A DNA stretch of 33,914 bases, taken from positions 1-33,914 of the forward strand of contig JBAUVS010000592.1 in the NCBI GenBank assembly GCA_049583345.1. The letters run 5' to 3'. The notes beneath the pieces are model-generated. The model was not told the DNA's origin. It did not search any database and saw only the letters and a list, made by a program, of their open reading frames with translations. A program made the position numbers and the translations under genes. This document shows, in pieces, positions 1 to 33,914 of this stretch (its first letter is position 1; every line of letters begins with the position of its first letter). The stretch is from Woeseiaceae bacterium (GTDB lineage: Bacteria; Pseudomonadota; Gammaproteobacteria; Steroidobacterales; Woeseiaceae).

Positions 1-662
1 GTGCCGTTGGTCTTGGCATACGAGTCCAGGCGCGGCACGCGCGTACCGATGAGGTCGAAGTCCTCGGGTTTCTTGAGCACGGGCTCGGCCGGCGGCGTGA
101 TGTCCGCCGCGGCCAGGGCCAGCTCGCCGAACGTGGCCTCTTCTCCCGATCCCTTGTGTGCAAGCCGGCCCTTGTGGACCGTGATCTCGGACGCCGGCAC
201 GCCCCACTTCGCCGCCGCCGCCCCCACCAGCATCGCCCGCGCTCCGGCCGCCGCGGTCCTGAGCTGCATCCAGGAATTGGCCACCGAAGAGGAGCCGCCG
301 GTGCCCTGGAACGGGCCGAAGAACAGGTTGTTGTAAACACTCGCATCCGCAGGCGCGAATTCGGCCCGCATCTGCGACCAGTCCGCGTCGAGTTCCTCGG
401 CGACGATGGTCGGGAGGCCCGTCGTCACGCCCTGGCCCTTGTCGAGATGCTTGACGACGACGGTCACGGTGTCGTCGGTCGCAATCCGGATGAACGGACC
501 CATCTCGGCCACGCTCGCGGCCGTCTCGCCTGCACCGCCGCCGCCCGAGCGGCTGCAAGCGATGATGAAGCCGGTGCCGGCCAGGCCGACGACTTGCAGG
601 AAGCCACGCCGGCTCAGCGTCGCGGCGGGGGGAGCGAATCGATGTCCAGGTCTTTCCAACAT
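1..662 (-). CDS. Molybdopterin-binding large subunit of an IorAB-type aldehyde oxidase / isoquinoline 1-oxidoreductase; N-terminal part only, gene runs off the left edge
   Basis: Not in the ORF track because there is no stop in the window. The reverse frame starts at ATG 662-660, 1 nt after the stop of the upstream 2Fe-2S gene. It reads MLERPGHRFAPPAATLSRRGFLQVVGLAGTGFIIACSRSGGGG...TVTVVVKHLDKGQGVTTGLPTIVAEELDADWSQMRAEF...NNLFFGPFQGTGGSSS; 301-662 translated codon by codon without stops, 3-300 read by eye only. It has a twin-arginine signal (SRRGFL) and follows the typical small-subunit then large-subunit gene order. Confidence 0.8.
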   Translation of the reverse strand, partial: MLERPGHRFAPPAATLSRRGFLQVVGLAGTGFIIACSRSGGGGAGETAASVAEMGPFIRIATDDTVTVVVKHLDKGQGVTTGLPTIVAEELDADWSQMRAEFAPADASVYNNLFFGPFQGTGGSSSVANSWMQLRTAAAGARAMLVGAAAAKWGVPASEITVHKGRLAHKGSGEEATFGELALAAADITPPAEPVLKKPEDFDLIGTRVPRLDSYAKTNG

Positions 663-663
663 G

Positions 664-1125
664 TCAGCCCCTCAATTTTTCGGCCGCGAGGTGTATCGCC
701 GCCCGGATACGCACGTACGTCCCACAGCGGCACAGATTGCCGCTCATCGCCTCGTCGATCGCCTCGTCGTCGGGCGACGGGTTCGCCTCGAGCAAGGCCG
801 TGGCGGAGATCATCTGGCCCGATTGACAATATCCGCACTGCACCACATCGAGGTCCCGCCAGGCCGAGCGCACCGCCTCGGCGGCCGGACTCGTAACACC
901 CTCGACCGTCGTCACGCTGCGGCCGCCGACCGCGGACAGCGGCAGCACGCAGGACCGCGTCGAGCGGCCGTCGATCTGTACCGAACAGGCGCCGCACTGC
1001 GCTATGCCGCAGCCGTACTTGGTGCCGGTCAGGCCAAGGTCTTCGCGCAGCACCCACAACAGCGGTTTGTCGGCGGCAGCGTCGACCGTGTGCATCTTGC
1101 CGTTGACCGTAATCTCCGTTGGCAT
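664..1125 (-). CDS. (2Fe-2S)-binding small subunit of the molybdoenzyme (IorA-like)
   Basis: 153 aa. It carries two [2Fe-2S] cysteine clusters, [12 protein letters not shown] and CGYCQSGQ...CRCGTY, characteristic of xanthine dehydrogenase-family iron-sulfur subunits. Confidence 0.9.
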
Positions 1126-1304
1126 ATTTCAGTCCTCGAATCACGGGTTGCAGTTCCAGGAGCGACGTCGCATCGCCCTGCCTCAAAGATACCAGATAGC
1201 GAATGCCTGGCAATGAATACGGTTGCATCGGGTCGTGGCTACCGGTCGGATTGCTACAATGGCGCAGACAAGAGGATGAACCGACCTGCTCAGGGGGGGT
1301 ACGA

Positions 1305-3344
1305 ATGAACAAGATTGCCGCGGCCGCCCTGGCCGTCGTTCTGCTGCTGGTCACCACCGTCGTCAATGCCGCCCTGACGCTGTCCTCGCCGGACGGCCAG
1401 ATCGTCGTGACGGTCGACGTCGACGATCACGGCCAGCCCGACTATTCGGTTGCCTATCGGGGCCGGATCGTCGTCATGCCATCGCAGCTGGGCCTGCGTT
1501 TCAGGGATCGCTATCCTCTGGACTCGGCCCTGACGATCGCGTCCTCGCAGACGCGCAAGAGAGATGGGACGTGGGAACAGCCCTGGGGCGAGCGCCGGCT
1601 GGTCCGCGATGTCTTCAACGAACTGACCGTGAACCTGACTTCGACACAGGGCCCCGATCGGAAATTCTCGCTCGTCTTCCGCGCGTACGACGACGGCATC
1701 GGTTTCCGCTACATCGTGCCGAAGCAGCCGTATTACGGCGACGTCGCGATCGTCGACGAATTGACAATGTTCACCATCGATCCGGACGCCACGGCCTGGT
1801 GGATACCCGGTCGCGGCTGGAACCGCTACGAATACCTGTATCACGAGACGAAGGTGAGTGACATCATGTTGGCGCACACGCCTGCGACGTTCCGGCTGGC
1901 CGATGGCACGCACCTCTCCCTGCACGAGGCGGCGCTCGTCGACTATCCCGGCTACGTGCTCGACCAGCGCCGTCCCGGCGAACTGCAAACCAACCTGACG
2001 CCGCTATCCGGCGGCCCACGCGCACTGAAATCCACGCCCTTCTCGACGCCGTGGCGCACGATCCAGATCGCGCCGGATGCCGTCGGACTCCTGAACTCCA
2101 GTCTTATCCTGAATCTCAACGAGCCCAACAAGCTCGGTGACGTGTCCTGGGTCGAGCCCGGCCGCTACGTCGGCATCTGGTGGGCGATGCATCTCGGCAA
2201 GAAAACCTGGGGTTCGGGACCGAATCACGGCGCAACGACGGCGGAGACGGAACGTTACATGGATTTCGCCGCAGCCAACGGATTCTCGGGTGTGCTCGTC
2301 GAAGGCTGGAATATCGGCTGGGACGGCGACTGGTATTCGAATGGCGCCGGCTTCAGTTTCACGAAGCCGTATCCGGACTTCGACCTGAAAGCCGTTACCG
2401 CTTACGGCGCGAAGAAGGGCGTCCGGCTGATCGGGCACAACGAGACGTCGGGCAACATCACCAACTACGAGAACCAGATGGAGGCGGCATACGCACTTTA
2501 CGAGTCGCTGGGCATACGGCAGGTCAAGACGGGTTACGTGGCGAACGGCGGCGGTTTGCAACGGGTGGACGGCAACGGCATCACGCATTACGAATGGCAC
2601 GACAGCCAGATCGGCGTCAATCACTACCTGAAGAGCGTTAAAGAAGCCGCCAAGCATAAGGTCAGCATCATCACCCATGAACCCATCAAGGACACCGGTC
2701 TGCGCCGCACCTATCCGAACTGGATCAGCCGCGAGGGTGCGCGCGGACAGGAGTTCAATGCCTGGGGCGAACCGCCCAATCCGCCCTCGCATACGGCGAC
2801 CCTGCCCTATACGCGCCTGCTCGCAGGCCCCATGGATTTCACGCCCGGCATCTTCGACCTGACGTTCAAGGGCCCCGATGCCGAGCAGCGCGTCTCGACG
2901 ACGCTGATGAAACAGCTCGCGCTGTACGTCGTCATCTACGCGCCGGTGCAGATGGCCGCCGATCTGCCGGAAAACTACGCGAAGTATCCTGACGCATTCC
3001 GCTTTATTACGTCCGTCCCCACCGACTGGGAGCGCAGTGTGGCGCTCGCCGGCGAGGTCGGCGACTACGTCGTCTTCGCAAGGCAGCGGCGCGGCGGACA
3101 GGACTGGTACATCGGCGCGCTGACGAACGAGGACGGCCGGACCCTGTCGGTGCCGCTCGACTTCCTCACGCCCGGCATGCGCTACACCGCGACGATCTAT
3201 CACGACGGCGACAATGCCGACTGGCACGACAATCCCTACGACTATGCGATCGACACCAAGGAAGTCGATAGCACGACGGCGCTGGAATTGAGGCTGGCTC
3301 CGGGCGGCGGCGCGGCGATATCCCTGATTCCCGATAGCCGTTGA
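1305..3344 (+). CDS. Glycoside hydrolase family 97 (alpha-glucosidase/alpha-galactosidase type), exported
   Basis: I prefer the internal start MNKIAAAALAVVLLL (ATG 1305, preceded by GGGGGG), which gives a signal peptide. GH97-like blocks include GIGFRY, WWAMHLGKKTW, GFSGVLVEGWN, IGHNETSG, VKTGYV and HEPIKDTGLRRTYPNWISREGARGQE. Confidence 0.85.
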   Translation: MNKIAAAALAVVLLLVTTVVNAALTLSSPDGQIVVTVDVDDHGQPDYSVAYRGRIVVMPSQLGLRFRDRYPLDSALTIASSQTRKRDGTWEQPWGERRLVRDVFNELTVNLTSTQGPDRKFSLVFRAYDDGIGFRYIVPKQPYYGDVAIVDELTMFTIDPDATAWWIPGRGWNRYEYLYHETKVSDIMLAHTPATFRLADGTHLSLHEAALVDYPGYVLDQRRPGELQTNLTPLSGGPRALKSTPFSTPWRTIQIAPDAVGLLNSSLILNLNEPNKLGDVSWVEPGRYVGIWWAMHLGKKTWGSGPNHGATTAETERYMDFAAANGFSGVLVEGWNIGWDGDWYSNGAGFSFTKPYPDFDLKAVTAYGAKKGVRLIGHNETSGNITNYENQMEAAYALYESLGIRQVKTGYVANGGGLQRVDGNGITHYEWHDSQIGVNHYLKSVKEAAKHKVSIITHEPIKDTGLRRTYPNWISREGARGQEFNAWGEPPNPPSHTATLPYTRLLAGPMDFTPGIFDLTFKGPDAEQRVSTTLMKQLALYVVIYAPVQMAADLPENYAKYPDAFRFITSVPTDWERSVALAGEVGDYVVFARQRRGGQDWYIGALTNEDGRTLSVPLDFLTPGMRYTATIYHDGDNADWHDNPYDYAIDTKEVDSTTALELRLAPGGGAAISLIPDSR

Positions 3345-3356
3345 CTGCGCCCGGTC

Positions 3357-4394
3357 TTACTGCCGGGATCCTTCCACCTCCCGGGCGACCCAGTCCACGA
3401 TAAGTTGTGCGATCTGGTCGCTGTTCCTGTCGAGCATCATCATGTGATCGTTTCCGTGAATCCCGATCGCCGGAAGGTGCAGATTCGTGCCGCTGCCGCC
3501 GGCAGCGTTCAGAGCGTCCACGAACGGCTGACAGTGAGGCTTTGGTTCAGTGTAGTCCCCGGTGATTACCAGAAAGGGCGTGTTCCTGTACAAGCCCGCG
3601 TCTTCCACGGGTGGGCAGCCACCTTCAACGCTTACGGCTCCTTTCAGCATGCCGGGGTGCGCGCGGACGATCCCGGGTATTTCCGACCCACCTTGTGAAT
3701 GGCCAATGTATATGAAGCCCCCGATCCGGTCGACAAGCGCCACTACGTCCCCGTCCAGCGCTGGATACGACTGCGCTTTCGGCGAATTCCTGAGCTCGGT
3801 GCTGAAATCCGGCACGAGCTGGGCGAAGTACTGATCTGCCGCTTCGACAGGAAACTGCGATTCCGGATAGATTTCGCCGATCGTCGGACCGAAGCGGAAA
3901 GTGGACCAGCCTTTGTACCCGATCGTCGTCGCTGCCGGAAGGCGATCGGCATCGCCTCGCGCGACTGCGGCGATCGGCTCCAGATCAAACGCCGATTTCC
4001 CGCGCCACGGCTTGTCGACCCAGTAGGTCTTGAATCCCGCACGAGTGAAGTAAACCGCCCAACCGTCGCGCCCGTCAGGCGTTTCTTCCCAGGTCTTTCC
4101 CGTGTGCCAGGCTCCGTGGACCAGGACCAGCGGCAACTCGTGAGCGACTCGCGACGGGATGAGATATTGGACATACATCTGGTCCACTCTCACTTTGTCG
4201 GGCACTTCGTCCCTCGGTTCCAGCGAACTGCTGCTTCGATATGGTACGTCCTTGACGCGTCCGCCAACGAAAAAGCTCCCGAACTTCGAAAGGACGAGCG
4301 GGTCATTTCCGGCGCTTGCACCCACGGGGACGTGGAGCAAAGACGTGAAGATGGCCAACGCTGCCAATGGTTTGATTTGCAGGCGAAGCCGCAT
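3357..4394 (-). CDS. Exported alpha/beta-fold hydrolase (esterase/lipase-like)
   Basis: The start at ATG 4394 is preceded by AGGAGG and gives the signal peptide MRLRLQIKPLAALAIFTSLLHVPVGASA. It has a nucleophile elbow GHSQGG and an HG oxyanion-type motif VLVHGAWHTG. The longer track ORF (to 4586) adds an Arg-rich non-signal extension. Confidence 0.75.
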   Translation of the reverse strand: MRLRLQIKPLAALAIFTSLLHVPVGASAGNDPLVLSKFGSFFVGGRVKDVPYRSSSSLEPRDEVPDKVRVDQMYVQYLIPSRVAHELPLVLVHGAWHTGKTWEETPDGRDGWAVYFTRAGFKTYWVDKPWRGKSAFDLEPIAAVARGDADRLPAATTIGYKGWSTFRFGPTIGEIYPESQFPVEAADQYFAQLVPDFSTELRNSPKAQSYPALDGDVVALVDRIGGFIYIGHSQGGSEIPGIVRAHPGMLKGAVSVEGGCPPVEDAGLYRNTPFLVITGDYTEPKPHCQPFVDALNAAGGSGTNLHLPAIGIHGNDHMMMLDRNSDQIAQLIVDWVAREVEGSRQ

Positions 4395-4534
4395 AGTACT
4401 TTCCCTCCTGTTGGGGAACTGTTTTCCCGGTTTCCGTTGAGTACGATGTCGATGCGTCGATATACCGTTCGTTGTGCGGATGATCTCGGCCACGCAAGGA
4501 TCGGAGCTTTTCCGGTTTAGACGGCGGACGTCCG

Positions 4535-5965
4535 TCATGCCGCCTGGATTATTTCTTCGTGATAAACCGTGCCGTCGACGCCGCAATGCTGGAGCACGAT
4601 CTTCGGCCCGCCACCGTCCCTTGATACGTCGACGTGGAAGAAGCCGCCCTTGATATTCAAGTATCGGTGCATGCCCGTCCGCTGGTCTTCCGAGAACAGC
4701 CCCGCATGGGCGTCCGTCGTCGGACCGACACTGTATTCGCGGAGCCCGGTGATCGGATCAACGGAAACGTACTGCCAGTGACGGTCGCCACATACGACGA
4801 TGGTGTTCTTTTGCGCCGCCAGGAATGCCCGAAGCTCGTCACCTTCGTGTTTGAAGGCATCGTTGGCATGGTTATCCGCCTTGCCGGGCTTGTCCGGGCC
4901 GACGAGGGGCGTGGGACTCACGAGTATCCTGAACGTTGCGTCGGACTTCTCGAACGTTTCGTAAAACCATTGCTTCTGTGCACTCCCCCAGATGGATTTG
5001 TCCGGACCATCCGGTACCGTATTCGGCGTTCTGAACTCCCTGCCTTCCATGAGCCACAACTCGACGTCACGTCCCCAGCGCACGGTACGGTACGGTACAG
5101 GCCCCGACGGCAACTGTTCGCGCCGAATTGCAAGACCCTGAGCAAACGTGAGATCGCCGAAGCGTTGTCCGGGCCAACAATCGTCGCGCAGCGTATCGTG
5201 GTCGTCCTTCATGAAATATGCCACGTGATTCCGGTGAAACTCGCGCAGGAACGGTTCCGCGTAGATGCGCCGCCATTTGAAACGCGCGGCTTCGACGGTC
5301 GTAGCGAATGGTTTCGGGATATCGTAGTACTCCTGGTCACCCGTGTGGATCAGGAAGTCGAGCCCGAGGCTGTTCATCGTTTCGTAGATGGTGTGTCCGT
5401 TCACCGGATCGTCCCTGCGGTGGTAGTCCTGACAGGTGATGATGGCGAACGTCGCCCTCGTCTCCGACGCGGCTTCCGGCGCCGTCCGGAAACTCCCGTC
5501 GAACGCGACGATCTGCGCTTCGTCCACTCCGGACAGGCGGCCTTCGGCCCGAACACGATACGCCGTCGCCGGCTCGAGGTTCTTCAGGTGGAACTGATGC
5601 GCGTGATCGGTCGACTCGTCGACGTCCTCCCAGTTTGTTGACAGCGAGTGTTCCGGCCGCGTCTCGGGCCAGTAAACGATGCGTAACTGGCCGTCGGCGC
5701 CGGGGACGCTGCCGACCATTTTCGGGAGCAGCTCGAGGCGCTTGCCGCCGACGCCGTCGTCGTCCCGGATGCGCAATCCGTCGCTCACCATGTCCTGCAC
5801 CGCCGTGAGTCGACCCCATACGATCGCCGAATCAACGTTGGCTTCGCCGACTTTGATGCCGTTTGCCATATACGCGCGAACGGGCTTGGCGGCACCGGTT
5901 TCGATTCCGGCATAGAGCCAGGCAATCGCCCCGAGCAATCTTGCAATAAAATCCTTTCTCGTCAT
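4535..5965 (-). CDS. PhoD-like alkaline phosphatase / metallophosphoesterase
   Basis: 476 aa. Metallophosphoesterase blocks are FLIHTGDQEYYD, FMKDDHDTLRDD and VVCGDRHWQY. The N-terminus MTRKDFIARLLG resembles a degenerate Tat-type leader. Confidence 0.7.
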   Translation of the reverse strand: MTRKDFIARLLGAIAWLYAGIETGAAKPVRAYMANGIKVGEANVDSAIVWGRLTAVQDMVSDGLRIRDDDGVGGKRLELLPKMVGSVPGADGQLRIVYWPETRPEHSLSTNWEDVDESTDHAHQFHLKNLEPATAYRVRAEGRLSGVDEAQIVAFDGSFRTAPEAASETRATFAIITCQDYHRRDDPVNGHTIYETMNSLGLDFLIHTGDQEYYDIPKPFATTVEAARFKWRRIYAEPFLREFHRNHVAYFMKDDHDTLRDDCWPGQRFGDLTFAQGLAIRREQLPSGPVPYRTVRWGRDVELWLMEGREFRTPNTVPDGPDKSIWGSAQKQWFYETFEKSDATFRILVSPTPLVGPDKPGKADNHANDAFKHEGDELRAFLAAQKNTIVVCGDRHWQYVSVDPITGLREYSVGPTTDAHAGLFSEDQRTGMHRYLNIKGGFFHVDVSRDGGGPKIVLQHCGVDGTVYHEEIIQAA

Positions 5966-6027
5966 GATTTACTGTCCCGTCGAGCTTGCGTGTTTATGTC
6001 GCGCCTGTCGGCGACTCGTGCACCTGA

Positions 6028-7941
6028 CTAGTGGCAACTCTTTGAATCTCGAGATGTGTCGCATGGCACATACCAGATTGGCGAGGAGAACGCCCTCTCC
6101 TGTGTGATCATGGGAACGTCTTCCGGTATGTTCGTAAGCTGGAAATATTTCGCGTCATATGCCGTCCAGCGGGGAGTCGGAATCTCTATGACTCGCAGGT
6201 AGTAGAACGCGAGTTCCCGACGATCGAAGTCCGGATCTTCCCACACGACTGCGAGTTCCTGAGCACCAATGCTGTTCGTATACGAAGCATCCTCGACGTT
6301 TACCGTGTTGCCCACCGGCGGCGCGGCGCCATTCGGATCGACGCTGCGGCCGTCTGACAGCGCGACATTGTAGATTCTCTCGTGTAGCAGCCCGTCGATA
6401 CTCCGCCAACCCTTGATGACTTGTATGCGATCGAGATTGGCGCCTTCCGGATCTCGCAATGCGCGGATCATGAAGCGCGGGGAGACGCCGGTCTGCGCGC
6501 CAGTCAGCGTGCCGCCCATTGGAACGCCCTTCGCATAGCCGATACGCACAAAATCGGGCTTCAATGCATCGTTTGCGTCGTACTCCCATCCTCCGAAAAA
6601 CCGTACGGTGATCCTCGGGCCCGTGGAGGCGTAGACCTCCTTGCGCTTCATCGCGTCAAAGAGCGACTGCCGCGTATTCTCCTGTGCCCAGACGGCGGTA
6701 TAGCCGGCCGCCGAGTAATTCCAGGTTGCGTCGCGAATAACAGTCGACGTGGGCTCGAAAATCCGGATGGGACTCGGTTCGCCCAGCGTCATTTTGCCCC
6801 AGAAATTGTCTTCGTCAGCCGTGGACAACGAAGTGTGGGCGTCTGTACCTCCTGCCATTCCGAATTTGAATGGGTTGATGCCGAGCTTGGCCTGCATGGC
6901 CAGCCCGTTCTTCAGAATGCTTCGAACGTACCCGTATTGCTCTATCTTCGGATCCTTGCTTTCGCTTCGGAAGTCCCATATTTCATAGTCGGCAAATTCG
7001 TCATTGACCGCGAGCAAGGGATGAGTTTCGCTCGTGCCCTTTATCTGCGTGACCTCCACGAGCGGTTCCCAACGGGAGCGGGTAGTTGCATAGGCCGCGT
7101 TGATCGGCTTTCCGTAGGAATCCACCAGTGGGGCCTGTTTGCCGGCGCTGAGGTTGCCGTTGTGGGGTATCGCAAGTACTTCCCCTCCGGTCTTGGCCTG
7201 ATAATTTTCGAGGTATCGCCAGAGATCCTCGGGGTTCCTGCTATCCGCTTCCGAGAAAGGCAGGACCCGGCTCGCCTTGTCCGCGTTGTCGCGAAAAATG
7301 ACTACCCGATGAATGGCGCCGGGAGACCACTCGAATCCTATGAATGCGGTGAATCGACCCGGATCATTGTAACGATCCGCCAGCGCCGTTACGTCATCCC
7401 ATACATAGTGTCTGTACCCAAAGTCTCTGACATCATCGTCCGCACGTATTGCCTTAACTACCTCGTTGTTCATGCGAACGAGGCGAGTGTGCTGATCGAG
7501 TCCCTCGGCATCCTGAATCTCGCGGAATCTGTTGTACAGGATTCGACCTTGTTCGGTCGCAAGCAGGCGCGGATCGGCCGTGTCGAGGTCTCGCATGACC
7601 CCCAGCCCTTCCGCGTGGTCAGAAACGACCAGAAAGTCCAATGGCCGCCGTAGCCTGACCTGCATCCCGTTGTGCGCGGTCACCGCTTCACCCCGGGCGA
7701 AGCGGAAGGCCTCCGCCGGGCCCAGGTACTTGTCACCGTCGCGATTCGCATCCACGGACAAGCTCGTGTGCAGATGCGTGTCTCCCCAGAACACCCTTTT
7801 CGGGTAGGCATCGCGCACATATGGAGAATAACTCGCGCCTTCGGCGAGACACGTCGATGCGACAACCGACAGCACGACTGCGGCCGCAAGCAGGGAGCTG
7901 AGTCTTGCGGAGGGCATTCCAGTTCTTGATTCGAACTTCAT
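6028..7941 (-). CDS. DUF3604 domain protein (PHP-like metal-dependent hydrolase fold, function unknown), exported
   Basis: 637 aa with a signal peptide (LSSLLAAAVVLSVVASTCLAEG). It has the hallmark N-terminal block FWGDTHLHTSLSVDA followed by VVSDHAEGLG. The true start may be the internal MPSARL. Confidence 0.75.
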   Translation of the reverse strand: MKFESRTGMPSARLSSLLAAAVVLSVVASTCLAEGASYSPYVRDAYPKRVFWGDTHLHTSLSVDANRDGDKYLGPAEAFRFARGEAVTAHNGMQVRLRRPLDFLVVSDHAEGLGVMRDLDTADPRLLATEQGRILYNRFREIQDAEGLDQHTRLVRMNNEVVKAIRADDDVRDFGYRHYVWDDVTALADRYNDPGRFTAFIGFEWSPGAIHRVVIFRDNADKASRVLPFSEADSRNPEDLWRYLENYQAKTGGEVLAIPHNGNLSAGKQAPLVDSYGKPINAAYATTRSRWEPLVEVTQIKGTSETHPLLAVNDEFADYEIWDFRSESKDPKIEQYGYVRSILKNGLAMQAKLGINPFKFGMAGGTDAHTSLSTADEDNFWGKMTLGEPSPIRIFEPTSTVIRDATWNYSAAGYTAVWAQENTRQSLFDAMKRKEVYASTGPRITVRFFGGWEYDANDALKPDFVRIGYAKGVPMGGTLTGAQTGVSPRFMIRALRDPEGANLDRIQVIKGWRSIDGLLHERIYNVALSDGRSVDPNGAAPPVGNTVNVEDASYTNSIGAQELAVVWEDPDFDRRELAFYYLRVIEIPTPRWTAYDAKYFQLTNIPEDVPMITQERAFSSPIWYVPCDTSRDSKSCH

Positions 7942-8098
7942 GCTAGCGTCCCTGGTGGCGAGTTTGCGCCATTATTCTGCGTGTGCATTCTGAATCCTCT
8001 TCAAATACTCCGGTCGGGCGTTTTCCTTCCATGGCCGAGGCTTCCGGCCGACAGGTCCCGGCATCCGTTGACATAAAAATTCGAACCGCCATGGTGCG

Positions 8099-8153
8099 GC
8101 TTGACCCTGTAACGAAATTCTATTACATTGAATAGAAAGATAAAAGATTGAAT
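8099..8153 (+). promoter_or_regulatory. Conserved promoter/operator module, copy A (upstream of TonB-dependent receptor 1)
   Basis: Sequence GCTTGACCCtgtaacgaaATTCTATTACATTGAATAGAAAGATAAAAGATTGAAT. TTGACC (8101-8106) is followed by 17 nt and TACATT (8124-8129). ATTGAATA occurs twice, 20 bp apart (8127, 8147). A 7-bp inverted repeat TTCTATT/AATAGAA spans 8118-8137. It aligns without gaps to copy B at 12039-12093 (28 of 39 positions identical from the ATTC onward) and to copy D. Confidence 0.55.
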
Positions 8154-8421
8154 ATGCTGACAGCATGCTCCTATGACCCAGAATCGCGTCCCGCCCACTG
8201 CCTTGTCGTTCCCCCGGGTCTCGGGTACGAGCGCGGCTGTTGCGAGCCCGGGTCTTTGGTGGCACTTCGTCCAACGCGGCTTATTGCTCGTATCTCACGC
8301 ATTCGAGGTATGCCACATTCACTTAACCCAACCTGAGTCCATTCCACAACTGACAACGCACTGACTCACCGGAAGCTTCGGGAGAGTTGGCCTTGATAAA
8401 CGCAATCATTGGGGGAATTCC

Positions 8422-10722
8422 ATGCTTGGCACGAGAATAACAAGATACTTCACTGCAGCTACTGTAGTTGCTGCGTTCATCTTCGGCACTGCGATCGCGA
8501 GTGGGGCGGAAACCACACATGCGAGGATGGCGACACAGTCCGCCGCGCCGCTGGAAGAAATAATGGTCACCGCACAGAAGCGCGAACAACGGCTCATGGA
8601 CGTGCCGCTCAGCATAACGGCACTGACGAATGCTGACCTCGAGCGGCAAGGGATTGATAATATGGAGGATTTTGCCAGGCAAATCGCGGGGACAACTTAC
8701 GTCACGCAATCAGCCAACAACGGCAAGTTCACCATTCGCGGTATCAACACTTCGCCGTTTCGCGGATCACAGCAGGCGCCGGTCGCCATCTACTACGACG
8801 ACCTGCCGATACAGTTGGTCACGAATTCGAACGTACGGCCGGACATGCGGCTCTACGACGTGGAGCGCGTGGAGATTCTGCGCGGGCCCCAGGGGACGGG
8901 TTTCGGCTCCGGGGCGCTCGCCGGTGCGGTACGCGTAATTACGAAGAAGGCCGATCTCGACGCGTTTTCCGCGCAGACCGGGGTCGACTTCGGATCCACC
9001 CCCTCGCGGGATTCCTTTCGGCAACGTTACAACGCGATGGTCAACGCACCGATAGTGAAGGATGAGCTGGCTTTGCGCCTGGTAGGCTACTATCGCAACG
9101 ACGAAGGGTATGTCGACAATGTCGGATACTGGGACAGCAACGGGGGCGTGGACAAGAATGTCGACTCGACCGTCGACTACGGAGGCAGGGCATCCCTGCG
9201 CTGGGTACCCAACGACATGTTCACGGGCACGTTCACCTATCTGTACCAGAAGAGCGACCCCGACGACGCCCCGGTGACCAATCCTGAGTACGGCAAGTAC
9301 GTCAAATACAGCTATTATCCGACGCCCAGGCAAGCCGAGATGTCGATCGTCAATGCGACCCTGGAATGGCAATTCGAGCATTCCACGCTGACGTCGTCGT
9401 CGACGTATTCCGATACCACGGGTACCGAATGGGCCAGTTTTGAGGATCAGACGGGATCGATACCGTCCGGCAAATATCGTCCCAATTTTACGCACTTTGT
9501 CAGCGAAGAGGCGCGTCTCGTCTCGAACGGTGGTTCGAAGTTCGACTGGATCGTCGGCGTGTTCCTTCTGGATACCGACACGAAGACGACCGACATGGAT
9601 TTCGTCGACCAGGGCTACGTCGATTCCCTCAATATCACCGGCATAACCGACGGCGATCTCGGGACGAGGGTCAACTACGCCAACGTTAAGGAATCCGCCG
9701 CTTTCGGTGAGCTTTCCTGGCATCTCTCGGATACTGTCACTGTGACCGGCGGGCTCAGGTACACACAGTACGAACAGAGTGTCGGCTCGGACGGTGGAGA
9801 AACGGCGTTGTCGGCGCTCAGAAATGCTGTAGCCGCCGGCGGTAATACGGAAGTTATTTTCGCGGTCCGCGGACCCGCAGTCGACTACAAGCTGAGCGAT
9901 TCCAAGTGGACCGGCAAGTTCAACATAAGCTATCGGCCCGATGACGACCACACCTACTACGCGCTCGCGTCGCAGGGATACCGGATGGGCCACGGCAACG
10001 CCAACGCCGGCGACATCAGTGACGTGGATCCTACCGATCTGGTTATCCCCGGCGCTTCGACGTCCGACACATTGTGGAACTATGAGCTGGGCGCGAAGAC
10101 GCGGTGGCTGGACGGCAAGCTGCAGACGAACCTGGCGCTCTACTACATCACCTGGGACGACATGCAGGTTCAGGTCAGGCGTTTGTCCGATCTGGCGAAC
10201 GCATTCCTGAACGTCGGCAAGTCCGTTTCGAAGGGAATCGAACTCGAGTTGCAGGCGCGGCCGACGGACGCGCTGGATCTGGGTTTCAATCTCACGCTTC
10301 AGAACGCGGAGGTCGTCTCCCTGACGGAAGAAGAGGCGGCCCAGACCGGTGCTTACGAAGGACATCCGCTGCCGTCACCGAAGACCCAGGTATCCGGGTA
10401 TGTACAATACACGGCCAGCCTTGCAAACGGCAACGAACTGTATTTCCGGACGGACGCGCAGCACCTGGAAGGCTTCTGGAATGGCTTCAAATACCAGCCG
10501 GGCAAGCCGGGGATCCTCGATCCTCGTATCGCCAAGAGCGACGCCTACGAGAACGTCAACGCGAGCGTGGGCTGGTTAACCGATAATTGGCGGCTCTCGG
10601 TCTACGTGGAGAATCTCACCGACAATGACGATATCGTCGGTCAGCGTGATACCGCGTCACACAACCAGGTTATCAGGCTGCGGCCGCGTACCTACGGCGT
10701 CCGGTTCGTTTATGACTTCTGA
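8422..10722 (+). CDS. TonB-dependent outer-membrane receptor 1
   Basis: 766 aa with a signal peptide. Plug-domain start is EEIMVTAQKREQRLMDVPLSITALT, followed by FTIRGINT and VERVEILRGPQGTGFGSGALAG. The C-terminus is the barrel ending YGVRFVYDF with a terminal Phe. RBS GGGGGA precedes the ATG. Confidence 0.92.
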   Translation: MLGTRITRYFTAATVVAAFIFGTAIASGAETTHARMATQSAAPLEEIMVTAQKREQRLMDVPLSITALTNADLERQGIDNMEDFARQIAGTTYVTQSANNGKFTIRGINTSPFRGSQQAPVAIYYDDLPIQLVTNSNVRPDMRLYDVERVEILRGPQGTGFGSGALAGAVRVITKKADLDAFSAQTGVDFGSTPSRDSFRQRYNAMVNAPIVKDELALRLVGYYRNDEGYVDNVGYWDSNGGVDKNVDSTVDYGGRASLRWVPNDMFTGTFTYLYQKSDPDDAPVTNPEYGKYVKYSYYPTPRQAEMSIVNATLEWQFEHSTLTSSSTYSDTTGTEWASFEDQTGSIPSGKYRPNFTHFVSEEARLVSNGGSKFDWIVGVFLLDTDTKTTDMDFVDQGYVDSLNITGITDGDLGTRVNYANVKESAAFGELSWHLSDTVTVTGGLRYTQYEQSVGSDGGETALSALRNAVAAGGNTEVIFAVRGPAVDYKLSDSKWTGKFNISYRPDDDHTYYALASQGYRMGHGNANAGDISDVDPTDLVIPGASTSDTLWNYELGAKTRWLDGKLQTNLALYYITWDDMQVQVRRLSDLANAFLNVGKSVSKGIELELQARPTDALDLGFNLTLQNAEVVSLTEEEAAQTGAYEGHPLPSPKTQVSGYVQYTASLANGNELYFRTDAQHLEGFWNGFKYQPGKPGILDPRIAKSDAYENVNASVGWLTDNWRLSVYVENLTDNDDIVGQRDTASHNQVIRLRPRTYGVRFVYDF

Positions 10723-10756
10723 CCTGTCCGGCCCTGCCGGTACCGCCTGAAAGCGG

Positions 10757-10794
10757 CGGCCCGCTTCGACACGAACGATGCGGGCCGTTTTTTT
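10757..10794 (+). terminator. Rho-independent terminator after receptor 1
   Basis: The stem CGGCCCGC (10757-10764) pairs with GCGGGCCG (10780-10787) around a 15-nt loop. It is followed directly by seven T (10788-10794). It lies between convergent genes. Confidence 0.7.
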
Positions 10795-10815
10795 GTGTTG
10801 TCCGTCCGCCGGCGC

Positions 10816-11949
10816 TCAGTGCCGGCCGGGATACGGGAACTTCTCCACGGTCACTCTCTTGCCGGAGATCCTGTTCGTGCTGCTCGTTGTCGTGGCCATG
10901 AAGAGGGAATTGTAGATTGCCTCCTGTGTCGCCTCCGCGACGGCTTCGAACAGGGGCGACATACGATCGTTCGAAAGATCTTCGTAAGTCGCGACGTTCT
11001 CCCGGCGCCTTGCCGTCCGGCGCACGCTCTCGGCGACGGAGAAAGCGATCGCGTAGTCGCCGGATCCGTTCGAGAATCCTGCGCCCGTCCGTGCCAGGCC
11101 TGCGGATGCCCGCCGTGCCAGTCTCCTCAGGTTGCGGTCGGACAAGGGAGCGTCGGTCGCAACGATCATCATGATAGAACCTACCGAATCAGCGCCGGGC
11201 TGCTCGACCAGGGTCCCCATTCCGTAGTCGACGCCATTGATCGTCAGGCGGCCGCCGAAATTCGTCTGCACCAGGACCCCGACGGTGTAGCCGCCCTGCT
11301 CCGCGGGAAGAATCCGCGAGCTGGTGCCGATCCCGCCCTTCCAGCCGAAGGCCACCGTGCCGGTACCGGCACCGACGGCACCCTCGGCAACCGGTCCGCC
11401 GGACGCGTTCTCGATTGCTCTATAGATGTCTTTCGCTGTCAGCGCCCGGCCGCGAATGTCGTTGAGCCGGGAATCGTTTGTCTCTCCGACGATTGCGTTG
11501 ATCGATTTGACCTCTTCATTACCCGGCTGGACCAGCGTCCAGTCGAGTATCGCCTCTATGCCCGTAGCAACCGAAAGCGTATTGGTAAGCACGATCGGGG
11601 TCTCGATCTCGCCCAACTCGATCAGTTGAGTGCTGCCGGCCAGCTTGCCGAAACCGTTCGCGACATCCAGTCCCGCCGGTACGCGATCCTGGAACAGATT
11701 GCCGCCGTGGGGCAGAATCGCGGTCGCTCCGGTGCGGACGCTTTCGCCCTCCACGAGGGTCACGTGCCCGACCTTTACTCCCGCGACGTCGGTTATCGCA
11801 TTGAGCGGTCCCGGCGCATACACGCCCGGCGCAATGCCGAGATCGCGCGCCCGAACCCCGGTTTCGCCGGCGGCCGTCGCCCCGGCTGCCACGACAACGA
11901 GTCCAAACAGCCCGAAGCGGACAACCCTCTGCCGAAATGGTTTTCTCAT
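10816..11949 (-). CDS. P1/S58 family self-processing aminopeptidase (DmpA / BapA type), exported
   Basis: 377 aa with a signal peptide (FGLFGLVVVAAGATAAGE). Family blocks are ITDVAGVKVGHVTL, AILPHGGN, NAIVGETNDSRLNDI, VGAGTGTVAFGWKGGIGTSS (autoprocessing region), IMMIVATDAPL and NGSGDYAIAFS. Confidence 0.85.
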   Translation of the reverse strand: MRKPFRQRVVRFGLFGLVVVAAGATAAGETGVRARDLGIAPGVYAPGPLNAITDVAGVKVGHVTLVEGESVRTGATAILPHGGNLFQDRVPAGLDVANGFGKLAGSTQLIELGEIETPIVLTNTLSVATGIEAILDWTLVQPGNEEVKSINAIVGETNDSRLNDIRGRALTAKDIYRAIENASGGPVAEGAVGAGTGTVAFGWKGGIGTSSRILPAEQGGYTVGVLVQTNFGGRLTINGVDYGMGTLVEQPGADSVGSIMMIVATDAPLSDRNLRRLARRASAGLARTGAGFSNGSGDYAIAFSVAESVRRTARRRENVATYEDLSNDRMSPLFEAVAEATQEAIYNSLFMATTTSSTNRISGKRVTVEKFPYPGRH

Positions 11950-12038
11950 GATTCAGTCATCCTTCCGGCGGCATGCGCCGTCCGCGATTGGTCACGGATC
12001 GGGCGCCACACCAACCGGACGTTTTCCAATCTGTCACC

Positions 12039-12093
12039 GCTTGACCCGACCCCGGTATTCTATTATCTTGAACCAAAGGATAATAATTTGAAT
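12039..12093 (+). promoter_or_regulatory. Conserved promoter/operator module, copy B (upstream of the membrane-protein gene, divergent from the DmpA-type gene)
   Basis: Sequence GCTTGACCCgaccccggtATTCTATTATCTTGAACCAAAGGATAATAATTTGAAT. TTGACC (12041-12046) is followed by 17 nt and TATCTT (12064-12069). It has the same spacing and box order as copy A. Confidence 0.55.
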
Positions 12094-12112
12094 CGTTGCA
12101 GGGGGTAGCACC

Positions 12113-12652
12113 ATGTCCACTGATTCGCCCGTCGAAAGAATCCCGATGTGGCTTGCCGTCGCCTTGACGGTCGTCGCATCGATGCCCTTCGGCCTCTGGC
12201 TCGGCAAGTACAATTTCGCACTGTGGTGCTGTTTCATCGTGTGGGCGGAATATTTCGCTCTGGGAGCAAGCCCCGCGGCCCTGCGCCTGATCGTACCGAG
12301 TTTTTCCTACTCCGTTGTACTGACGGCCGTCACCCTTTGGGCCGTGCAACTGTTCGACTTCCTGCCCTCGCTCAGGACCGAGGGCGATCTCGCCGTGACG
12401 GTCGCTCTGTTCGCCGGCATCGCCTTGACCGTCTACACGATGCGGTACTCCAGGATCTTCCAGGATGGCTCCCTGCCCTTTTTCAATGGAATATCGATGG
12501 GGCTTGCAATCTATTTCACGGGCAGCTTCCCGGACTTCGGCGGCATCCTCCCGGCCGCGCTCGCCGCCGGTGCCTGGACCGTCCTGATGGGACTCTTCGG
12601 CTGCGCGTTGGGCGTATTCAACGTCTGGATTACTTTCCCCAGGCACCGTTAG
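12113..12652 (+). CDS. Small polytopic inner-membrane protein, possibly DUF1097 (YcdZ-like)
   Basis: 179 aa with about five hydrophobic helices and RBS GGGGG. The pattern LWCCFIVWAEYFALGA resembles the YcdZ family as I remember it. The family call is tentative. Confidence 0.6.
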   Translation: MSTDSPVERIPMWLAVALTVVASMPFGLWLGKYNFALWCCFIVWAEYFALGASPAALRLIVPSFSYSVVLTAVTLWAVQLFDFLPSLRTEGDLAVTVALFAGIALTVYTMRYSRIFQDGSLPFFNGISMGLAIYFTGSFPDFGGILPAALAAGAWTVLMGLFGCALGVFNVWITFPRHR

Positions 12653-12722
12653 TCATTCCCTCGCCTCGAGGTCCGACCGGCGGAAGCGGGTCAAGGGATT
12701 CCCGGTTCCGGTCCCGGGTACC

Positions 12723-13853
12723 TCAGGCATCACTGACGCCGTCCAGCAGCGGCTCGAGCCGCGGATATTCGGCGCCGTTCTCGGTGCACACGGCGAAATG
12801 CGCCTTCTCGGCGCCGGCGTACATCGCGACGCCGGCGTATTCACCGCGTTTGTTGAGCACGTAGAAGCGCAGATCGAACTTCGGCAGGCCGCGATCGTTG
12901 ATCAGGCGCTTCTCGACCGTGTTGGCCTTGACGCGCTTCAGGGCCGCGATCGCCGCGTCCTTGGGATGCTTTCCGCGCCGCATCTCCTCCACAATCAGGA
13001 AGGAGTTCAGGCCATACAGATTCGCTTCGCCCCGCCCGGTCGAACCCGCAGCGCCGACCTCGTTGTCGACGTACAGGCCCGCACCGAGGATCGGTGAATC
13101 CCCGACCCGGCCCGGAATCTTCCAGGCAAGGCCGCTCGTCGTCGTCACACCGCAAACGTCCCCCGAAGGATTGATCCCGTTGCAGTTGATCGTACCGTAG
13201 AAGCCCTCCGCGTCGATCAGTCCTTCGCGCACCATTTCCCGTGCCGCCCGCATGCCGGCCGCAATCCGCTCCGCCTCGCTCGGGTAGTGCCCCGGGTCCA
13301 CCCTGCGTTTCCATTCCAGCCATAGCTTGCGGGACGTGTCCGTGTTGAGATCGTCTTCGATCTCGAAGCCAACGTTTCTGGCGAAACGTTGCGCGCCCTC
13401 TCCTACGAGCAGGTGATGATCGGTCAGTTCCATTACGGCATGAGCCACATTCGAGGGCGTACGCACGCCTTCCAGGGCCGCGACACCGCCTGCCCGCCGC
13501 TTGGGGCCATGCATGACGCAGGAGTCGAGTTGCACGACGCCGTCGGCATTCGGCAGTCCACCGTATCCTACGCTGGTCTCCTCCGGATCGAGCTCGACGA
13601 TGTTAACGCCATGTATGAGCGATTCCAGCACATCGTCCCCTTCCTCCACCATGTGGCGGAAGGCCGTTTCCACGCAATTGGCGTCACCGCCGTTCTTGCG
13701 CGTATAGCCGTTTCCGGCCGAAATGATGACGGGTTTGGTGCGCCCGGTGACAACGGCAGGGGCTGCCTCGAGTACTCCTGCGGACGTTGCGGCGGCGAGG
13801 CCTGCAAGCGATCCCACGGTGATGAAGCCCCGTCGGCTGATTGTGTCGGTCAT
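12723..13853 (-). CDS. Ntn-hydrolase asparaginase family: glycosylasparaginase / isoaspartyl peptidase type, Tat-exported
   Basis: 376 aa with the twin-arginine leader MTDTISRRGFITVGSLAGLAAATSAG. The autoprocessing/nucleophile region is FYGTINCNG. Family blocks include TTTSGLAWKIPGRVGDSPILGAGLYVD and GAAGSTGRGE. RBS is GAGGAAG. Confidence 0.85.
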   Translation of the reverse strand: MTDTISRRGFITVGSLAGLAAATSAGVLEAAPAVVTGRTKPVIISAGNGYTRKNGGDANCVETAFRHMVEEGDDVLESLIHGVNIVELDPEETSVGYGGLPNADGVVQLDSCVMHGPKRRAGGVAALEGVRTPSNVAHAVMELTDHHLLVGEGAQRFARNVGFEIEDDLNTDTSRKLWLEWKRRVDPGHYPSEAERIAAGMRAAREMVREGLIDAEGFYGTINCNGINPSGDVCGVTTTSGLAWKIPGRVGDSPILGAGLYVDNEVGAAGSTGRGEANLYGLNSFLIVEEMRRGKHPKDAAIAALKRVKANTVEKRLINDRGLPKFDLRFYVLNKRGEYAGVAMYAGAEKAHFAVCTENGAEYPRLEPLLDGVSDA

Positions 13854-13878
13854 TTCTCTTCCTCACATAAGAAAATGC

Positions 13879-13914
13879 GCAGATATTCCGCGCCGCCGGG
13901 CACGGAATATCTGC
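13879..13914 (-). terminator. Perfect 12-bp hairpin between receptor 2 and the asparaginase-family gene (terminator or attenuator)
   Basis: GCAGATATTCCG (13879-13890) pairs with CGGAATATCTGC (13903-13914) around a 12-nt loop. On the minus strand it is followed by GCATTTTCTT. It lies 41 nt after the receptor 2 stop and 25 nt before the next start codon. Confidence 0.45.
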
Positions 13915-13954
13915 AAGGACCGAGGCAGGAAGCCTGTCGGTCAATCTTCTGCTT

Positions 13955-16627
13955 TCAGAACGAGACGTCCAGTCGTGCGTAGTAGGAACCCCCTTGATAC
14001 GGCGTTCCTTCTTTCCAGTACTGTATGCCGCGGTTGGTTTTCGGGTCGATCTTCTCCGGAACGGATTTCGGATAGTTGTCGAATACGTTATCCGCCCCGA
14101 TCGTCATTCGGATCGCGTCACTGATCTGATAGGCGGCGGATATGTCGATGAATACGTCCGAGGGGAGTTGGTCGACGATGTAGGATCCATCGGGATTCGT
14201 GTAGCCGAATGCCACTTTCTGTGCTCCCCACAATCGGCCCCGCGCTCCGAGTGTCAGTTTGTCGTTCAGGACGTAGTTTGCCGTCAGTACGGCGCGATGC
14301 GGCGGAGAGAACAACTCGGTTTGGAGATTTGTGATCTCGTCGGAGATTGCGGGATCGAATTTCGTTACGTCGGTCTTTACGTACGCGTACGCGAGTGACA
14401 GCGACAGTTGCGAGGAGAACAGATCCATCACGCGGGTGCCCACGACTTCCACGCCCTTCGTCGTGGTATTGAGGCCGTTGCCGTAGAATCTTGCTTCCGT
14501 CAGGAACGCCGCCCCGGGGAAGCCCGAATCGATCAACTCCTGAAACGCCGGAGCATAGGCCGGGTTCGATGCCTGATACCTTTGCGACAGCCGGATGCGA
14601 TCGTCGAGCTTGATCTGGAAAGCGTCGATCGTGATATCCGTGTAGTCGCCCGGCGTCCACACGAAGCCCAGTGAATAATTATTCGCTTTTTCCGCCTTTA
14701 GGGGAGACGCGCCCAACGCAATGGCCAGCGGATGGCTCGCGGGGAAGACGCCGCCATAGTTGACGGTGCCGCCGAAAAAGCCCGTAGTCAACTGCAGGTT
14801 GTCAATCTGGCCGAGCGACGGTGCGTGAAAACCGGTCGACACCGCGCCCCGGATCGCGAGGACATCCGGAATGAGTTGAAACCGTCCTGATACCTTCACG
14901 CTGGTGTTGTTGCCGAAATCCGAATAGTCCTCATAGCGAACTGCGGCGGTCAGGTTGAGTGCTTCGGTCACCTGCGCATCCAGGTCGACATAGGCAGCGT
15001 AACTGCTGCGCGTGGACTCGAAGAGCGCTGCAATCGGCGTTCCGGTGAAGCCGTTGGCGCCGACGGCAAGGTCTGATAACGGCCCCACCTTCCAGGAATT
15101 CTCCTCACCGTTGATGTTGTAATAATGTTCCCGGCGGTAATTCGCGCCGAACGAGATGAGCAGCGTGTCGATCGAGTCGGTCTTTACGGTATAGCCGAAG
15201 TCGGCATTGATTGCGCCTTCGATGTTGACGAGCCCGCCATTGTAGAAGCTCGTCTGCACGTTGGCGTAGTCGATGGAGCCGTCGGGGGCCATCGGTGCAC
15301 CGAGCGAAGAGTTTTGGGTGCCCCGGTTCCATATATCGACCCGGCTGCGGCCGAACGATCCCGACACGTCCCAGGTCAGCCCATTCGAACGTTCGCCGCG
15401 AACGCCGGCGTACGCGCCGAAGTCGGGGCCCTGAATCGTAATTCTGGGTGTGTATCCGGCCGGAAACGCCAGTTTTGGATCGTAGCCGACCGGCGCTGCG
15501 CCGTTTGTCGAGGTCGCGTTCGGGCCGTCCGCCAACAGGTAGGCGGCGTCGGCTGCGGCCTCGACGCCGATCAGGGCTTCGAGTTCAGGCAGTGTCAATT
15601 GGGTCGGGTTCATGTTGGAAGGAGGCGATCCGATACTGCCGTTTGGAAAGTGCAGCTCCGGGATGTCCGAACACGGCCGCAAACCGGGATGGTGGTGCGA
15701 GCCGCCCTCGCAATACAGGTTCGAGCGGTAGTTGGCCGTCTGCAGGTTGGAGATCTCGGCGAAATTGCCGAAGGTATATAGCTCAACGGATTCGGTGATG
15801 GGTATGGCCGAATTCCAGGTCACTTGCGTCATGTCCTGCGCGGTGATTCCGGCGTACTGCGCCTTCAATGGATCGATGTCGATCGTTACCCCTCTCCGCT
15901 CCCCGTCCGCAAGCATCGCAACCGCGTCGAGATGCGGCAGGTTTCTCTGGGTCGGGTCCTGCGAACTGTGCGATACAGTTACCGTGAGGAAGCCCTCGTC
16001 ATTCAGGAAATGAGTGCCGTATTTTCCGGCCACTGTGTACAGGGCTCCGTCGCCTTCGTAGTACTCGCTGTAGCCCGCACGCACGGACATGCCCTCCGAA
16101 GAATCCATGACGAGGTTGATCACGCCTGCGACTGCATCGGCACCATAGAGGGCGGATGCACCGTCGCGGAGTATCTCCACGTTACTCAGGCCGATCGTGC
16201 CGAAGGTGCTGACGTTCTGCTGCTGAATGCCGAGCTTGTTGACGATCGAGGATCGATGCACCCGTTTGCCGTTGAGGAGCAGCAGGATTTCACCGCCGTC
16301 GAGCCCGCGCAGATTCGTTTCTCTGGAAAAGGAATCCTGGTCCGACGATGATTCCCGATGCGCATAGTACGAGGGCGACACGTCCATGAGCGCATCCTTG
16401 ATGTCGGCCTGCGGCGTCTTTATCAACTCCGTTACCGGAATGACATCCACCGGTACGGTGGATTCCAATGCCGTCCTACCCTTGGCTCGCGTTCCGACGG
16501 AGACAATTACTTCCAGTACGTCCTTGTTGGCGGAATTTTCCGCCGGCTCGCCGGTTTGCTGTCCGGGCGCCGGGAAACTGGCGCCCAGCAGGGCGGCGCC
16601 GATGATACACAGTGCCTGCGTTCTCAT
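13955..16627 (-). CDS. TonB-dependent outer-membrane receptor 2
   Basis: 890 aa with the signal peptide MRTQALCIIGAALLGASFPAPG. Plug blocks are LEVIVSVGTRAKGRTALESTVPVDVI, NLRGLDG and VEILRDGASALYGADAVAGVINLV. The C-terminus is YYARLDVSF with a terminal Phe. Confidence 0.92.
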   Translation of the reverse strand: MRTQALCIIGAALLGASFPAPGQQTGEPAENSANKDVLEVIVSVGTRAKGRTALESTVPVDVIPVTELIKTPQADIKDALMDVSPSYYAHRESSSDQDSFSRETNLRGLDGGEILLLLNGKRVHRSSIVNKLGIQQQNVSTFGTIGLSNVEILRDGASALYGADAVAGVINLVMDSSEGMSVRAGYSEYYEGDGALYTVAGKYGTHFLNDEGFLTVTVSHSSQDPTQRNLPHLDAVAMLADGERRGVTIDIDPLKAQYAGITAQDMTQVTWNSAIPITESVELYTFGNFAEISNLQTANYRSNLYCEGGSHHHPGLRPCSDIPELHFPNGSIGSPPSNMNPTQLTLPELEALIGVEAAADAAYLLADGPNATSTNGAAPVGYDPKLAFPAGYTPRITIQGPDFGAYAGVRGERSNGLTWDVSGSFGRSRVDIWNRGTQNSSLGAPMAPDGSIDYANVQTSFYNGGLVNIEGAINADFGYTVKTDSIDTLLISFGANYRREHYYNINGEENSWKVGPLSDLAVGANGFTGTPIAALFESTRSSYAAYVDLDAQVTEALNLTAAVRYEDYSDFGNNTSVKVSGRFQLIPDVLAIRGAVSTGFHAPSLGQIDNLQLTTGFFGGTVNYGGVFPASHPLAIALGASPLKAEKANNYSLGFVWTPGDYTDITIDAFQIKLDDRIRLSQRYQASNPAYAPAFQELIDSGFPGAAFLTEARFYGNGLNTTTKGVEVVGTRVMDLFSSQLSLSLAYAYVKTDVTKFDPAISDEITNLQTELFSPPHRAVLTANYVLNDKLTLGARGRLWGAQKVAFGYTNPDGSYIVDQLPSDVFIDISAAYQISDAIRMTIGADNVFDNYPKSVPEKIDPKTNRGIQYWKEGTPYQGGSYYARLDVSF

Positions 16628-16704
16628 GTTGAACCCCCAACTTATTGGTATCGGCTTTCCGGCTTACGCGTGGATTTCGGATTCAAATTCGCGTCATACG
16701 GAAC

Positions 16705-16760
16705 TTGCAGTCTATCCCAGCAATTCAATATATTCAACTGAGGATAAAATAATGGGAATT
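16705..16760. promoter_or_regulatory. Degenerate copy C of the AT-rich module, between cytochrome c and receptor 2
   Basis: Plus-strand sequence TTGCAGtctatcccagcaATTCAATATATTCAACTGAGGATAAAATAATGGGAATT resembles copy B with small indels. On the minus strand it reads TTGAAT-N17-TAGACT, a plausible promoter for receptor 2. The orientation is ambiguous. Confidence 0.4.
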
Positions 16761-16820
16761 ATAAGAAAACGACAGGAATACGCGCTTGCGGGCCCATGGC
16801 CCGGCGCGGGCGAGGCATGC

Positions 16821-17240
16821 TCACTCGTTTCGGGGTGCGGCCTGGCATTCCTCTCCGGAGACGTATCTCGCCAGTGCCTCAATCTCGGAATCACTCAGAC
16901 CAATCGCCTGGTCGATCATCAGACCTTTAGTCAGTGCGTCGATGACATAGTCCTTCGAGAATTTCGCCATCATTTCTCTGGTCGGTATGCCGGGCACGAC
17001 GTCATGGCATTTGGCACATCGCTGCTGGTACAAGGCCGCACCGGCCGACAGAGCTTCGGATTCGACAGTGGCCTTCGAGCGCTGGTCCCGGCCGCTGACC
17101 GAGTCGTAGTCTAACGGCGATCCGAGACGGACTTCGGTCCCATCGCAGCCCATACCCGTGTACGGCACTGCCGCAAGTACCAGGGCGGTAACGAGGATCG
17201 GTGTCCGGTGTGAGTGGCGCCTCCAAATCGGGTACATCAT
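16821..17240 (-). CDS. Exported monohaem c-type cytochrome
   Basis: I prefer the start at MMYPIWRR (ATG 17240), which gives a hydrophobic leader ILVTALVLAAVPYTGMGC. The haem motif lies in GAALYQQRCAKCHD (CxxCH). A distal Met region GLMIDQA is followed by LSDSEIEALARYV, typical of class I cytochromes c. Confidence 0.75.
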   Translation of the reverse strand: MMYPIWRRHSHRTPILVTALVLAAVPYTGMGCDGTEVRLGSPLDYDSVSGRDQRSKATVESEALSAGAALYQQRCAKCHDVVPGIPTREMMAKFSKDYVIDALTKGLMIDQAIGLSDSEIEALARYVSGEECQAAPRNE

Positions 17241-17489
17241 TCGCTTTGACTCCGGGCTTGCGGAAGTCTGCAGGGGCTCCGCGGCCGATTGTCGTGTAGT
17301 CGCGGCCAGACCCGTCGGCCCGTAAAACAGCATACGGCGAAGAGCGCTTGTGCTCGCTGCAACGACTGACAAGGATCAACAGGACATCGCGCAGAACATC
17401 CTGAGCATCGTCCTGCCATTTTTCTTTACTGCGGACTTCAGCAATGACTATACTGCCGCTAGTGTGTCCATTTCCGTCCGACGGCGTAG

Positions 17490-17504
17490 TTCAATCATAT
17501 TGAA
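17490..17504. promoter_or_regulatory. Palindromic operator candidate (copy E) in front of the XRE/cupin regulator gene
   Basis: TTCAATcatATTGAA is a perfect 6-3-6 palindrome. An AT-rich tail TATAAATAAAAATACTGGAAAT follows and resembles the tail of copy C (GATAAAATAATGGGAAT). A candidate promoter TTTACT (17425-17430)-N18-TATACT (17449-17454) lies upstream, so the palindrome would sit in the transcribed leader. Confidence 0.45.
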
Positions 17505-17532
17505 TATAAATAAAAATACTGGAAATAGTCAA

Positions 17533-18087
17533 GTGACCATAGGCGAACGGCTTAGAAAAATCAGGAGAACTCAGGGACGCACCCTCAAAGAAATCGCCGG
17601 CAACTCCAATATCACCGTCAGCTTGCTATCCAAGATCGAGAACAACAAGTCGCAACCTCCGATCGCAACGCTTACCCGCATTTCCAGCGCTCTGGGAGTC
17701 AGCACTTCATCGCTGCTTAGCGACGATGATGAACCCGGAACGATTTTCGTCCCGGCGAAGAACACGGCGCAGACGACACGCGCCGATAAGGGCTATGAGT
17801 TTTTTAGCTTCGCGACGCAGCGGCCGTCGAAACTGATGGACGTATTCCTGTTCTCGGCAAAGAAAGGAGAAGTGACCCCGCAAGCCATGTGTCACAGCGG
17901 TGAAGAATTCATCTACGTCCTGAGCGGCAAGATGGAATATTCAGTCGGCAGTGCGCAATTTACGCTAAAAGCCGGAGATGCGCTGTATTTTGATTCAGAG
18001 GCGGATCACGACCTGCAGCCGCTTACCAAGGAAGTAAAATACCTCGCAGTGTTCTGTTCCCGGCCGAAGAATAAGAAGAAGAAATAG
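17533..18087 (+). CDS. XRE-family HTH transcriptional regulator with C-terminal cupin sensor domain
   Basis: The GTG start at 17533 gives 184 aa. The HTH region is IGERLRKIRRTQGRTLKEIAGNSNITVSLLSKIENNKSQPPIATLTRISSALGV and the cupin region is HSGEEFIYVLSGKMEYSVG...LKAGDALYFDSEADHDL. The upstream part of the track ORF is AT-rich non-coding. By eye the gene is less GC-rich than its neighbours. Confidence 0.85.
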   Translation: MTIGERLRKIRRTQGRTLKEIAGNSNITVSLLSKIENNKSQPPIATLTRISSALGVSTSSLLSDDDEPGTIFVPAKNTAQTTRADKGYEFFSFATQRPSKLMDVFLFSAKKGEVTPQAMCHSGEEFIYVLSGKMEYSVGSAQFTLKAGDALYFDSEADHDLQPLTKEVKYLAVFCSRPKNKKKK

Positions 18088-19887
18088 TCAGTCTTTCCCG
18101 GATTTCAGTCCGAAGGCCTGGATACGGTCCGTACCGACGATAACCCGTCCGTTGACGACGGCGGGTTCGTTGTATTTTCCGCTAGTGTGCAGTTCGCCAT
18201 CCCGGCTGCGCCACAGCACCTCCAGTGTCTCGCCGTCCATGGCATAGAGAATCGGCTGTGGCGGATTGTCCGCGTCCCACGGAGACACGGCTCTGGTCGC
18301 ATTCATGTCCAGCACCCATATGATGGCGTCCCGGACGCCGTTGCTACTAATCACCGGCGAACCGGGATTCAGGAACACTTGCGAGAGATTCTGGCGATCC
18401 ACGGACAGATAGGCGGGTCTGCCGGGTTCAGTCACGATGGCCATACGCACCAGGCTGGGTGGGATATTTTCGACGGACTCGGCGTTGACCTTCGTGTTAC
18501 CTGTGGCGTAGAGATAATGGTGCCCGGCGCCGTCGTGATAATAAGCCGCCGTCGTTCGGCTCTTCGCGTAGTCGTACCATCCCAGGTCGGCCGAATAGGG
18601 TCCGAATACGTTCAACGGACCGCGTTGGCCGAATTGCGGTTGATCTTCGGGAGGCAGCAGCGACAGGTCGCTGGTCGAGTCGTCACTGCAAGGGTGCCGG
18701 CGCACGAGACTGCCCGGCATGTTGTCACGATCCAGCAGGAACGCGTTGCCCTGCTTGCCGCCGACCAGCGCAAGCAGCCGCGGAGTACTGGTCTGCGCAG
18801 GATCAAGGTCGATCACCAGCGTGCCGCTGCTACCGAGATCGATATCGTTGGATTGCGCGCGGCAGTAGTCGAATGGCGTGAATGTGCCGACGAGTTCAAA
18901 GCCTGCGGGGCCGTCGTTCAACTGGAGTATCGACTGGCCCCAGTTGTGGTCGCTGTCAGGAAAGACCCCGGCGATACCTGCCTTGTTGACGGCAAAAACG
19001 ACACTTGCGCCGGTGGCTATATACACGCGATCTTGTTCGTCCACGGCCGTTCCGCTGGCCGCCCACATGCCGCCCTGATGTTCGGCCGTCACCGCGGTCG
19101 TCGAGAATGCCGAAGCGACTTTCGCTTCGTTCGTATCCACTGAGACCAGCCAGCCACTGAACGTGTCCTTGCCGAAGGGAACGTACAGCCGCGTGCCGTT
19201 GCCATTCAGGTTCAGCGCGCCCCGCTGGATCACGTACGGCCTGTCAGGAAACTCTGTCGGGCCGTTCCGATTCATCCCGGGAACGTTGATGGTGGCGTGG
19301 CTGATCTCGACAGGCCAGCCTGGGGCCAACTGGCCGCTGCCGAGATCGAACGCGTGGACCTGGTAGTTCGCCGTATTGTCGCAACTGACGACGTACACGC
19401 GATGCGTTGCCGCATCGATGACGGGCGTGCCCAGCACGGCCTCGCGACCGTTGACGCAAGGTTCCGTCGTCAGTCGGCGGCTCCACAGAATTTCGCCGGG
19501 AGGGATATCGCCGTGCTCTCCGGCATTGATCGCATAGAGGTAACCGGTCCCAGTGGCCGCGATCACGACGGCAGTGCTTTCGCCGTCATGCGGCCCACCC
19601 TCGAGCCGCAGCTTGGACACGTACAGTGGCGAAGCGAAGATCCGCGGCGCTTCGTTATTGAAAGAATCGAGCTGCGGCGACTCCCACTTGAGTTCCAACC
19701 CGGAACCGGCAACGTTATCCGGCGTGAGGATCGTCTCGAAGCGGTTCCAGCCACTGCGCTTCCGGTCGTTGTGTTGCATCAGCTTGTCGACGCCCGGAAC
19801 CGCCAGGTCTCCGGTCGACACGCAGGCGCAGACGAACAGCCACACGCCAAGCAGCACCAATCCGCCGCGTAGCGGCAGCAATCTCAT
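18088..19887 (-). CDS. Exported beta-propeller repeat protein (PQQ-like/BamB-like repeats), function unknown
   Basis: ATG 19887-19885 overlaps the upstream stop 19886-19884 (ATGA), giving 599 aa. The leader is MRLLPLRGGLVLLGVWLFVCAC. Recurrent blade-like segments include ASPLYV, GTPVID...RVYVVS, YQVHAFDLGSG, RVYIATG, LYAMDGETLEVLW and NGRVIVGTD. I saw no vicinal Cys-Cys or other quinoprotein hallmark. Confidence 0.7.
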   Translation of the reverse strand: MRLLPLRGGLVLLGVWLFVCACVSTGDLAVPGVDKLMQHNDRKRSGWNRFETILTPDNVAGSGLELKWESPQLDSFNNEAPRIFASPLYVSKLRLEGGPHDGESTAVVIAATGTGYLYAINAGEHGDIPPGEILWSRRLTTEPCVNGREAVLGTPVIDAATHRVYVVSCDNTANYQVHAFDLGSGQLAPGWPVEISHATINVPGMNRNGPTEFPDRPYVIQRGALNLNGNGTRLYVPFGKDTFSGWLVSVDTNEAKVASAFSTTAVTAEHQGGMWAASGTAVDEQDRVYIATGASVVFAVNKAGIAGVFPDSDHNWGQSILQLNDGPAGFELVGTFTPFDYCRAQSNDIDLGSSGTLVIDLDPAQTSTPRLLALVGGKQGNAFLLDRDNMPGSLVRRHPCSDDSTSDLSLLPPEDQPQFGQRGPLNVFGPYSADLGWYDYAKSRTTAAYYHDGAGHHYLYATGNTKVNAESVENIPPSLVRMAIVTEPGRPAYLSVDRQNLSQVFLNPGSPVISSNGVRDAIIWVLDMNATRAVSPWDADNPPQPILYAMDGETLEVLWRSRDGELHTSGKYNEPAVVNGRVIVGTDRIQAFGLKSGKD

Positions 19888-21176
19888 TCGCCCACGACCT
19901 CCCGCCACCCGTTGTTGAACGTAATGGCGAGCTTCGCGTCCACGTCGCCGATATTTCGCGCCTTGTGCAGGACTCCTTGCGGGATGCTGACCGTATCGCC
20001 CGCGGACATTTCCACGGTTTCGTCACCCACAGTCTGGGCGATCCTGCCGCTCAGCACATGCAGTATCTCGTCGCAATTTGGGTGAAAGTGCAGCGAATTC
20101 GATTCGCCCGGCCGCACGGTCGCCATACCGACCGTCATGGTCTTCGAATTTTTGAGTGGCCCTGAAACATACCATTCGATTTCGCCCCACGGTTTTTCGA
20201 CGCGCTGATCGTCCGCCGAATGGCTCACGATCGCCTCCGGCAATCGACGCGGATATTCACCTGCCGGAAACTCCGCCTGTTCGGCGGCATTGGCTGCGGT
20301 AGTCGTTGTCGCACCACCTTCCGGGACGTCGACGCCAGCCGTCCACAGCACGGCGTTCAAAAACGCGGTTCTGAGGGACGGGTTGTCCCAGGTTGCCAGA
20401 AAGTGCGCGCCGACGTATGCGAACGACCTGCCGCCGTTCTCTCGCTCGTAGGCCCAGGCGACGTTATACCGCTTTATCTCGAATTCGACTGTCGGTTCGC
20501 TGTGCTGGTAGTGAATCGGCAGTTCCGCGGTCCAGATCGGCGTAATTTTGCCAGCGGTACTGAATTCCAGCGTCGGAAAATACTCGTCGACCAGCACTGT
20601 ATCCTCGAGTCCGCGCGTGATCGGGTGCCCGGTCTCAGCGACGTTCAGTAACGCGGGCTTGGTCGTACGGTTGAAATATCCATACCGCGCCGCACCGACC
20701 CAGTCCTTCATCGGCACGGTCGTATTTCCTTCCGGGAGGGTAAAGGACTGGTGCAGGGCGACGAGGCCGACACCACGATCCACCAGCTTCGCAATCACGG
20801 CTTGCTTGCGCGCGTCCAACAGAGGATTGCGGTCTCTGCCGTTGAAGTAGAAGACGACCGTCGCCGCGTCCTCGAGTGCGTCCGCCGACGGCCATCCGTA
20901 AGGGTAGGCCTCGATCTCGAACTCCGGATGCGCCACCAGTTGCGGTGACCGACGCAGCATGTCTTCCATCAGCTGCACGCCGTGAGACCAGTCGTGTTCC
21001 CCGGGCGCAAAGACTCCGTCGCCGCCGATGAGGACGATCTTGCTGGTTGCAGGCTTCGCGCAAGCGGACAAACCCGCCCCGACGAGCAGCGTGGCGGCAA
21101 GCAATACCCCCGCATATGCTATGACGCCCGGCTGACGGCCGTCTCGGGTCCCTCGATTTTCCTTTCGCATATCCAT
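19884..21176 (-). CDS. ThuA-like domain fused to a C-terminal metal-binding cupin; predicted lipoprotein (paralog 1)
   Basis: The start MDMRKENRG (ATG 21176 or 21170, with GGGAGG just upstream) gives a leader ending in the lipobox LSAC. ThuA-like region is KIVLIGGD...GEHDW...VVFYFNG...GVGLVALHQS...AWAYERENGGRSFAYVGAHF...LNAVLWTAG. Both cupin motifs are intact: HFHPNCDEILHVLSG and GDTVSIPQGVLHKARN. Confidence 0.75.
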   Translation of the reverse strand: MDMRKENRGTRDGRQPGVIAYAGVLLAATLLVGAGLSACAKPATSKIVLIGGDGVFAPGEHDWSHGVQLMEDMLRRSPQLVAHPEFEIEAYPYGWPSADALEDAATVVFYFNGRDRNPLLDARKQAVIAKLVDRGVGLVALHQSFTLPEGNTTVPMKDWVGAARYGYFNRTTKPALLNVAETGHPITRGLEDTVLVDEYFPTLEFSTAGKITPIWTAELPIHYQHSEPTVEFEIKRYNVAWAYERENGGRSFAYVGAHFLATWDNPSLRTAFLNAVLWTAGVDVPEGGATTTTAANAAEQAEFPAGEYPRRLPEAIVSHSADDQRVEKPWGEIEWYVSGPLKNSKTMTVGMATVRPGESNSLHFHPNCDEILHVLSGRIAQTVGDETVEMSAGDTVSIPQGVLHKARNIGDVDAKLAITFNNGWREVVGE

Positions 21177-21237
21177 CAATCCTCCCGCCAGCACGCCATC
21201 GATCTTTTCATAGTGCTGAAGAACTCGTTCAAAAAGC

Positions 21238-22077
21238 TCAAGATGCCTTTGCGAGCCGCAGAGCCTTGAGCGCCTCGACCTGTCCCCTGATGCCGCGTTC
21301 CGTCGGCAGGCGCTCGATGCTTGAGGCTCCGAAGAAGCCATTCACGCCCGGCATCCTCTCCATGGCCGGACCCACCGATGCGGGTTCGTCGAACGGGCCA
21401 CCGTGGCAGATCACCAGCAGCTCCTTGTTCACGCTGCGGCCCGCACGCGCGATCTTCATCACCAGCTCGATGCTTTCCTCCATAGGGGAGGCGACAGCCG
21501 CACCGATACTGCCGGAGACCGTGAGCCCGACATGAGCAACCAGCATGTCCGCGCCGGCCTCGGCCATCGCGCGCGCCTGTTCCTGATCGAAAACATACGG
21601 CGAGCAGAACAGCCCCATCTCGTGCGCGATGGAGATCATCTCGATCTCCTTGTCGAAGCCCATCCCGGTGCCTTCCAGGTTGGCGCGAAAATCACCATCG
21701 ATCAGGCCAACCGTCGGGAAATTCTGGACGCCGGAAAATCCGGCTTCGGACAGCTGCCGGAGGAATACGGGCATCAGCCGAAACGGATCGGTGCCGCAAA
21801 CTCCGGCCAGTACCGGAATTCCCTTGACGACGGTTAATACTTCCGCCGCCATTTCCATTACGATGCCGTTCGCATCGCCATAGGGCATCAGCCCTGCAAG
21901 AGAACCGCGGCCCGCCATGCGGTACCGGCCCGAATTGTAGATGATGAGCAGGTCCGCACCACCGGCCTCCGCAAACTTGGCGGATATGCCGGTGCCCGCG
22001 CCACAACCGATGATCGGCTTCCCTGCGGCTACCTGGGACCTCAGCCGGTCGACTATTTCGTTGCGAGAGAGAGCCAT
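21238..22077 (-). CDS. Phosphoenolpyruvate-hydrolase-like TIM-barrel protein (partner of the Tm-1-like protein)
   Basis: 279 aa, no signal peptide, RBS GAGGAGGAA. Blocks are GKPIIGCGAGTGISAKFAEAGGADLLIIYNSGRYRMAGRGSLAGL, GVQNFPTVGL and ADMLVAHVGLT. Confidence 0.75.
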   Translation of the reverse strand: MALSRNEIVDRLRSQVAAGKPIIGCGAGTGISAKFAEAGGADLLIIYNSGRYRMAGRGSLAGLMPYGDANGIVMEMAAEVLTVVKGIPVLAGVCGTDPFRLMPVFLRQLSEAGFSGVQNFPTVGLIDGDFRANLEGTGMGFDKEIEMISIAHEMGLFCSPYVFDQEQARAMAEAGADMLVAHVGLTVSGSIGAAVASPMEESIELVMKIARAGRSVNKELLVICHGGPFDEPASVGPAMERMPGVNGFFGASSIERLPTERGIRGQVEALKALRLAKAS

Positions 22078-22125
22078 GGATTCCTCCTCGGTATTGTTCC
22101 GTACGTTTCGCCGTGGTCGCCGCGG

Positions 22126-23340
22126 CTATTGCTCAATGAGCTGCAGGAGCTGATCAGTCGCGGCAGACGAAAACTCGGCATCGTTGATGTTGTGATTGAG
22201 CTCGATCACGGGGATATCGCTCCGTACTTTCCGTTTGATCGCCTCGAAACAGGCCGCGTCGGCCTCAGGATCCCAGAATCGGTCGCCCTCCGAGTCGAGC
22301 ATCGAAACACCGCGAAGCGGCAGCAGGATTGCGCACGCGGCGGTCGAACGGTTCGCAGCGTTAGCGATCATTTCTCCGATGCGAGTGTTCTCATCGACAT
22401 TGGTACGCAGCAGCGTCACGTTCGGATTCCATTCATAAAGCAACCGATCCTGATACTTTTGGGGCACCGAGTCTCTGGAACCGAAATTCGCCATGTCGAC
22501 GCATCCGGGCACGAGCACGGCCGGGACGCCGGCCATTGCTGCGGCCAGGCACCGGTTCTGTCCTGCATCGAAAACGCCCCCGCAAACGAAGTCGGCGAGT
22601 TCCGTCGTTGTGATGTCCAGCACTCCCTCGACCTGCCGTTCCGCGATCAGAGATTCCATCGTACGTCCGCCGATGCCGGTGCAGTGGAATATGAGCGTTT
22701 CGAAACCGTGTTCGCGGAGTCTCTCACTGGCTGCCGAGACAGCCGTGGTCGTGTTGCCGAACATCGAGGCTGCGATCAGTCGCTGGTCCGTATGCGTGTC
22801 CTGTCGCGGCTGCGTTGATACCATGCCCGCCGCAGCCCCGGCCGCGTTCGCGAAGATCCGGCGACTGATGCGATTCAGACCCGCGACGTCCACTATAGAA
22901 GGAACAAATACAATGTCTTTGGTTCCGGCATAGGCGCTGACGTCGCCGCCCCCAACCGTGGAAACCATCACCTTCGGCACGCCAACGGGCAGAGCTCGCA
23001 TGGCCGCCGTAACGACCGATGTGCCTCCGCTGCCGCCCATCCCCATGATGCCGTCGATCTCACCGGCCGCGAATAACCTGGTAACGACGTTCTCGACGCC
23101 CCTGGTGACGGCTTTCATCGCCTCGTCCTTGTGCTTGCCGGACTTGAATTTGCCGATATCGCCGCCGCCCGATTCGATGACGCTTTCGCGGCTGACATCG
23201 GGATTGAAGTACGGTTCCCCTATGATGCCGAAATCGACGGTGAGGACGCTTACCCCGTGGCTCTCCAGGATCTCGCGCACATATTCGAATTCCTTACCCT
23301 TTGTGTCGAAAGACCCCACCAGGGCGATTGTCTTTTTCAT
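22126..23340 (-). CDS. Tm-1-like ATP-binding protein (UPF0261 family)
   Basis: The start MKKTIALVGSFDTKGKEFEY (ATG 23340, GGAG upstream) gives 404 aa with no signal peptide. Blocks are GMGGSGGTSVVTAAMRALPVGVPKVMVST, SMFGNTT, FHCTGIGGRTME, DITTTELAD and VPGCVDMANFG. Confidence 0.8.
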   Translation of the reverse strand: MKKTIALVGSFDTKGKEFEYVREILESHGVSVLTVDFGIIGEPYFNPDVSRESVIESGGGDIGKFKSGKHKDEAMKAVTRGVENVVTRLFAAGEIDGIMGMGGSGGTSVVTAAMRALPVGVPKVMVSTVGGGDVSAYAGTKDIVFVPSIVDVAGLNRISRRIFANAAGAAAGMVSTQPRQDTHTDQRLIAASMFGNTTTAVSAASERLREHGFETLIFHCTGIGGRTMESLIAERQVEGVLDITTTELADFVCGGVFDAGQNRCLAAAMAGVPAVLVPGCVDMANFGSRDSVPQKYQDRLLYEWNPNVTLLRTNVDENTRIGEMIANAANRSTAACAILLPLRGVSMLDSEGDRFWDPEADAACFEAIKRKVRSDIPVIELNHNINDAEFSSAATDQLLQLIEQ

Positions 23341-23498
23341 TTCGTTACTCCACGCCGACCGGCCTGGGCCGGGAGTCTGACAAATACCGCTCCTCGTACG
23401 AGGCAAAGGTGTTCGTAGCTGAACTGCCCTCCGGTACCGGGACTTGGATTTCGAATCCGTGGATCCTGCCGATTGGGTTCGGTTCCGGAGTGCGGTGC

Positions 23499-24830
23499 CT
23501 ATTCTCCGACTACTTCTCGCCAGGCCGTATCGAAACTGATGGCGAGCTGCGCGTCTTCGTCACCAATATTCGTTGCATTGTGGTGCACACCCTGCGGAAT
23601 GCTTATCGTGTCACCGGCGGACATTTCCACCGTTACCCCGTTCATCGAATGAAGGATCTTGCCGCTCAAGACGTGGAGCACCTCGCTGCAGTTCGGATGG
23701 AAGTGCACCGGGTTCGCTTTTCCGGGCAGAACCGTCGCCAGACCCACCGTCATCGAGTTTGAGTTGCCCAGCGCACCGGAGACGTACCACTCGATGCGCC
23801 CCCACGGCAGCTCGACAAGCTCGTAATCGTCTGGCTTACTGACGACAGCGTTAGTTATCCGCGTCGATTCACCGCCGGGAAACGACAGCTTGTTTGCCGC
23901 GTCCGGCTTCGCGTTTGTCGTGGCGCCCGCGGGCGGTACATCCTTGCCGGCCGTCCATAAGATTGCATTCAATAGTGCTGTCCTCGCCTGCACATCATCC
24001 CAACTTTTTTGGAAGTGACCGCCGCTGTATGCGAACGATCGGCCCCCATTCTTCCGTTCGTAGGCCCACGCGACTACATAGGCCGCGGGTGGAATGGATG
24101 CCGTCGGTACGCCTTCCAGATAGTGGATAGGCAATTCGGCTGTCCAGACCGGTGTTATCTTGCCGTTGGAATTATTGAATTCCAGCGTCGGATAGTACTC
24201 ATCGTAATGCACGAAGTTTTCGAGTCCGCGCAGGACCGGGTGATTACCAGTGCCGACAATCAACTCCGCGGGTTTCGTGGTCCGGTCGTGCTTGCCGTAA
24301 CGTACGCCGCCGAGCCATTGTTGCATCGGTACGCCAGTGTCCCCTTTTGGAAAGGTAAACGACTGGTGTAACGCGACCAGTCCCACTCCGCGATTCATCA
24401 GCTGTGCGAACACGTCGCGCTTTTTGGGGTCGAGCAACGGGTTTGATCCATCTCCATTGAAATAGAGGACGACAGTGGCTGCATGCTGTAGCGATTCATC
24501 GCCGGGCCAACCATACGGGTGCGCGTCGATTGTCAGATCCGAATACGCCGCCAGTTGGGGTGACTGTTTCAGCATCTCCTCGATGAACTTCACGCCATGT
24601 GGCCAATCGTGCTCGCCCGGCCTGCTCGTCCAATCGCCGCCGATGAGTACGATCCTGTTGCCTCGTTCCGCAGCATGGGCCGGGATCGTCGCGACGACTA
24701 CGGCCGCAATCACGGCAAGTGAGACAATCGCAACCCGCAAGATCGCCAAATAAGACGGCCACTCGCGATCCGTCACGGGAGCGAAGCTGGCCGGCAAATG
24801 CTGCCTATGATTGCGGGATCGTCGTGGCAT
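23499..24830 (-). CDS. ThuA-like domain fused to a C-terminal metal-binding cupin; exported (paralog 2)
   Basis: 443 aa with RBS AGGAG 9 nt upstream. The hydrophobic leader ends in AHAAE. It is collinear with paralog 1 over its whole length and ends identically in WREVVGE. The cupin motifs are HFHPNCSEVLHVLSG and GDTISIPQGVHHNATN. Confidence 0.8.
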   Translation of the reverse strand: MPRRSRNHRQHLPASFAPVTDREWPSYLAILRVAIVSLAVIAAVVVATIPAHAAERGNRIVLIGGDWTSRPGEHDWPHGVKFIEEMLKQSPQLAAYSDLTIDAHPYGWPGDESLQHAATVVLYFNGDGSNPLLDPKKRDVFAQLMNRGVGLVALHQSFTFPKGDTGVPMQQWLGGVRYGKHDRTTKPAELIVGTGNHPVLRGLENFVHYDEYYPTLEFNNSNGKITPVWTAELPIHYLEGVPTASIPPAAYVVAWAYERKNGGRSFAYSGGHFQKSWDDVQARTALLNAILWTAGKDVPPAGATTNAKPDAANKLSFPGGESTRITNAVVSKPDDYELVELPWGRIEWYVSGALGNSNSMTVGLATVLPGKANPVHFHPNCSEVLHVLSGKILHSMNGVTVEMSAGDTISIPQGVHHNATNIGDEDAQLAISFDTAWREVVGE

Positions 24831-24903
24831 CTCGTTTCACTCCTGACCTCTGAAGATATGCATTACACCGCGATGCGCTGCCCGGCATCCTCATTCACAT
24901 CTA

Positions 24904-24938
24904 TTGACGGTAGCTCAACTATATGTAATCCGTCAAGC
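24904..24938 (-). promoter_or_regulatory. Module-related box F between aspA and ThuA-cupin paralog 2
   Basis: The minus strand reads GCTTGACGGATTACATATAGTTGAGCTACCGTCAA. It shares GCTTGAC and the ATTACA(A)TAT..TTGA.CTA box with copy D but lacks the 9-nt spacer. It also forms a 7-bp inverted repeat, TTGACGG (24904-24910) and CCGTCAA (24930-24936). Confidence 0.35.
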
Positions 24939-24967
24939 AACAATGCCTCCGCTGTCGGTGATACGAA

Positions 24968-26365
24968 TCAGGGCGAAAGCAGCTTGCCAATGGTCGAATC
25001 GTCCATCACACCTCTGGCCCGCAAAACGTCGAGTATCGATTCGCCGGACGTTTCCGCTTGTTTGACAATTTCAGCGGCCGCATCGTATCCGATCAGAGGC
25101 GTCAACGCGGTTGCCAGAGCGGAACTCCTCAGCAATAGTTCGCGACATCGCTCTGCATTGGCCACGATGCCGGTGACACAACGATCCCGCAAGGCGACTG
25201 CCGCTCTCTCGAGCAACTCGATCGACTCCAGGATTTTCCAAACAATGACAGGCTGCATGGCGTTGAGCTGCAGCTGCCCGGCATCGCACGCGAGCATGAT
25301 CGTCAAATCGTTCACCATAACAGTAAAGCAGGCCTGATTGACGGCTTCCGGGATGACCGGATTTACCTTGCCCGGCATGATTGATGATCCGGCCTGCACC
25401 TTGGGCAAGCGGATTTCTCCCAGCCCGGTACGTGGACCGCTGCAAAGCAGCCGCAGGTCGTTTGCTACCTTCGACAACTTCACAGCGACACGCCTCAGCA
25501 TGCTCGAACATAGCAGCATCGCGCCCGGATCGGACGTCGCCTCGACCATCGACGCAGACGGCCGGATACTGATGCAGGAAATTTCGGAGAGATGATTGAT
25601 CACTTTCGCACGATACTGGTTCGACGCATTGATCCCGGTGCCGATCGCTGTGCCGCCCAGATTTACTTCGGCAAGCAGGTTCTCCGCTTCTCGCAGCCGT
25701 TCGGCATCTTCCCCGAGCATTACCGCAAACGCCCGGAATTCGTCGCCGAGAAGCATCGGTACTGCATCCTGTAACTGCGTGCGGCCTACCTTGACGATTT
25801 CGTCAAATTCGACCGCTTTGCACAGGAACGTCTCGGTGAGTTCCACAAGACGCGACCTCAGGTCCCGTAAATTCCGTATGACCGTGATACGCGCCGCCGT
25901 CGGGTAAACGTCGTTCGTGGACTGCGAACGGTTGACGTCGTCGATTGGGTGAAGACGGTCGTAGGCGCCGTATGGGTAACCCAATGACTTCAATGCGAGG
26001 TTCGCGATGACCTCGTTGACGTTCATATTGGTCGAGGTCCCCGCCCCGCCCTGAAGGACGTCGATCGGGAAAGCTCGGCCGTGTCGGCCCGCGGCAATCT
26101 CGTCGCAAGCCAGGCATATCGCTTCGCAAGTGGCCGCCGACAGCAGTCCCGTATCGTAATTTGCCAGCGCAGCCGCTTTCTTGACCAGCGCGAACGACTC
26201 CACGAAATGTCTGAGCGATCCGATTGTCCGCACGGTAAAAGTGAAGTTCTCGAGGGCGCGTATGGTGTGGACGCCATAGCAATCGTCGCCGGCGACCGTA
26301 ACAGGGCCGAGTCCGTCGTCCTCGATGCGCGATTCTGCCTCCATGCCTGACGCCGCCTTGCTCAT
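24968..26365 (-). CDS. aspA: Aspartate ammonia-lyase (class II fumarase/aspartase family)
   Basis: By my recollection it is collinear with E. coli AspA. Shared blocks are RIEDDGLG, YGVHTIRALENF, GGAGTSTNMNVNEV, SQSTNDVYPTA, GRTQLQDAVPM, EVNLGGTAIGTG, the SS-loop signature GSSIMPGKVNPV and AGQLQLNAM. The start is uncertain; candidates are 26413 TTG, 26389, 26365 and 26344. Confidence 0.9.
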   Translation of the reverse strand: MSKAASGMEAESRIEDDGLGPVTVAGDDCYGVHTIRALENFTFTVRTIGSLRHFVESFALVKKAAALANYDTGLLSAATCEAICLACDEIAAGRHGRAFPIDVLQGGAGTSTNMNVNEVIANLALKSLGYPYGAYDRLHPIDDVNRSQSTNDVYPTAARITVIRNLRDLRSRLVELTETFLCKAVEFDEIVKVGRTQLQDAVPMLLGDEFRAFAVMLGEDAERLREAENLLAEVNLGGTAIGTGINASNQYRAKVINHLSEISCISIRPSASMVEATSDPGAMLLCSSMLRRVAVKLSKVANDLRLLCSGPRTGLGEIRLPKVQAGSSIMPGKVNPVIPEAVNQACFTVMVNDLTIMLACDAGQLQLNAMQPVIVWKILESIELLERAAVALRDRCVTGIVANAERCRELLLRSSALATALTPLIGYDAAAEIVKQAETSGESILDVLRARGVMDDSTIGKLLSP

Positions 26366-26493
26366 CGGATCCCGATGCAACCTGCTCATGGCGGCCGTCG
26401 GGAGTTGCTCCAAGCCATTGGGTCACATGATTGTACCAGCATTCCAATTAGTTGAACAGCGCTTCCCGCACGGAACTCCGCTGCTGCAATTGC

Positions 26494-28047
26494 TCAGCGG
26501 CCGGAACGCTCACCAAACAGCGCGGCGATATGCGCTGCCTGTGGCGGCGCGGATACGAGAGATACGAGAGTAGTGACGGCAGCGGACACGATCCCACCGT
26601 ACGTTGCACGGATGAAAGGATTCAGGAACTGCGGGTCCCACGTGCCGAAACTGACAGTATCCTCGCCGATCAGTACGGAAAGAACCGACGCACCGGCAAA
26701 GACCAGGGCTCCGACGAAAAATCCGGCGATCGCCGCAGGGCGCGTTACTCGCGCCCAGACCGCCCCGACCAGCATCGGTCCGGTGAGCGCCGCCGTCATT
26801 CCTCCGATGCCGAGCCAGACCACGATTGCGATGTTGGTCTTGCGCAAGATCCACGCCATGGCGACGCTTAGTATGAGGATAATTGTCGTGGAAACGCGGC
26901 TGATCCTGAGAGCGACGCGGTCGATATGCTCCGCCGACTTGCCTTTCGCCAAAGTACAACGGTAAATGTCGTTGGCGAATATCTGGGACGCGGCGACGGC
27001 CAGCCCGTCGGCGGTCGACATCACGGCGCACAGAATCCCGGTACCAAGAAATGCAGCCAACCAGGTCGGCAACACGGTGACGAACAGCGCCGGAATCGCG
27101 TTGTTCGGACTCTGATCACCCACTGTGAGCACATCTCCGAGTATCGCTCGGGCCGACAGGCCCCCGAGTGCGAGTGCCGGCAGGATCAGCCCCAGCACGA
27201 AAGTAATGGTCAGAAACTTCTTGCGATTTGCAGGCGAATCCAGCGCCCAAATCTTGTTGCCGATATGCGGAAGCATGCCCAATGGCACGTGTGAGAACCA
27301 GATGCAGAACACCGCCCACCAGCCCCCTACGATGAGGCTTTCGGGGTTGAAGATCTTGACCGTGTTCGGGTCCAGAGTTGCCAACTGTTCGAGAACTCCG
27401 TCACCGCGGCGGTCAATACCGAACCCCGTCAGAAACAATCCTATGACGACGAAGGAGATCGCGACCATGATCGTCCCCTGCACTCCGTCCGTCAGAATGT
27501 CCGAGTGCGCGCCGCCGAGAACTATGTAAAGCAAGAGAATGCCGGAAGTGACGACGAGGCCGTAGAACTCCGGCATGCCGAGCAACTGTTGGAACATCAC
27601 GCTGCCCGCGAGCAGCTGCGCGGCCAGGTGAAAGAGTAGCAGTAGCGAGAATATCGACGAGGCGACTCTCAGAAAATCGGATTGGTAACGGTGTCCGAGA
27701 TACTCCGGGATGGTCCTCGTGCCAAAGTTTTCGCCCGCATGCGCAACGATCCTGGCGCAAATGACGATGCCCGTATAGACGCCGAAGGGATATACGATCG
27801 CGAACCACAATCCGGCGACGCCGTCGCTGTAAACGATGCCGGGTATTCCGAGAAAGGTTGCACCGCTTGCAGTCGTCGCGACAACCGCGAACGCAAGGAA
27901 CCAGGGTCCATAGCTCTTGCGCGCCGTCGCGAAGTCGTCGCTATTGCGGACGCTCCGCATTCCGACGAAGCCTGCAACGACCATGATGCAGACATACATG
28001 GCAAGGAAACACCAGCCCCATACGTGCAGATTTTGGCTAGCACCCAT
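26494..28047 (-). CDS. Sodium:solute symporter family (SSF) transporter
   Basis: 517 aa with about 13 hydrophobic helices. The N-terminal block DDFATARKSYGPWFLAFAVVATTASGATFLGIPG is typical of SSF/PutP-like carriers. Confidence 0.85.
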   Translation of the reverse strand: MGASQNLHVWGWCFLAMYVCIMVVAGFVGMRSVRNSDDFATARKSYGPWFLAFAVVATTASGATFLGIPGIVYSDGVAGLWFAIVYPFGVYTGIVICARIVAHAGENFGTRTIPEYLGHRYQSDFLRVASSIFSLLLLFHLAAQLLAGSVMFQQLLGMPEFYGLVVTSGILLLYIVLGGAHSDILTDGVQGTIMVAISFVVIGLFLTGFGIDRRGDGVLEQLATLDPNTVKIFNPESLIVGGWWAVFCIWFSHVPLGMLPHIGNKIWALDSPANRKKFLTITFVLGLILPALALGGLSARAILGDVLTVGDQSPNNAIPALFVTVLPTWLAAFLGTGILCAVMSTADGLAVAASQIFANDIYRCTLAKGKSAEHIDRVALRISRVSTTIILILSVAMAWILRKTNIAIVVWLGIGGMTAALTGPMLVGAVWARVTRPAAIAGFFVGALVFAGASVLSVLIGEDTVSFGTWDPQFLNPFIRATYGGIVSAAVTTLVSLVSAPPQAAHIAALFGERSGR

Positions 28048-28189
28048 CGTTCCGCCGGACAGCTTTCAGGTACCAATGCTGCACCAATGCTCCCCGCATG
28101 TGCCGGCATGCCCTGACGATCCGAGCCCCCCTTTTGGCACGAATCATACTCGATCACCGCTTTCGATGTACTCAAGTCGAGGTTGGCCG

Positions 28190-28978
28190 TCAAGAGATCG
28201 GAAGCAACCGGTCAGGAGAAGCGGCATTGACCATTGCCCTCGCCAGGACCTCCGTGGGGTTCACCAGCAGGTTGCCGAAGTGGCCTTCCGAGCCGGCAAA
28301 GGCGAGCGGGATCTCGGTACAACCGAGGATCACGCTGTCCGCGTTGCAGCGATCGACGAGATACCGCACCGTATCGAACATTGCACGTTTTGCCTTTTCC
28401 GTCACGGGGTAACTGGCCGCCTTGACACCGTACGAGCGATCGACAATCGCGTCGTGCAACCGTCGCTGCAGCTCATTGTCGGGCAAAACGATCTCGATGT
28501 CCGTGCCATCGAAATGCGACTGATACACGGCTGAGCTTATTGTGCCAGTGGTTGCGAGCAATCCCACGCGGCGTTGTTTGGCGGCAAGATCAACTACGAA
28601 GTCACGTACCGATGCGATCATGTCGATGAGCATCACGTCGAGGCCATTGTCGGTTATCAGCTTCAGCAACACGGAATAGATAGGCAGTGCGTGCGCCGTA
28701 TTGCAGGGCATGCCGATCACCGTCGCTCCCGCGGCGGCAAGCTCCCTCACGATTCCGAAGATCGGGTATGCCGGATTCTCACCGCCGTGCAACAGATATT
28801 CGGTGCGATCCTGAATTCCACAGCTTCGCGAGACGAGGATCACCGACAGATGGTCCTGGTCCCGTTGCGCTCGTGTATTCCTGTAGACGCGTTGCAGGAG
28901 ATCGACGCCCGCAGCAGGCCCCATGCCTCCGACGATGCCCAGCACCGCGCCGGGGTCAGCCTTTTCCATCGTCGGCAT
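28190..28978 (-). CDS. Aspartate/glutamate racemase family protein, aspartate racemase type (PLP-independent)
   Basis: 262 aa. Blocks are LGIVGGMGPAAG, the first catalytic Cys in MPCNTAH, and the second catalytic Cys in ILGCTEIPL. Confidence 0.85.
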   Translation of the reverse strand: MPTMEKADPGAVLGIVGGMGPAAGVDLLQRVYRNTRAQRDQDHLSVILVSRSCGIQDRTEYLLHGGENPAYPIFGIVRELAAAGATVIGMPCNTAHALPIYSVLLKLITDNGLDVMLIDMIASVRDFVVDLAAKQRRVGLLATTGTISSAVYQSHFDGTDIEIVLPDNELQRRLHDAIVDRSYGVKAASYPVTEKAKRAMFDTVRYLVDRCNADSVILGCTEIPLAFAGSEGHFGNLLVNPTEVLARAMVNAASPDRLLPIS

Positions 28979-29069
28979 GCCTGTCCAGACTCAGCCGAAC
29001 TGCGGCCGGGCTGGCGCCGAATTCCGCACCCGTTGCGCAGATACTATAGCTACGAATTGAAGCCCCCTT

Positions 29070-30329
29070 TTACTTCGAAGCGGACTGCTGCTTGTCGGCC
29101 CGATTCCGGTAAGCAAGAATGGTCACCGCCAGTTCGTCCGTAAATGCCTTTAATTTCGGGCCGTTCGGGCCCCCTCCGGAAGTGTTGGTCTGCGCCGCGA
29201 TCACGATTTCGAGATCGGCGAGGATCGTCAGCTGACTATGCCCACCAACGCTGCCGCCACTGTGTGAAATCACCCGGATTCCTTTTTCGTCCGGGGACAG
29301 GTCGTCTCGAACGCGGCTGTACCAGCCCAACGCGTAACCGTCAGGGTCCTTACCGCCAGGTGCGCGTGCAACAGGTGTAAACAGTAGCTGGCGGCTCGCG
29401 TCCGAAAGATACGCCTCGTCCAATACCGTCAGTCCGGCCCGAACCAGATCGCTGGGCGTCGAGAGGAATCCGCCACTGGCCCATTTGACACTGAGATTCA
29501 CCGGATACGCTGGTCCATATTTGCCCTGACCGGATACGTAGAAGCTGACCCGATCGGGCATGGATGCGTCCTTGCGATCCGGTTGTGTGGCCTTCATTCC
29601 GGCCGGCGAGAATACTTCGTTACGCATCAGCGTCAGGTAATCCATTCCCGATGCCGCTTCCAGGACTGCGCTAAGGAGGTTGTAACCGTATGAGCTGTAT
29701 CGAAAGTCCGTACCCGGATCAAAGAGCAAATCATCGTACTCGAATACCTCGAGTGCGTCCGATACGGTGTCGAACTGCCGGTCGAGGTAGAAGTCGTTCG
29801 GCGGCCATCGCAGGATACTGTTGCGATAGTGGCGGATACCTGCCCGGTGGCTCGCCAACAGACGAGATGTAATTGGCGTATTCGATCGTGGATAGTCGGG
29901 CAGGTAGTCATGCACCGGACGGTCCAGGTCCAGCGTCCCCGTTTCCACAAGACGCGCCATTGCCATGGAAGTCAGGGATTTCGAAATGCTGCCCACCCTG
30001 TACTGACTATGGACCGTTGCCGGCACTCTGCGCTCGATGTCCGCATACCCGTGAGTTCCCGCCCAGACGAGCTTTCCGTCGATCGCCACCGCCACCGAAA
30101 CCGACGGCGCACTCCATTCTTGTAGCTTGGCTTTCGAGAGTCCATCCAGATTGGCGAGCAAGCCCTCGTACCCTGATTCATACGAGACCTGTTCGCCGGC
30201 GTCGGCCCAGGCCTCAGGCAGCCGCTCATGAGGCACCTGCCACGTCCAGTAAAAATGCCCCAGCGCGGCAAGATACAGGAGTATCGTGGTTCCAATGGCC
30301 GTGCCGAGGACCTTCCCGATTCTGATCAT
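29070..30329 (-). CDS. Beta-lactamase-fold serine hydrolase (penicillin-binding / D-aminopeptidase / esterase class), N-terminally membrane-anchored
   Basis: The start MIRIGKVLG (ATG 30329) has GGAGG 6 nt upstream, so I prefer it to the GTG at 30344. The hydrophobic anchor is GTAIGTTILLYLAALG and the SxxK motif is YRVGSISKSLTS. YSSYGYNLL (YxN-like) and HSGGSVGG (KTG-equivalent region) follow. Confidence 0.8.
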   Translation of the reverse strand: MIRIGKVLGTAIGTTILLYLAALGHFYWTWQVPHERLPEAWADAGEQVSYESGYEGLLANLDGLSKAKLQEWSAPSVSVAVAIDGKLVWAGTHGYADIERRVPATVHSQYRVGSISKSLTSMAMARLVETGTLDLDRPVHDYLPDYPRSNTPITSRLLASHRAGIRHYRNSILRWPPNDFYLDRQFDTVSDALEVFEYDDLLFDPGTDFRYSSYGYNLLSAVLEAASGMDYLTLMRNEVFSPAGMKATQPDRKDASMPDRVSFYVSGQGKYGPAYPVNLSVKWASGGFLSTPSDLVRAGLTVLDEAYLSDASRQLLFTPVARAPGGKDPDGYALGWYSRVRDDLSPDEKGIRVISHSGGSVGGHSQLTILADLEIVIAAQTNTSGGGPNGPKLKAFTDELAVTILAYRNRADKQQSASK

Positions 30330-30518
30330 GGTTGCCTCCGCCACGCCTCTCCGGTGAGGTGCCCAGGGCCGGGTCGGCGGTGACCGGTGCGCGGCGATTG
30401 TGTGGAATTGGAGTCTGATCGAACAACCCGGTCGCTAACGACCGTGTAACCTGAGCGGTGACACCCGATGACAGGGAGGTAGCAAAGCGACCCTAAAATA
30501 GCAGTCATCGCGTTTCGC

Positions 30519-31751
30519 TTAGTGACCAGCAAGGTCTGCAGCTATCCGTTCGTTTTCCCGGAGTACTCGCAGGAGATTTCCACCCCAGATCTTTGCTATG
30601 TCCGTTTTCGAATATCCGCGTGCCACCAGTTCTCGCGTCACGTTAGGGGTCTGCGAGGCGTCTTCCCAGCCGATAATGCCGCCGCCGCCCTCGAAGTCCG
30701 ATGCGATTCCCACGTGATCCACGCCGATTAATTTGGCGACATAGTCGATGTGATCGACGAGATCGGAAACTGTGGCCTTTGGATATTTCGTATAGATTTC
30801 GGCGTTCAGGCGACGATTGTATGCGTCGTAGATCTCATCCGGGACGGTGAGCAGCATTTCATCCGACTCGATGCCAAACTCCTCCCTGAGTTCTTTCACG
30901 TCCACCGACTTTTGAACATCCTGGTGGTGCAGGAATGCGCCGAGCGCGACGACCTGAACAACACCACCATTGGCCTTTAAGACTTGTAACTGTTCATCGT
31001 CGAGGTTTCTCGGGTGGTCGACGAGGCGCCTCGCCGCAGAGTGTGAGGCGATAACCGGTGCTTTTGAAAGCCGAGTCGCCTTAATCATCGTTTCCCGGGA
31101 TGCGTGCGACACATCCACCATCATGCCCAATCGGTTCATCTCGACAATGACTTGCTCTCCAAAAGGGCTCAGGCCATGGTGTTCAGCCTCGCTGTCGCCA
31201 AACTCGGCACTTGGTTGTGCACTGTCTCCAATGTCGTTGTGCCCATTGTGTACAAGCGTCATATATCGGGCGCCACGATTGAAGTACACCTGCAATAGGC
31301 CGATATCCTTACCGATGGCGAAACCATTCTCGATGCCGATGAGCGCGACTTTTCGGCCCGATTCTGCGATTTCGATCACTTCGTCGGCGGAACGCGCCAG
31401 CGAGATTTTGTCCCGGGAGCCCTCCAGCATGCGATCGATGGCCCGAAACTTCTTGTCTGCGGCTTTTATCGCCGCCTGATACTGCCAGTCGGTTCGGCAG
31501 GTCTGCTCAACGAAGACGATGAAGAACGCGGCATCGAGGCCGCCCTGATACATTTTGGGAATATCGACGTGAAGACGGCTGGCGTGCCCCGGGTCCACGA
31601 GGGGAGTGGCGTAGTTCCAGGGAATGTCGACGTGTGTATCCAGAGTCAGGATATGTGCGTGCGGGTCGGCAACGCCCGCCTGCTGTGCCTGGGCTATTGA
31701 CATTGCGATCAGCATCGCAGGAAGCACGGCTAAGCATCGTCTTTGCGGCAT
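30519..31751 (-). CDS. M19 family membrane/renal-type dipeptidase, exported
   Basis: The start MPQRRCLAVLPAMLIAMSIAQAQQ (ATG 31751) gives a signal peptide. Blocks are LDTHVDIP, GGLDAAFF, IGIENG, RYMTLVHNGHNDIGDS, MMVDVSHAS, PVIASHSAAR and GIASDFEGGGG. Confidence 0.85.
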   Translation of the reverse strand: MPQRRCLAVLPAMLIAMSIAQAQQAGVADPHAHILTLDTHVDIPWNYATPLVDPGHASRLHVDIPKMYQGGLDAAFFIVFVEQTCRTDWQYQAAIKAADKKFRAIDRMLEGSRDKISLARSADEVIEIAESGRKVALIGIENGFAIGKDIGLLQVYFNRGARYMTLVHNGHNDIGDSAQPSAEFGDSEAEHHGLSPFGEQVIVEMNRLGMMVDVSHASRETMIKATRLSKAPVIASHSAARRLVDHPRNLDDEQLQVLKANGGVVQVVALGAFLHHQDVQKSVDVKELREEFGIESDEMLLTVPDEIYDAYNRRLNAEIYTKYPKATVSDLVDHIDYVAKLIGVDHVGIASDFEGGGGIIGWEDASQTPNVTRELVARGYSKTDIAKIWGGNLLRVLRENERIAADLAGH

Positions 31752-31921
31752 TGTCGTTCCCTTGCACCTGCCATTACGGTTTGGATTCCGGCGCCCCGTT
31801 ACCTGCGGAATGCGGGCCGACCGTCCGGTCGGACCGAACAAGCGCACGTATCAGCCACAATCGCCATCAGCTATAGCCTGAGGACAAAAGTCGCGTTTGT
31901 GCTAAGAAATTATAGCAGGTT

Positions 31922-31963
31922 GCATTTAGTTCAAGATATTGTAATCATGATCTTGGGTCAAGC
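31922..31963 (-). promoter_or_regulatory. Conserved promoter/operator module, copy D (heads the long minus-strand gene array)
   Basis: The minus strand reads GCTTGACCCaagatcatgATTACAATATCTTGAACTAAATGC. TTGACC (31961-31956) is followed by 17 nt and TATCTT (31938-31933), the same geometry as copies A and B. A perfect TATAAT also lies just downstream (31914-31909). Confidence 0.55.
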
Positions 31964-32279
31964 CCAAAGTTGACGGAAAATTTTTCATCACTCCGAACTT
32001 TCCCGGCGGCACGGACATCATCATCAACGTTGCGGTTGCGGCGAGGAACACCGGCCAAATTTCTGGCGGGCAAACTCGTGAAATCCACCACGCTGCGGCA
32101 GTGCAGTCCGGGGGTGTACTCCTGATATTACGGGTGCGCTGTGCCGTTGAACTTCGCCTTCGAACCAGCGTCGAACCCTCAAATCCGGGCGTATTGAACC
32201 CGCGATCCGCCGCAACGGCATACCAGAGCTCATGACCAATTTAGTTGACTCGCATCCGGTGCGGCGTAGGATGCAGATT

Positions 32280-32591
32280 ATGTCGAAGTCCCGGCAATCC
32301 AGATTTGGCCGGCAATCGTACATTGCCGCCGCGGCGAGCCTGTTGCTCGTCCTGGCGCAATTCTCGCTGATCGTCCACAACTTCGGCGGTCAGGCACACC
32401 CGCTCGGGGAAGTCTGCCAGATCTGCGTGCAATTGCACGGCAGCGGTCATGCGCTCCCGCCTACCATCCCGATGCTGCCGGTTGTCACCGTGGCATTCCT
32501 GCTGGTGGTCTCCGCAGCAGGTTCCGTATTGCCCGAACGCCGCTTCTCTGCCGCGCGGCCTCGCGGCCCACCCTCACTGCTCGCACTCTGA
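32280..32591 (+). CDS. DUF2946-like small membrane protein
   Basis: I prefer the start MSKSRQSRFGRQ (ATG 32280, AGGA 8 nt upstream). It has an N-terminal TM segment AAAASLLLVLAQFSLIV, a conserved-looking H...CQIC...H cluster, a second TM segment, and a C-terminal ARPRGPP tail as in DUF2946 proteins I recall. Confidence 0.55.
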   Translation: MSKSRQSRFGRQSYIAAAASLLLVLAQFSLIVHNFGGQAHPLGEVCQICVQLHGSGHALPPTIPMLPVVTVAFLLVVSAAGSVLPERRFSAARPRGPPSLLAL

Positions 32592-32694
32592 AACACGATT
32601 AACCGTCGGAGTCCGCGCTTCGCTGCCGGATTCCGGTCGATGCGCCGTAGCGCTGTGCGCGATCCCGGCGCCTACAACATGAGTGGTGAACACA

Positions 32695-33914
32695 GTGAAA
32701 CTGATCTATCCAGTAGCGATCCTGCTTGCCGCGGGGCTGCCGATGACGGCTTCCGCGGCGGAGGATCTGGCGGGCGAGGTTGCCGAACTGAAGCAACAGG
32801 TTGCCGAATTGAAGACCGACTACGAGGCACGCATCGCCGACCTCGAACAGCGTCTCGCGAAGGCCGAGCTTTCGGCCAAAGGCGCGCGACGCAATGCCAG
32901 CAAGGCCATGGACCTGGCCGAGGAGACCGCCGTCCAGAGTTCCGGCGGCTCTTCCGCGCCGAACGCGTTCAATCCGGGCATCGGCGCGATACTCGAGGGA
33001 CGTTATGCCAGCGTCGATGGCGGCTGGCAGCAGATCCCGGGGTTCCAGCCCGGCGGCGAGACCGGCACCGGCGACTCCGGATTCGAACTCGGTGAAGCCG
33101 AACTCAACCTGCAATCCAGCGTCGACACGAAGTTCTACGGCAACCTGACCGTCGCCCTCAGCGGAGATGGCGCCGAAATCGAAGAAGCCTGGATGCAGAC
33201 CACCGGCCTGCCGGGCGGCGTTACCGTCAAGGGCGGACGGTTCTTCTCCAATGCCGGGTACCTCAACAGCGTCCATGCCCATGCCGACGACTTCGTCGAC
33301 CGGCCGCTGCCCTACCAGGCATTCCTCGGCGGGCAATACGCGGAGGACGGTGTACAGGCACGCTGGGTAGCCCCCACCGCTCTGCTCGTCGAACTGGGCG
33401 CCGAGCTCGACTGGGGTGCGGACTTCCCGGCCACCGCCAACGGCGATTCGTCGCCTGGCTCGTACACGCTGTATGCGAAAGTCGGCGGCGACGTCGGTGC
33501 CGACAACGCCTGGCAGGCCGGCATCGGGCGCATCAGCATGGATGCGGCCGACCGCGTCTCGCAAGACGAGGCGGGCAGTGGCTTCAGCGGCGACAGCGAC
33601 CTGACGATCCTCGATTTCGTCTGGAAGTGGGCACCCGGCGGCAACACCACCGTGCGCAACTTCAAGGTGCAGGGCGAGTACATCCGACGCAGCGAGGACG
33701 GCAGCTACGCCGGGGTCCCCTACAAGGGCGACCAGAGCGGATGGTATCTGCAGGGTGCCTGGCAGTTCCGGCCGCTCTGGCGCGTCGGCCTGCGCTACGA
33801 TACGGCCGATCCCGACAGCGGGCCGCCGCTCGCCGGCACCCTGATCGAGGATCCCGGCCGCAGCGCATCGCGGATCAGCGCGATGATCGACTACTCGCCG
33901 AGCGAGTTCAGCCG
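32695..33914 (+). CDS. Outer-membrane beta-barrel (porin-like) protein with N-terminal coiled coil; partial, runs off the right edge
   Basis: Not in the ORF track because there is no stop in the window. GTG 32695 opens VKLIYPVAILLAAGLPMTASAAEDLAGEVAELKQQVAELKTDYEARIADLEQRLAKAE...FNPGIGAILEGRY...FELGEAELNLQSSVDTKFYGNLTVAL...IEEAWMQT...VKGGRFFSNAGYLNSVHAHADDFVDRPLPYQAFLGGQY, with no stops to the edge. It shows the alternating amphipathic pattern typical of OM barrels. The 321-aa reverse ORF here is its shadow. Confidence 0.7.
   Translation, partial: MKLIYPVAILLAAGLPMTASAAEDLAGEVAELKQQVAELKTDYEARIADLEQRLAKAELSAKGARRNASKAMDLAEETAVQSSGGSSAPNAFNPGIGAILEGRYASVDGGWQQIPGFQPGGETGTGDSGFELGEAELNLQSSVDTKFYGNLTVALSGDGAEIEEAWMQTTGLPGGVTVKGGRFFSNAGYLNSVHAHADDFVDRPLPYQAFLGGQYAEDGVQARWVAPTALLVELGAELDWGADFPATANGDSSPGSYTLYAKVGGDVGADNAWQAGIGRISMDAADRVSQDEAGSGFSGDSDLTILDFVWKWAPGGNTTVRNFKVQGEYIRRSEDGSYAGVPYKGDQSGWYLQGAWQFRPLWRVGLRYDTADPDSGPPLAGTLIEDPGRSASRISAMIDYSPSEFS

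Follow-up and report, generated by a model that had tools for sequence, protein, structure and literature searches.

Genes and signals at the locus

We analysed a stretch of 33,914 nucleotides (the window) from a Woeseiaceae bacterium, for which the original prediction had read the interval 10816–31963 as a pathway taking up D-aspartyl and beta-aspartyl peptides and feeding them into fumarate. Family membership, catalytic residues, leader peptides and gene order with its conservation were established here. The features are as follows:

8422–10722, plus strand: TonB-dependent receptor 1, 766 aa, plug and barrel domains, convergent with the S58 gene
10816–11949, minus strand: secreted S58/P1 (DmpA/BapA family) aminopeptidase, Pfam 374 bits
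12113–12652, plus strand: multi-span membrane protein, 179 aa, weakly DUF1097-like (E 0.005, below cut-off)
12723–13853, minus strand: Tat-exported Ntn amidohydrolase, glycosylasparaginase-like (beta-aspartyl amidase), Asparaginase_2 match
13878–13915, minus strand: hairpin (17-bp stem, T-rich tail) separating receptor 2 from the Ntn gene, a putative terminator from the terminator-like scan
13955–16627, minus strand: TonB-dependent receptor 2, 890 aa, plug and barrel domains
16821–17240, minus strand: small c-type cytochrome (CAKCH), PF13442
17533–18087, plus strand: HTH_3 plus cupin regulator (PuuR-like architecture, domain searches), divergent from the cytochrome c gene
18088–19887, minus strand: 599-aa lipoprotein, eight-bladed propeller, PQQ quinohemoprotein dehydrogenase-like (AF2 model and Foldseek)
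19884–21176, minus strand: ThuA plus metal-cupin lipoprotein, copy 1, cupin HxH..E..H motifs present
21238–22077, minus strand: cytoplasmic PEP_hydrolase-like TIM-barrel protein, Pfam 398 bits
22126–23340, minus strand: cytoplasmic UPF0261 protein (kinase family), DTK motif present
23499–24830, minus strand: ThuA plus metal-cupin secreted protein, copy 2 (domain searches)
24968–26344, minus strand: aspartate ammonia-lyase-type enzyme, PRK12273 647 against a cut-off of 510
26494–28047, minus strand: SSF-family sodium:solute symporter, Pfam 172 bits
28190–28978, minus strand: PLP-independent two-Cys racemase, aspartate/cysteate racemase family, passing TIGR00035
29070–30329, minus strand: membrane-anchored LACTB-like SxxK serine peptidase, beta-lactamase fold, human LACTB being its best solved relative
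30519–31751, minus strand: secreted M19 dipeptidase with an intact binuclear Zn site, Pfam 338 bits
31933–31961, minus strand: sigma-70-like promoter match 5′ of the M19 gene, TTGACC-17-TATCTT, 9/12, a consensus match only

All genes of the original prediction within 10816–31963 whose families were confirmed by Pfam and NCBIfam searches lie on the minus strand, and the other receptor (receptor 1) lies on the plus strand just before this interval. Ten genes form a co-directional run (18088–31751). We distinguish three parts. Part B consists of the two ThuA-cupins, the propeller, the cytochrome c, the UPF0261 protein and the PEP_hydrolase-like protein, about a third of the cluster genes; parts A and C comprise the M19, LACTB-like, racemase, SSF, aspartase, receptor 2, Ntn amidase, S58 and receptor 1 genes. 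The terminator-like scan predicted no terminator between parts A and B, and the intergenic gaps, 90–190 bp in length, could accommodate several transcription units. The promoter expected at the end of the interval coincides with the sigma-70-like site (31961–31933), such sites being no commoner here than in shuffled sequence; promoter-like sites were also found on both strands at 17425–17532. The gene for the 179-aa membrane protein is also called in the related contigs L086, L087 and L088, and a 229-aa minus-strand reading frame opposite to it appears non-coding.

Extracytoplasmic hydrolases

Inspection of the N-termini bears out the expectation that all four peptidases carry leaders and that the racemase and the lyase have none: the M19 protein begins with MPQRRCLAVLPAMLIAMSIAQA/QQ, the SxxK protein has a single membrane span, the S58 protein a Sec-type leader and the Ntn enzyme a twin-arginine one (SRRGFIT). 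The assignment of the M19 protein to the renal dipeptidase family holds. All five of its Zn ligands (His, Asp, Glu, His, His) have their counterparts in DPEP1, as does Asp288; the M19 fold and intact binuclear site are common to DPEP1, Sco3058, Caulobacter 2RAG and the window protein. M19 enzymes accept L-Xaa-D-Xaa dipeptides, and Sco3058 reportedly prefers L-Arg-D-Asp. The best solved match is PvdM (3B40), with which the window protein shares a periplasmic location, linkage to a receptor and an extra lobe. However, the PvdM subfamily is non-hydrolytic and has lost the Zn ligands, whereas all of them are intact here; this difference from the closest solved relative strengthens the case for aspartyl peptides.

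The predicted SxxK beta-lactamase-fold family was likewise recovered. In a search of solved structures, homology to human LACTB is significant over the full domain (E 6.7e-52, 180 bits), and JGI labels homologues of the protein LACTB. Of the features of the LACTB/paenidase D-aspartyl endopeptidases (S12, SxxK), the Ser-x-x-Lys motif and the Tyr needed for LACTB activity are kept in the window protein, and Ser114, Lys117 and Tyr211 are invariant. Both proteins lie on the extracytoplasmic face of a membrane. Work from 2025 showed that LACTB is a D-Asp-selective endopeptidase (PMC12148432), so that this homology also strengthens the aspartyl interpretation. Unlike LACTB, the window protein is bacterial and has one N-terminal span, and any D-Asp preference or filament formation would be a prediction; LACTB-like genes at a greater distance sit among unrelated genes, 80 such loci having no neighbour in common with the window. 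The S58 protein belongs, as proposed, to the DmpA/BapA family. Among solved structures it matches 2DRH best, an entry annotated 'D-aminopeptidase', followed by BapA and DmpA, and its Gly-Ser processing site aligns.

As for the Ntn enzyme, the asparaginase family stood, but of the two relatives suggested, glycosylasparaginase is closer than the isoaspartyl peptidase IaaA: Flavobacterium glycosylasparaginase scores 181 bits against 94 for IaaA-type enzymes, and the NCBIfam IaaA model reaches 90, far below its cut-off of 567. This weakens the aspartyl-peptide interpretation. On the other hand, Thr221, Arg249 and Asp252 are kept, that is, the Thr nucleophile and the Arg/Asp pair which in glycosylasparaginase and IaaA hold the free alpha-amino and alpha-carboxyl groups of the aspartyl moiety. 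In contrast to those enzymes, the window protein has a Tat leader, a YGT processing site where glycosylasparaginase has HDT, and apparently no sugar-contact residues, the sugar-stacking Trp11/Phe13 of the Flavobacterium enzyme appearing as Gly/Gly here in an alignment by eye.

Predicted aspartate metabolism, part B and conservation

The prediction of an aspartate racemase is upheld at the level of family. The protein passes TIGR00035, its nearest solved relative is Pyrococcus aspartate racemase, and the catalytic pair Cys92 and Cys220, together with Arg58 and Lys186, is invariant in the alignment; the latter two align with Pyrococcus residues that we take to bind the side-chain carboxylate. 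Specificity for aspartate is less clear: the best-scoring NCBIfam model is the cysteate racemase CuyB (172.5, cut-off 190) and cysteate racemases are equally close, which weakens the aspartyl interpretation. The racemase family is common to the window and the CuyB-CuyA cysteate pathway, but the window racemase stays under the CuyB cut-off and no CuyA-type PLP lyase was found in the window. The predicted aspartate ammonia-lyase is confirmed as aspartase-type by PRK12273; it scores 566 on TIGR00839, short of the cut-off of 681, and carries the motifs GSSIMPGKVNP and GRTQLQDAVPM. The SSF gene does lie between the racemase and lyase genes, as described; the proposal that it imports aspartate was not supported: no NCBIfam equivalog was reached, and no SSF member is known to act as an aspartate carrier.

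Three contig families related to the window (L086/L087, L088=L001 and L002–L004) show the genes in the same complete order, with protein identities of 55–97%, mostly 78–97%. This speaks against a chance arrangement; the full arrangement is confined to these close relatives. Among the loci compared, the trio of M19, racemase and aspartase, whose synteny was to serve as a check, was not found beyond this lineage, a restriction that weakens the aspartyl interpretation. Conversely, distant relatives of the racemase directly abut, co-oriented, an aspartase and an SDF transporter in 5 of 80 loci and an S58 peptidase (42–57% identical to that of the window) in 7, an S12 D-peptidase-like gene lying between in two of these; roughly <0.5 per 80 loci would be expected by chance for either neighbour, and the adjacencies strengthen the link to aspartate. 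The racemase-aspartase adjacency recurs in Paraburkholderia, Leisingera and Clostridium, but the aspartase-linked racemases belong to a different clade (33–37% identical), the carrier of the window is SSF, and the window adds four secreted hydrolases and two receptors.

The genes and families listed in the prediction stand; its claim of a convergence on aspartyl substrates left out eight genes of the interval, namely the six of part B, the HTH-cupin regulator and the small membrane protein. Part B is the most widely conserved portion of the locus, recurring without the peptidases and once on a conjugative element. It is a separately mobile unit, combining periplasmic oxidation-type proteins with cytoplasmic kinase and TIM-barrel proteins. 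The 599-aa propeller gave no match in Pfam or PDB sequence searches; its AF2 model (pLDDT 89) has quinohemoprotein alcohol dehydrogenases as top Foldseek matches (TM about 0.53). Most of its homologues have a PF13442 cytochrome c domain fused C-terminally, and fusions to cytochrome c and a 3-keto-disaccharide-hydrolase domain are frequent. The two ThuA-cupins are 61% identical. The sole solved relative of the PEP_hydrolase-like protein is the uncharacterised Mll9387 (PDB 2P10), and among UPF0261 proteins only MarK has been characterised, as a kinase that depends on ATP (PMC12624787). The presence of part B inside the ten-gene run was counted against the aspartyl interpretation.

Two partial re-occurrences were found. 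The distant locus L089 shares part B, receptor 2, the Ntn amidase (69%, beside the receptor) and the regulator (67%), adds genes for an M20/M28 peptidase and for an SDF transporter, and has no racemase, aspartase, M19, S58 or LACTB-like gene; it was counted against the aspartyl interpretation. The sister locus L094 holds, within about 7.5 kb, a receptor 73% identical to receptor 1 and, three genes away, a LACTB-like gene; between the two lies the gene of a classical isoaspartyl peptidase of the IaaA type. L094, which also has a ThuA-cupin gene, was counted in favour of the aspartyl interpretation.

Possible substrates

Overall, the aspartyl interpretation is partly supported. The host is an uncultured Gram-negative bacterium, whose cluster probably imports peptides with D- or beta-linked aspartate and converts them to fumarate. 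We put at about 0.45 the explanation that the locus is a lineage-conserved, TonB-dependent catabolic system of three parts, in which A and C would salvage non-canonical aspartyl peptides or peptide-like compounds. We infer all substrates and all steps from sequence. The substrate would be imported by a TonB-dependent receptor and cut after D-Asp in the periplasm by the membrane-anchored LACTB-like enzyme; the S58 aminopeptidase and M19 dipeptidase would trim the fragments, while the Tat-exported Ntn amidase would open beta-aspartyl bonds (N4-substituted Asn or isoAsp). Products may then enter via the SSF carrier, D-Asp being converted to L-Asp by the racemase and L-Asp to fumarate and ammonia by the aspartase. 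Part B may process the non-aspartyl portion of the same substrate, or constitute another pathway that shares its regulator.

A tentative alternative, given about half that weight, takes the primary substrate to be an N4-substituted Asn or beta-aspartyl conjugate with a sugar- or polyol-like partner, e.g. glycosyl-asparagine or a glycopeptide remnant. Receptor 2 would import it, the glycosylasparaginase-like amidase would free L-Asp, and part B would oxidise and phosphorylate the rest, with the propeller dehydrogenase, the cytochrome c and both ThuA-cupins acting in the periplasm, and with the UPF0261 kinase and the TIM-barrel enzyme acting in the cytoplasm; peptidases, racemase and aspartase would be later lineage-specific additions. 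Glycosylasparaginase as nearest solved relative of the Ntn enzyme, the composition of L089, the fusions of the propeller homologues, the PQQ-dehydrogenase likeness of the propeller model, the kinase family of UPF0261 and the joint occurrence of ThuA and GMC-type flavoproteins in sugar-like catabolism are all consistent with it. The Salmonella fra locus for fructose-asparagine has a similar logic (periplasmic asparaginase-type enzyme, transporter, cytoplasmic kinase, aspartate release), but its protein families are unrelated and its deglycase is absent from the window, so that this is an analogy only. Against the conjugate stand the apparent Gly/Gly at the sugar-stacking positions, the change from HDT to YGT, part B without Ntn gene or receptor in L090 and L177, and the failure to find a glycoside hydrolase within the operons; moreover, it leaves the LACTB-like peptidase, racemase and S58 peptidase unaccounted for.

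It is unlikely that the locus has no special link to aspartate and that racemase and aspartase just happen to be nearby. The S58, S12 and M19 families do include enzymes for D-Ala and other D-residues, and S58-racemase pairs occur without aspartase in Bacteroidota, Chloroflexota and Planctomycetota; yet among characterised enzymes the SxxK protein is closest to one selective for D-Asp, the racemase falls in an acidic-substrate (Asp/cysteate) family, the same conserved cluster holds an aspartase and a beta-aspartyl amidase, and the Pfam search found neither an alanine nor a glutamate racemase, nor any D-amino-acid oxidase or muropeptide enzyme. Quite improbable is the absence of any common substrate, with three unrelated neighbouring units whose joint conservation would simply reflect how closely the compared contigs are related (77–97% identity for the complete arrangement); the independent mobility of part B and the long intergenic gaps would fit this, but the ten genes are co-directional, with no terminator predicted between parts A and B, and the independent partial recurrences in L089 (Ntn, receptor, part B) and L094 (LACTB-like, Ntn-type, receptor, ThuA-cupin) link the parts. 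Slightly less probable still is recycling or degradation of a peptidic metallophore or siderophore, a TonB-imported D-/L-peptide handled by the PvdM-like M19 protein, receptors and periplasmic redox proteins. PvdM homologues are reported almost always beside TonB-dependent receptors and some beside periplasmic flavoproteins, and the top NCBIfam match of receptor 1, under cut-off, is a siderophore-receptor model (receptor 2 matched none at cut-off). The retained Zn site, however, argues against this, as do the aspartase and racemase, which indicate catabolism, and no biosynthetic, Fur-related or iron-release genes were seen.

As a whole, the locus is a plausible combination, not described before, in which known enzyme families surround a six-gene module. 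Its proposed intracellular end resembles that of the marine strain SM1926, where a PLP-independent racemase channels free D-Asp into L-Asp metabolism; a published catabolic Asp racemase is induced 104-fold by D-Asp (PMC6965332).

Gene content and conservation of the locus

Between 10816 and 31847, the long open reading frames lie on the minus strand throughout, save for one regulator and one small membrane protein.

Genes of the locus, listed in the direction of transcription. Families were assigned with Pfam and NCBIfam unless stated otherwise.
30519-31751, minus: M19 dipeptidase
29070-30329, minus: beta-lactamase-fold (SxxK) hydrolase
28190-28978, minus: Asp/Glu-family racemase
26494-28047, minus: SSF symporter
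24968-26344, minus: aspartase-type lyase
23499-24830, minus: ThuA-cupin protein
22126-23340, minus: UPF0261 protein
21238-22077, minus: PEP_hydrolase-like protein
19884-21176, minus: ThuA-cupin protein
18088-19887, minus: 599-aa protein (no Pfam match)
17533-18087, plus: HTH_3-cupin regulator
16821-17240, minus: cytochrome c
13955-16627, minus: TonB-dependent receptor (receptor 2)
12723-13853, minus: Asparaginase_2 Ntn hydrolase
12113-12652, plus: 179-aa membrane protein (between the Ntn and S58 genes)
10816-11949, minus: S58 peptidase
8422-10722, plus: second receptor, convergent (receptor 1)

Inspection of the N-termini revealed Sec-type leaders on the M19 dipeptidase, the S58 peptidase and one ThuA-cupin protein, lipoprotein-type leaders on the second ThuA-cupin and on the 599-aa protein, a twin-arginine motif on the Ntn enzyme, and one anchor helix in the SxxK protein; the racemase, the lyase and the UPF0261 and PEP_hydrolase-like proteins carry none. 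The original prediction, according to which D-/beta-aspartyl peptides are taken up and degraded to fumarate, had placed Sec, Tat or anchor leaders on the peptidases and none on the racemase and the lyase. The N-termini bear this out, and the observations it listed therefore hold. All the genes it named are present with their leaders, but eight genes of the interval were left out of its reading.

A search of 5.8 billion clustered proteins yielded just two close relatives of the racemase (77-79% identity, the next best match being 47% identical), and the contigs with both of these retain the ten-gene run from the M19 dipeptidase to the 599-aa protein. L086, a 205-kb contig from a close relative, encodes a protein 97% identical to the 599-aa one; there and on L088, also a close relative, the whole order is retained down to the S58 gene and the convergent receptor. 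Since the order is kept on related contigs, the locus is real and constitutes a conserved unit, so far in one narrow lineage only.

The 179-aa protein, which has several hydrophobic spans and is weakly DUF1097-like, is kept in L086, L087 and L088, all close relatives; its comparison with the DUF1097 gene of a more distant homologous locus, L089, was not significant. Between the stop codon of receptor 2 and the start of the Ntn gene lies a hairpin (13878-13915, minus strand) with a GC-rich 17-bp stem and a T-rich tail, which could be a partial terminator. A promoter and terminator scan gave counts no higher than in shuffled sequence, so that the operon boundaries remain inferred.

The racemase and its neighbours

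The best solved relative of the racemase is the Pyrococcus aspartate racemase, with which Cys92, Cys220, Arg58 and Lys186 align. These four residues are invariant among the homologues, and we take the Arg and the Lys to be binders of the side-chain carboxylate. The protein passes the generic model TIGR00035, while its best NCBIfam model is CuyB (172.5 against a cut-off of 190); in a neighbour-joining tree it is placed nearer to S58-linked and Desulfovibrionaceae (CuyB-like) sequences than to the aspartase-linked clade. The cysteate pathway of CuyB was rejected because the Pfam results for the window contain no PALP-family or CuyA-type gene. The usual companion of CuyB is a PLP lyase, and the window has no such lyase. 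We infer, from context only, that the substrate is Asp.

Synteny was analysed by searching one genome per GTDB species with the racemase alignment, which returned 80 loci (best match among the species representatives, 43% identical), followed by tblastn of all window proteins. In five of the 80 loci, two of them from Clostridium and the others from Paraburkholderia, Leisingera and an alphaproteobacterial MAG, the racemase is directly adjoined, in the same orientation, by an aspartase homologue (44-55% identical), and an SDF-family transporter is found in each. An S58 homologue (42-57% identical) directly adjoins the racemase in seven loci (L008, L016, L020, L022, L027, L029 and L079) from Bacteroidota, Chloroflexota, Planctomycetota and an unclassified MAG. 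Chance neighbours would amount to fewer than 0.5 per 80 loci, a rough estimate (taking some 20 genes for each locus and no more than about one gene of this kind in a genome) rather than a computed statistic. With five and seven cases observed, the racemase-aspartase and racemase-S58 links are thus real and recurrent. The original prediction had grouped racemase, aspartase and M19 dipeptidase as a trio: the racemase-aspartase pair does recur, but in none of the 80 loci does an M19 gene adjoin the racemase, and the trio with M19 is lineage-specific.

In the seven S58 loci the two genes are co-oriented and aspartase is absent. A beta-lactamase-fold (S12 D-peptidase-like) gene, with ClbP and alkaline D-peptidase among its nearest solved relatives, lies between S58 and racemase in L008 and L020. 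In the proteobacterial SDF-racemase-aspartase loci L039, L045 and L053, a second, very divergent gene from the family of Asp/Glu racemases (21-24% identical) is located immediately upstream of the racemase, at about 9100-10700.

Peptidases, amidase and lyase

Human LACTB is the best solved relative of the SxxK hydrolase (E 6.7e-52), whose homologues are named LACTB by JGI. The stretches GSISKSLT and RYSSYGYN align with LACTB Ser164, Lys167 and Tyr323 (the SxxK motif and the conserved Tyr), and 19 homologues of the subfamily all keep the catalytic Ser, Lys and Tyr. In 2025 LACTB, identified through its resemblance to paenidase, a D-aspartyl endopeptidase from bacteria, was reported to cut after D-Asp and to be much less active on L-Asp (PMC12148432). 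Of the new support for the idea that D-aspartyl peptides may be the substrates, this homology is the strongest. A metagenome scan with the LACTB-like alignment returned 80 loci, none with any other window gene; therefore, the LACTB-like subfamily has no wide synteny.

The sister locus L094 (ENA ERZ25039549 contig_12346, 1-11720), from the same sample as L086, carries a 68%-identical LACTB-like gene two genes away from a classical IaaA-type Asparaginase_2 (HGGAG motif). It also contains a gene 73% identical to that of receptor 1, a counterpart of the window gene at 3357-4586 and a ThuA-cupin, as well as HupE/UreJ, rotamase and NhaC-family carrier genes. Judged by homology, this grouping of D-aspartyl-endopeptidase-like and isoaspartyl-peptidase-type genes with a receptor is what the original prediction would lead one to expect, and it again ties the ThuA-cupins to a LACTB-like/IaaA-type cluster.

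The M19 domain scores 337.9 bits (Pfam cut-off 26), and its best solved match, 3B40, is PvdM, a non-hydrolytic M19 member whose homologues are reported to adjoin TonB-dependent receptors almost always (PMC9305348). A PvdM-type protein was ruled out, as the H/D, E and H of the window protein are S/I, L and Q in 3B40. When the latter is aligned with DPEP1 (HMMER, chain 9h0b_B), His20, Asp22, Glu125, His198 and His219 are all matched, together with Asp288. Because all five zinc ligands and Asp288 are kept, unlike in PvdM, the protein is likely an active dipeptidase.

The Ntn enzyme, originally assigned to the family of the isoaspartyl peptidase IaaA and of glycosylasparaginase, falls far short of the IaaA NCBIfam model PRK10226 (89.8 bits, cut-off 567) and scores 181 bits against Flavobacterium glycosylasparaginase versus 94 against IaaA-type enzymes. 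Alignment to 1P4K indicates that the Thr nucleophile and the Arg/Asp pair for the aspartyl head group are kept, while the processing site is YGT instead of the HDT of glycosylasparaginase. Aligned by eye, its N-terminal stretch ISAGNGY stands opposite LSTWNFG of the Flavobacterium enzyme and apparently lacks the sugar-stacking aromatics Trp11 and Phe13. We read the protein as a probable beta-aspartyl amidase of glycosylasparaginase ancestry.

The S58 domain (374.5 bits) has a Gly-Ser self-processing site, VG/SIMMIVATDAPL, that aligns with 2DRH, and the protein is closest to an uncharacterised archaeal 'D-aminopeptidase', followed by BapA and DmpA. The lyase passes PRK12273 (647, cut-off 510) and contains the SS-loop signature GSSIMPGKVNP; it does not reach the stricter TIGR00839 (566 versus 681).

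The accompanying module and the possible substrates

The family of the 599-aa protein is large (homologues 49-66% identical), and in most members a cytochrome c domain is fused at the C-terminus, often with a 3-keto-disaccharide-hydrolase domain as well. The AlphaFold model of the 599-aa protein (pLDDT 89) is an eight-bladed propeller; in structure it comes closest to PQQ quinohemoprotein alcohol dehydrogenases, at TM ~0.53 and 12-15% identity, a similarity of fold only. No PQQ Pfam match and no match in a PDB sequence search were obtained, and a metagenome scan with this protein alone found nothing. The cupins of the ThuA-cupin proteins have a complete metal-binding motif; a two-sequence structure model of ThuA-cupin was unusable (pLDDT 44). 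In the UPF0261 protein both domains are matched by Pfam and NCBIfam, and the ATP-contact Lys (DTK) is present in SFDTKGKE; the role of this Lys is described for the sole characterised member, the kinase MarK (PMC12624787). The PEP_hydrolase-like protein has a single solved relative, itself uncharacterised.

This module (18088-24830) recurs in unrelated contexts, with or without a GMC/DAO-type flavoprotein. L090 and L091 (66% identical) combine UPF0261, PEP_hydrolase, flavoprotein, ThuA-cupin, propeller and cytochrome c; the same set is broken by insertion sequences in L093 (54%) and lies between relaxase and coupling-protein genes in L177, which also encodes a sigma-54 activator with a PEP_hydrolase-like sensor domain. 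L089 (61%) has a receptor, the Ntn amidase (69%), the HTH-cupin regulator (67%), ThuA-cupin, propeller, cytochrome c, UPF0261 and PEP_hydrolase, then flavoprotein, DUF1097, M20/M28 peptidase and SDF transporter genes. Comparison with the window proteins found no racemase, aspartase, M19, S58 or LACTB-like gene there. From this recurrence, the module is self-contained and mobile; combined with the regulator, receptor 2 and the Ntn amidase, it makes up the oldest unit that can be recognised in the locus.

For the remaining genes (M19, LACTB-like hydrolase, racemase, symporter, aspartase, Ntn amidase, S58 and the receptors), the simplest account, to which we give a probability of roughly 0.45, would be the pathway of the original prediction with three amendments: the committing enzyme would be the LACTB-like one, the Ntn enzyme would act as the beta-aspartyl amidase described, and the substrate of the racemase would be assigned by its surroundings. 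A catabolic role of Asp racemase has experimental precedent (PMC6965332). The main rival, which we hold to be rather unlikely, gives weight to the ancestral unit: the Ntn enzyme would cleave an N4-substituted asparagine conjugate, whose non-aspartyl half would be oxidised and phosphorylated by the module. Generic scavenging of D-peptides appears improbable, mere juxtaposition of genes whose order is kept on related contigs quite improbable, and metallophore handling very improbable. Degradation of cyanophycin, polyaspartate or microcystin was rejected, since the Pfam results contain no cyanophycinase (S51), PahZ-type or Mlr-type gene.

D-Asp and isoAsp build up in aged protein and peptidoglycan, and D-Asp is reported as one of the principal D-amino acids of seawater and of pore water in sediments (PMC6965332). 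The aspartyl-peptide pathway could be extended, in a reading we regard as doubtful, to a bacterial system whose dedicated role is to feed on protein damaged spontaneously, that is, on racemised or isomerised aspartyl peptides. A TonB-dependent receptor would bring in these peptides, the committing enzyme would be a bacterial equivalent of LACTB, the D-aspartyl endopeptidase of mammals, and the widespread ThuA-cupin/propeller-cytochrome c/UPF0261/PEP-hydrolase module would act on a further damage adduct or conjugate of the same substrates. All the enzyme families and TonB-dependent catabolic loci are already known, as is a racemase route for free D-Asp; our literature searches retrieved no description of a route starting from extracellular D-/beta-aspartyl peptides, nor of this enzyme combination. 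The locus offers a coherent, testable hypothesis, drawn entirely from sequence, on the turnover of damaged aspartyl peptides. If correct, it would assign a biological role to the LACTB-type D-aspartyl endopeptidases of bacteria and provide testable enzymes. It is also a tractable context for the module, which is conserved, mobile and functionally uncharacterised, and includes two families with almost no biochemistry.

Upstream of receptor 1, the region 1203-7941 encodes a GH97 protein, an alpha/beta-hydrolase-like protein without clear family, a PhoD-like phosphatase and a DUF3604 protein; the only tie of these genes to the locus is the 68% homologue of the hydrolase-like gene in L094. At the other end, a small, weakly DUF2946-like ORF (32232-32591) precedes an open frame exceeding 410 aa (32503-33914, plus strand) that runs off the window. 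The latter, with a signal peptide and a coiled-coil-like N-terminus, is probably the counterpart of a 441-aa gene without Pfam match in the close relative L002. Three long ORFs, at 10795-12108 (plus strand, overlapping the S58 gene on the other strand), 11957-12646 (minus) and 32599-33564 (minus), have Arg/Gly/Pro-rich low-complexity translations with no family match and look like artefacts of the ~60% G+C content.

Follow-up and report, generated by a model that had tools for sequence, protein, structure and literature searches.

A ThuA-cupin, Tm-1-like and beta-propeller gene block in a Woeseiaceae bacterium: a possible local version of a widespread two-compartment catabolic module

Introduction

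Type II quinohaemoprotein alcohol dehydrogenases are periplasmic enzymes in which an 8-bladed propeller is followed by a C-terminal cytochrome c. Those of concern here include ADH IIB/IIG of Pseudomonas putida HK5 (1KV9 and 1YIQ) and the Comamonas enzyme (1KB0).

A second set of relevant systems is the 3-ketoglycoside pathways, represented by ThuAB (rhizobia and Agrobacterium), LacABC (Caulobacter) and BT2156-BT2160 (Bacteroides thetaiotaomicron). Here, oxidation is periplasmic and cytochrome-c-dependent (PMC8121099). The domain PF06439 has been shown experimentally to be a 3-keto-disaccharide hydrolase, in BT2157 (PMC8121099).

Two further families have been studied from other directions. The founding structure of the Pfam PEP_hydrolase (or TBST) family, Mll9387 (2P10), is a structural-genomics entry that has no assigned reaction. 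For the Tm-1-like proteins, MarK is, to our knowledge, the only member assayed so far. MarK (Saro_1862 of Novosphingobium aromaticivorans) is a UPF0261 protein with demonstrated activity as an ATP-dependent kinase, turning ATP to ADP (PMC12624787). PEP_hydrolase/TBST proteins co-evolve with UPF0261, and in plant Tm-1 the two are joined in a single protein (PMC5028733).

Members of all these groups, or proteins that resemble them, meet in a block of five genes from a Woeseiaceae bacterium. A preliminary description of the block knew of no described system with this composition, and a search of the literature likewise turned up none. We regard it as about an even call that the block locally represents a two-compartment catabolic module, widespread but uncharacterised, that acts on a carbohydrate-like substrate.

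The locus

The block lies on the minus strand of the window (the whole 33,914-nucleotide stretch of DNA that was analysed). The ORF list holds five co-directional frames, at 23499-24830, 22126-23406, 21238-22077, 19884-21341 and 18088-19908. Likely starts for genes B, D and E were chosen by inspection, at 23340 (MKKTIALVG), 21176 (GGAGG, 4 nt, ATG) and 19887. The block and its relevant neighbours are then as follows.

23499..24830, minus strand: gene A, exported ThuA-cupin fusion, paralog 2, 443 aa (Pfam ThuA and Cupin_2)
22126..23340, minus strand: gene B, cytoplasmic Tm-1-like / UPF0261 protein, putative ATP-dependent kinase, 404 aa (Pfam, PDB matches)
21238..22077, minus strand: gene C, cytoplasmic PEP-hydrolase-like (TBST) TIM barrel, 279 aa (Pfam PEP_hydrolase, PDB 2P10)
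19884..21176, minus strand: gene D, ThuA-cupin fusion, paralog 1, 430 aa, lipoprotein with lipobox LSAC (Pfam, ribosome-binding site)
18088..19887, minus strand: gene E, exported beta-propeller, PQQ-dehydrogenase-like in fold, 599 aa (AlphaFold2, Foldseek)
17533..18087, plus strand: XRE-HTH and cupin regulator (Pfam HTH_3 and Cupin_2)
16821..17240, minus strand: exported monohaem cytochrome c, CAKCH motif (Pfam Cytochrome_CBB3)
13955..16627, minus strand: TonB-dependent receptor (orthologues beside the module in the lineage)
12723..13853, minus strand: exported Asparaginase_2 Ntn-hydrolase (PDB 1P4K match)

Much of the preliminary description survives at this level. The five minus-strand genes and their order (ThuA-cupin, Tm-1-like UPF0261, TIM barrel, ThuA-cupin, propeller) agree with the ORF list, Pfam and the model of gene E. 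The ATGA overlap said to join the propeller to the preceding ThuA-cupin is seen directly in the sequence at 19884-19887, and gene D is translationally coupled to E. The proposed mixture of exported and cytoplasmic components also holds, as judged by inspection of the N-termini of A to E. Gene A has a hydrophobic leader of the SPase-I type, ending AHA/AE; gene D has its lipobox; and gene E has a leader ending VCAC, the Ala-Cys of which is conserved among its homologues. No leader was seen at the N-termini of B and C.

The flanks hold AspA, an SSS transporter, an amino-acid racemase and the XRE-cupin regulator (Pfam, NCBIfam). The preliminary description had placed aspartate-pathway genes here. 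This stands for AspA (NCBIfam PRK12273, 647 bits). The top model for the racemase, however, is the cysteate racemase CuyB, at 172.5 bits against a cut-off of 190; with this as its best model, and below cut-off, the label "aspartate racemase" is not established.

The regulator is convergent with gene E, their stop codons abutting at 18087/18088. Its start is probably 17533, giving 184 aa, since its homologues have 180-186 aa. These homologues adjoin the module in loci L087 (82%) and L088 (67%), and in an Opitutales locus, L053 (50%), in support of the dedicated regulator that had been proposed.

The ThuA-cupin fusions

Genes A and D both belong to the ThuA family (PF06283), scoring 68.4 and 52.8 bits where the gathering cut-off is 33.4 bits. 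Both also match Cupin_2, with 57 and 64 bits, and both carry the HxH...E...H ligands, which places them among the putative metal-binding cupins. In a 65-sequence alignment there is no variation at H363, H365 or E370 and almost none at H404; among 16 sequences, all four metal ligands are invariant. Gene D gives an AlphaFold2 model of pLDDT 90.2, and the matches to its cupin half are oxalate decarboxylase, MncA, DddK, phosphomannose isomerase and KdgF.

The preliminary description treated the block as symmetric, with paralogous exported proteins on either side of a cytoplasmic pair. The two paralogs are ~61% identical, and the duplicated arrangement is confined to the window, L001 and L087. In L088, which has a single copy, the orthologue is nearer to A (59%) than to D (51.5%). 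The symmetry is the product of a lineage-specific duplication.

The Tm-1-like protein and its TIM-barrel partner

Gene B has both UPF0261 domains, the N-terminal at 205 bits and the C-terminal at 278 bits (Pfam), and matches Tm-1 (3WRY, E 1e-80) and MarK (9MPY, E 3e-63) in the PDB. Its D-T-K aligns with D14-T15-K16 of MarK, and therefore includes the ATP-binding lysine of the family (K20 in Tm-1, K16 in MarK). Thus, B is of the same two-domain fold family as MarK and tomato Tm-1. The earlier statement that none of the five genes has an assignable reaction is, given the kinase activity of MarK (PMC12624787), outdated.

This does not, of course, make B an aromatic kinase. It is 32% identical to MarK, and of the seven residues in the acetovanillone pocket (G195, T196, H219, F283, I285, H304, H348) only G195 and H219, the acceptor ligands, are retained, with N, M, N, W and L at the remaining five positions. 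The Asn, Asn and Trp that stand in place of the hydrophobic pocket would suit a polar acceptor. Further, the gene contexts differ. That of MarK is an acvCDEF carboxylase operon, with no TIM-barrel partner; B has no acvCDEF neighbours, and its partner is a PEP-hydrolase-like protein, the pairing that is fused in plant Tm-1. B as an orthologue of MarK was therefore rejected.

Gene C matches PEP_hydrolase (PF09370) essentially from end to end, with 397.7 bits over profile positions 1-266 of 267, and is a close homologue of Mll9387 over its full length (2P10, E 3e-98). Because Mll9387 has no assigned reaction, its fold can be transferred to C, but not a function.

The propeller and its cytochrome c

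Gene E belongs to a family that has no Pfam model. It has no Pfam (E<=0.01) or NCBIfam match, and no sequence match in the PDB. Its AlphaFold2 model is nevertheless of high confidence (mean pLDDT 91.6), and its best Foldseek matches are 1KV9, 8GY2 and 1YIQ (E 1e-17 to 1e-15, TM ~0.55), 8-bladed PQQ alcohol and methanol dehydrogenases. The earlier label "beta-propeller" is correct for this reason.

The likeness to PQQ quinohaemoprotein dehydrogenases is in fold only. In the model, E has the 8-bladed fold, and it has an associated cytochrome c. It lacks the Pfam PQQ repeats, however, and the vicinal Cys-Cys of the PQQ dehydrogenase active site, there being no CC dipeptide anywhere in its sequence. 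A profile search of the PDB found no PQQ alcohol, methanol or quinohaemoprotein dehydrogenase, giving one short, non-significant match at the level of repeats (3HXJ, E 0.11). With no sequence similarity, no vicinal Cys-Cys and a TM of ~0.55, PQQ dependence, and even dehydrogenase activity, are putative only. An invariant D348-x-D350 may offer a lead as to the binding of PQQ and of Ca or a lanthanide.

The family is large, with 2329 representatives at 50% identity (E<=1e-3). At least 1397 clusters of homologues were recovered; in most of them the propeller is joined to a C-terminal cytochrome c domain, and many include PF06439 too. It is the homologues of ~900 aa that have PF06439 (3-keto-disaccharide hydrolase) in addition to the cytochrome c. 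The window itself has no PF06439, Gfo/Idh/MocA or xylose-isomerase-like gene, and we count this against the catabolic model given below.

The cytochrome c in the window is a separate gene, lying beyond the regulator from the block. Its tblastn matches, however, fall within fused propeller frames in seven loci (L003, L004, L010, L013, L029, L041 and L053), and in L088 it is a gene of its own, directly after the propeller. It corresponds to the C-terminal domain of the propeller family, here split off as a gene of its own. Since most homologues have that domain as part of the propeller protein, the gene at 16821-17240 belongs to the module, and the original five-gene delimitation was too narrow.

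Type II quinohaemoprotein alcohol dehydrogenases head the structural matches of gene E, and its family shares with them, as its commonest architecture, a propeller followed by cytochrome c. Gene E differs from them in having no detectable sequence similarity, in having the cytochrome c as a separate gene (in the window), in its ThuA-cupin partner, and in the PF06439 domain that many of its relatives carry in addition.

Conservation across genomes

The survey covered 49 species-representative loci having a full ThuA-cupin fusion. The propeller is present in 28, directly downstream on the same strand in 22 of these; a Tm-1-like and/or TIM gene is present in 27, and both genes in 25. Propeller and pair stand together in 12 loci, and neither is found in 6, 4 of them on truncated contigs. 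The co-occurrence spans Gammaproteobacteria, Alphaproteobacteria, Acidobacteriota, Verrucomicrobiota and Planctomycetota, and the genes are found together in at least five bacterial phyla. Starting instead from propeller homologues, a reciprocal search found ThuA-cupin, UPF0261 and PEP_hydrolase genes nearby (L084, L085, L086). Thus, the profile-HMM and gene-neighbourhood searches that had been proposed matched ThuA, Cupin_2, UPF0261 and PEP_hydrolase and found the association to recur; the block is a genuine unit, as the preliminary description held, and not an accident of adjacency.

The arrangement also recurs in detail. In L088 the order is ThuA-cupin, propeller, cytochrome c, Tm-1-like, TIM. 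The called ThuA-cupin and propeller genes of L091 overlap by 4 nt, and those of L088 and L090 are 5-10 nt apart.

Individual partners are exchanged. In Verrucomicrobiota and Planctomycetota, ThuA-cupin can be followed by a protein combining GSDH (PQQ sugar dehydrogenase), PKD, cytochrome c and CBM6, or by a stand-alone PF06439. In Sphingomonas, a ThuA without a cupin precedes a propeller-cytochrome c gene. In Actinobacteria, the order is a Gfo/Idh/MocA dehydrogenase, a stand-alone cupin with no leader, Tm-1-like and TIM, with sugar ABC transporters and sulfatases alongside.

The two halves need not serve one pathway, since only 12 of the 49 loci hold both and each half is also found alone, the propeller in 16 loci and the pair in 15. 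They may instead be independent modules that are often parked together, a periplasmic ThuA(-cupin) and propeller-cytochrome c oxidoreductase and a cytoplasmic Tm-1-like/TIM pair, with different substrates and no more than an island or a regulator in common. L081 and L091, which have PfkB and no Tm-1-like/TIM pair, fit such an arrangement, and the UPF0261/TBST pair is very widespread by itself (PMC5028733). The cupin, however, joins the halves, being fused to ThuA beside the propeller in Gram-negatives, whereas in ~24 of 32 actinobacterial loci it is a stand-alone gene immediately upstream of Tm-1-like/TIM. The full set, moreover, forms one co-directional run in 7 of 7 Acidobacteriota loci and in L088. 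We therefore consider independent modules unlikely.

Genomic context

Outside the lineage of the window, the module's neighbours are LacI, DUF1080, sulfatases, GH116, GH127, GH172, PfkB and sugar transporters. Within it they are peptide and aspartate genes, a point that we also count against the catabolic model. The link to non-canonical peptide catabolism made in the preliminary description holds for the window, L001, L087 and L088; it does not extend to the other 48 species loci, from which AspA, the racemase, S58, M19, the beta-lactamase-fold protein and Asparaginase_2 are absent.

Two of these neighbours deserve attention. The TonB-dependent receptor, which is not PqqU-like, is a candidate importer; its orthologues lie beside the module in L001 (81%) and L088/L089 (59%), and its conservation beside the module is confined to this gammaproteobacterial lineage. 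The Asparaginase_2 gene is a lineage-specific conserved neighbour as well, its L088 orthologue being 69% identical and adjoining the receptor and the regulator. Its product appears nearer to glycosylasparaginase (1P4K, E 2.6e-52, 181 bits) than to the isoaspartyl peptidases (~94 bits), activity being judged here from similarity only.

A refined peptide reading can be built on these genes. Here, the module would process, in this lineage, a beta-aspartyl or glycosyl-asparagine conjugate (a glycopeptide or peptidoglycan fragment), joined in function to the peptidases and aspartate genes. Glycosylasparaginase yields aspartate and a glycosylamine; this would tie AspA to a sugar-oxidising module. 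The L088 proteins share only 49-69% identity with those of the window, and still the receptor and Asparaginase_2 stay by the module and its regulator there. An M20/M28 peptidase and an SDF transporter also lie close by in L088, and L087 keeps S58, DUF3604, PhoD and M19. Such a reading overlaps the carbohydrate reading rather than excluding it. With the module keeping other company elsewhere, and the enzyme assigned by likeness, we hold it to be quite improbable.

Proposed function

Gene content, domain identities, the domain fusions and the co-occurrence across phyla are observed, as is the fold of E in its model. The carbohydrate reading that best accounts for them runs as follows. The first stage would be periplasmic. 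Here, the propeller lipoprotein E, together with the separate cytochrome c, would act like a quinohaemoprotein dehydrogenase, oxidising a glycoside, polyol or amino sugar and passing electrons to the respiratory chain. The metal-binding ThuA-cupins A and D would cooperate with the dehydrogenase or process what it forms (isomerisation, ring opening and elimination are examples). Once the compound has been taken up, B would phosphorylate a hydroxyl group with ATP, as MarK does, and C would convert the phosphorylated intermediate. The XRE-cupin protein would control the set.

We infer every catalytic step here, as well as the step order, the cofactor of E and the substrate class. We count in support the co-occurrence and its reciprocal search, the cytochrome c and PF06439 fusions, the fold of E, the substitution of partners, the carbohydrate context, the ATP site of B and the tight coupling. 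Since the cupin is periplasmic in Gram-negatives and cytoplasmic in Actinobacteria, the model needs a step that can work in either compartment. The preliminary description spoke of an envelope-spanning module; a two-compartment pathway fits the data as well as a physical complex spanning the envelope.

The resemblance to the 3-ketoglycoside pathways lies in a ThuA domain paired with a (here putative) dehydrogenase, in a predicted periplasmic oxidation linked to cytochrome c, and in PF06439 fused to or beside the module in related loci. Here, however, a propeller takes the place of Gfo/Idh/MocA (ThuB) or a GMC flavoprotein as the putative dehydrogenase; ThuA comes as a fusion with a metal cupin; the set includes a Tm-1-like/TIM pair; and the window has no PF06439. 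Nor did tblastn find in the window a homologue of the Gfo/Idh/MocA partner of ThuAB, the partner of ThuA-cupin being the propeller. Any 3-keto product of the module is putative.

A non-catabolic role, such as periplasmic metal or redox homeostasis (an MncA-like Mn cupin with cytochrome c), signalling, or antiviral action by analogy with plant Tm-1, is very improbable: the top PDB sequence match of the cupin profile is indeed the periplasmic Mn protein MncA (2VQA, E 1e-12), the TIM barrel was formerly named a "TIM-barrel signal transduction protein", and plant Tm-1 inhibits a viral replicase (PMC5028733), but no PADLOC defence model matches A-E or the cytochrome c (the regulator matching generic HTH models only), the module is consistently found with glycoside hydrolases, sulfatases, LacI regulators, transporters and TonB-dependent receptors, and MarK shows that UPF0261 can act as a metabolic kinase (PMC12624787).

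Significance

Gene order and domain fusion link four poorly understood families over distant phyla: ThuA, a specific cupin subfamily, the propeller family, and the UPF0261/TBST pair, whose conservation extends from bacteria to plants. One testable hypothesis now covers all four. In its strongest form, which we offer tentatively and with somewhat more doubt than belief, the carbohydrate module is an unrecognised route found in several phyla, in which a new dehydrogenase family (PQQ-like in fold, unrelated in sequence) delivers an oxidised sugar-like intermediate to a metal cupin, and a Tm-1-like kinase and its TIM partner then phosphorylate the product and either cleave or rearrange it.

The cytoplasmic version is present in cultured Kribbella species, which provide an experimental entry point. 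The module is common in uncultured Acidobacteriota, Verrucomicrobiota and Gammaproteobacteria of soil and water, and may therefore be a significant unrecognised route of periplasmic carbon oxidation. The hypothesis bears as well on the native function of Tm-1-like proteins, the relatives of the plant antiviral Tm-1. If true, it would give a first native biochemical role to the UPF0261/TBST pair, the two parts of which were later fused in plants to form Tm-1.

Gene content and limits of the module

Five genes on the minus strand, here called A to E in transcription order, carry the folds that the preliminary description had given them, as the list of open reading frames and the Pfam matches show.

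23499-24830, minus: A, ThuA-cupin fusion, paralog 2 (Pfam ThuA and Cupin_2)
22126-23340, minus: B, Tm-1-like protein (Pfam, both UPF0261 domains)
21238-22077, minus: C, TIM barrel of the TBST type (Pfam PEP_hydrolase, 398 bits)
19884-21176, minus: D, ThuA-cupin fusion, paralog 1 (Pfam ThuA and Cupin_2)
18088-19887, minus: E, beta-propeller (no Pfam or NCBIfam match)

The two fusions, A and D, share about 61% identity. Inspection agrees with their earlier assignment as exported proteins, A having a leader with the site AHA-AE and D the lipobox LSAC, and with that of B and C as cytoplasmic, neither having a leader; the leader of E ends in Cys. The ATGA overlap that had been described between D and E can be read directly in the sequence, as can a GGAGG site 5' of D.

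The limits first assigned to the module, 18088-24830, are too narrow. They leave out a cytochrome c gene at 16821-17240 (minus strand, haem motif CAKCH), whose product matches the C-terminal domain fused to the propellers of seven loci in other genomes. In L088, a locus from a gammaproteobacterial relative, the cytochrome c is a separate gene immediately 3' of the propeller. The module therefore extends to the cytochrome c gene. In the window, the convergent gene of an XRE-cupin regulator (17533-18087, plus strand) now stands between E and the cytochrome c. The stop codons of regulator and E abut at 18087/18088, with zero intergenic space, an arrangement consistent with an insertion of the regulator that parted propeller and cytochrome c.

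Two local palindromes are candidate operators: TTCAATCATATTGAA (17490-17504), just 5' of the likely start of the regulator, and TTGACGG-N19-CCGTCAA (24904-24936), 5' of A. A search for a shared operator 5' of A, 5' of B and in the gap between regulator and cytochrome c gave only these two, and the regions have zero 9-mers in common. Rfam returned no riboswitch or other RNA element at E<=1 between 16500 and 25200, and a scan for promoters and terminators gave nothing usefully above shuffled expectation.

Co-occurrence across genomes

A pattern scan over one genome per GTDB species delivered 173 relatives of the fusion. From these, 79 loci were kept and analysed, and the 49 that have a full-length ThuA-cupin are the base for the co-occurrence counts. 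These counts rest on tblastn, because greedy clustering of open reading frames lost genes to spurious antisense frames in high-GC DNA.

A propeller lies within 10 kb of the ThuA-cupin in 28 of the 49 loci (directly downstream on the same strand in 22), and a Tm-1-like gene, a TIM-barrel gene or both are found in 27, the complete pair in 25. Only six loci have neither propeller nor pair, and four of these are truncated contigs. The loci are spread over Gammaproteobacteria, Alphaproteobacteria, Acidobacteriota, Verrucomicrobiota and Planctomycetota. The search run in reverse agrees, since contigs reached through homologues of the propeller bear ThuA-cupin, UPF0261 and PEP_hydrolase genes. The genes thus do co-occur in other species, and the view that they form a conserved unit, rather than being chance neighbours, holds.

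The symmetry seen in the window, where two exported paralogs flank a cytoplasmic pair, is not general. A second ThuA-cupin paralog is confined to the window, L001 (a near-identical MAG locus, about 95%) and L087 (73%), making the symmetry specific to this lineage. In the related loci L088 and L089 the order is single-copy: regulator (divergent), ThuA-cupin, propeller, cytochrome c, Tm-1-like, TIM barrel. One protein, P0042, seemed to fuse PF06439 to a ThuA-cupin; this was rejected, as a second signal peptide inside it suggests two adjacent genes merged in gene calling.

The propeller

AlphaFold2 models E with confidence (pLDDT 91.6), and the closest PDB structures to the model are eight-bladed PQQ alcohol and methanol dehydrogenases, with quinohaemoprotein alcohol dehydrogenases first; the call of a beta-propeller was thus correct. 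As modelled, E is like the PQQ enzymes in fold alone, with TM-scores of about 0.55. Kinship in sequence was rejected, as neither single-sequence nor profile searches of the PDB with E matched a PQQ enzyme. PQQ dehydrogenases have a vicinal Cys-Cys, whereas E has none. D348 and D350 of E are both invariant in a 49-sequence alignment (A2), D350 also in a second alignment (A4), and this D-x-D (348-350) is reminiscent of the lanthanide motif of PQQ dehydrogenases (bioRxiv 10.64898/2026.07.10.737718), a likeness that is only a lead.

The family of E is large: a word-indexed search gave at least 1397 clusters, and 2329 representatives at 50% identity were found at E<=1e-3. Most members have a C-terminal cytochrome c domain, and forms of about 900 amino acids have PF06439 in addition. 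Literature searches, including one for DUF1080 with PQQ, found no description of the family. On the Vicinamibacterales-like contigs L083-L085, a 119-aa DUF1326 protein lies directly 3' of a cytochrome-less propeller (P0156); transposases disrupt the module in L083 and L084.

The cytoplasmic pair

UPF0261 proteins and TBST TIM barrels co-evolve, and are fused in Tm-1, the antiviral protein of tomato (PMC5028733). UPF0261 has one demonstrated activity: MarK (Saro_1862 of Novosphingobium aromaticivorans) is a kinase that phosphorylates phenolic ketones with ATP (PMC12624787). With 32% identity to MarK, B has in common with it the D-T-K of the ATP site and the two residues to which the acceptor hydroxyl binds. 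Of the seven residues of the MarK pocket, in contrast, five are changed in B (to Asn, Met, Asn, Trp and Leu). B was therefore rejected as a MarK orthologue, and its acceptor is probably more polar. C is a close homologue of structure 2P10, a fold with no assigned reaction.

Neighbours and the case for carbohydrate

Outside this lineage, the neighbours of the module are carbohydrate-related. Stand-alone PF06439 proteins, DUF7133 and cytochrome c proteins, sulfatases and LacI regulators recur, as do GH116, GH127, GH172, PfkB and sugar transporters, and in some loci a GSDH, PKD, cytochrome c and CBM6 protein replaces the propeller downstream of the ThuA-cupin. Experiment has shown PF06439 to be a 3-keto-disaccharide hydrolase, and ThuA is a component of the ThuAB 3-ketoglycoside dehydrogenase (PMC8121099).

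One might, of course, regard propeller and pair as two independent modules, for the two stand together in only 12 of the 49 loci. Both are present in all seven loci from Acidobacteriota, and the fusion protein itself ties them. Actinobacteria, chiefly Kribbella, encode a leaderless cupin of this subfamily on its own, which shares 50-59% identity with the cupin half of the fusion. A Gfo/Idh/MocA dehydrogenase gene precedes it and, in about 24 of 32 loci, Tm-1-like and TIM genes follow or flank it, often with sugar ABC transporters and sulfatases alongside. In Sphingomonas, a cupin-less ThuA precedes a propeller-cytochrome c gene. Thus, the fusion joins two sub-modules, ThuA going with the cytochrome-c-linked dehydrogenase and cupin with the Tm-1-like/TIM pair. 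For the ThuA half, Foldseek listed mostly cupins and was uninformative on ThuA.

A second conserved type of cluster surrounds ThuA(-cupin) and propeller-cytochrome c in L081 (a Sphingomonas MAG) and L091 (a gammaproteobacterial contig). It holds a TonB-dependent receptor (TBDR), a PfkB kinase, a protein of about 715 aa with an FGE-sulfatase domain, GH127 and a CoA-transferase III, and does not hold the Tm-1-like/TIM pair; PfkB may be its kinase in place of the Tm-1-like protein.

Aspartate and peptide genes in this lineage

The link to peptide catabolism drawn earlier survives only within the lineage, where the module might serve the catabolism of glycosyl-Asn or beta-aspartyl conjugates. L087 retains S58, DUF3604, PhoD and M19 genes, and L088 keeps the TBDR (window 13955-16627, minus; 59%) and the Asparaginase_2 protein (window 12723-13853, minus; 69%) beside module and regulator, with an M20/M28 peptidase and an SDF transporter near by. 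In the 48 remaining species loci of the 49, none of the window's peptide or aspartate genes stands beside the module.

The Asparaginase_2 protein, formerly called an isoaspartyl peptidase, bears a Tat-like leader (RRGFITVG). Its match to the Elizabethkingia glycosylasparaginase 1P4K (E 2.6e-52, 181 bits) is far stronger than those to isoaspartyl peptidases (about 94 bits), and judged by sequence the protein may act on glycosyl-asparagine, rather than on isoAsp peptides, to release aspartate. As we infer it, such a protein is a possible bridge between the aspartate genes and a sugar-oxidising module.

Several neighbours deserve record. The TBDR was considered as a PqqU-like importer of PQQ and rejected, its matches being weak, plug-domain only, and to the colicin I receptor. 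The presumed aspartate racemase (28190-28978, minus) scores best in NCBIfam against the cysteate racemase CuyB (172.5 bits, cut-off 190) and clears only a generic amino-acid racemase model. Near the module, a beta-lactamase-fold hydrolase turns up repeatedly: fused to a ThuA-cupin in a single case (P0074), beside the TBDR in L091 (5610-6938), and at 29070-30344 in the window, the last two sharing only 29% identity over 200 residues. Genes for a DUF3604 protein (Pfam, 747 bits) and a PhoD-like phosphatase are conserved as direct neighbours in both the window (4535-7941, minus) and L087 (16493-19881). A 179-aa polytopic membrane protein with no Pfam match (12113-12652, plus) is 85% conserved in L087, and L088 has a DUF1097 membrane protein at a comparable place. 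At the left end lie a GH97 glycoside hydrolase (1203-3344, plus) and a molybdenum hydroxylase [2Fe-2S] subunit (664-1125, minus), so that the window's "catabolic array" is not purely peptide-directed.

A proposed pathway

Periplasmic, cytochrome-c-linked oxidation of sugars is a known kind of system. Here, E and the cytochrome c would carry out such a periplasmic oxidation, and the metal-binding ThuA-cupin proteins would either work alongside this dehydrogenase or act on what it produces. The product would be taken up, phosphorylated by B at the expense of ATP, and converted by C. Each catalytic step is something that we infer, as are the substrate and the cofactor of E, and we hold the five-step scheme as a whole to be evenly poised between right and wrong. 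Its main weaknesses are that the likeness of E to PQQ enzymes stops at the fold, and that the two halves are found together in only a quarter of the loci. Non-catabolic roles fare worst, anti-phage defence being rejected on zero PADLOC matches.

Literature searches on ThuA with cupin, UPF0261, PF09370, ThuA/ThuB and the ThuA domain turned up no account of this module, in keeping with the preliminary description, which knew of no described system of this composition; the components are largely uncharacterised. The module gives a useful starting point for working out what Tm-1-like proteins do. The full-length ThuA-cupin loci found all come from MAGs, and the cultured actinobacterial version is the practical way into experiments.

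Follow-up and report, generated by a model that had tools for sequence, protein, structure and literature searches.

The window, a 33,914-nucleotide stretch of a Woeseiaceae contig (JBAUVS010000592.1), contains two genes for ThuA–cupin fusion proteins, here called A and B. They flank a split Tm-1-like gene pair and are followed by a β-propeller gene, and a regulator, a cytochrome c, a TonB-dependent receptor and an asparaginase lie beyond (table 1). For A, a longer 485-aa frame is also open; the 430-aa model, starting at the ATG at 21176, is preferred because orthologues support it.

Table 1. Features of the ThuA–cupin locus; positions are those of the window.
Feature	Position	Strand	Description and basis
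Asparaginase_2	12723-13853		
TonB-dependent receptor	13955..16627	-	Plug + TonB barrel
Exported monohaem cytochrome c	16821..17372	-	PF13442
XRE-family HTH + cupin regulator	17350..18087	+	convergent with propeller gene; HTH_3 + Cupin_2
8-bladed β-propeller	18088..19887	-	599 aa from ATG 19887, predicted exported (lipoprotein-like); AF2 fold, no family
ThuA–cupin paralogue A	19884..21176	-	430 aa, predicted lipoprotein; ORF + Pfam
A, signal + lipobox LSAC	~21060-21176	-	
A, ThuA domain	~20322-21044	-	
A, cupin domain	~19887-20216	-	
A, cupin motif 1: H363, H365, E370 (+ D369)	20067..20090	-	sequence
A, motif 2 ligand H404	19965-19967	-	sequence
PEP-hydrolase-like TIM barrel	21238..22077	-	279 aa, cytoplasmic, second half of split Tm-1-like pair; PF09370, 397.7 bits
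UPF0261 (Tm-1-like / MarK-family ATP-binding protein)	22126..23406	-	likely start near 23340; PF06792 + PF23189; NF002674, 554 bits
ThuA–cupin paralogue B	23499..24830	-	443 aa, predicted exported or signal-anchored (…AHA|AE); ORF + Pfam
B, ThuA domain	~23934-24659	-	
B, cupin domain	~23502-23831	-	
B, cupin motif 1: H376, H378, E383	23682..23705	-	sequence
B, Ser382	23685-23687	-	alignment column analysis
B, motif 2 ligand H417	23580-23582	-	

The two proteins are collinear, with 238 of 396 residues identical (60%; BLASTP, E = 4e-176, 2 gaps). This agrees with a preliminary description of the locus, which had judged by eye that more than half of the residues match; every shared stretch that it quoted (GVGLVALHQSF, ELPIHY, VAWAYER.NGGRSFAY, WG.IEWYVSG and WREVVGE) is present in both. 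DNA identity is moderate, as had been stated, at 62% overall and 64% over the mature part. The N-terminal domain is ThuA-like, as proposed: ThuA (PF06283) scores 53.3 bits in A and 68.4 bits in B, and Cupin_2 (PF07883) 64 and 57 bits, all above the gathering cut-offs of 33.4 and 27.2. The glutamine-amidotransferase nucleophile is missing from both ThuA-like domains. Structure prediction for A is of high quality (AF2; pLDDT 91, pTM 0.85), and the modelled cupin domain resembles OxdC, MncA and DddK in fold. The complete metal-binding signature claimed for both copies is indeed kept. In A the motifs read H363-x-H365-x4-E370 and G-x5-P-x-G-x2-H404-x3-N408, and B has the equivalents H376, H378, E383 and H417, a full 3-His/1-Glu set in each case. 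Across an alignment of 93 family members these ligands vary little or not at all. Second-shell residues N367, C368, D369 and N408 (A numbering) and the polar ThuA residues H61, D62, H142, Q143, D169, R170, D197 and E198 are conserved across phyla in the same alignment, a pattern that looks like an active site. Judged by their sequences, A and B are exported two-domain metalloproteins, a ThuA-like domain being followed by a mononuclear cupin with predicted metal binding.

Synonymous divergence between the copies is saturated (pS = 0.74), so the duplication is old. Both genes are under purifying selection, with dN/dS of 0.20 (A) and 0.17 (B) against the orthologues in a 95%-identical MAG. The earlier view of an ancient duplication with both copies maintained is thereby borne out. 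Only the duplication is lineage-specific, being restricted to one gammaproteobacterial clade; 0 of 40 related genomes carry a ThuA–cupin gene. A holds the ancestral position, translationally coupled to the propeller gene, whose start codon overlaps the A stop codon (ATGA). B is the lineage-specific duplicate, placed in front of the Tm-1-like pair. The copies also differ beside the metal-binding Glu. Leaving aside the A, B and third clades, all 82 remaining family members (100%) have Asp there, and the B clade has S/S/N/S in a column that is otherwise D everywhere. This clade-specific Asp-to-Ser change suggests altered substrate or metal chemistry in B.

Export of both proteins is predicted from their N-termini by inspection and a heuristic. 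A has a basic n-region, a hydrophobic core and the lipobox L-S-A-C, and B has a long hydrophobic segment ending in AHA|AE. The heuristic finds a hydrophobic N-terminus in 88 of the 93 family members; an RR-like motif occurs in only six. The preliminary description had seen sub-functionalisation in the contrast between a lipoprotein and a soluble copy. The lipobox does occur in three of four A-clade members, but P0004 lacks it, and B may be either a cleaved exported protein or a signal-anchored one. Differences between A and B in gene position and in the active site have a firmer basis than a difference in location.

ThuA–cupin fusions had been thought unusual, a view that does not hold. Clustering at 90% identity gives at least 226 protein clusters for the family; both domains are present in 120 of 120 clusters among the matches listed. 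Carriers are Gammaproteobacteria, Acidobacteriota and Verrucomicrobiota; one 2.7-kb contig with the fusion is binned to a Devosia (Alphaproteobacteria) MAG and may be mis-binned. Common as the fusion is, its database names are generic only, and we found no characterised member or paper on the family. The family is thus widespread but unstudied, and it keeps company with a dehydrogenase-like propeller linked to cytochrome c and with a Tm-1-like gene pair. These conserved partners, overlooked in the preliminary description, provide its functional context.

The propeller of the window matches no Pfam or NCBIfam family and no PDB sequence. Its predicted structure (AF2; pLDDT 91.6, pTM 0.91) is closest in fold to quinohaemoprotein alcohol dehydrogenases (1kv9, 8gy2) and XoxF/MDH, at a TM score of ~0.55 and ~13% identity; with similarity at that level and no PQQ Pfam match, PQQ dependence, and even catalysis, are at most putative. 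A search for PqqC gave no match in the genome, and control genomes were likewise silent. At least 981 clusters make up the propeller family, and in most of them the propeller is fused to cytochrome c, with or without DUF1080 (3-keto-disaccharide hydrolase); propeller–cytochrome c and propeller–DUF1080–cytochrome c fusions account for hundreds of clusters, and a DUF1080–propeller fusion occurs in Acidobacteriota. The separate cytochrome c of the window is a homologue of the cytochrome domain fused C-terminally to the propeller in other phyla: it matches the C-termini of fused propeller ORFs of 656-906 aa at five loci (L002, L003, L004, L021 and L024; tblastn), and also fused propellers at L038 and L040. 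A window-type propeller lies directly downstream of the ThuA–cupin gene at 23 of 33 loci, namely 16 of 26 genome loci in three phyla and all seven additional loci from metagenomes or genomes. At 13 of those 16 genome loci the two genes overlap or are separated by no more than ~90 nt. Domain fusions link the same elements. P0136 joins a ThuA domain (44% identical to A), a propeller (49% over 566 aa) and a cytochrome c in one lipoprotein, P0044 joins DUF1080 to a ThuA–cupin protein, and closely related ThuA domains occur in fusions with a bona fide PQQ dehydrogenase (PF01011) and with giant DUF7133/HEAT/cytochrome c proteins. The propeller is nevertheless not an obligate companion: it is absent genome-wide from 10 genomes whose ThuA–cupin gene has no adjacent propeller. 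In six of these (L005, L007, L009, L016, L022 and L025) a DUF7133–cytochrome c or GSDH–PKD–cytochrome c–CBM6 homologue adjoins the ThuA–cupin gene, as assigned by Pfam for the first three and by BLAST clustering with the L007 protein for the others.

The Tm-1-like pair is co-located with ThuA–cupin or stand-alone cupin genes in four phyla, UPF0261 and the PEP-hydrolase-like gene lying within 10 kb at ~13 loci. UPF0261 occurs in 17 of 24 carrier genomes against one of 14 control genomes; the seven carriers without it show that it, too, is not obligate. In the window both halves, UPF0261 and the ‘TBST’ TIM barrel, are adjacent between A and B, whereas the plant Tm-1-type halves are fused. The only known activity of the UPF0261 family is that of MarK, an ATP-dependent aromatic kinase acting on aromatic phenols, not sugars (PMC12624787); the gene context here is carbohydrate-like rather than aromatic.

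That context is seen among relatives: LacI regulators (L003, L015), CBM6 and glucose/sorbosone dehydrogenase (L005, L009), Gfo/Idh/MocA and DUF1080 (L040), PfkB kinase and GH127 (L041), an MFS sugar transporter and a GMC oxidoreductase (L036), and DUF2961 (L003), which we take to be glycoside hydrolase family GH172. In Actinobacteria, stand-alone cupin homologues (50-60% identical) adjoin Gfo/Idh/MocA, a xylose-isomerase-like TIM barrel, a sugar ABC transporter and the Tm-1-like pair. Several of the closest stand-alone homologues have no signal peptide, whereas the Gram-negative cupin is periplasmic; the cupin step must therefore work in either compartment. The XRE–cupin protein of the window probably regulates the module, which it adjoins at L001 (98% identity), L035 (82%), L036 (67%) and L032 (45%). 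The TonB receptor is a possible uptake component of uncertain membership. At the distant, single-copy locus L036, a TonB receptor (59% identity) and Asparaginase_2 (69%) stand directly beside the regulator and the ThuA–cupin gene, and TonB-type outer-membrane proteins precede the ThuA–cupin gene at L003, L039 and L041.

Its association with the propeller and the Tm-1-like pair suggests that the ThuA–cupin protein is probably part of a system for sugar oxidation in the periplasm that has not been described before. The analysis establishes the domain architecture, the conservation of ligands and gene neighbourhoods, the export signals, the selection and the domain fusions; the physical partnership, the carbohydrate substrate and the reaction are inferred. 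Our preferred reading, with a probability of about 0.5, makes the protein the partner subunit of a module that oxidizes sugars or glycosides in the periplasm and is linked to cytochrome c. The proposed steps are as follows. (i) The substrate, most likely a sugar or glycoside, would enter via the TonB-dependent receptor. (ii) The 8-bladed, quinohaemoprotein alcohol dehydrogenase-like propeller would oxidize it. (iii) Electrons would pass to the c-type cytochrome, a separate gene product here and a fused domain elsewhere. (iv) The ThuA domain would dock with or assist the dehydrogenase, much as ThuA does with ThuB in 3-keto-disaccharide formation. (v) The cupin metal centre would convert the oxidized (keto) product by isomerization, cleavage or further oxidation. 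(vi) Finally, after import, the product would be handled in the cytoplasm by UPF0261, an ATP-dependent, kinase-like protein, together with its PEP-hydrolase-like partner. Two features of the window run counter to this scheme. No DUF1080, glycoside hydrolase or LacI gene lies beside the module, with two DUF1080 copies elsewhere in the genome, and the flanks consist of peptide and amino-acid genes (M19 dipeptidase, AmpH-like serine hydrolase, racemase, aspartase, Asparaginase_2).

Known systems resemble the proposed module in part. The N-terminal domains of A and B share the Pfam ThuA family with ThuA of ThuAB (thuEFGKAB, Sinorhizobium meliloti and Agrobacterium tumefaciens), and they too are tied genetically to a dehydrogenase and to a 3-keto-glycoside theme, DUF1080 being fused to partner proteins. 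A and B differ in being exported and fused to a cupin; to our knowledge, rhizobial ThuA has no signal peptide. The partner here is a propeller–cytochrome c protein, not the Gfo/Idh/MocA-type ThuB, and the window has no thuEFGK ABC transporter. Solved ThuA-like structures are remote (best 4jqs, E = 1.4e-4 with the family profile). The propeller is 8-bladed and periplasmic like the type II quinohaemoprotein alcohol dehydrogenases (1kv9, 1kb0), and most of its relatives share their C-terminal cytochrome c, but in the window the cytochrome is a separate gene, and the propeller is always preceded by a ThuA–cupin gene. ThuAB forms 3-keto-disaccharides, and the DUF1080 protein BT2157 hydrolyses 3-keto-trehalose (PMC8121099). 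The logic proposed here is that of Bacteroides BT2156-BT2160 and the Caulobacter LacABC type, in which a glycoside is oxidized in the periplasm and then cleaved by a DUF1080 3-keto-glycoside hydrolase (PMC8121099). The proposed dehydrogenase of the window belongs to a different family, neither Gfo/Idh/MocA nor the FAD-dependent LacA, the module of the window lacks DUF1080, and those pathways contain nothing equivalent to the cupin or the Tm-1-like pair.

Other readings of the module assign the cupin or the substrate differently. In one, which we consider unlikely, the cupin would be a redox-active Cu/Fe oxidase or oxygenase, and the propeller–cytochrome c protein would supply reductant instead of acting upstream, an arrangement that would parallel, in the bacterial periplasm, the dehydrogenase–cytochrome couples by which fungi drive LPMOs. 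Sec-type signals and the scarcity of RR-like motifs point to folding in the periplasm, where cupins tend to acquire Cu or Zn over Mn (the principle in the title of PDB 2vqa). The presence of cytochrome c, and in some cases of CBM6, in the partner proteins fits this idea, as do profile matches to quercetinases and to the ‘cellulose oxidative enzyme’ cupin 9bwf (E = 2.6e-4). Those matches are no better than the ones to the non-redox PMI, KdgF and DddK, however, and the cytoplasmic actinobacterial homologues occur with NAD-type Gfo/Idh/MocA enzymes and no cytochrome. Catabolism of lignin- or humus-derived aromatics is improbable to a similar degree; in it the propeller would oxidize aryl alcohols, the cupin would be of a ring-cleaving or dioxygenase type, and a phenol kinase like MarK would complete the module. 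Such a role would accord with the MarK activity, with weak matches to gentisate 1,2-dioxygenase and quercetinase and with soil carriers (Acidobacteria, Verrucomicrobia). Aromatic-pathway genes are absent from every locus examined, the recurrent neighbours are of carbohydrate type, and the dioxygenase score is 20.6 bits against a family cut-off of 442.

We regard as doubtful a role, particular to this locus, in the use of peptides, D-amino acids or aspartate. The block would then serve the genes around it (M19 dipeptidase, AmpH-like hydrolase, racemase, SSF carrier, aspartase, isoaspartyl/glycosyl-asparaginase), and the substrate could be a glyco-amino acid or cell-wall fragment. Ten genes are co-directional from 31847 to 18088, the synteny with the TonB receptor and Asparaginase_2 extends to L036, and PF00144 serine hydrolases lie directly upstream at L037 and L041 and are fused in P0076. 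Against this, adjacency to aspartase, racemase and SSF is confined to the 95%-identical MAG, the next relative (L035) being flanked differently; the core module of Acidobacteriota and Verrucomicrobiota has none of these genes; and the window PF00144 protein is only 28% identical to the PF00144 part of P0076.

The C-terminal domain is matched best, in sequence and in fold, by MncA (2vqa), OxdC and oxalate oxidase, which have the same 3-His/1-Glu ligands. MncA of Synechocystis is periplasmic, as predicted for A and B. CucA, a periplasmic cupin of Synechocystis reportedly described in the 2vqa paper, was not among the matches obtained. MncA and CucA are abundant periplasmic cupins for which we know of no catalytic role. 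Unlike MncA and OxdC, A and B are monocupins fused to ThuA (bicupin family scores of 32 or 20 bits, cut-off 254), and their signals are of Sec or lipoprotein type, not Tat. A comparable non-catalytic function, binding or buffering periplasmic metal or acting as scaffold or chaperone for the dehydrogenase, is the least likely reading: MncA is the best PDB sequence match (E = 2e-12 by single sequence, 2e-10 by profile) and at L035 the B-type copy has a HupE/UreJ metal permease gene 1.4 kb upstream, separated from it by a single unannotated gene, but the second-shell and polar ThuA residues are conserved in an active-site-like manner and stand-alone homologues occur in catabolic operons.

What makes the locus valuable is a conserved and undescribed module joining four poorly understood protein families. 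ThuA domains, the Tm-1-like pair and the propeller family, which has at least 981 clusters and no Pfam model, are abundant in soil and freshwater bacteria, and essentially none of their biochemistry is known. Gene order and fusions tie ThuA, the Tm-1-like pair, the propeller and a metal-binding cupin into one module, and domains of unknown function become experimentally approachable. The known kinds nearest to it are periplasmic cytochrome-linked dehydrogenase systems and 3-keto-glycoside routes.

Coordinates of genes in the window and in related loci (L numbers denote other loci with ThuA–cupin or its stand-alone cupin homologue)
Locus	Feature	Coordinates	Strand
Window	GH97, α/β-hydrolase-like protein, PhoD-like phosphatase, DUF3604	1203-7941	
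Window	TonB-dependent receptor and Asparaginase_2	12723-16627	
Window	Cytochrome c	16821-17372	-
Window	XRE–cupin regulator	17350-18087	+
Window	Propeller	18088-19887	-
Window	ThuA–cupin A	19884-21176	-
Window	PEP-hydrolase-like TIM barrel	21238-22077	-
Window	UPF0261	22126-23406	-
Window	ThuA–cupin B	23499-24830	-
Window	PF00144 hydrolase	29070-30344	
L035	HupE/UreJ-type Ni/Co permease	3829-4830	
L035	UPF0261, two ORFs (frame change near 8301-8333)	7720-8935	
L035	Propeller, two ORFs (frame change at 12419-12421)	11358-13152	
L036	TonB-dependent receptor and Asparaginase_2	2090-6041	
L036	ThuA–cupin	6763-8061	
L037	FGE-sulfatase protein	5398-7932	
L037	PF00144 hydrolase	8770-9999	
L038	PEP-hydrolase-like, UPF0261, ThuA, PQQ (PF01011)–cytochrome c dehydrogenase, ThuA	2936-9424	
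L039	FGE-sulfatase protein	13237-15402	
L041	PF00144 hydrolase	5610-6938	
L041	FGE-sulfatase protein	7825-9975	

The two ThuA–cupin genes encode end-to-end paralogues, A (430 aa) and B (443 aa). BLASTP finds 238 of 396 aligned residues identical (60%; 73% positives, two gaps, E = 4e-176), at a DNA identity of 62%. A 485-aa reading frame for A is ruled out: orthologues start at the 430-aa position, and the extension overlaps the upstream gene. Every detail that the preliminary description recorded for the two genes is confirmed. Their N-terminal part is indeed ThuA-like by HMM (PF06283, 53.3 bits in A and 68.4 in B; gathering cut-off 33.4), and A and B hold the sole ThuA domains of the whole genome. 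The C-terminal part matches Cupin_2 (PF07883) at 64 and 57 bits (cut-off 27.2). A 93-sequence family alignment contains no invariant or near-invariant Cys in the ThuA part that could serve as a glutamine amidotransferase nucleophile; a catalytic class I glutamine amidotransferase is rejected, as the Cys of the Cys-His-Glu triad is not conserved. Conserved polar residues in the same alignment are H61, D62, H142, Q143, D169, R170, D197, E198, E244, R245, R250 and H258.

The fusion had been thought unusual, which proved wrong: a word-indexed search returns at least 226 clusters at 90% identity. Both domains are present in each of the 120 fusion clusters listed, which are 380–470 aa long and whose source names are generic throughout ('cupin domain-containing', 'ThuA domain-containing', 'quercetin dioxygenase-like/type 1 glutamine amidotransferase'). 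When representatives clustered at 50% identity are searched exhaustively, 2068 match, about seven to nine of them as full-length fusion clusters; the remainder are ThuA-only proteins, giants of 1000–2200 aa included, or cupins of about 120 aa. The genome loci belong to Gammaproteobacteria, Steroidobacteraceae, Acidobacteriota and many Verrucomicrobiota. No paper on the ThuA–cupin fusion was found. A 2.7-kb contig in a Devosia MAG bin (L018) carries a ThuA–cupin almost identical in the tree to that of an Opitutaceae MAG (L016), and is probably mis-binned rather than a true alphaproteobacterial occurrence.

The gene downstream of A encodes an exported propeller, its ATG overlapping the TGA of A (ATGA). 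It has no sequence match in Pfam, NCBIfam or the PDB, the PQQ models PF01011 and PF13360 included; a few of its relatives do match PF13360. Its structural model (pLDDT 91.6, pTM 0.91) is eight-bladed, and the best Foldseek matches are quinohaemoprotein and PQQ/lanthanide alcohol dehydrogenases (1kv9, 8gy2, 1kb0, XoxF), with E down to 6.6e-17, TM about 0.55 and identity about 13%. Quinohaemoprotein dehydrogenases combine this fold with a C-terminal cytochrome c, as do most of the propeller's relatives, many of which also carry DUF1080 (3-keto-disaccharide hydrolase); the window, in contrast, has its cytochrome c as a separate gene, homologous to the cytochrome domains fused elsewhere. The window's 91%-complete MAG gives no match to pqqC (TIGR02111), and 14 control genomes are equally silent. 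PQQ dependence is a candidate property of the propeller, and unproven.

Of 26 genome loci, 16 have a propeller homologue directly after ThuA–cupin (the junction is tight in 13 of these), and so do all seven further loci with gene calls. Protein P0136 joins ThuA, a propeller of the window's family and cytochrome c; P0044 joins DUF1080 to ThuA–cupin; and fusions of related ThuA domains involve either a true PQQ dehydrogenase or DUF7133/HEAT/cytochrome c proteins. Gene order and fusions together make a ThuA–cupin/propeller partnership quite probable. The partner is not obligate: the ten ThuA–cupin genomes without an adjacent propeller lack one genome-wide (10/10). In six of these ten a cytochrome c protein adjoins ThuA–cupin, either a DUF7133–cytochrome c homologue or a glucose/sorbosone-dehydrogenase–PKD–cytochrome c–CBM6 protein (identified by Pfam in L005, L007 and L009, and by BLAST clustering in L016, L022 and L025). 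These neighbours indicate that the frequent partner is an exported dehydrogenase-like propeller with c-type haem, not one family. At L038, opposite a ThuA–cupin/propeller–DUF1080–cytochrome c pair, a bona fide quinohaemoprotein is flanked by stand-alone ThuA genes.

Between B and A lie UPF0261, with both its N- and C-terminal domains, and a PEP-hydrolase-like TIM barrel, the Tm-1-like pair (PF06792, PF23189 and PF09370, all E <1e-60). In Acidobacteriota, Verrucomicrobiota and Gammaproteobacteria the pair can be found no more than 10 kb from ThuA–cupin; in Actinobacteria it stands beside stand-alone cupin homologues (50–60% identical). Of 24 carrier genomes 17 have UPF0261, compared with one of 14 controls; with seven carriers lacking it, it is not an obligate companion.

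Relatives' loci carry LacI regulators, CBM6, DUF2961 (GH172), GH127, PfkB, Gfo/Idh/MocA (in L040 and L031), GMC oxidoreductase and sugar transporters. The actinobacterial cupin homologues adjoin Gfo/Idh/MocA, a xylose-isomerase-like TIM barrel and a sugar ABC transporter. The ThuAB dehydrogenase, source of the ThuA name, forms 3-keto-disaccharides, and the DUF1080 protein BT2157 hydrolyses 3-keto-trehalose (PMC8121099). ThuAB chemistry, DUF1080 fusions, the relatives' carbohydrate genes and the actinobacterial cupin context are several independent lines that point to oxidized sugars. The window differs from both known systems. A ThuAB-type system has ThuB, a Gfo/Idh/MocA oxidoreductase, next to it together with an ABC transporter of the thuEFGK type, whereas no PF01408 or ABC transporter domain is found among the 21 annotated window genes. 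The 3-keto-glycoside pathway has DUF1080 in the same cluster; in the window no DUF1080 or glycoside hydrolase lies next to the module, but two DUF1080 copies lie on other contigs of the genome, and DUF1080 is fused or neighbouring in Acidobacteriota-type relatives.

We give a probability of roughly 50% to the reading that ThuA–cupin is a partner subunit of a periplasmic, cytochrome-c-linked sugar or glycoside dehydrogenase. (i) The cupin metal centre would transform the oxidized product of the partner dehydrogenase. (ii) After import, the product would be processed by the cytoplasmic Tm-1-like pair. Substrate class and chemistry are what we infer here. If the carbohydrate reading is true, it implies respiratory-chain-linked glycoside oxidation in two phyla, Acidobacteriota and Verrucomicrobiota, that contribute much to the recycling of soil carbon yet are poorly understood. 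A bolder and unlikely version makes ThuA, cupin, dehydrogenase-like propeller, c-type cytochrome and Tm-1-like pair one unrecognized enzyme system, fused or split across phyla, with a redox-active cupin wired to the respiratory chain via the partner's haem. Such a system would be a new class of periplasmic carbohydrate-oxidizing machinery and would supply first biochemical roles for ThuA, the new propeller family and the bacterial Tm-1-like pair. The c-type haem of the companions also bears on an electron-fed oxygenase, a rival reading that is improbable. Aromatic catabolism is a similarly improbable reading of these carbohydrate-rich loci; the sole known activity of UPF0261 is that of the aromatic kinase MarK (PMC12624787).

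The dehydrogenase-partner reading has to be set against the window's own flanks, which consist of peptide and amino-acid genes. These are not conserved beyond the closest MAG, and a locus-specific role with peptides or glyco-amino acids is quite unlikely; the TonB/Asparaginase_2 genes and PF00144 hydrolases do recur. In L036, a distant gammaproteobacterial relative with a single ThuA–cupin, the order is TonB receptor, Asparaginase_2, XRE–cupin regulator (opposite strand), ThuA–cupin, propeller, cytochrome c, UPF0261 and PEP-hydrolase-like protein. This layout is probably ancestral; in the window's lineage ThuA–cupin has been duplicated and the gene order rearranged relative to an L036-like layout. 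The TonB-dependent receptor and Asparaginase_2 (isoaspartyl peptidase/glycosylasparaginase family) are syntenic in L036 at 59% and 69% identity. Their synteny with the module at such a distance is a hint of membership in the system, and of a substrate that might combine a sugar with an Asp/Asn moiety.

Several minor features accompany the module. The XRE–cupin regulator and propeller genes converge with zero intergenic bases, a junction that splits the propeller from the cytochrome c fused or adjacent to it in other lineages. This regulator also travels with the module in L032, L035 and L036. A PF00144 (β-lactamase/AmpH-like) serine hydrolase lies directly upstream of ThuA–cupin in L037 (gap 1 nt) and L041, is fused to it in P0076, and in the window stands in the module's co-directional array. 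The window's PF00144 protein is not the one fused in P0076, as their 28% identity is family-level similarity. Large FGE-sulfatase (formylglycine-generating-enzyme-like) proteins are encoded close to the ThuA–cupin/propeller pair at three loci unrelated to one another: immediately beside the pair in L039 and L041, but two genes upstream of it in L037. The window has no equivalent. A scan of 16.5-32.2 kb found promoter sites no more numerous than in shuffled sequence, and no terminators between genes.

The duplication is old, as had been proposed: synonymous sites between A and B are saturated (pS 0.74, dN 0.34). Both copies are maintained by selection, since dN/dS is 0.20 for A and 0.17 for B, each against its orthologue in L001, a 95%-identical MAG. 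A maximum-likelihood tree unites the A-type proteins (window, L001, P0003, P0004), the B-type proteins (window, P0007, P0005, P0011) and a small third group in one well-supported clade (SH-aLRT 99), outside which Acidobacteriota, Verrucomicrobiota and other Gammaproteobacteria are all single-copy. The window's genome, a 3.5-Mb MAG of which the window is one entire contig, has exactly two copies. ThuA–cupin is found in none of 24 same-genus and none of 16 same-order genomes, and L001 holds a syntenic, 95%-identical counterpart of the module on a 206-kb contig. The block is accessory, and this distribution points to horizontal acquisition as its probable origin; the window's 34-kb contig may itself be mis-binned.

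The preliminary description read a lipoprotein-versus-soluble split as sub-functionalization. The signals are as described (a lipoprotein-type …AGLSAC in A, a long hydrophobic segment ending AHA|AE in B, both predicted), but the lipobox occurs in three of four A-clade members and the difference is not fully conserved. By heuristic motif scan, the one method applied to export signals, the N-terminus is hydrophobic in 88 of 93 family members, and an RR-like motif occurs in six of 93. Tat export is rejected on the same scan: A has no RR next to the hydrophobic region, and in B the RR precedes that region by about 25 residues. The family's predicted Sec-type signals imply that ThuA–cupin folds in the periplasm.

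The metal-binding cupin signature is complete in A and B, as had been claimed (motif 1 G-x5-H-x-H-x3,4-E-x6-G, motif 2 G-x5-P-x-G-x2-H-x3-N). Across the 93-sequence alignment H363, H365 and E370 never vary, and H404 is kept in at least 90% of the sequences (A numbering); purely non-catalytic metal binding is a very unlikely role for this site. An AlphaFold2 model of A on the family alignment (pLDDT 91, pTM 0.85) has a single cupin barrel, whose fold matches Mn/Ni/Fe cupins (OxdC, MncA, DddK, phosphomannose isomerases). In a fold search with the whole model cupins dominate, and no ThuA-type structure is among the 50 matches listed; the ThuA-type structure 4jqs was found by sequence profile only. 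The nearest solved proteins by sequence are MncA (2e-12) and oxalate decarboxylase or oxidase. An oxalate decarboxylase-type bicupin (TIGR03404) is rejected: A and B score 32.4 and 19.7 bits (cut-off 254), and the model has one barrel where two are required. MncA is a Tat-exported Mn cupin, folded and metal-loaded in the cytoplasm, whereas A and B lack, by the heuristic scan, a similar twin-arginine signal. By analogy with the MncA/CucA principle, periplasmic folding would argue for Cu, Zn or Ni as the cupin metal rather than Mn.

To judge from the alignment, A and B differ informatively beside the metal site. All 82 members outside the A, B and third clades have an Asp just before the metal-binding Glu (HPNC-D-E), and the A and third clades retain it, whereas column analysis gives S/S/N/S in the B clade. 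Substitutions particular to the A clade put N at D169, T at F193 and K at N405. A and B thus offer a natural comparison, a shared scaffold with one invariant residue beside the metal site changed. The single-copy L036 protein is 59% identical to B against 51.5% to A; A therefore diverged faster overall, yet kept the ancestral gene position, and B changed the invariant Asp.

L035, the next-closest relative after L001, shows further features. Its UPF0261 and propeller genes are each called as two ORFs, through either assembly errors or decay of the module. PhoD and DUF3604, present in the left part of the window's contig with GH97 and an α/β-hydrolase-like protein, also adjoin the module there. 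Upstream of the B-type copy, at 1.4 kb and beyond a single unannotated gene, is the HupE/UreJ-type permease, a possible hint to the cupin's metal.
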